A stretch of DNA of 30,795 nucleotides from a virus (lineage: Duplodnaviria > Caudoviricetes): positions 1-30,795 of the IMG/VR virus record IMGVR_UViG_3300023059_000018, one strand, 5' to 3'. Numbering within the stretch: the stretch's first letter is position 1; each line of letters opens with the position of its first letter. The notes below the pieces were generated by a model. That model did no database searches. It saw only the letters and a list, made by a program, of their open reading frames with translations, and was not told where the DNA came from. The translations under genes and the position numbers were made by a program. Shown here one piece after another: positions 1-30,795 of this stretch.

Positions 1-291
1 AAAACCAAAGCATCAGTCATGAAATTCTCACATTATGAAAGAGGGGTATATTTTGAGCGATAATGATTAATAAACCAAGTAAAATAGTCGGAATTTTATA
101 AAATTAAGATAAATTTATGAAGAGCTTAAGGACTATACATTGATTTGATTTGCAGAATTGATATTAAATTATTGATTTTTAAAAATAAAAAATTATTGCA
201 TCCACTCATACCATAAAACTTAAAGGGGTCTAAACTAAAATTATACCAGTTTTAACCGACTTAAAAAATTAAGAATTTAATTTCGAAAATA

Positions 292-322
292 AAAAAGGAA
301 CTGAAAACCTCAGAACCTTTTT
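292..322 (-). terminator. Possible intrinsic terminator closing the leftward (pL) transcript
   Basis: Imperfect hairpin AAAAAGG-AA-CTGA-loop-TCAG-AA-CCTTTTT with A/T tracts on both sides, downstream of the 429..611 minus ORF. Confidence 0.45.
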
Positions 323-428
323 AATAGGTAATAATTATATCTTGAATATAAACCAAAATAGGATGATGACATTGCACTCTATTCTTGTATGAGCTCACCA
401 GATTTATAGAAACATGTTATATCTATTG

Positions 429-611
429 TTATGTTGCCGTAATAAGTTTCACCGCAATAACAGCCGCGATGAGCCAAACTATAAATCCTGCTGATAAGAA
501 CGCTAACATTTTAAGTGTGATTAAAATATTAGATTTAAAATTAGATAACCATAAAGCTTGCCTTTGGTTAGGTCGGGCTGGAGAATTCAAGTTGCGAGAT
601 ATATCTTTCAT
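429..611 (-). CDS. Small membrane protein (60 aa), only gene left in the pL operon
   Basis: GAGGT RBS just upstream of the ATG on the minus strand. Hydrophobic C-terminal helix (MLAFLSAGFIVWLIAAVIAV). Directly downstream of the pL-like promoter. Confidence 0.65.
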   Translation of the reverse strand: MKDISRNLNSPARPNQRQALWLSNFKSNILITLKMLAFLSAGFIVWLIAAVIAVKLITAT

Positions 612-682
612 AATTACCTCTTTTTTTCATAGACATTTTGGTTAGGTTTAGTTTCTAGTGTTAGTAGTAGGCTTAAACGATG

Positions 683-746
683 AATATAGTTTTATCTATA
701 TTGTAAGTCAATAGTTTTAACTATTAAAAATAATAATTTTAACTTT
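683..746 (-). promoter_or_regulatory. pL-like promoter with OL operator cluster
   Basis: Minus strand TTGACT (711-706) - 17 bp - TATATT (688-683). Operator-like 14-mers ATAGTTTTATCTAT (686-699), ATAGTTTTAACTAT (711-724) and degenerate ATAATTTTAACTTT (733-746). Confidence 0.75.
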
Positions 747-757
747 TAATTTTATCA

Positions 758-796
758 TTAATAAAAAAGCCACATTAAATGTGGCTTTTTTATTAA
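758..796. terminator. Intrinsic terminator downstream of cI
   Basis: Long perfect inverted repeat TTAATAAAAAAGCCACAT-TAA-ATGTGGCTTTTTTATTAA. Confidence 0.85.
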
Positions 797-819
797 ATTC
801 TAGATGTATGATTTTGTTA

Positions 820-1491
820 TTATCCTGCTCTCCAGAACTGGCGACCCATCACTCTAAAGTTTTTACCGTTTTCTTCTGTTACACGGCGATCTCTAAATTT
901 TTCGTTGAGACTATGAAGAATTAAAGATCCATCTTCTTCTTTAAAGATCTGTTTTAACATGCCTTCACCAGCAAAATATACAGCATATATTTCACCATCT
1001 ATAATGTGTGTTTGAGATATATCTATGCCTACAAGATCCCCATCTTTTATATAATCCATCATGCTATCACCTTTAGCTTTAATAATACGCATGCAGTCTT
1101 GAGCTACATGTTTTTCTTTAAAAAATGAGGAGGGGAAAGGGATTTTTCCATTAATAGCATCAAAATGAAATTCAATAGATTCGCCTGTTCCACATGAAAA
1201 ATTAGCTTCCACTACTTCTATCCATATGTATTCATTATTTTCCTTACTTGCTACAACTGGTTTAATCAAATCATCTTCACTAAATGAATCTTCAGCATCT
1301 CCGGTTGTTAACCAATAAGCATCTACCCCTAGATATTTTGCAATTAAAGGAAGAAATGCGGACTTTAAGCTTTTTCCTGTTTCCAAGGCTTGATATGTCG
1401 GTTGTTTAATACCAACCGCTTCAGCCACTTCATGTTGACTCTTTCCTGCTTTTAATCGAGCCGTTTTTAGACGAGTTGCTAAATCAGACAT
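820..1491 (-). CDS. cI: CI-like phage repressor (Cro/C1 HTH plus S24 peptidase)
   Basis: N-terminal HTH (RLKTARLKAGKSQHEVAEAVGIKQPTYQALETG). Cys-Gly cleavage-site motif (ANFSCGTG), catalytic Ser (GDSM) and Lys (GMLKQ). The ATG at 1491 is preferred over the ORF-track start at 1548, which runs through the operators. Confidence 0.93.
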   Translation of the reverse strand: MSDLATRLKTARLKAGKSQHEVAEAVGIKQPTYQALETGKSLKSAFLPLIAKYLGVDAYWLTTGDAEDSFSEDDLIKPVVASKENNEYIWIEVVEANFSCGTGESIEFHFDAINGKIPFPSSFFKEKHVAQDCMRIIKAKGDSMMDYIKDGDLVGIDISQTHIIDGEIYAVYFAGEGMLKQIFKEEDGSLILHSLNEKFRDRRVTEENGKNFRVMGRQFWRAG

Positions 1492-1524
1492 GATATTAAC
1501 CCTAAAATCGTTGAGTCTAAGTTT

Positions 1525-1591
1525 ATAGTTAAAACTATTAAGAATCAAAATAACTTGAACTATTGACTTTTGATAGTTAAAACTATAAATT
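1525..1591 (+). promoter_or_regulatory. OR operator cluster and pR-like promoter
   Basis: ATAGTTAAAACTAT at 1525-1538 and 1573-1586, variant ATAACTTGAACTAT at 1550-1563. TTGACT (1563-1568) - 17 bp - TAAATT (1586-1591). Confidence 0.8.
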
Positions 1592-1618
1592 AACTATCAA
1601 GATGGAGTTTTGATAGTT

Positions 1619-1852
1619 ATGAATATAGATGTCACTGTAATCTACATGCAACTAGTGAGCTTTTTCGGGAGTCAAACAAAAACGGCACAAGCACTTTCTA
1701 TTAAGCAGCCTTCGGTTAATGCATGGTTAACAGGTAAAAGTCAAATGTCTGAAAAAATTGCTCTACGGGCAGAACGTGTAACCAATGGGAGCTTTAAAGC
1801 GTATCAACTCTGCCCAACACTGAAAGAGTTTGAAAAGAAAATCGCAAGTTAA
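1619..1852 (+). CDS. cro: Cro-like HTH regulator (YdaS/Cro superfamily)
   Basis: Divergent from cI. Motif FFGSQTKTAQALSIKQPSVNAWLTG...LCP. GGAG at 1604-1607. Start could be 1610 or 1619. Confidence 0.88.
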   Translation: MNIDVTVIYMQLVSFFGSQTKTAQALSIKQPSVNAWLTGKSQMSEKIALRAERVTNGSFKAYQLCPTLKEFEKKIAS

Positions 1853-1990
1853 TTATGACAGCCAAAATATAGATAAATATGAAATTTTTAGGAGTTTATA
1901 AATAGTTGAAATTAGTTTAATGCATGAAATTTAAAGAGGTTTTCTATTAACGAAAGCGAGAAAATAATTTAGGTACTTGATCTAGAAAGC

Positions 1991-2020
1991 AAAAAGTCTG
2001 ATCGGCAAATCAGACTTTTT
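1991..2020 (+). terminator. tR-like intrinsic terminator
   Basis: AAAAAGTCTGAT-CGGCAA-ATCAGACTTTTT hairpin. Confidence 0.75.
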
Positions 2021-2048
2021 AGATAATTCATTTCATGAGGAAATCACA

Positions 2049-2183
2049 ATGAATTTTAAAGTAAATCTATCACAATATATTTACGAAAACAAATCGACAA
2101 GTTGTAACGGCGCTAAAAATAAAATCTTTCAGTATTTAAATCCCTTTAAGGCTCCTTCAAAGGAGTTAAATGCTGATGCGTGA
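2049..2183 (+). CDS. Small hypothetical protein (44 aa) overlapping the replication gene start; not in the ORF track
   Basis: GAGG RBS upstream of the ATG at 2049. Translates MNFKVNLSQYIYENKSTSCNGAKNKIFQYLNPFKAPSKELNADA. The stop lies in ATGCGTGA, overlapping the next start. Confidence 0.5.
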   Translation: MNFKVNLSQYIYENKSTSCNGAKNKIFQYLNPFKAPSKELNADA

Positions 2184-3069
2184 TTATGGAAAAGTTTCTC
2201 CACATTTTTGGACTGGCACAACAGGTAAGCAATTACGAGAGTGTTCTGAGTCCATTATCGTGGCTATGTATTTAATCACCAGTCCGCATGCAAATATGCT
2301 TGGTCTTTATTATATGCCTCTTTTATATATAGCTCATGAAACTGGTTTGGGTTTAGAAGGAGCTGAGAAGGGGCTTCAATGGGCATGTAAAGTAGGTTTC
2401 TGTAGTTATGACAATGTTTCAGAAATGGTCTGGGTACATGAAATGGCTCGTTTCCAGGTTGCTGAGTCTTTAAAAGAAAGTGACAACCGTTGTAAAGGTA
2501 TTCAAAAAGACTATGACTCATTACCATCAAATCCATTTTTAGAAAATTTTTATAATAAATACGTTGAAGCTTTTTGTATGACGCATCGACGTGAAGGAAA
2601 GAATAATAGCTATGTAGAGAAAGAAGTCCCTAATAAGGCTCTTTTAAGCCAAGAACAGAAGCAAGAACAGGAACAGGAAAAAACTCTCTCTCAAGTAATT
2701 TTAACGAACGTTATGAAATCAGAAGATTGGAGACCAGATTTAAATCATCTCGCTATTTATTTGAAAAAGACTAAATACTCTCAGCAAGTGCAAGAAATCT
2801 TATCTATGGATGATTTTGAATTTCATTTGAGCAATTTCAATGCTCACCATGAAACTTCACGGTATTTAACTGATAGTCAAAGACACAGTAAGTTTGCTCA
2901 ATGGATATTTGAAAAGTTTGAAAAGTTAAAAGCTCCAAAAACTAAATCAACGAAGTCAATTTATTTAAATTCAAGAATAGATGGAAGTGTAAATCAAGCT
3001 TTTGAATACCAACAACCAGAATATGACGAAAGTATTAAGCCGCTGGAGTTGGGAGGGAAATTTGTATGA
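2170..3069 (+). CDS. Phage replication initiator (lambda O-like position)
   Basis: Immediately upstream of, and coupled (ATGA overlap) to, a DnaC-like loader. N-terminal MRDYGKVSPHFWTG...YLITSPHANMLGLYY domain and an SQEQKQEQEQE linker, as in phage replisome organisers. AGGAG RBS. Start is 2170 or 2176. Confidence 0.75.
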   Translation: MLMRDYGKVSPHFWTGTTGKQLRECSESIIVAMYLITSPHANMLGLYYMPLLYIAHETGLGLEGAEKGLQWACKVGFCSYDNVSEMVWVHEMARFQVAESLKESDNRCKGIQKDYDSLPSNPFLENFYNKYVEAFCMTHRREGKNNSYVEKEVPNKALLSQEQKQEQEQEKTLSQVILTNVMKSEDWRPDLNHLAIYLKKTKYSQQVQEILSMDDFEFHLSNFNAHHETSRYLTDSQRHSKFAQWIFEKFEKLKAPKTKSTKSIYLNSRIDGSVNQAFEYQQPEYDESIKPLELGGKFV

Positions 3070-3842
3070 ATGTAAGGACAAAGATTAATCACTCTTTCGA
3101 ACCTGGGTTAAATATTTGCCCTATTCATTTGGAGAAAAAGGTCAAGATTGCAGGTTTAGAAATTTGCCCAACATGTGCTGTCAATAAAGTAACTGAGTCT
3201 AATCTCAAGCATAGTAAAGCTGTTAGAAAGATGATTTATGAAAATCATTTGGCAGGTGGAATGCTACCTATCCGTCACAAAAACTCTGGATTTCATAATT
3301 ATCGCTGTGAATTACCAGGGCAAATTATTGCTTTTAATAGTTGCGCCGCTTATGCCGAACAAATTATGAAAGGACAAGTAACTAATCTAGTTATGGTGGG
3401 GAAAACTGGGACAGGTAAAACACATCTTGCATGTGCGACGGCTAGAACATTACTTAAAAATGGCAAAACGGCTCGTTATATCACCAGTGAAGAGTTAGCA
3501 AATGACATCATGGGAGCTTGGTATCGCCAAGGAGATAGTGAAAAAAATACTATTTATCGTTATACGGAATATGACTTACTCATTATTGATGAGTATGGCT
3601 TGCATGATCGCGAAAAACGTAAAGAAGTGGTTCATAAGGTCTTATATGCGCGTTATGACGCAGATAAAGCAACAATGCTTATTTCAAATTTTGCACTTAA
3701 TGATACTAAGGATCGGATAGGTACAATTATTCATGGCTTGATCTCTGATTTAGGTGATCGCCTATGGTCACGTTTTCAACATGGGGGATTAACTCAAATT
3801 GAATGTGTATGGGCAGATACCCGTTTAGGAGCAGAACTATGA
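3066..3842 (+). CDS. DnaC/IstB-like AAA+ ATPase (helicase loader)
   Basis: N-terminal Zn-type motif (CPIH...CPTC), Walker A GKTGTGKT, Walker B LLIIDEYG, and the LYARY...ISN...LGDRLWSR motifs. Confidence 0.92.
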   Translation: MNVRTKINHSFEPGLNICPIHLEKKVKIAGLEICPTCAVNKVTESNLKHSKAVRKMIYENHLAGGMLPIRHKNSGFHNYRCELPGQIIAFNSCAAYAEQIMKGQVTNLVMVGKTGTGKTHLACATARTLLKNGKTARYITSEELANDIMGAWYRQGDSEKNTIYRYTEYDLLIIDEYGLHDREKRKEVVHKVLYARYDADKATMLISNFALNDTKDRIGTIIHGLISDLGDRLWSRFQHGGLTQIECVWADTRLGAEL

Positions 3843-4330
3843 ACATTAAATTAGAGCTTACTAAACATGATTATTCAATGAGTTATTCAAATGTTTTTCT
3901 TAAGTCTAAACAGCGTAATGAACTAGCTATTCAATTAGCAGAATGGGTAGCTCAAGGTAATCAGATTACCTTAGTTGAAAACAATATTGAGAATCAAGCC
4001 TATATTAAACAGGGCATGGGGAAGTTTACTAAAGATGAGTATAACAGCAGAAGTTATATGGAACATGGCGTAACATCAAAAATCTTATTGACTCATTCAC
4101 TAATTAAAGAAACGACGGCGTATCCAAATTACCAACAAGCTTTATTAAAAATATTTGTTAACAAGTTCGGACAATCTTGGGATTTCTTGGCAGCTAATTC
4201 TGGCTATACATTAACAGCCCATCAGCTTCGTCGGATTTATTATGGACGATCAGAAGCCTCATTACTTGATTGGAATATTTTAAAACAGTCACTAGAAGCT
4301 TTAGGGGTGAATAATGAATCATCTTGTTGA
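3839..4330 (+). CDS. Hypothetical phage early protein, possibly with a C-terminal HTH
   Basis: ATGA overlap with the DnaC-like stop, so the start is placed at 3839. C-terminal WDFLAANSG...AHQLRRIYYG is HTH-like. Confidence 0.65.
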   Translation: MNIKLELTKHDYSMSYSNVFLKSKQRNELAIQLAEWVAQGNQITLVENNIENQAYIKQGMGKFTKDEYNSRSYMEHGVTSKILLTHSLIKETTAYPNYQQALLKIFVNKFGQSWDFLAANSGYTLTAHQLRRIYYGRSEASLLDWNILKQSLEALGVNNESSC

Positions 4331-4541
4331 ACAGCGTTATTGTCAAACTCGAAGTGTTGGAATTATTCAGAAAAAAATTCTAAGTAATTTGAGCGATTTG
4401 AAGAATGTGGAATTGCCTATCCAGAGTAATAAAAATTTTGCTCATGAACCGAAATTACAGAAAAAGCACTTTAAATGCTTATTTAGTACAGAACTTTATA
4501 GGCGCTTATTAATAACTAAATGTACTGAGGGCTTAATGTAA
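4314..4541 (+). CDS. Hypothetical protein (75 aa)
   Basis: GGGGTG RBS. Overlaps the preceding stop and is TAATG-coupled to the next gene. Confidence 0.55.
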   Translation: MNHLVEQRYCQTRSVGIIQKKILSNLSDLKNVELPIQSNKNFAHEPKLQKKHFKCLFSTELYRRLLITKCTEGLM

Positions 4542-4756
4542 TGAAAACTGATCAAATTATTTTAGTAATAGTTGCCTCATTTGCCTTCTATTTTGCTGTT
4601 AAGTTTTTGATGCAATGGTTGGTCGGTGAATATAACCATGGGGCAGTTATTGAATGGATGCGAAGAGGCTTCGCCTTTGGATTGGGTTTTATTTTTTCGA
4701 TATTAGTAATGATCGTGATTGTGTATATTTTGAGAGGGTTAATGAATGAATATTGA
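4541..4756 (+). CDS. Small two-helix membrane protein
   Basis: Two hydrophobic segments, GAGG RBS, coupled to both neighbours. Confidence 0.65.
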   Translation: MKTDQIILVIVASFAFYFAVKFLMQWLVGEYNHGAVIEWMRRGFAFGLGFIFSILVMIVIVYILRGLMNEY

Positions 4757-5306
4757 TATTAGTATTATGAATCAGTTTACTCAGTTTCAATGGTTATCCC
4801 GAGGCTTAACAGCACAATCATTGGACTTTTCAAGAGTTGGACATACCCCTAGTAAGGACGCTATTAATTATCAAGATAGGTTAGGGGCAATTGCTAAAAT
4901 GGAGACTCAATTAGCTAAATCAGTATCTTCATTAATTATTTATAATGGAAAATCAGAAGAGGACTATAAGTTTATAAGAAATCATTTAGCTTTAATTATG
5001 TTAAAAGAGGCTGAAAAAGATAAAAAAAGAGAACCTGAATATATTGCTATTCACCATTTAGCATGGCTTATTGCTCGCATGGTTATCGATTTTTCTCTAA
5101 ATCCTGATCTTGAAAAAAACTTTACTGCTCAAGGTAGACTTTATTATGCAGGTATTACGGCTTATAAAATGTCCGCAGATGTTTATAGAATGACTTGGAA
5201 GCCATATGAGAAGTTGATGCAGCTTGCGCTTGAATCTGCTATTGCAGAAGCAGAGGATACTATCCGTGAATATCGGAAAGATACTTACAAAGAGTTACAA
5301 TTATAG
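4746..5306 (+). CDS. Putative late-gene antiterminator (Q-like)
   Basis: Last early gene, 186 aa. Followed at once by a promoter with a -10-like pause element and terminators. The late region is full of intrinsic terminators. The assignment is mainly positional. Confidence 0.65.
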   Translation: MNIDISIMNQFTQFQWLSRGLTAQSLDFSRVGHTPSKDAINYQDRLGAIAKMETQLAKSVSSLIIYNGKSEEDYKFIRNHLALIMLKEAEKDKKREPEYIAIHHLAWLIARMVIDFSLNPDLEKNFTAQGRLYYAGITAYKMSADVYRMTWKPYEKLMQLALESAIAEAEDTIREYRKDTYKELQL

Positions 5307-5308
5307 GG

Positions 5309-5358
5309 TTTTCATTATTGTGAAAAAAAGTGTATAGTGTTTATAAGATGGTCGTATT
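5309..5358 (+). promoter_or_regulatory. Putative late promoter pR'/qut, copy 1
   Basis: TTTCAT (5310-5315) - 17 bp - TATAGT (5333-5338), then -10-like TAAGAT-GG (5344-5351) at the expected start site. 38/50 identical to 12451-12500. Confidence 0.7.
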
Positions 5359-5460
5359 GCAAATTTTGTTTGTGGTGCGACTTTTTTGTTTAAGTTATTT
5401 AAATACAATACATTTAATTTTGTATTTCTTATTTTAGTTTTGCTGTACAAATTGCAGCAT

Positions 5461-5501
5461 ATAAAGCCGTATCAAAATAGGTTGATACGGCTTTATTTTT
5501 T
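5461..5501 (+). terminator. tR'-like intrinsic terminator
   Basis: ATAAAGCCGTATCAA-loop-TTGATACGGCTTTAT followed by a T tract. Confidence 0.8.
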
Positions 5502-5531
5502 ATTAGTAATAGGTATGGAAAGGTATTTATT

Positions 5532-5681
5532 ATGAGTTGTAATAGTTGTGCTAAAAGGCGTAAATGGTTAGAGAGTAAATATAATGAACTTGAACGAAGA
5601 ACAAAACTTGTGCTGCTCAAAGCTACTCGAAGTAATGGACGAGTTGATAAAGCAGAACAATACATTGATTCAAAAGGCTGA
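5532..5681 (+). CDS. Small CxxC protein (49 aa), first late gene; not in the ORF track
   Basis: GGAAAGGT RBS. Translates MSCNSCAKRRKWLESKYNELERRTKLVLLKATRSNGRVDKAEQYIDSKG. Overlaps 5584..5808 in another frame. Confidence 0.55.
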   Translation: MSCNSCAKRRKWLESKYNELERRTKLVLLKATRSNGRVDKAEQYIDSKG

Positions 5682-5808
5682 AAAGAAAGATACTCTTATT
5701 TATGCTGCTATTGAGCAGAATAATAAATTACTTCAACAGTATGTTGAAAATAAAAAAGTTGATGAAAATATTATCGCTTACTTAGATTCAAAGCCAAAAG
5801 AAAAGTAA
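5584..5808 (+). CDS. Small coiled-coil hypothetical protein
   Basis: GAGAG RBS and a heptad pattern (LIKQNNTLIQ...IEQNNKLL). Confidence 0.65.
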   Translation: MNLNEEQNLCCSKLLEVMDELIKQNNTLIQKAEKKDTLIYAAIEQNNKLLQQYVENKKVDENIIAYLDSKPKEK

Positions 5809-5855
5809 TATTTATATTAACTGGTAAGAGTATTTTGTATTATCTTAGTTGTTAG

Positions 5856-5888
5856 GAGAGCTAGATTTAAAGTCTAGCTCTTTTTTTT
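5856..5888 (+). terminator. Intrinsic terminator
   Basis: GAGCTAGATTT-AAAGTCTAGCTC followed by 8 T. Confidence 0.75.
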
Positions 5889-5901
5889 ATTGGGAAAAAA
5901 T

Positions 5902-6129
5902 ATGTTAAAGATAAAAGTCCAGTTTTTAACTACATGTATGCATAATCGAATTGTTTATATAGCCAATGAGATTATTGAGCTTGAAAAAAGAGATGCAGAT
6001 GATTTACTCAAGCTCAATTTAGTTAAAGTTATTAATTCAGATGTACTGAGAAAATCTAATAAATTAACCAATCAAGATAAGCCAAGGCGTACACGTAGTA
6101 AATCTCATCAAAATAATATTTTTAAATAA
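5902..6129 (+). CDS. Small hypothetical protein, possible relic of the head-gene region
   Basis: GGGA RBS, ATG at 5902. The pattern KVQFL...NEIIEL...ADDLLKLNLVK plus a basic tail recalls small proteins encoded just after major capsid genes (by eye). Confidence 0.55.
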   Translation: MLKIKVQFLTTCMHNRIVYIANEIIELEKRDADDLLKLNLVKVINSDVLRKSNKLTNQDKPRRTRSKSHQNNIFK

Positions 6130-6198
6130 CGTGTTTTTTAATGATTTTATTTTTTATCAATAGATAATGTAGTGATTTTTACTTGTTTAGGTAATTTT

Positions 6199-6372
6199 AT
6201 GTCTGTAAATATGAGTGGTTTGACTAATCTACAAAACAAATTAAAGAAATTATCAGATGATAAGAGAATTAATCAAATTGTAGAGGATGTTGAAAAGAAA
6301 GCAACTTCTCAAAAAAATGCTAAAGAATTAATGATTAAAATGCTTCAAAGTGAATTAATAAATAAATTTTAA
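6199..6372 (+). CDS. 57-aa protein resembling a shortened HK97-gp10-type tail completion protein
   Basis: AGGT RBS. The N-terminus MSVNMSGLTNLQNKLKKLSD resembles the x-G-L-x-x-L-x-x-K-L-x-x-L start of that family, and the position before the tail tube fits. Much shorter than typical members. Confidence 0.5.
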   Translation: MSVNMSGLTNLQNKLKKLSDDKRINQIVEDVEKKATSQKNAKELMIKMLQSELINKF

Positions 6373-6458
6373 TACGGTTTATTAGAGAACTGTTGGTAAT
6401 TAAGACAGAATTTATATATTAGAGCTATATAGTATTTCACAAATTCTAAAATTTTATT

Positions 6459-6482
6459 GCCTCGCAAACGCGAGGTTTTTTT
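6459..6482 (+). terminator. Intrinsic terminator before the tail tube gene
   Basis: GCCTCGC-AAAC-GCGAGGT plus T tract. Confidence 0.75.
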
Positions 6483-6506
6483 CGTCGTTAAAAAAGGAGT
6501 CCAATC

Positions 6507-6974
6507 ATGGGCGTATTAACACAAGGTACTGAAACATGGGTGAAACATGGTTCACCAGCTGTATTAACTAAAATTGAATGTATTACTGAATTGTCGGTAG
6601 GCGATGATAGTGTTACTGAAATTGAAACAACATGTATGGAAGAACGTGAATCTTCAACTTCAGAATATGGTTTGGTTAAACCAGGTGAAGGTAGTTTGAA
6701 AATCAATACTGATCCTGAAAATGAAACCCATGTTACGATTTTGAATTTGGCACAAAACAAAGCAAAAGTTGATGTGTTCGTGGGATGGGCGGATGGTACG
6801 GTTGCACCTACTTTACAGGGCGATGTTGTTACAGTGCCACAAGGTCGTTCTTGGACACAATTTCAAGCCCAATTACGAAAAGGCCCGCCAATTTTCGATA
6901 AAGACTCACTGGTAAACCATACTATTCCAATGAAGCGCCAAACCCCAGCTTTCGATACATTGAAAACCGTTTAA
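6507..6974 (+). CDS. Major tail tube protein (non-contractile tail)
   Basis: AAGGAG RBS. Motifs TQGT, EIETTCMEE...GLVKPG, GWADGT..PT and RSW..F typical of siphovirus tube proteins. Located before the chaperone and tape measure genes. Confidence 0.88.
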   Translation: MGVLTQGTETWVKHGSPAVLTKIECITELSVGDDSVTEIETTCMEERESSTSEYGLVKPGEGSLKINTDPENETHVTILNLAQNKAKVDVFVGWADGTVAPTLQGDVVTVPQGRSWTQFQAQLRKGPPIFDKDSLVNHTIPMKRQTPAFDTLKTV

Positions 6975-6991
6975 GGTTTTTTAGCATTATT

Positions 6992-7018
6992 AATAAGCCT
7001 GCTAAGCAGGCTTATTTT
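6992..7018 (+). terminator. Intrinsic terminator after the tail tube gene
   Basis: AATAAGCCTGC-TAA-GCAGGCTTATTTT. Confidence 0.75.
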
Positions 7019-7036
7019 CTTTTGGAAAATTAAAAA

Positions 7037-7504
7037 ATGAAGAAACTAAGTGCGGATCAAATCAAGTCAGGCGTTTTGCTTGGTAAGCCAGAACAAGTAA
7101 CAGTCCAAGTTTTGGTAAATGGTGAAGAATCAGAGTTTACAACCTATATTAAGCCTTTCAACTACCAATCTGCTGTAGCAAATATGAAAGCATACGGAGA
7201 AAATAAAGAGGCTCTGGCAGGTATTTTGGCAAGTTGTATTACAGATGAAGATGGTGTTCCTACTTTCACTGAGGATGAAGTACGATTACACTTTAGCCAA
7301 GCATTAGTTGATATCATTTGGGTTAAAATTGTTGAAATTAATGTCATGGGAAAGCAGACATTGAAATCGACGACAGAGAAGAACTCCTCATTGAAATCGC
7401 AATCGCAACCTCAAGATCAATTGAAGAAGTCAAAACAACCTTCACCCACAAAGAAATTAGAACCTGGGCAGCCTACCGACAAAAAAGAGGTAGTCTCAAC
7501 ATAG
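7037..7504 (+). CDS. Tail assembly chaperone (lambda gpG-like)
   Basis: Between tube and tape measure genes. LASCITDEDGVPTFT motif. In-frame G GGA AAG slippery site at 7348-7354, followed by a low-complexity tail. Confidence 0.85.
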   Translation: MKKLSADQIKSGVLLGKPEQVTVQVLVNGEESEFTTYIKPFNYQSAVANMKAYGENKEALAGILASCITDEDGVPTFTEDEVRLHFSQALVDIIWVKIVEINVMGKQTLKSTTEKNSSLKSQSQPQDQLKKSKQPSPTKKLEPGQPTDKKEVVST

Positions 7505-7665
7505 GTTTACGTTTAGAAGAAGTGATGGCAGAAATGAAGCTCATGTTTGCGTCATCCAAGGGTGTAAAGGGACTTCAAATTTATGATTATTTACCACACT
7601 TCGACAAACCACCAGCTCTTACTTTTGAGCAAGAGCGTATGCAAAAAATAAAAACGTCACGCTAA
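7348..7665 (+). CDS. -1 frameshift extension of the tail assembly chaperone (gpGT/T-like); not in the ORF track
   Basis: Open -1 frame from GGGAAAG to TAA at 7663-7665: GKADIEIDDREELLIEIAIATSRSIEEVK...WAAYRQKRGSLNIGLRLE...IKTSR. Predicted fusion is 209 aa. Confidence 0.85.
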   Translation, partial: GKADIEIDDREELLIEIAIATSRSIEEVKTTFTHKEIRTWAAYRQKRGSLNIGLRLEEVMAEMKLMFASSKGVKGLQIYDYLPHFDKPPALTFEQERMQKIKTSR

Positions 7666-7676
7666 TTATAACTAAT

Positions 7677-7710
7677 TTAAAAAAGCACTTTTCTAAAAGT
7701 GCTTTTTTAA
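7677..7710. terminator. Bidirectional terminator between gpT and the antisense moron
   Basis: TTAAAAAAGCACTTTT-CT-AAAAGTGCTTTTTTAA inverted repeat between convergent genes. Confidence 0.8.
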
Positions 7711-7716
7711 AATAAA

Positions 7717-8595
7717 TTAATAACTTTTTTCTGATGTAATGCTATATATATTTTTTGAACTATTAAATTGATATGTTTTTATTTTATTATATTTAACAAA
7801 TTTATCTGTTTTTCCATCTAAAATATCTCCTTTGAATTTAATTTCAATAGGGTAATTATTTAAATCAGGTTGATCCGTTTTAATTCTATATTCACCCTTA
7901 AAGCTATAATTTAAAGGTGAGTTTTGGTCGTAAGTGCCTTCATTACTTCCTTCAATAATATCAATATTGTATCCTTGAATAGTATCATCACCTAATTTAA
8001 TAAGATGCAGTAAAGTATCTGATCCGCCATAATTTGAATAGGTATATGAGTCGTCGAAGAAACCGACATCATTTTTACCTATTTTGACAATTCTTGAAGC
8101 TAGATTTTCAATATTTAAATTAATAATTCCATATTGACTTGGTGGGGTGTATGAATCTCTATTTTTAGAGACTAAATCAAAATTACCTTTATTGTTTTTC
8201 TTAAAAATCAAGAGGTCAGCATTACCTTCACAGGCATGACAACCTTCACTAAATTCATAGAAGTTCGAACTTTTTTCGACAAGTTTTCCGTTTTCAATTT
8301 CACTTACTGCTTTACCAATTTCACGTTTTTCAACAAAAATTAAATATCTATCTTCACCAGAGTTATTTTTAAAGGCTTCTGCGGGATGGAGTATGGCTAA
8401 ATATTCTTCACCATTTTCTTCGATTCCAATATGGGGAAGTTTAATTTCTTCTTCATCTTTACTTTCAAAAGTAGCATGAAACATAGATGGATAAAATGTC
8501 CGGAATATCGATTTTGTTTCTAAATCATCTACTGTTACTGCAAAAGAATGGTTAATTAAAAAAAATGAAGATAGCAGTAATAATTTTTGTTTCAT
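7717..8595 (-). CDS. Secreted/periplasmic hypothetical protein (moron, 292 aa)
   Basis: Sec-type signal peptide MKQKLLLLSSFFLINHSFA, a CHAC (CxxC) motif, very AT-rich, antisense within the tail operon. Confidence 0.85.
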   Translation of the reverse strand: MKQKLLLLSSFFLINHSFAVTVDDLETKSIFRTFYPSMFHATFESKDEEEIKLPHIGIEENGEEYLAILHPAEAFKNNSGEDRYLIFVEKREIGKAVSEIENGKLVEKSSNFYEFSEGCHACEGNADLLIFKKNNKGNFDLVSKNRDSYTPPSQYGIINLNIENLASRIVKIGKNDVGFFDDSYTYSNYGGSDTLLHLIKLGDDTIQGYNIDIIEGSNEGTYDQNSPLNYSFKGEYRIKTDQPDLNNYPIEIKFKGDILDGKTDKFVKYNKIKTYQFNSSKNIYSITSEKSY

Positions 8596-8682
8596 TGCCT
8601 TGATTAACTCTAGTATTTGTAAAGTATGCCCAATTTAGCAAAGCAGTAACTTGAAATCTAGTTAAATCATTATTTAATCATT

Positions 8683-8706
8683 AACGACCGAAAGGTCGTT
8701 TTTTTT
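8683..8706 (+). terminator. Intrinsic terminator before the tape measure gene
   Basis: AACGACC-GAAA-GGTCGTT plus T tract. Confidence 0.75.
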
Positions 8707-8720
8707 GCCTGGAGATAAGT

Positions 8721-11700
8721 ATGGCTACAACTAACTTAGGAAGTCTAAGCATAGACCTAGTTGTTAATATTGGTAATTTTGTTGAGCCTATTAACCAGGC
8801 AGAACGTAAAGCTAAATCAGCCAGTGAAACTATTGCTCAAAGTTTTAAAACAATTGGCTCTACCATGAAATCTGTCAGTGATTTTATGAATAATCAGATT
8901 GTTGCCGGCCTCACATCGACCGTAACACGTGTAATTGATACTGGTAGTGAAATCAAAAAGTTGGCTCAGCTAGCCAATACAAGTACTTCGTCCTTTCAGT
9001 ATTACGCAAAAGGTGCAGAAACTGTAGGAATTAGCATGGATAAATTTGCAAACCAGTTAAAAGGTATGCAACAAAATATCGGCAATTTCCAACAGACTGG
9101 AGGTGGTCCATTAGCTGATTTTTTTAAAAACATTGCACCTCAAGTTGGGGTAACAATTTCTCAATTCCAGAAACTTTCAGGCCCAGATGCATTACAGCTT
9201 TATTATGATTCTCTTGTTAAAGCAAATGTTAGTCAGGAGAGTATGCGGTTTTATATGGAAGCCCTTATTTCTGGCTCGACGGCATTAATTCCTCTACTCG
9301 AAAATGGTGGGGCTGGATTTAAAAAATGGGGAGATACAGCACAAAAAGCTGGCATCATTATGGATGATGCGATGATAAAAAAACTAACACAAGCCAAAGA
9401 AAACTTACAAATAATGGATTTGCAATGGCAGGGTGTCCAAGCCACTATGGTCAATGGAATTATGCCTGTATTTATTGCTGTCACTTCTCATATGGACACC
9501 ATTACTGCAGCAGCGGTTGGTTTGGGGGCTGCTCTAAGCGTTAAACTTGCAGTACAAGCTGCTATGGTAGCCAAAGAGTTTGCTATGTGGGCAATTGAAG
9601 GTGTACGCACTGTTGCAACTTTTGCAAGTGTTACAGCAGCTTCATTAGAGACTACAACTGCAATGGGTGTATTAAGAGGGGCTATGGCATTTCTTGGAGG
9701 ACCTGTTGGTTTAGGTCTTCTGGCTGTACAAGCTCTTGCTGCCGGTGCAGCTTTTCTCTTTATGAAAAATAGTAATGATGAGGCTGCTAAATCTTTAAAT
9801 GAACAGGGAGTTTCAATTGCTGAAATAATTAAAAAATATCAAGAGTTAGATACGGCCTCGCAAAGAACTCAGATGCGTGCTGAAAAAAAATCATTAGAAG
9901 AATTAAATCAAGAGTATGAAAAATCGAAGGGCACGTTAATTAGTATGACAATTGCTATTGGACGTCTGGATGGTTCTACTACTGAGGCATCTCGAACTGC
10001 TAGTGAATTAGCTATGAAGTTTAAAGAAGGGCAAATGACAACTAGTCAATTTGCTTTTGAAATTAATAAATTATCTGGCGTATCTGAAAAATCAAAAGCA
10101 AGAATTGATGAGCAAGCAGCAGCTTCAATTAAAGTCGGTCAAGAATTTACAAAACAAAAAGAAGTAATCAACTCTTTATTAAAGTCAACCGATGAAGCAA
10201 CAAAGAAACAAGGGAATTTAAATAAAGAGTTTTATGCTGCTGAACTAGCTTCAAATAGAGCTAAAGTCGGTTATGAACAATATCAAAAAACTTTTAATAC
10301 TGAATATAAGGATGTTAAAGGTCAGCAAGCGCTTTTCGACAAGTATGGCAAAAAGTTTTCTTCAGAACAAATGGAAAAAGTTTATGAGTGGGGAAAACGA
10401 TATAATTATGACTCTGCGCAAATGGCAACCCCAACAGCCCAAAAAGATTTGAAAGCCTCTTTAGACTTATTAAATTTAAATAAACAATTAAAAAGCCGGC
10501 AAGAAGACAAATTAAAACTAGAACAAAGATCAACTGAAGAAGCGAAAAAACAAGCAGAGTTAGCAAAAAAGCAAGCTATGGCTAGTGTTGTCATGGATCC
10601 TGCAACTAAAAACATGCTAAGCGTTTATCAAGCCTTTATGAACACAGGCGTGCTGAATGAGAAACAGGCTAAATATTTTACTGCGGAAGTTGGAAGGGAA
10701 AATGATTTTCGTAGTTCAAAAATGTTTGGAAGTCATAAAGATAAAAATAATGGTTTTACTAACGTAGGAATTTTTTCTTGGCAAAAGGATAGAGCGACAG
10801 ATCTAATGAGCTTTTTATCAAAAAAAGGTCTCCTTGATAGCTCAGGCAATATTAAACCAACACAAGAGGCTCTAAATGCACAGGCAAAATATGCTATAAA
10901 CAACGAAATTTTTACAAATAAGCGATTTACTAAATCTAAAAAGGCATTAATGAAAAATGCTGATTATAAAGAATTAGAGAGTACGGTGGGTAATAACTTT
11001 ATTGGTTGGGATTATGACGGTAATAAGATCAACGCCCGACCTCATCACAAGAAACGAGATAATTATTACAATAAAATTAACTTATTGCTTGGGAAAAATG
11101 GAGATGAAAGTTATGCATTAGAGGCTTTAAAAAATGTACAAAATTCTGATGATGAGCAATATCAAGCATCCCTTACTCAAGCTGCGAATGAAAAAGCTTT
11201 AAAAAGAAAATATTATACTGAGCTGGAGAGAATCTTAGCAGATAGTGAAGATGACAAGGCTGAGATTATTAAAACTATTCCAGAAGGTCCTGAACGAACA
11301 AGATTATTAGATCTTCGTCAGAAGGAATATGACAAAGCAATGGAGAGTTATATTGCTGCAGAAGATGAAAAAATAAAGATTCAAAATCAGGCGATTCAAA
11401 GTACTAAAGATAGAATTGATCAAATGAATCAATCTAGTACTGAAACTTGGGTGAGAACAACTCTTACTCCAGATGAGTTAAAAAATTGGAATTTTCAAAA
11501 TGAATTTGAAACTAAACAGACTAATTTGTGGGATGGATACCAAAATATAAATGAATCAATTAATAGTAATGAAAACTTATCAGAGACTGATAAATATCAA
11601 ATGCTTAAAGATGCACATCAAGCATATGTCGATGCAAAATTTGCAATGGATGTTGAATATGATACAAAGTCTCGAGAGTTACAAAATAGTTTAAATATAG

Positions 11701-12353
11701 AAAATTTAAATAATTATGCAACCATGTTTGGAGATATGGCTGGGTTAGCTAAAGCTTTTGGGGGAGAGCAATCTAATACATATAGAACACTGTTTGCTAT
11801 GCAAAAAGGATTTTCATTAGCAAGTGTAATTTTATCTAGTTCTGAAGCAATTGGTAAAGCATGGGCATCAGCAGCTTTTCCTTATAACATACCCGCAGTG
11901 GCAATGGCTGTGGCCCAAACAGGTGTATTAAAAGCAGCAGTGTCCGCTGTTACTCCACAAGGCTTTGCAACTGGTGGACAAATTAGAGGTTTAGGAAATG
12001 GTTTAAGTGACAGTATTCCTATCTGGGCTTCTAATGAAGAGTTCATGATTAAACAATCTTCAGCTAAAAAGATTGGCTTGGATAATCTTAATTATATGAA
12101 CCAAACAGGTGAGTTGCCTCAAACAGAGTCAAGTCAGATTATTGTGCCTCAGCTTGCTGAACTTCCGTCAACAGGAAGTGCTATTAATGCTCCTGTGTCA
12201 GTAAATGTGACAGTAAACTCAGATGGTAGTAGTCAGGTCGACTCATCTGGGCAATATAAATTAGTTGGAGAAGTGCTTGGGAATACAATTCGACAAGTCT
12301 TACTTCAAGAATTACGTCAAGGTCGGATTTTATATAATGCGATTCGTGGTTAA
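8721..12353 (+). CDS. Tail tape measure protein with internal phage-tail-lysozyme-like domain
   Basis: GGAG RBS. N-terminal LGSLSIDLVVN, a long helical Ala-rich body, a hydrophobic LGGPVGLGLLAV segment, and C-terminal GFATGG...SDSIP...SNEEF. Internal AEVGREN...GIFSWQKDR...AQA segment at about 10615-11080. Confidence 0.93.
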   Translation: MATTNLGSLSIDLVVNIGNFVEPINQAERKAKSASETIAQSFKTIGSTMKSVSDFMNNQIVAGLTSTVTRVIDTGSEIKKLAQLANTSTSSFQYYAKGAETVGISMDKFANQLKGMQQNIGNFQQTGGGPLADFFKNIAPQVGVTISQFQKLSGPDALQLYYDSLVKANVSQESMRFYMEALISGSTALIPLLENGGAGFKKWGDTAQKAGIIMDDAMIKKLTQAKENLQIMDLQWQGVQATMVNGIMPVFIAVTSHMDTITAAAVGLGAALSVKLAVQAAMVAKEFAMWAIEGVRTVATFASVTAASLETTTAMGVLRGAMAFLGGPVGLGLLAVQALAAGAAFLFMKNSNDEAAKSLNEQGVSIAEIIKKYQELDTASQRTQMRAEKKSLEELNQEYEKSKGTLISMTIAIGRLDGSTTEASRTASELAMKFKEGQMTTSQFAFEINKLSGVSEKSKARIDEQAAASIKVGQEFTKQKEVINSLLKSTDEATKKQGNLNKEFYAAELASNRAKVGYEQYQKTFNTEYKDVKGQQALFDKYGKKFSSEQMEKVYEWGKRYNYDSAQMATPTAQKDLKASLDLLNLNKQLKSRQEDKLKLEQRSTEEAKKQAELAKKQAMASVVMDPATKNMLSVYQAFMNTGVLNEKQAKYFTAEVGRENDFRSSKMFGSHKDKNNGFTNVGIFSWQKDRATDLMSFLSKKGLLDSSGNIKPTQEALNAQAKYAINNEIFTNKRFTKSKKALMKNADYKELESTVGNNFIGWDYDGNKINARPHHKKRDNYYNKINLLLGKNGDESYALEALKNVQNSDDEQYQASLTQAANEKALKRKYYTELERILADSEDDKAEIIKTIPEGPERTRLLDLRQKEYDKAMESYIAAEDEKIKIQNQAIQSTKDRIDQMNQSSTETWVRTTLTPDELKNWNFQNEFETKQTNLWDGYQNINESINSNENLSETDKYQMLKDAHQAYVDAKFAMDVEYDTKSRELQNSLNIENLNNYATMFGDMAGLAKAFGGEQSNTYRTLFAMQKGFSLASVILSSSEAIGKAWASAAFPYNIPAVAMAVAQTGVLKAAVSAVTPQGFATGGQIRGLGNGLSDSIPIWASNEEFMIKQSSAKKIGLDNLNYMNQTGELPQTESSQIIVPQLAELPSTGSAINAPVSVNVTVNSDGSSQVDSSGQYKLVGEVLGNTIRQVLLQELRQGRILYNAIRG

Positions 12354-12450
12354 AAAGTATCAACTTAGTTTTAAAAATAATAGCTTAATGAGATTATTAA
12401 ATTTGACATAATTTGAACTAAATATTTTAAATCAAATTTATTAATTTATA

Positions 12451-12500
12451 GTTTCTTTCTTCTGAAAACTAAAGTATAGTGTAACTAAGATGGTCGAATT
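12451..12500 (+). promoter_or_regulatory. Putative late promoter pR'/qut, copy 2
   Basis: TTTCTT (12452-12457) - 17 bp - TATAGT (12475-12480) - TAAGAT-GG (12486-12493). Ungapped 38/50 identity to 5309-5358. Confidence 0.7.
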
Positions 12501-12520
12501 ATGATTTCGATGCAAAGACT

Positions 12521-12554
12521 AAAAGCTAACTTTAAAATTAAAGTTAGCTTTTTT
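12521..12554 (+). terminator. Terminator directly after promoter copy 2
   Basis: AAAAGCTAACTTTAA-AA-TTAAAGTTAGCTTTTTT. Confidence 0.8.
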
Positions 12555-12743
12555 ATTTCTAATGCTCTTATTTTGAAATATTCAGCTTTTTATGAAATAT
12601 AAGCTTAATAGTTGTTTTAAATTATTCTAATAAATCTAATTTGGTCTTTTATTTTTAATAGGTTAAGTAATAACTTATTTGTCACATAAATATTATGTGA
12701 ATAAATATTTAAATAGCTTCTCTATATATTTTAGGAATATTTT

Positions 12744-13085
12744 ATGAGTACACTTAAGTTTACTTGGACTCAAGATTTAGATGGTAACTCCCAAAAAAAT
12801 ACATTTAATGTCTTAAATACGAATTTTGGGGATGGTTATGAACAAACCGTAAGTATTGGTATTAATAATTGTTCTCGGCAGTGGCAATACACTAAAACTG
12901 ATGTCGAAAAAAATATTATAGAGATCAAAAACTTTTTTGACCTACATAAGGGTTCAAAATCATTCCTTTGGGATTCGCCGTTAGATGGTGAAGTACGTGT
13001 AAAAGTGGGTGAATATCAACCTGTCCATTTAGGTGGTGGTTGGTGGCGCATTAGTACAACATTTACCCAAGTTTATTATCCTTAA
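12744..13085 (+). CDS. Distal tail protein (lambda gpM-like)
   Basis: FGDGYEQ...GINN and FFDLHKG.KSFLW motifs, 113 aa, follows the tape measure gene. Confidence 0.92.
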   Translation: MSTLKFTWTQDLDGNSQKNTFNVLNTNFGDGYEQTVSIGINNCSRQWQYTKTDVEKNIIEIKNFFDLHKGSKSFLWDSPLDGEVRVKVGEYQPVHLGGGWWRISTTFTQVYYP

Positions 13086-13102
13086 ATACTTGTTCACTTA
13101 TG

Positions 13103-13126
13103 AGCCCCTTAAAAGGGGCTTTTTTT
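13103..13126 (+). terminator. Intrinsic terminator
   Basis: AGCCCCTT-AA-AAGGGGCT plus T tract. Confidence 0.75.
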
Positions 13127-13138
13127 ATGGAAATAAAT

Positions 13139-13858
13139 ATGTCTCTCGTCAGTGATTTTCAAAAACTTGAAGTAGATGGAATAATTACTCTTTATGAGTT
13201 AGATGCAAGAAATCTTGGTGCGGGTATTTTGCGATTTCATGGCCATTCTAGTTTTAAAGATAATGGTGAATGGAAGCCAAATATCATTTGGCAGAGTGAA
13301 ACTTATGAACCATTAGCAATTAAAGTTTCTGAATTAGAGCTGCGTTCAGATGGAAAAGCATCTAGTCCAACTTTGGCAATTGCAAATAATATTAATGGTA
13401 TTCAAGGAGCTGTTTCAGCTTATTGTTTACAATTTAAAGATTTTGCTGATGCTAAATTAAAAGTCATTACCACAATGGCTAAATATCTAGACGCATTAAA
13501 CTTTTCTGCTGGTAATACAAATGCAGCAAATGAATCAAAAGAACAAATTTGGTACATAGAACAGAAAACTTCTGAAAATGCTCAGCAAGTCACATTTGAA
13601 CTTTCTAATCCGATAGATAACGAAGGGCGAGAAATTCCTGTTAGGCAGATTACTTCACTTTGCGAGTGGGCTTGTAAAGGACGTTATCGAGGTGAAGAGT
13701 GTGGCTATACAGGCACGGCAATGTATACAGAAAAAGGTGAACTCACTGATGACCCAGCCCAAGATAAGTGTGGAGGTCGTTTACGAGATTGTCGTTTGCA
13801 TTTTGGTGAAACCCAGCCTTTATCTTACGGCGGCTTTCCAGCTTCAAACTTGATGTAA
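13139..13858 (+). CDS. Tail tip/hub protein (lambda gpL-like)
   Basis: LYELD, VTFELSNPID, C-terminal Cys cluster (C.W...YRGEECGYTG...DKCGGRLRDC) and GGFP ending. Start placed at 13139 because the ORF-track start lies inside the terminator. Confidence 0.93.
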   Translation: MSLVSDFQKLEVDGIITLYELDARNLGAGILRFHGHSSFKDNGEWKPNIIWQSETYEPLAIKVSELELRSDGKASSPTLAIANNINGIQGAVSAYCLQFKDFADAKLKVITTMAKYLDALNFSAGNTNAANESKEQIWYIEQKTSENAQQVTFELSNPIDNEGREIPVRQITSLCEWACKGRYRGEECGYTGTAMYTEKGELTDDPAQDKCGGRLRDCRLHFGETQPLSYGGFPASNLM

Positions 13859-13870
13859 AGCAGGTCCATT

Positions 13871-14620
13871 ATGAAACTTTCAGCAAAAATTAAAAAAGCA
13901 ATTATGGTGCATGCTGATGAATGCTATCCACTTGAATGCTGTGGTGTGGTTGTAGATCGCCAATATATTCCTTGTCGTAATATCTCTACTCAAAATGATC
14001 AATTTGAAATCCATCCTGAAGATTTATCTATGATTGAAGATCAAGGTGAAATTCAGGCGTATGTTCATAGTCATCCAGATGGAACTACACGTGCTTCGGA
14101 ATTAGACTTAACACAAATTGAGTTACATAAAAAACCTTGGGTAATCTGCTCGTATCCAAATATTGATTTTCAAATATATGAACCATTTGGTTATAAAGCA
14201 CCATTGGTAGGGCGTAATTATTATCATGGTTGGCAAGATTGTTATTCATTAATCCGTGATTTTTATAGCCGTGAACTCGATATTTCATTAATTGATTTTG
14301 ATCGAGAAGATGCTTGGTGGGAACAAAAAGATCACCCTTCACTCTATTTAGAAAATTATGAACAAGCTGGTTTTTATGAAGTCTCACAACCTAAATATGG
14401 TGACATGCTTATTTGTAGAGTAGGACGCACGGAACATCCTAATCACGCATTAATCTGGCTGGGTGACCAAGGACGATTTAAATCTGAACAAACAGAATCA
14501 TGTATTGGTTCATCTTTAATTCTTCATCATCCTTATGGGCGTAAGTCTGTCAGAGAGATTTATGGACCACAATGGTTAGATCGAACCGTGAAGATTTTAA
14601 GACACAAAAAAATGAATTAA
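13871..14620 (+). CDS. Tail assembly protein (lambda gpK-like; JAB/MPN plus NlpC/P60)
   Basis: YPLECCG and HSHPD...S..D JAB motif. DCYSL...NHALI...LHH NlpC/P60 residues. Confidence 0.93.
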   Translation: MKLSAKIKKAIMVHADECYPLECCGVVVDRQYIPCRNISTQNDQFEIHPEDLSMIEDQGEIQAYVHSHPDGTTRASELDLTQIELHKKPWVICSYPNIDFQIYEPFGYKAPLVGRNYYHGWQDCYSLIRDFYSRELDISLIDFDREDAWWEQKDHPSLYLENYEQAGFYEVSQPKYGDMLICRVGRTEHPNHALIWLGDQGRFKSEQTESCIGSSLILHHPYGRKSVREIYGPQWLDRTVKILRHKKMN

Positions 14621-14642
14621 ACCGCCGCAAGGCAAAATCCCT

Positions 14643-14667
14643 AAAACCTGCGAATGCAGGTTTTTTT
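14643..14667 (+). terminator. Intrinsic terminator
   Basis: AAAACCTGC-GAAT-GCAGGTTTTTTT. Confidence 0.75.
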
Positions 14668-14689
14668 ATTTTCTAAAGAGGTAATTTCA

Positions 14690-14878
14690 ATGGCAACTCA
14701 AGCAGCAAAACAAGTTTCAGTACTGGAAGCAGAACTCGTAACTCAATTTAGTAATCAGGTGAATGCTATTCAATTCAATAAAGGTATGACACTTGAAAAT
14801 TTAGTCCTAACGTATAACCGAGAAACAGGGTTCTCTATTTTAATTGAAGAAGTTCAAGCTCCAACAGAAGCTCTCTAA
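14690..14878 (+). CDS. Small acidic hypothetical protein (62 aa) inserted between K and I
   Basis: GAGGT RBS, ATG at 14690, flanked by hairpins on both sides. Confidence 0.65.
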   Translation: MATQAAKQVSVLEAELVTQFSNQVNAIQFNKGMTLENLVLTYNRETGFSILIEEVQAPTEAL

Positions 14879-14887
14879 TTTTAAATT

Positions 14888-14920
14888 TAAGGAGATATTC
14901 GATTGAATATCTCCTTTATT
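14888..14920 (+). terminator. Hairpin/terminator before gpI
   Basis: AAGGAGATATTC-GATT-GAATATCTCCTT followed by TATT. Confidence 0.6.
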
Positions 14921-14937
14921 AAATCCAGGATAATCTC

Positions 14938-15600
14938 ATGTTAAAAACAATCAAACTATATGGTGTATTAGCTGAAAAATTTGGAAAGCAATTTCAATTA
15001 GATGTTGTGAATACTCGTGAAGCTATGCGTGCATTATCAGTTCAAGTTCCGGGTTTTGAAAGTTTTATGTTACGTGCTCATGAGTCTGGACTTAAATTTG
15101 CAGTATTTTTAAATAATAAGAATTCTAAATATAAAAACAAACAATCTTCAATTTATGATCCTGATTCAAAACAACAGATTGAAGGAGATAATATCTCTGA
15201 AGATCAATTAGATATGAATACCCAAGCCGATACCATTCATATTGTCCCCCGTGTGATAGGTGCTGGTGGTGGTGGTGGTGCTTTACAAGTGGTGTTAGGC
15301 GTAGTGATGGTTGCAGCAGCATTTATTACAGGCGGTGCCTCAATTGCAGCATGGGGAGCCGTACAGGCTGGACTTTTTGGAGCGGGAGTCGGGATGATGT
15401 TGGGAGGAGTTGCATCAATGTTAATGCCCGCAGTTTCAACTACTCAAGACCAAAACCAAGATGGTAACAGAGCAAATAAAGGATTTGGTAGTGCAGTAAC
15501 GACAGTAGCTCAAGGAAATCCTGTACCTGTTCTGTATGGTCAGCGTGAAATTGGTGGATTTATTATCAGTGCAGGGCAGTACCCTGAAGACCAACTTTAA
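14938..15600 (+). CDS. Tail assembly protein (lambda gpI-like)
   Basis: IKLYGVLAEKFG, EAMRAL, IHIVPRVIGAG, a Gly-rich hydrophobic stretch and QGNPVPVLYG...GFIISAG. Confidence 0.93.
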   Translation: MLKTIKLYGVLAEKFGKQFQLDVVNTREAMRALSVQVPGFESFMLRAHESGLKFAVFLNNKNSKYKNKQSSIYDPDSKQQIEGDNISEDQLDMNTQADTIHIVPRVIGAGGGGGALQVVLGVVMVAAAFITGGASIAAWGAVQAGLFGAGVGMMLGGVASMLMPAVSTTQDQNQDGNRANKGFGSAVTTVAQGNPVPVLYGQREIGGFIISAGQYPEDQL

Positions 15601-15621
15601 TCAAAAAATAGGTTTTGTTCT

Positions 15622-15644
15622 AGGCGCTCATCAGCGCCTTTTTT
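15622..15644 (+). terminator. Intrinsic terminator before gpJ
   Basis: AGGCGCT-CATC-AGCGCCT plus T tract. Confidence 0.75.
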
Positions 15645-15660
15645 ATGCGTGAGATTTATT

Positions 15661-18600
15661 ATGTCAATTGTAAAAGGTTCAAAAAAAGGAAGTGGACAAG
15701 CGCGACAACCAAATATCGCTCCTGATTCTGCACAGTCAAAAACTCGCATAAATATTCTATATGGCCTTGCAGAGGGTGAGATTGAAGGCTTAGCAAATGG
15801 CAATAAGTCTATCTTGTTTGAAAATACTCCCCTTGAAGATAACAATGGCAAATTAAATTTTGAAAGTGTAAAAGTTGATTTTCGTTCAGGAACAAATGAC
15901 CAAGATTATATAGAAGGCTTTCCTGCTGTTGAGAGCGAAACTGCAATTGATGTCGAATTAAAAGCAGGTACCCCATGGGTTAAGTCCTTTAAAAATTTAG
16001 ATTTAGATGCTTTACGTATTCGACTTAAATGGGGGCCTTTACGAACTCAAGATGCTACGAGTGGAGATGTTTCAGGAGTAACCATTGAGTACGCAGTGGA
16101 ATTACAAACTGATGGTGGTCCTTGGACAGAAGTTTTAAAAACAAAAATCTCTGATAAAACTTCCGCAAATTATGAGCGTGCTCATCGTATTAACTTACCA
16201 AAAGCTGATTCAGATTGGCTTATTCGTGTTCGCCGTCTTACACCTAACTCAACCTCTGAGTATGTCAGTGACAAAATGTATATTGAAGCTGTCACTGAGG
16301 TTATTGATGCAAAACTGCGCTATCCGAATACAGCCCTATTAGGCCTGCAATATGATGCAGAGACCTTTAATAACATTGCTAAAATTGCTGTTGAATGTAA
16401 AGGTACAAAAATTAAACTCCCTTCCAACTATAATCCGGTTTCTAGAACATATGCTGGAATGTGGGATGGTACATTTATTAGTGCATATTCAAATAACCCA
16501 GCTTGGGTTTATTACGATATTTGTACTTCAGATCGGTATGGTTTAGGTGATCGTCTTACACCATTTATGATTGATAAATGGTCTTTATACCGTCTTGGTC
16601 AATATTGTGATGAATCTGTAAATGATGGCCAAGGGGGACAAGAGCCACGTTTTACTTGTAATGTATATTTGCAAAGAGCAGAAGAAGCTTATGAAATTCT
16701 AAAAAAATTAGCTGGAGTTTTTAGAGCAATTTCTTATTGGGATGGAAACAGTATTATCTGTGATGCAGATATTCCACAAGATACATATTTTACGTATACC
16801 CGCGCGAACGTGATTGGAGAATTTGAATATTCAGGTACACGTGCTCGTGATCGCCACAATGTTGTAAAAGTCGCATTTGATAATCCAGCAAATCATTATA
16901 AAACTGAATATGAATATGTTCGAGATGAGCAGGCAATTTCAGACTCTGGTCAAGTACGCATTTTAGATTTAAATGCGTGGGGGTGTACTTCACGTGGACA
17001 AGCACAACGTGCTGGTTTGTGGGCTTTAAAGTCTGAACAGTCTGAAACAAGAACTGTAACTTTTAAAGTTGGCCTAGATGGATGGATTCCACAACCTGGT
17101 CGAGTTATTGAAATTGCAGATGAATTGTTTGCAGGACGTGCTAATGGCGGACGTGTATCTGCAATTTCTGAAGATAGAGTTAATCTAACAATTGATCGCG
17201 ATGACGTTGTAGCTAAGCCAGGCGATCGTTTGGTTGTTAATGGTGAAAACGGAAAAGCTCAAACTAGAATTATTCAATCTATAAATGGTCGTGTAATTAC
17301 AGTCACTTTACCATTCGATTTAGGTTCAATTGCTGCGGAAAATATTTGGGTAATCGATGCTCAAGATTTAGCCACAATGAAATTTAGGGTTATTTCAATT
17401 CGTCAGGAAGAGAAAAACAAATTTACGATTAATGCCATTCAATACAACTCTAAGAAATTTGATGAAATAGATAGTGGGGCCTATTTTGAAGAAGTACCAA
17501 TTTCAGTTATTAATCCAACTATTCAGGATCCCGTAAGTGATATTTTAATTACAAGTGAAAATAAAGTTAATCAAGGTATTAATATCACAACAATGATTTT
17601 GTCTTGGAAACAGGCAAAAGGTGCTGTTAAATATCTTGTTGAATGGCGTAAAGACAATGGTTCTTGGCTTCGTTTACCGTTCACAGGAAATAACTCTTTA
17701 GAAGTACAGGGAGTTTATTCGGGAAATTATCAAGCACGTGTTACTGCAATTTCAGCATTTGAAGTTTCTTCATTACCGGTTTACTCATCAATTACTGAAT
17801 TAGTAGGTAAAAAGGGTTTACCTCCTAAACTTGAATATATCCGTGCCACTGGTATTTTGTTTGGTATGCAGTTGGATTGGAGTTTTCCCAATGTAGGAGC
17901 TCAAGACGCAGCATATGTTGAAATTCGTGTTTCACCAGATGGTGTAAGCAATATAGCACCGTTAGGTCAGTTCGCTTATCCAACTAATACTCATAAAGTT
18001 CAAGGCTTACAGCCAAATTTAATCCAATATTATAGTGGTCGAATTGTAGATAAAATTGGTAATATGGGGGCATGGTCTGAATGGGTTAATGGAACGACTA
18101 TTGCTGACCCGGATGCTGTATTGGATCTTATCTCTGGACATATTGCCGAAAGCGATCTTGCTCAAGAGCTTCAAGGGAAAATCGAAAATACGGTTAATGT
18201 AGCAGAAGCAGCAGAGCAAGCAGCTACTAATGCACAAACTGCGGCAAGTAGCGCTCAAACTGCGGCTTCAAATGCCCAAACGGCAGCGACAGATGCCAAG
18301 ACAGCAGCTACAAACGCCCAAACGACGGCAAGTTCAGCGCAAACACAGGCAACTAATGCTCAACAAGTTGCCAATGAAGCAAGCGCCACAGCAGCTAATG
18401 CAAAAAATACAGCCGATCAAGCATCAAGCACAGCATTAACGGCTAGCAATGCAGCAGCAAATGCCAAAACAGCGGCAGATACTGCTAAAACGATGGCTGA
18501 AAGTGCAACTTCAGTAGCAGCTACCGCTAACACTGCGGCAACAAATGCTCAGACAACCGCAACCAATGCTCAAACAGCGGCTTCTAAAGTTGCAAGTGAC

Positions 18601-21600
18601 TTAACAACCTCGACAAATCAACTAAATCAAAAGATTGCAGACGAAACTAGTACGCGTACAACTGCGATTTCGCAACTGAATGACGGCCTCACAACTGAAA
18701 CAACTCAGCGTAAGACAGAAGATACGGCACTGTTAAGTAACATCGAAACTTACAAATCTAGCACCAATGGCACTTTGTCTACTTTGCAAACACAAATTAC
18801 GACAAATGCCACTAACACAAGCGCAAATACCTCAAAAATTACTTCGCTCGATTCTCGATTAACAACGAATGAAGGTAAGACAGCCGATGCTATTAGCTCT
18901 GCGGCTACGGCTCAACAGACAGCTAATACAGCAGTTACAAATGCGGCAGCGGCAGCTTCAGCAGTTACATCTCTAAGATCAGACTTAAGCTCTGGTAAGG
19001 GCATTAACAATATTATTGCGCCTTATTCTGATCCTCAAGAATTACCAACAAACATTCTTGGAGCTTCCAGAACTGTTGCATTGGTAAATTCAACAATGCG
19101 CGTCAAAGGAAAAGCTTACGACGTCACATTTACGGCAGTAGCGGGAAATATTTATTTTGGCTCTGCGTCGTCAGGAACCGCAAACACAACTGCGGCAGGG
19201 TCGATCACTGGCGGTAAGCGCTACATGCTCAGTGCATACCTGAAGAATCTTGATGCCACTAAGCAAGCTGATGTTTATTTCTCATTACTTTGGTTCAGAC
19301 GTGCAGCAGACGGCACTATTTCAACTGGTCAGGCTACACTGCAAAACCAAGCGACTGGCAACTTAAGAGTAACTCCTTCAAATGATGGTGGCACAGTTAC
19401 CTGTAAAGCTGTAACAGCTCCAGTTGATGCTTTTGCCTTTACCTTTATGTGTACAGGCAACAGCTCATACAACGTTGCTGGCTCACGCATTCTCATTGAT
19501 ATGTTGATGTTAGAAGAGTCTATCGGCGATGATAAACCTGCTTCAACTTGGACGGCGGGGTCAGCGGATCTCGGTGCTATCAAGACTGCACTAGATGCCA
19601 ATGCTTCAGCAATCAGCAGCATTACAACTCGTGTAACTAACGCAGAAGGGACAATTACAAGCCAAGGCAATTCAATTACTCAGTTGAATAATAGTGTGAC
19701 TTCGATTAACGGCACACTTTCAAATAAAGCCGACGCAACAGCATTAAGCGCATTAACAAACCGCGTAACTACTGCCGAGGGCCAAATTACTGCCCAAGGC
19801 TCGGCAATTGTATCGATTAAAAATGATTTAGTTGCCACCAATAACGCTCTTACGACAAAGGCCGATTCAAGCGCTCTAAATACTCTTGATTCAAAAGTAA
19901 CAAGCATCGATGGACGAGTAATAAGCAATGCAGGAGCGATCACTTCTCTAAAGTCTGAGTTAAGCGGGAAGGGAGCAAACCTTCTTATTGCTTCTTTCTC
20001 AGACCCACAGGTTGTACCGTATACAGCCACAAAATCAGGCGTAGAAGTTAGTTTAATTGATTCAATGTTAAGAACTGGAAAAGCTTATAATTTCAAAAAC
20101 TTAACTACGAATATTAGCAACTATGTTTACATTGGCAACTATAGCGATGGCAAACAAGCACCTGTAGCTGTACGTGGCGGAGCTAAATTATTATTTAGTT
20201 TTTATGCGAAATCAGATGTAGCTGGCTACATCGGCCGTTTCTCGCTACGAGTATTTAACCAAAGCGGGACAAACGTTCAGACAGTTACGTTGTTATGGAC
20301 GTCAACTCAAACTCAGAACGTATCTTTTACGACTGACTTAGTTAAATATAACTTATACCTATCCTCTCCAATTCATGCTGATGGGGTTACAGCTTCGATT
20401 CTGTTATATACAGGCGGTGCTTCATCTGCCTCAATGACTCCTGTTGGTGCGATCTTAACGATGGACAAGTTAATGATCGAAGAGTATGTGGGAGACAATA
20501 AGGATGGGTCACCATGGGTATCGGGTTCAGCCGATCTTAATGCTATTTATGCATCCTTAGATGCAAGTGCAACAGCGGTTAATAATCTCACCACACGTGT
20601 TAGCAATGCAGAAGGCACTATTACAAGCCAAGGTAATTCAATTACCTCATTGCGTAATGATTTAACGACCACAAACACTAACGTCTCTAAAAAAGCTGAC
20701 GCATCCGCACTTACCTCACTTGATACCAAAGTTACTAGCATTGATGGTCGCGTAACAACCAATACTAATGCTGTTACCGCATTGCAAGGACGGGTTACCA
20801 CTGTAGAGGGCGGTCTTTCAACTAAAGCCGATGCTTCAGCATTAAGCGACTATTACACGAAAACAGAAGCTAATTCGGCAACCTCTGGGGCCATTGATAC
20901 TTTCAATTCTCAGTTAACTATCGGTGGCGTGAATGTGGTTGCAAACTCTGAAGCGCCTCGTACTTCAAGCGCTGCGAGCAATAAGGAATATTTGCTTTAC
21001 GAGCGCAGCGCTGAATTAAAAGCATTCTATGACGAGAACTTAGATAAGCCAGTAACAATTTCGTTCGAAATGAGTGTTCCTGTGGTTGGCTCTGTGCAAG
21101 TTTATTCTTCAAACGGTTCAGCACATACTTTTACAACAAGCGTTAATGCTGTAATCGCAAACCAGTGGATTAAATATAGCGTCACTGTAAATCCGAAAAC
21201 GCATACAGCAAGCACAACTGTTTCGACTATTGAGTTTTACGGAACCTATGGCACTGGTCGTATTCCCACAATTCGTAAATTGCAAATCGAAGCTGGCACA
21301 AAAGCAACTGCTTGGAGTCCAAGCCCACGCGATATCAAAGCTTCATTAGACGCTAACGCTTCTGCAATTCAAACTACGCAAACTCAAGTCAACAACATTG
21401 ATGGAAAGTTAACTACCGCAACAGATTCGATTACTTCGTTAAGTTCTCGAATGACAACCGCTGAAGGAAACATTACAAGCACAAATGGAGCTGTAAGTGG
21501 TCTTTCGACACGTATGACAACCGCTGAAGGCAAAATCACAAACCAAAGTGATTCGATTACATCCCTTCAAAATAGCGTTACTACAATTAATGGAACTCTT

Positions 21601-24600
21601 GCTAATAAAGCCGATTCCACTGCTGTCACCAACTTAACAAGCCGTGTCACTGCTGCTGAGGGGAACATTACAAGCCAAAGCGGGCAAATTGTCACACTAA
21701 ACAATAGTTTAAACACAACCAACGATGCATTAAATGACGTGAACGCATTAGCGCGTTTGCAATCGCTTGGCAAGCCTCTACGTGATGACCCAATGTTCGC
21801 CATTGGGGCAGGCGGATTAGCTGCATATATTCCAATCACAGGATCTAGTTTCACGCGCCAAGCTAAGTCAAGTGATAACCCAAGCACCAGTACACATGAA
21901 ATGGTGCTGGCATTTACATCAACTGTGTCTGGGCTTGGTTCAGGTTGGCTTCCTAACTCGCCAACTCTTGTTGGTGGTCCAAACAAAGTCTACTTGATTA
22001 AGCAGGTCATCAAGATGCCTGTTGGCTTCTACCTTGTTGCCATTGGTAATGATATTGGTACAGGTGGTTATCGAAAAATTTATGGCAATATTGACGGCAC
22101 AGGTAAGTTTGAAACTTATTTAACTGTAGTCGCATGTGGGCCAGATGCCACTGCAAGTATTCAAGGTCACTTTAGAGCAGCAGTCAGAAGTGCTCAAACA
22201 GGTACGTCCGCAAATCCGATTGAAGTCAAACTGGCATCATATGAAGTATTTGATGTAACAGCAGTAAATGACACGATTCCTAAAACTTATCGTGACACTA
22301 TTGCAGCTAATGCCTCTGCCATTACAAGCTTAACGAATACAGTTACACAACAAGGAAATACGATTACCTCTCAAGGTAATTCGATTACTTCTTTAAATAA
22401 CAGTATTACAAGCATCAATGGATCTCTCGCAAGTAAGGCTGACGCTTCGGCAGTTACTTCACTTGATTCCAAAGTAACTCTAATTGATGGAAAGCTTACT
22501 TCCAATACATCTGCTTTAACAGCTTTACAAAGCAGCTTTGATGGTCTACCAAATCAGGGCGTAAATATTCTTGGCCCTGAGATTTCAAATCCAGTAGAAA
22601 AACCAACTAACTGGACGTCGGGATTGCCGTTTGAAATCATTCAATCACCAGATACGGTCAACGTTCGTGCCTTCCAGTTCACAATGCCTGCATCTTCAGG
22701 TAATGGAACTTACTTCAACATTGGCGGCGGTCAAGTTCCCCGCCAATGGCTTAATGAAGGCAAATATGTATTTAGCTTTGTTGCCAAGACTGTAGGTGGA
22801 ACACCACCGCATCCGATTGAATGGCAATTCTACAATGCAGATAGCATCCGTCAGCGCTTTAGCGTTACCGCCACTTTAACTCGTTTTAGCGGTGTGTTTA
22901 CTGTGCCTGCTGGTGGCGCAGCCATCTGTATGCTTTTGATCGGTAACCCAACAGCGAAAGCCGCTGGTCAAGTCATTAATATCGAAAGAATTATGCTTGA
23001 GCGTCAAGTGGGTAATAATACTACGCCTTCAACATGGATTGCCGGTACTGACGCCAGTGGAATGATCATTTCGACGCAAGCGAAAGCGACCGATCTATTT
23101 AATACAGCTACTAATCAGAATACCGCAACTGCTGGACGTGTAACGAGTCTTGAAAGTCGAATGACATCGACCGAAGGCACTTTATCGACTAAAGCTGACG
23201 CCTCGGCGCTTCAAACGCTCGATACAAAAGTAACGAACGTTGACGGCAAAGTAACGTCAAATACCAATGCCATCACTTCGCTTAACTCTGCTTTAACGAA
23301 TGCAACATCAACAATTAGCATGAATGCTGGAAGTCCACTCGCTGATTGGACAACTTATGCAGCTACAGGCGAGTTCAACGTTATTACAGAAGCAACAGGG
23401 CAAAGCGGCAAAGTAATTCAGCTCGGTAACAATGCTGGCAACGATACTATTTGGTTGCATGCAAATAATTTAATTCCATTTGATCAAACCAAAACCTACC
23501 GCATTCGTGCGCGTTACCGTCGTCGCTCTGGGACTGGAACAATTTACCTAGGGATTGCACAAAAAACACCTGATAAGGCTTGGTATGTAACTACTGGCAA
23601 CACTCAAGCAAGCAACATGGCTTCATCGAACTATGTTGTAAATGCCCATGCGCCTGCTATTGATGAATGGCAAGAGATGGTCGGGTACTACAAAGGGCGT
23701 TCAACTGGTGCTGCGACTGGTTCAGGTTCGTTAGCAAGCCCTCGTACAGCATCACAAATGACTGGCTTCATTACGCCTTTGTTTATTGCTAACTATCAGA
23801 ACCAAGCGGGTATTGTTGAGCTTGATTATTTAATTCTTGAAGATGCGGAAGCCATTGCTGGCAACCAAGCGAATGCAACTGCTTTAACTACACTTGATAC
23901 TAAAGTTACAGAAGTAGATGGGCGTTTGACCACAGCGACAAATTCAATCACGTCACTTGGCTCGCGAATGAGCACCGCTGAGGGCAATATTTCTGCAACC
24001 AATTCTGCTTTAAGTGGTCTTTCTACACGCATGACTGCCGCAGAAGGGGGATTGACGAACCAAAGTAATTCCATCACTTCGCTGACCAACTCTATCAATT
24101 CACTTGATAGTGATTCGTTAATTCCTGATTACAACCTTGCCAACCCAGAGAAGTGGATTAGTCATTACGGCTATCCAATGACGCAGTACTTCAAAACGAC
24201 CACGACAGGCAAAGTAAGCAATACAGTATTCCGTAAAGATACAAGCTCTCCAGTCAACTGCTTTAACTACGCGAGAACGCCTGTTCCAAATGACCGTACT
24301 TACAAAGTAAGTTTTTGGGTTCGTTGTAGCGCTGACTCTAATGGCTTGCTGATGATCCCGATCGGGCGCTCTGGCAATGACGGCAAGTTCACCACTACGG
24401 GCTATTCAAGCATTGGCATTCCTTTAACCGAAGTTCCCAAGAATGAAACATGGACAAAAATTGAGCGTACTGCAAACCTAACTTCTACATCTGATGTCAA
24501 TCCTCAATTGTTCTTTGGTATTGCTCCTGGTCACACAGGTTCAACCGGCTGGTGGGAAGTTCAAGGCTTTAAAGTTTCGCCAGTATTGACGACCGCCGAT

Positions 24601-27600
24601 GCCGATAGCAGTTTTGCGACTTCTGCCGCCCTTACTTCTTTAACATCTAGTGTTAATCAACAAGGCAGCACTATTACAAGTCAAGGTACTGACATTACTA
24701 GCTTGAAAAATAGTGTTACCTCTATCAACGGAACGCTTACCAATAAAGCGGATGCTTCGGCTGTAAACACTCTTTCTAACCGAGTGACAGCAGCAGAAGG
24801 AAACATTACAAGCCAAGGCAATTCAATCACAAGCCTAAACAACACGCTTGCGAATAATGATTTGTCGAATCTTATTCTCAATCCTGACTTTATTACCCCT
24901 AAGAACGTTTGGTCAGCAGGCTTAATTGTTGATGCTACTGATGCTGCGCCGAATCCTCCATCTCCAAAAGCACTAAAATTAACATTGCGTGATACCTATT
25001 ATGGTCCGTTTGTTAAATGCAATACAGGAGATATGTTCTATGTTTCCGGGTGGTTTGCTACCCCGAATACATCTGCGGCTGCTTCTGTTGTTCTTGGGTT
25101 TAATACTAGAAATAGTACAGGAACACATTCTTGGTACTCGGTTGCAGTTAAATCAACTGATAAAAATGCGTGGGGATTTGTTGAAGGTTACTTCACTGTG
25201 CCAAATGGCATGGTCGAAATTCGTCCTTGGCTTCAAGTAAGTATTGTTGCGGCAGATGCACCTGCTCAACTCTGGCATGTAACGAATATCCAAGTTCGCA
25301 ACATCACTGGTAATAAAAAGTTAGCAAGTGACTTGCAGGCAACTTCGTCTGCATTAAGTACGCTTGATTCGAAAGTTACTAACATTGATGGCCGTGTTAC
25401 TTCTGCATCTAACAATATTGTCACTTTAAACAATAGCGTTACCAACATTAATACCGCGCTTTCTCAGAAAGCAGATGCATCCGCTCTAAGCTCATTATCA
25501 AATCGAGTGACAACTGCTGAGGGCAACATTAGCTCTCAAGGTAGCTCGATTACTTCCTTAACTAATAATCTAGCGGTTACTACCAATACAGCAAACGCTG
25601 CATTGCCTAAGATTCAGGGTGGCACTGGTGCAGCGAAACTGTTCAGAGGGGTATTAGTTCACCAACAAAGCGGCGCAAATATCATCGGCAATATCGTAAT
25701 TCAAACGCCTATCACGTTCACAAGCAAGATGTTTAGATTGGCGCTTAGTGGTTATAACTATTTAGCTGGCAAAACTGATATCAATTTGAATATCGGTGGT
25801 TACGCTTATACCGGTACTTCAATTATTCAGCACGGGGTAGTGAACTCGGGTACATTACCTATTCGTGTTCGTTTAGGTGTTCGTAACGGTACAGTAGTCA
25901 TCATCTTGACTTCTCAAGCACCTAACGCTTATTGGCAGTATCCTAAATTTAACATTGATGCAGAAATCGGTTATACAACGCCACCTGATAGTTGGTCTGA
26001 GGGTTGGTCTGCAAGTTTAATTGCGGAAGCCGACCTTGCAGCAAATGGCATTTCAGCGATCATTGAGCCATCTTTATTAGATGTTTCTACAGAGATTACA
26101 GCTAACGCCTTTGCCATTAGCAATCTGACGAATACAGTGTCACAACAAGGCGATACCATTACTTCTCACAGTAATAGCATCACTACGCTAAACAACAGCA
26201 TTACAAGCATTAATGGTGCTTTAAATACTAAAGCGAGCACTTCTGCCGTTACTGATCTTGACAGCCGTGTAACGACTGCTGAAGGCAAAATCACAGCAAA
26301 TACATCTTCAATCACTAGCCTAACCGCGAATCTTAAAAATGTAGCGAATGGCATCACTATGTCTGCATCGCTTGATGTGGATCCTGATAGCGAGTGGATT
26401 TATTGGACCAAAAATGGCGAAGTCGCAAGAGCTGACGCCGTAGACGCTTTAGGCGGTAAAGTTTATCGCTTTGGTAATAACGCGGGTAACGACCACGTAA
26501 ACGCAAGATCAAAAGCAAAACTGCCGTTTGATCAAACGAAGACCTATCGCATCCGCGCTCGATATCGTCGTCTCAGTGGTATAGGAACAGTCTACTGTGC
26601 AGTTTACACCTTGGCCGCTGATGGCACTTCGCATGTTAACTCAAGCAACACCGTGTCTACTGACTTTGGTTCTTCAAATTACTTTGTGATCAATCAAAGC
26701 CCTGCAAACAACGTCTGGCAAGAAGTGACTGTATACGTCAAAGGACGTTCGGCAGGAGCTGCAACAGGCAGTTGGACACTAGCAGCGCCTCGTCAAATGC
26801 CAAATGCCACTGCATTTTTAAGCGTTCAATTCCTTGGTAACTATTCAAATGCAGCGGGGATGACGGAGCTTGATTACCTCATCATTGAGGATGCTGATGC
26901 AATTGCTGCCAACGATGCTACAGCCAATGCTTTATCTTCACTTACTACCCGTGTTGGCACGGCTGAAGGAACGATTACAAGCCAAGGTAATTCGATCACT
27001 CAGTTAAACAATAGCATCACAACTATTAACGGCACATTAACAAGCAAGGCGGATAGCTCAGCTTTAACGCATTTGGCAAACCGAGTAACTGTAACTGAAG
27101 GCTCCATTACCTCTCAAGGTTCTAGCATTACGTCTTTGAATAGTTCGGTTAATGGATTGTTGAAAGATGTTGAGGTTACGGACACTCGTTCTACTAACCA
27201 ACCACCATCATGGTATTGGACAAATTACCCTAAACGCATTGTTCGTGAGTTCAAGCAAGCTTCGACAATCGGCTTGACTGGAATGGGCACATACGTCTCG
27301 TTAGAAACTTATGTCTATTACAGTGATGCGACAGGCGGCCCAATCATTCAAATTGCACGCGGTACTGACTCTAAGCTTACTGCGGAACGCCGTAGTGCGA
27401 GCGCTTCAACTTGGAGTACTTGGTCGCAAGACGTTAAGACTCTGAGTGATGGTCTTGCCAACAAAGCAGAAGCTTCAGCTCTATCTTCTTTAGATGCCAA
27501 AGTAACGACCATTGATGGGAAAGTTTCGACTCAAGCTACAAGCATCACAAACCTTACAACCACTGTAGGCGGACACACTGCGTCTATCCAATCTCAACAA

Positions 27601-28041
27601 CAATCAATTGATGGCCTAACTGCAAGAGCAACTCTGAAATTGCAATCAGGCAATTTGGTTGGCGGCGTCGGGATTGAAAATGACAGCAAGACAGTTGATT
27701 TCATTGTTCAGGCAAACAGATTTGCAATCGGCGCGCCGTCAACTGTCACTGGTACAGTAACTCCGAAATATGCATTTACTTATCAATCGACTTCAACAAC
27801 TTTACCGAACGGCACTGTGATTCCAGCTGGTTTGTATTTAGACAATGCATCTATTGGTTATATTAATGCTGAAAAAATTAATGCATCAAGCCTAAGCGCC
27901 CTAAGTGCGACGCTTGGAACCTTAACTACTTATAAGGATCCCGCTAAGCCTAATGGGGCTCGAATGGTACTTACAGGCAGTTTGATTACCATTTATGACG
28001 ACAACAATATTATGCGAGTAAGGATGGGATTATGGGATTAA
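15661..28041 (+). CDS. Giant central tail fibre / host-specificity protein (lambda gpJ-like, about 4126 aa)
   Basis: gpJ-type N-terminal ~830 aa (EGEIEGL, YPNTAL, YSNNPAW, EPRFTCN, GCTSRGQAQRAG, FN3-like repeats). Then an Ala/Thr coiled coil, about 11 globular modules separated by repeated spacers, and a C-terminal GGVGI...FIVQANRFAI domain of the kind that ends J proteins. Confidence 0.93.
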   Translation: MSIVKGSKKGSGQARQPNIAPDSAQSKTRINILYGLAEGEIEGLANGNKSILFENTPLEDNNGKLNFESVKVDFRSGTNDQDYIEGFPAVESETAIDVELKAGTPWVKSFKNLDLDALRIRLKWGPLRTQDATSGDVSGVTIEYAVELQTDGGPWTEVLKTKISDKTSANYERAHRINLPKADSDWLIRVRRLTPNSTSEYVSDKMYIEAVTEVIDAKLRYPNTALLGLQYDAETFNNIAKIAVECKGTKIKLPSNYNPVSRTYAGMWDGTFISAYSNNPAWVYYDICTSDRYGLGDRLTPFMIDKWSLYRLGQYCDESVNDGQGGQEPRFTCNVYLQRAEEAYEILKKLAGVFRAISYWDGNSIICDADIPQDTYFTYTRANVIGEFEYSGTRARDRHNVVKVAFDNPANHYKTEYEYVRDEQAISDSGQVRILDLNAWGCTSRGQAQRAGLWALKSEQSETRTVTFKVGLDGWIPQPGRVIEIADELFAGRANGGRVSAISEDRVNLTIDRDDVVAKPGDRLVVNGENGKAQTRIIQSINGRVITVTLPFDLGSIAAENIWVIDAQDLATMKFRVISIRQEEKNKFTINAIQYNSKKFDEIDSGAYFEEVPISVINPTIQDPVSDILITSENKVNQGINITTMILSWKQAKGAVKYLVEWRKDNGSWLRLPFTGNNSLEVQGVYSGNYQARVTAISAFEVSSLPVYSSITELVGKKGLPPKLEYIRATGILFGMQLDWSFPNVGAQDAAYVEIRVSPDGVSNIAPLGQFAYPTNTHKVQGLQPNLIQYYSGRIVDKIGNMGAWSEWVNGTTIADPDAVLDLISGHIAESDLAQELQGKIENTVNVAEAAEQAATNAQTAASSAQTAASNAQTAATDAKTAATNAQTTASSAQTQATNAQQVANEASATAANAKNTADQASSTALTASNAAANAKTAADTAKTMAESATSVAATANTAATNAQTTATNAQTAASKVASDLTTSTNQLNQKIADETSTRTTAISQLNDGLTTETTQRKTEDTALLSNIETYKSSTNGTLSTLQTQITTNATNTSANTSKITSLDSRLTTNEGKTADAISSAATAQQTANTAVTNAAAAASAVTSLRSDLSSGKGINNIIAPYSDPQELPTNILGASRTVALVNSTMRVKGKAYDVTFTAVAGNIYFGSASSGTANTTAAGSITGGKRYMLSAYLKNLDATKQADVYFSLLWFRRAADGTISTGQATLQNQATGNLRVTPSNDGGTVTCKAVTAPVDAFAFTFMCTGNSSYNVAGSRILIDMLMLEESIGDDKPASTWTAGSADLGAIKTALDANASAISSITTRVTNAEGTITSQGNSITQLNNSVTSINGTLSNKADATALSALTNRVTTAEGQITAQGSAIVSIKNDLVATNNALTTKADSSALNTLDSKVTSIDGRVISNAGAITSLKSELSGKGANLLIASFSDPQVVPYTATKSGVEVSLIDSMLRTGKAYNFKNLTTNISNYVYIGNYSDGKQAPVAVRGGAKLLFSFYAKSDVAGYIGRFSLRVFNQSGTNVQTVTLLWTSTQTQNVSFTTDLVKYNLYLSSPIHADGVTASILLYTGGASSASMTPVGAILTMDKLMIEEYVGDNKDGSPWVSGSADLNAIYASLDASATAVNNLTTRVSNAEGTITSQGNSITSLRNDLTTTNTNVSKKADASALTSLDTKVTSIDGRVTTNTNAVTALQGRVTTVEGGLSTKADASALSDYYTKTEANSATSGAIDTFNSQLTIGGVNVVANSEAPRTSSAASNKEYLLYERSAELKAFYDENLDKPVTISFEMSVPVVGSVQVYSSNGSAHTFTTSVNAVIANQWIKYSVTVNPKTHTASTTVSTIEFYGTYGTGRIPTIRKLQIEAGTKATAWSPSPRDIKASLDANASAIQTTQTQVNNIDGKLTTATDSITSLSSRMTTAEGNITSTNGAVSGLSTRMTTAEGKITNQSDSITSLQNSVTTINGTLANKADSTAVTNLTSRVTAAEGNITSQSGQIVTLNNSLNTTNDALNDVNALARLQSLGKPLRDDPMFAIGAGGLAAYIPITGSSFTRQAKSSDNPSTSTHEMVLAFTSTVSGLGSGWLPNSPTLVGGPNKVYLIKQVIKMPVGFYLVAIGNDIGTGGYRKIYGNIDGTGKFETYLTVVACGPDATASIQGHFRAAVRSAQTGTSANPIEVKLASYEVFDVTAVNDTIPKTYRDTIAANASAITSLTNTVTQQGNTITSQGNSITSLNNSITSINGSLASKADASAVTSLDSKVTLIDGKLTSNTSALTALQSSFDGLPNQGVNILGPEISNPVEKPTNWTSGLPFEIIQSPDTVNVRAFQFTMPASSGNGTYFNIGGGQVPRQWLNEGKYVFSFVAKTVGGTPPHPIEWQFYNADSIRQRFSVTATLTRFSGVFTVPAGGAAICMLLIGNPTAKAAGQVINIERIMLERQVGNNTTPSTWIAGTDASGMIISTQAKATDLFNTATNQNTATAGRVTSLESRMTSTEGTLSTKADASALQTLDTKVTNVDGKVTSNTNAITSLNSALTNATSTISMNAGSPLADWTTYAATGEFNVITEATGQSGKVIQLGNNAGNDTIWLHANNLIPFDQTKTYRIRARYRRRSGTGTIYLGIAQKTPDKAWYVTTGNTQASNMASSNYVVNAHAPAIDEWQEMVGYYKGRSTGAATGSGSLASPRTASQMTGFITPLFIANYQNQAGIVELDYLILEDAEAIAGNQANATALTTLDTKVTEVDGRLTTATNSITSLGSRMSTAEGNISATNSALSGLSTRMTAAEGGLTNQSNSITSLTNSINSLDSDSLIPDYNLANPEKWISHYGYPMTQYFKTTTTGKVSNTVFRKDTSSPVNCFNYARTPVPNDRTYKVSFWVRCSADSNGLLMIPIGRSGNDGKFTTTGYSSIGIPLTEVPKNETWTKIERTANLTSTSDVNPQLFFGIAPGHTGSTGWWEVQGFKVSPVLTTADADSSFATSAALTSLTSSVNQQGSTITSQGTDITSLKNSVTSINGTLTNKADASAVNTLSNRVTAAEGNITSQGNSITSLNNTLANNDLSNLILNPDFITPKNVWSAGLIVDATDAAPNPPSPKALKLTLRDTYYGPFVKCNTGDMFYVSGWFATPNTSAAASVVLGFNTRNSTGTHSWYSVAVKSTDKNAWGFVEGYFTVPNGMVEIRPWLQVSIVAADAPAQLWHVTNIQVRNITGNKKLASDLQATSSALSTLDSKVTNIDGRVTSASNNIVTLNNSVTNINTALSQKADASALSSLSNRVTTAEGNISSQGSSITSLTNNLAVTTNTANAALPKIQGGTGAAKLFRGVLVHQQSGANIIGNIVIQTPITFTSKMFRLALSGYNYLAGKTDINLNIGGYAYTGTSIIQHGVVNSGTLPIRVRLGVRNGTVVIILTSQAPNAYWQYPKFNIDAEIGYTTPPDSWSEGWSASLIAEADLAANGISAIIEPSLLDVSTEITANAFAISNLTNTVSQQGDTITSHSNSITTLNNSITSINGALNTKASTSAVTDLDSRVTTAEGKITANTSSITSLTANLKNVANGITMSASLDVDPDSEWIYWTKNGEVARADAVDALGGKVYRFGNNAGNDHVNARSKAKLPFDQTKTYRIRARYRRLSGIGTVYCAVYTLAADGTSHVNSSNTVSTDFGSSNYFVINQSPANNVWQEVTVYVKGRSAGAATGSWTLAAPRQMPNATAFLSVQFLGNYSNAAGMTELDYLIIEDADAIAANDATANALSSLTTRVGTAEGTITSQGNSITQLNNSITTINGTLTSKADSSALTHLANRVTVTEGSITSQGSSITSLNSSVNGLLKDVEVTDTRSTNQPPSWYWTNYPKRIVREFKQASTIGLTGMGTYVSLETYVYYSDATGGPIIQIARGTDSKLTAERRSASASTWSTWSQDVKTLSDGLANKAEASALSSLDAKVTTIDGKVSTQATSITNLTTTVGGHTASIQSQQQSIDGLTARATLKLQSGNLVGGVGIENDSKTVDFIVQANRFAIGAPSTVTGTVTPKYAFTYQSTSTTLPNGTVIPAGLYLDNASIGYINAEKINASSLSALSATLGTLTTYKDPAKPNGARMVLTGSLITIYDDNNIMRVRMGLWD
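18190..18990 (+). repeat. Ala/Thr/Asn-rich heptad repeats (e.g. AQTAASN / AKTAATN) in gpJ
   Basis: Tandem 7-aa periodic repeats, strongest at about 18220-18590. Confidence 0.75.
19570..27620 (+). repeat. Dispersed coiled-coil spacer repeats in gpJ
   Basis: Recurrent RVTxAEGxITSQGNSITxLNN and KADASALxxLDxKVTxIDG. Exact 14-mer ATTACAAGCCAAGG at 19654, 20620, 24805 and 26974. Confidence 0.85.
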
Positions 28042-28118
28042 TTGCTGTAGCAGTAATAATTTTAATTATTATTGGTCTTGTGCTTTGTAAAAAGTACAAA
28101 GAAGACCAAGGAGTCTAA
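28032..28118 (+). CDS. Putative 28-aa single-pass membrane peptide overlapping the gpJ stop; not in the ORF track
   Basis: MGLIAVAVIILIIIGLVLCKKYKEDQGV, with purine-rich AAGGATGGGA upstream. It fills the J-to-next-gene gap exactly, stopping 1 nt before the GTG at 28120. Confidence 0.5.
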   Translation: MGLIAVAVIILIIIGLVLCKKYKEDQGV

Positions 28119-28119
28119 A

Positions 28120-28425
28120 GTGCTTCAAGGTATTCAAGTTAGAGATGAGACAAGCAACATCATCTTAGATACAAATGACAGTGTAGTTCAGTATAAGGGG
28201 CAGATTACCTTATCTGGTGAAACTGATGGTAGTTTAGTTTTTAGTTCTTTTCCGGGAGGTAATGCTAAATTCTTTTACATTACTATTGCTACCACAACTA
28301 CAAATGGTAATGCCTTCCATCCAAGGGTTATATGGAATCCTACTACTAAAACAGTTAGTTGGACATTTATTCGTAGGGGATTAGATCAACCGCAACCAGT
28401 GGAGTTATTTTATGGCTTTGTTTGA
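28120..28425 (+). CDS. Post-J tail tip accessory protein 1 (101 aa)
   Basis: AAGGAG RBS before GTG 28120. GIQVRDETSNIILD...ELFYGFV pattern. Position after the central fibre. Confidence 0.7.
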   Translation: MLQGIQVRDETSNIILDTNDSVVQYKGQITLSGETDGSLVFSSFPGGNAKFFYITIATTTTNGNAFHPRVIWNPTTKTVSWTFIRRGLDQPQPVELFYGFV

Positions 28426-29140
28426 GGTGTATAACGATCAGGGGATTCAGCAGGTTACTGCTATCAATGCCACATTTTATTTAAAACATAAAGTAGTAGG
28501 AAAGGATCTTCCCTTACAACCGGGTGAAGACCCTGATCCACATTTATCAGTGTACCGTTCTTTCTACTTTGAAGCTGAATTTCCTATTATTGCTTTAGCT
28601 ACTACTGGTATAGATAAATGGACACGTGTACATGGTCTTTATCGTTTGCAAGGTAATAACTGGCGTGTTGATTGGATAGATTCATCGTCTGACTATACTA
28701 AACCTACATTAGAGCAAGGTGTAGATACTATTGTTTATATCTTTGACTTGAGATCTACAGCAGACCCTAATAACAATTTCGGTTTGAATCTCTATGGACC
28801 AGACGGTAAGTGTACTTACAGTTCAAATCAGGCACCATTTAAGGTTCTTGATGTTTTTGAAGTTCCGGGAATGTATAACTTAGAATATAACCCTGTTTTA
28901 AGTTCAAAGGTTGCAGGTAGACAGTTAGCTGTTATCTCAAATCGTTATAGAGATTTCTATGCATATAACGATCCTAGTGATGCTTTCTATGTATATGAAA
29001 GCTTTAGTACAGGTGTAGGTCAAGTTAAGATAAGTTATGTAGATCCTCAAACATCTACCTTCTATGATCCTGGTGCAAATATGGATGGGACCAATGATCG
29101 AAAGCCAATGGTTACGGTAGTTGATGTAACGAATCTATAA
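28412..29140 (+). CDS. Post-J tail tip accessory protein 2 (242 aa)
   Basis: GGAG RBS, overlap-coupled. Two related motifs FEVYNDQG and FGLNLYGPDGKCTYSS, as in proteins encoded after J in lambdoid/T1-like tails. Confidence 0.72.
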   Translation: MALFEVYNDQGIQQVTAINATFYLKHKVVGKDLPLQPGEDPDPHLSVYRSFYFEAEFPIIALATTGIDKWTRVHGLYRLQGNNWRVDWIDSSSDYTKPTLEQGVDTIVYIFDLRSTADPNNNFGLNLYGPDGKCTYSSNQAPFKVLDVFEVPGMYNLEYNPVLSSKVAGRQLAVISNRYRDFYAYNDPSDAFYVYESFSTGVGQVKISYVDPQTSTFYDPGANMDGTNDRKPMVTVVDVTNL

Positions 29141-29198
29141 AAGAAAACCCCCTTAATTGAGAATATTAAGTAACTTCTAATTCACAGTCTTTATTACA

Positions 29199-29220
29199 GC
29201 ACCCACAAGGGTGTTTTTTT
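29199..29220 (+). terminator. Intrinsic terminator before the lysis cassette
   Basis: GCACCC-ACAA-GGGTGT plus T tract. Confidence 0.72.
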
Positions 29221-29247
29221 ATGCCCAAAATCAGGAGGAAGGCATGC

Positions 29248-29532
29248 ATGAATGATCGGACAAATAGTGTGGTTGAAGCAGCTGCAAGTACGGCTGCGGC
29301 TACGGCAACAAAATTTTCATATGGCTATGTAGTAGGAGGGGGATTGATTGGAATTGCTGGAAAAATTGATTGGGCTGTAATTATTTCAATCTTAATAGGT
29401 GTAGCAACCTATTCAACGAATCTCTACTTTAAGCGCCGTGATGAAAAGCGTTCAGAAGAGATTCATGAATTGCGTAAAAAACAGTATGAGCAAGCCAAAC
29501 AACGCATCAAAGAGGATAAAGATGAAAAGTGA
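29248..29532 (+). CDS. Putative holin
   Basis: AGGAGG RBS at 29233-29238. Hydrophobic segments (IDWAVIISILIGVATYSTNLYF) and a highly charged C-terminus. Lies upstream of the endolysin. Confidence 0.72.
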   Translation: MNDRTNSVVEAAASTAAATATKFSYGYVVGGGLIGIAGKIDWAVIISILIGVATYSTNLYFKRRDEKRSEEIHELRKKQYEQAKQRIKEDKDEK

Positions 29533-29743
29533 AAATACTCGGACATATTTAGCGTACATGGTTATTGCAATGTCATTTCTCTGTGTTCTTGGTTTGTTCT
29601 TTATTGAATATCCAGACAAAAACCGTGATCTATTAAACGTGTCACTAGGGACCTTACTTGGTTTATCTAGTGCTGTGATTGCCTTTTATTTTGGATCTAC
29701 CAATAAACAAAAGAAAGAAACTGAAGATTCAAATCAACAGTAA
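29522..29743 (+). CDS. Second lysis-cassette membrane protein (holin/antiholin-like, 73 aa)
   Basis: Two TM segments, NRDLLN..LG.L...VIAFYFGS motif, overlap-coupled to the previous gene. Start at 29522. Confidence 0.7.
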   Translation: MKSENTRTYLAYMVIAMSFLCVLGLFFIEYPDKNRDLLNVSLGTLLGLSSAVIAFYFGSTNKQKKETEDSNQQ

Positions 29744-29798
29744 TTATTTAAATTTAAGTGCTACCTTGGGGTAGTTTTCAGCTCTAAAGGAAAGTGAA

Positions 29799-30344
29799 AT
29801 GAACATTGAAAAATATCTAGATGAGTTAATTAAGCGCGAAGGGGGCTATGTGAATAATCCAGCGGATCGAGGAGGCGCAACAAAGTACGGAATTACTGAA
29901 GCAGTTGCTCGAGTAAACGGTTTTAAAGGTAATATGCGAGATTTGCCTATTGAAACTGCAAAGTCTATTTATAAAAAACAATACTGGACAGCCCCACGCT
30001 TTGATCAAGTAAATTTAATTTCTCCTGTAGTAGCTGAAGAACTTTTAGATACAGGTGTTAATTGCGGCATAGGATTTGCAAAACCCCTTTTACAGCGTGC
30101 CTTAAATTTGCTGAATAACCAAGGTAAGGCAGGTTGGTCAGATCTTGTAGTGGATGGAATTTATGGTCCTGCAACTTTGAATGCCTTTAAAACCTACTTA
30201 GCCAGACGAGGTAAAGATGGTGAGAAAGTCTTGGTGCGTGTACTCAATATCATGCAAGGTCAGCTTTATATTGAAATCTGTGAGCGCAATCCCAGTCAGG
30301 AGCAGTTTTTCTATGGCTGGATTGCTCATCGAATCTCATTATGA
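29799..30344 (+). CDS. Endolysin, glycoside hydrolase family 108 with peptidoglycan-binding domain
   Basis: EGGYVNNPADRGGATKYGIT catalytic motif, DTGVNCG, LQRALN...VDGIYGPAT and FFYGW. Confidence 0.93.
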   Translation: MNIEKYLDELIKREGGYVNNPADRGGATKYGITEAVARVNGFKGNMRDLPIETAKSIYKKQYWTAPRFDQVNLISPVVAEELLDTGVNCGIGFAKPLLQRALNLLNNQGKAGWSDLVVDGIYGPATLNAFKTYLARRGKDGEKVLVRVLNIMQGQLYIEICERNPSQEQFFYGWIAHRISL

Positions 30345-30667
30345 AGTATTTCTATAGTTTAACTTAATTAGGAAATTCTTTAATTCAAAATCTATTATAA
30401 GTTTTTAAAATTCTTAAGTATTAAATTCAGTATAGAACTTTGAAAAATTATATTTTAATTTTTTGAGTTTATTTTATTTAATGGGTTATATAATTTTTCA
30501 TTCAAATAATTAAAGATTTTTTAATGCATATAACATAAGAAGTGTTTATTACCACAAAATTTATGGTGGCTATTAGAACATTCAGAAACTTTATAAAAAG
30601 AGTGAAAGTTTGTGATAATAGTTATATCAGCGGGTGATAAGAATTGAAGCTAAATGATACCAAAATA

Positions 30668-30744
30668 TGGCGCGCCCGGCGGGGATCGAACCCACGACCC
30701 CAGGTTTCGGAAACCTGTACTCTATCCAACTGAGCTACGAGCGC
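30668..30744 (-). tRNA. tRNA-Arg (anticodon CCG)
   Basis: The reverse complement GCGCTCGTAGCTCAGTTGGATAGAGTACAGGTTTCCGAAACCTGGGGTCGTGGGTTCGATCCCCGCCGGGCGCGCCA folds as a cloverleaf with loop TTCCGAA, a GTTCGA T-loop and an encoded CCA. Confidence 0.97.
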
Positions 30745-30795
30745 ATGCGTGGGGCACATCATAGGAAAAAAACACTTGCAGGTAAAGCACGAAAT

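What the first reader, a model, noticed from the sequence alone, without database searches (positions are those of the whole stretch)
290..30344. Candidate F-type (flexible) tailocin: an intact, inducible, head-less siphovirus tail locus
Seen: every tail gene from tube to central fibre and the lysis cassette is an uninterrupted ORF, including a 12.4-kb gene. The switch, replication and Q-like genes also look intact. Packaging, capsid, connector, recombination and integration genes are not recognisable, and the whole Q-to-tube interval is visible and only 1.2 kb long. Established: Pseudomonas F-pyocins are lambda-like tail operons (tube, two chaperones, tape measure, M/L/K/I/J homologues, two small post-J genes) that lack heads and kill cells. 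Inference: clean loss of whole modules with no decay in the rest suggests domestication as a phage-tail bacteriocin, probably in Acinetobacter, where I do not know of a characterised F-type tailocin. Alternatives are a recently deleted prophage, or a tail donor for other phages or capsid-forming satellites.
Basis: partly seen in the sequence, partly recalled or inferred. Interest (0 to 1): 0.92.

Follow-up and report, generated by a model that had tools for sequence, protein, structure and literature searches.

The report
Candidate Acinetobacter F-type tailocin locus
This is a fixed, head-less former prophage, shared by several Acinetobacter species, whose tail, switch and lysis genes stay intact and under purifying selection while the tail-tip genes are swapped between strains, so it likely makes flexible phage tails that kill competing bacteria; killing has not been tested.

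Summary
The window runs CI/Cro, O/DnaC-like replication, a Q-like gene, tail (tube to a 4130-aa central fibre) and lysis. Terminase, portal, capsid, adaptor, tail terminator and integrase are missing. The same head-less order occurs in 6 of 6 full-length related records, beside the yadG/tRNA-Arg(CCG) site of the A. calcoaceticus-baumannii complex. A head-bearing prophage of the same lineage sits at the same site, but is far diverged (dS above 1.3), so the loss is old and happened once. Tail-core dN/dS is 0.056-0.075 between head-less copies (0.041 between headed phages). Head/neck relics are relaxed (0.40-0.52), and the integrase and att are eroded. The post-fibre gene pair differs in all 6 copies. 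The locus is accessory (0 of 247 species representatives) and exchanges tracts across species. Best reading (about 0.68): an SOS-inducible F-type tailocin built like rhizoviticin (tRNA site, integrase remnant, CI, replication genes), with an F-pyocin-like tail. Particles and killing are untested. I found no Acinetobacter tailocin in seven library searches.

The parts
1..122 (.). Host intergenic DNA upstream of the yadG-like ABC ATPase (queF-yadH-yadG flank)
   Evidence: 97-100% to 20 Acinetobacter representatives; flank genes in L004 and named records
123..343 (+). Eroded left att region and integrase 5' relic (about 206-343); no att-core duplicate
429..611 (-). 60-aa ORF left over from the leftward operon; no family hit; similar ORF in L004
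686..746 (.). Three palindromic operator-like sites (O_L-like; role inferred)
820..1548 (-). CI-like repressor, HTH plus S24 autoprotease (likely start at 1491); Cys-Gly, Ser and Lys motifs kept in 6 of 6 copies
   Evidence: dN/dS 0.045
1525..1586 (.). Three operator-like sites (O_R-like; role inferred)
1610..1852 (+). Cro-like regulator
2170..3069 (+). Replication initiator (O/DnaD-like)
   Evidence: phrog_1701; dN/dS 0.068
3066..3842 (+). DnaC-like helicase loader
   Evidence: phrog_50, IstB/DnaA ATPase; dN/dS 0.056
3803..4756 (+). Three small early ORFs, partly relaxed (dN/dS 0.34, 0.88, 0.20)
4746..5306 (+). Q-like late antiterminator (function inferred)
   Evidence: Model's top two structural matches are lambda Q (Z 7.0, rmsd 3.5, 101 aligned) and AlpA (Z 6.8); Foldseek lambda Q prob 0.90, E 0.72; dN/dS 0.058
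5309..5382 (+). Late promoter-like motif followed by a terminator-like hairpin (pR'/tR'-like; inferred)
5584..5808 (+). Small ORF; its homologue lies just before the HNH/terS genes in headed relatives
   Evidence: 49% identity
5902..6129 (+). Truncated relic of the 102-132 aa ORF that follows the capsid gene
   Evidence: phrog_33217; dN/dS 0.50
6199..6372 (+). N-terminal relic (about 50 of 152 aa) of neck1/tail-completion protein; the tail terminator gene that follows it in headed relatives is absent
   Evidence: dN/dS 0.42
6507..6974 (+). Tail tube protein
   Evidence: PF16460; only PDB hit is the tube of the F2-pyocin entries; dN/dS 0.023
7037..7665 (+). Tail assembly chaperones; slippery site at 7348 with the -1 frame open for 103 codons (frameshift inferred)
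   Evidence: PF16459; same in 8 of 8 records
7717..8595 (-). Exported-protein moron, no family hit; shortened in some copies
8721..12353 (+). Tape measure protein (1210 aa); middle part is a swapped allele
12474..12496 (+). Second copy of the late promoter-like motif, ahead of the tip genes
12744..15600 (+). Tail tip genes: M (12744-13085), L (13100-13858), K (13871-14620), small ORF (14654-14878), I (14938-15600)
15649..28041 (+). Giant central fibre J (4130 aa): conserved N-terminal hub, then modular helical and beta-rich segments; 2857-4563 aa in other copies
   Evidence: Best PDB hit F2-pyocin fibre, E 5e-249
28072..29140 (+). Two small post-J genes (positional PyoF11/PyoF12 equivalents; likely receptor-binding), different in every copy
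   Evidence: 13-57% pairwise identity among 6 copies
29221..30344 (+). Lysis cassette: holin, second small membrane protein, GH108 endolysin
30668..30744 (-). Host tRNA-Arg(CCG); its 3' end is the attachment site

Best explanation
The locus is a head-less, att-less derivative of an HK97/HK022-type prophage fixed at tRNA-Arg(CCG), and it likely works as an F-type tailocin: DNA damage would cleave CI, the O/DnaC pair would copy the locus in place, the Q-like protein would open the late operon, and lysis would release flexible DNA-free tails predicted to kill neighbouring Acinetobacter. Shown: gene content, single origin of the deletions, eroded integrase and att, purifying selection on tail, switch, replication, Q and lysis genes, relaxed head/neck relics, and swapping of the fibre and post-fibre genes. 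Inferred from lambda and pyocin biology: RecA-triggered CI cleavage, Q antitermination through the four hairpins between Q and the tube gene, in-place amplification, terminator-less tails of variable length, receptor choice by the J modules and the post-J pair, and killing by tape-measure ejection and inner-membrane puncture.
For: (1) Same head-less order in 6 of 6 full-length records, plus one partial. NCBI accession spacing (Q to moron = 7 ids, as in the window's gene order) suggests it also in A. baumannii and A. pittii assemblies and in an A. seifertii one (arithmetic only). (2) Head-less copies form one clade, 100% support in 6 of 6 partitions against 2 headed outgroups. (3) Tail core dN/dS 0.056-0.075 in 9 of 9 head-less pairs versus 0.041 for the headed pair. 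Relic ORFs are 0.40-0.52 in the 5 divergent pairs versus 0.079 in the headed pair; Fisher p 9e-13 and 5e-15 in two disjoint pairs. (4) Integrase and att decayed, so the locus cannot excise by itself. (5) Post-J pair differs in 6 of 6 copies and J varies 2857-4563 aa; W and G255 are 99-100% identical over the first 7 kb but 10% in the post-J bin. Carotovoricin shows the same pattern (PMC13195805, abstract). (6) Tube and fibre are closest in PDB to F2-pyocin. F-pyocin clusters also lack a terminator gene, and terminator-less particles still kill (PMC12874032, PMC13455828). (7) Rhizoviticin, a proven F-type tailocin, has the same anatomy (PMC10811719).
Against: No particle, induction or killing data; RNA runs were uninformative. 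The locus is accessory: 0 of 247 Acinetobacter species representatives, and the site is empty in 15 of 20 and holds other elements in 5 of 20. It is not congruent with the host: element dS 0.05-0.30 versus host flank dS 0.53 for G002 and G004. No side-fibre gene, which F7 pyocin needs for assembly (PMC12874032). The F-pyocin likeness, giant J and post-J pair are shared with headed relatives, so they are not diagnostic. The tube stays 95% identical to headed phages, which also fits tail donation. Only 6 full copies and 2 outgroups were analysed; host genomes were not available to look for head genes elsewhere.
Confidence: 0.68

Rival explanations
1. Helper-dependent tail donor or tail-forming satellite. 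When a related headed prophage is induced, the locus replicates in place and supplies tails that take the helper's terminator and heads, changing host range or moving the locus by in-place packaging.
For: Replication genes kept under selection (dN/dS 0.05-0.11 in the 6 divergent pairs). Tube 95% identical to headed phages at saturated dS. G005 carries an integrase-bearing prophage inserted in the tRNA right behind the locus. Tracts move between species. cf-PICIs use spare phage tails (10.1101/2025.02.11.637232, passages).
Against: Terminator, neck, adaptor, HNH, terS and the DNA between HNH and terS (likely cos, inferred) are deleted, att is eroded, and neck relics are relaxed. Rhizoviticin needs its replication genes for tailocin gene expression, so they need no satellite explanation. 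None of the 5 other inserts seen at this site looked capsid-forming in the stretch read (ORF inspection only).
Confidence: 0.12
2. Non-killing tail particles or a stored cassette of receptor-binding genes: the tails act as adhesins, surface-polysaccharide binders or decoys, or the locus feeds fibre alleles to incoming phages.
For: J is very large and modular, with beta-rich domains, one weakly CBM_4_9-like (E 2e-4, below cut-off). Fibre and tape-measure alleles are swapped often.
Against: A passive reservoir would not keep switch, Q, chaperone frameshift, tube and lysis genes under strong selection. Tails of this family kill in Pseudomonas (PMC12874032).
Confidence: 0.1
3. Cryptic prophage kept for immunity or SOS-triggered lysis (eDNA, vesicles), with the tail genes still intact only through slow decay or repair by recombination with live phages.
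For: CI, operators and lysis genes are conserved. Head and integration modules are the ones commonly lost in domesticated proviruses (PMC13626063, passages). The locus is rare and patchy.
Against: Copies have diverged to dS 0.14-0.35 in the tail core with no premature stop in aligned tail codons, while integrase and att decayed. Known headed relatives are too distant (tail-core dS 1.9) to be the source of repair. These hosts already carry a separate CI-holin-endolysin module.
Confidence: 0.08
4. Recent strain-specific deletion or assembly artefact.
For: The window is a single virus-collection contig with no host genome behind it.
Against: Same junctions in 6 of 6 records at 82-99% identity; contigs of an independent run cover 5637-7707; nearest headed relatives at 70-79% nucleotide identity.
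Confidence: 0.02

Closest known systems
Rhizoviticin (Allorhizobium vitis F-type tailocin; PMC10811719)
   Same: Head-less prophage at a tRNA gene, integrase remnant, no att duplicates, CI/LexA-like repressor, retained replication genes, tail and lysis genes, present in a subset of strains at one site.
   Different: Rhizoviticin is proven and chimeric, uses DnaA/DnaB-like genes, and is alphaproteobacterial. Here the chain is lambdoid (O, DnaC-like, Q-like), is largely colinear with one headed lineage, spans several species, and has hypervariable giant fibres. Sequence homology to rhizoviticin was not tested.
Pseudomonas aeruginosa F-pyocins (PMC12874032; PMC13455828; 10.64898/2026.02.24.707460)
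   Same: Tube, two chaperones, tape measure, M/L/K/I/J order, two small post-J genes, no terminator gene in the cluster; tube and J N-terminal third are the best PDB matches.
   Different: No side-fibre or fibre-chaperone genes; J is 2.4-3.8 times longer than the 1204-aa F2 fibre; own CI/Cro/Q switch and replication genes; no AlpD-like core terminator found (phrog_78 hit in 1 of 5 Acinetobacter genomes); accessory rather than at a core locus.
Headed Acinetobacter prophages G252, G253, G254
   Same: Colinear; O 71%, DnaC 64-66%, Q 72-77%, tube 95%, J N-part 66-75% identical; G252 sits at the same yadG/att site; G254 also has a giant J (3701 aa) and a post-J pair.
   Different: They keep integrase (G252, G253), att (G252), early-left, nin, HNH, terminase, portal, capsid, adaptor, neck and terminator genes, and use another CI type (24%).
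Carotovoricin (Pectobacterium; PMC13195805, abstract only)
   Same: Conserved core at one site, with fibre genes exchanged by recombination across species.
   Different: Carotovoricin is contractile (R-type) and conserved across its genus; this locus is non-contractile and patchy.

Membership tests
F-type tailocin | Complete non-contractile tail gene set (tube, chaperones, tape measure, tip, central fibre), no sheath | tested here: met
F-type tailocin | No capsid, portal or terminase genes in the locus | tested here: met
   6 of 6 records
F-type tailocin | No cognate head genes elsewhere in the host genome | not testable with these tools
   Only the contig is held; the larger contig of L127 is not searchable
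F-type tailocin | Immobile: no working integrase or att pair | tested here: met
F-type tailocin | Fixed chromosomal site across strains | tested here: met
   tRNA-Arg at the right end in 5 of 6 records, att core in the sixth; yadG-side flank in the 4 records that reach it
F-type tailocin | Purifying selection on structural genes with variable specificity module | tested here: met
F-type tailocin | DNA-damage-inducible expression with lysis | tested here: inconclusive
   S24 repressor motifs, operators, Q-like gene and lysis genes present; expression not shown
F-type tailocin | Released DNA-free tails kill target cells without replicating | not testable with these tools
   needs bench work
Pseudomonas F-pyocin proper | Side fibre (PyoF13) and its chaperones after the post-J pair | tested here: not met
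   Holin follows the post-J pair directly
Pseudomonas F-pyocin proper | Post-J pair homologous to PyoF11/PyoF12 | tested here: inconclusive
   Position and size fit; hits are unnamed phage families; no direct comparison made
Pseudomonas F-pyocin proper | trpE-trpG locus under PrtR/PrtN | tested here: not met
   Different host and site; own CI/Cro/Q
Rhizoviticin-type early tailocin | tRNA site, integrase remnant, no att duplicates, CI-like repressor, replication genes kept | tested here: met
   against PMC10811719 sections 21-23
Rhizoviticin-type early tailocin | Early and replication genes needed for tail gene expression | not testable with these tools
   They are under purifying selection; function needs knock-outs
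Intact temperate siphophage | Integrase, att pair, packaging and head modules | tested here: not met
cf-PICI | Own capsid and packaging genes, no tail genes | tested here: not met
   The locus is the opposite

The most novel reading that the evidence does not exclude
A tail-forming satellite, the mirror image of capsid-forming PICIs: an immobile, self-amplifying locus that makes giant-fibre tails, kills competitors with them when alone, and joins them to the heads and terminator of a co-resident related prophage when one is present, so spreading itself and new receptor cassettes across Acinetobacter species.
Probability: 0.1. Interest if true: 0.9.

Novelty: new member of a known kind. Interest (0 to 1): 0.64.

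Why it matters
If it kills, this would be a native tailocin family for the A. calcoaceticus-baumannii complex, for which I found none in the searched library. It comes with a natural set of at least six receptor-binding cassettes, useful for narrow-spectrum antibacterials and for mapping surface receptors. It is also an unusually readable case of prophage domestication: a headed relative at the same site, eroded integrase and att as neutral controls, and relaxed neck relics beside strongly constrained tail genes. It allows two direct tests: why early tailocins keep phage replication genes, and whether a flexible tail without side fibres or terminator can kill.

Tried and rejected
Recent deletion or artefact: rejected. 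Plasmid or cultured-phage origin: no record covers 80% of 820-8000 in phages or plasmids. Expression: contigs of three RNA runs cover genes and spacers alike at low depth and may be DNA, so no conclusion. Promoter scan alone was at chance (33 versus 39.5 expected); terminator-like sites were above chance (11 versus 3.6). The operator pattern was read off this sequence, so its shuffle count is not a fair test; conservation across copies is the evidence. Single-sequence fold of J residues 2800-3290 was low confidence (pLDDT 46) and was not used for a fold search. Q had no Pfam, PDB-sequence or useful NCBIfam hit, and its structural Z (7.0) is under the tool's usual bar; I rely on concordance of two searches plus gene position. 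The deep search for the second post-J protein did not finish, so PyoF12 homology stays open. An AlpD-like core terminator was not found near the host's CI-holin-endolysin module or by phrog_78 in 4 of 5 genomes. Cross-regulation by the host's 80%-identical CI has no support: window-type operators in 2 of 20 loci. The 26 tube loci at 53-60% identity were not checked for head genes. Earlier scan notes held nothing. No complex prediction was run.


Full report
Observation. The window is one 30,795-base virus-collection record with no host genome behind it. ORF and family scans give, in order: a CI-like HTH/S24 repressor, Cro, an O/DnaD-like initiator, a DnaC-like loader, three small ORFs, a 186-aa gene in the Q position, three small ORFs, tube, chaperone, a reverse-strand moron, tape measure, M, L, K, a small ORF, I, a 4130-aa J, two small genes, two membrane proteins, a GH108 endolysin, and tRNA-Arg(CCG). 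All are uninterrupted. The chaperone has a slippery site at 7348 with the -1 frame open for 103 codons, in 8 of 8 records compared. No packaging, capsid or integrase family was hit among the 28 ORFs scanned, apart from incidental 'minor head protein' hits on repeats inside J.

Related copies. The tube query found 42 loci in the virus collection. Seven, from six records, are 99-100% identical and carry the window's gene order; nine are 95% identical; 26 are 53-60% identical and were not examined further. I rebuilt five full head-less records (G002-G005, G255) beside the window. The Q gene separates the groups: 6 of 15 loci at 93-100%, all head-less, and 9 of 15 at 72-77%. The moron and the ORF at 5584 were found only in head-less records (6 of 6 loci each). 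The Q-tube interval is colinear in 6 of 6 records at 82-99%, so the gap is neither an assembly error nor strain-specific. Cluster members of Q, moron and lysin are named from A. baumannii, A. nosocomialis, A. seifertii, A. pittii, A. oleivorans and A. lactucae. In five of those assemblies the Q and moron accessions lie 7 apart, as the head-less order predicts; this is arithmetic on ids, not an inspection of the DNA.

Site and ancestry. The left flank is host queF-yadH-yadG and the right end is the tRNA 3' end. Among 20 species representatives fetched, the site is empty in 15 and holds other integrase-bearing elements in 5, each with the att core repeated at its left end; none holds this locus. 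The head-less copies have the core only at the right end. G252 is a headed prophage of the same lineage at the same site, with att core and integrase; the head, neck and terminator genes of the related L006 were confirmed by PHROG. Against G252 and G253 the window is colinear and lacks several separate blocks: integrase and leftward operon, genes between cro and O, the nin region, a methylase after Q, HNH through capsid, adaptor and closure, and most of neck1 plus the terminator. About 140 bases of decayed integrase start remain (0 of 500 shuffles reached the score in each of 3 copies). Head-less copies form one clade with 100% support in 6 of 6 partitions, though against only two outgroups. 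Synonymous distance to the headed relatives is 1.3 or more (or saturated) in core genes.

Selection. By Nei-Gojobori counts, tail-core dN/dS is 0.056-0.075 in 9 of 9 head-less pairs and 0.041 between the two headed phages. Switch, replication and Q genes are 0.05-0.09 in the six divergent pairs and 0.10-0.21 in the three near-identical pairs, which have few changes. The two head/neck relics are 0.40-0.52 in the five divergent pairs, against 0.079 for the same genes in the headed pair; tail versus relic gives p 9e-13 and 5e-15 in two disjoint pairs. The relics still fall below neutrality (p 0.002 and 0.01). The only stops met in aligned codons were near the ends of the 5584 ORF and the moron. 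Pairs are not independent and recombination affects these estimates.

Variation. J runs from 2857 to 4563 aa, with a conserved N-terminal 850 residues and modular middle. The post-J pair differs in 6 of 6 copies (13-57% identity), even between W and G255, which are 99-100% identical over the first 7 kb. Tape-measure alleles differ too: an SLT domain in G002, G003 and G005, none detected in W or G004. For G002 and G004 the host flank has dS 0.53, but the element has 0.30 (early genes), 0.15 (tail core) and 0.05 (lysis). Tracts therefore moved between hosts after the hosts split. The locus is accessory: no tube above 56% in 247 species representatives. Among 15 of 25 cluster members listed, window-type tubes stand on 147 contigs and headed-type on 311.

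Mechanism. The repressor keeps Cys-Gly, Ser and Lys motifs in 6 of 6 copies, flanked by three plus three palindromic sites; RecA-driven cleavage is inferred from lambda biology (recalled). The Q-position protein folds (pLDDT 80) most like lambda Q and AlpA (Z 7.0 and 6.8; Foldseek prob 0.90, E 0.72): modest scores, but concordant. A late-promoter-like motif follows it and recurs before M in 9 of 9 records, and four terminator-like hairpins lie between Q and the tube gene. With att gone, O/DnaC replication could only amplify the locus in place (inference). The tube's only PDB hit and the best hit of J residues 1-1184 are F2-pyocin (E 1e-14 and 5e-249; lambda J 4e-132). In F7 pyocin the fibre coiled coil switches fold and the tape measure is ejected, with membrane puncture; the terminator is encoded elsewhere and is dispensable for killing; side fibres are required for assembly (PMC12874032). 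The last point counts against a simple transfer, although headed G254 also goes from J through two small genes with no side fibre seen. A 1210-aa tape measure suggests a tail near 180 nm (recalled rule of thumb).

Comparison and novelty. Rhizoviticin is the closest precedent: tRNA site, truncated integrase, no att duplicates, CI-like repressor, and replication genes needed for tail gene expression (PMC10811719). So the anatomy is a known kind, and the locus works most likely like rhizoviticin with an F-pyocin-type tail. It is not an F-pyocin proper. Membership of the tailocin class rests on killing, which is untested. Searches for an Acinetobacter tailocin showed none in their listings (30 of 93, 16 of 17, 20 of 27, 1 of 1, 25 of 666, 15 of 25, 1 of 1 listed); the two Acinetobacter reviews that ranked first mention the word only in references. 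The library lacks most subscription papers, and I read no supplements, so a prior genomic mention cannot be excluded.

What I saw of each paper. PMC10811719: passages and sections 21-23. PMC12874032: passages and parts 1 and 3 of 10. 10.64898/2026.02.24.707460: part 1 of 5. PMC13455828, PMC13626063, 10.1101/2025.02.11.637232, PMC12473004, PMC10967457: passages. PMC13195805: abstract and outline.

Verdict. Observation confirmed; recent deletion rejected. F-type tailocin 0.68, tail donor or satellite 0.12, non-killing particles or reservoir 0.10, slowly decaying cryptic prophage 0.08, artefact 0.02. New member of a known kind; interest 0.64.

Noticed in passing
L050-L069; L230 2544-6940: In 20 of 20 best CI matches among Acinetobacter representatives there is a repressor 78-82% identical to the window's CI. 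In the six loci read it lies in a small module: xseA-like gene, 77-aa ORF, CI, holin, and (where the flank reaches) a GH108 endolysin 69-74% like the window's. It looks like a domesticated core lysis cassette, unlinked to any tail genes.
   Followed up: partly
window 5332-5354 and 12474-12496: A late-promoter-like motif occurs twice, after Q and again between tape measure and M, in 6 of 6 head-less and 3 of 3 headed records: a likely second Q-loading promoter for the tip and giant fibre genes.
   Followed up: partly
window 5532-5681: A 49-aa ORF with a CxxC start overlaps the 5584 ORF in another frame; its start region is aligned in all 6 copies.
   Followed up: no
G005 26363-28897 (L099 11200-13897): An integrase-bearing lambdoid prophage is inserted in the tRNA directly behind the head-less locus; its integrase and neighbouring gene resemble those at the same site in G011.
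   Followed up: partly
L083, L090, L091: Other, unrelated shortened prophages at the same tRNA-Arg site: one joins an integrase piece directly to tail-tip genes; two keep att repeats, morons and lysis genes only.
   Followed up: no
window 8721-12353 versus L001, L004, L005: Tape-measure alleles swap their middle domain: SLT transglycosylase in three copies, an unassigned domain in the window and G004.
   Followed up: partly
window 7717-8595: The reverse-strand moron encodes a protein with an apparent signal peptide and no family hit; it is found only in head-less records (6 of 6 loci) yet is shortened in G004, G005 and G255.
   Followed up: partly
L070, L071: Two records filed as plasmids carry chromosomal housekeeping genes (rpsB, tsf, queF) and are probably misfiled chromosome pieces.
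   Followed up: no
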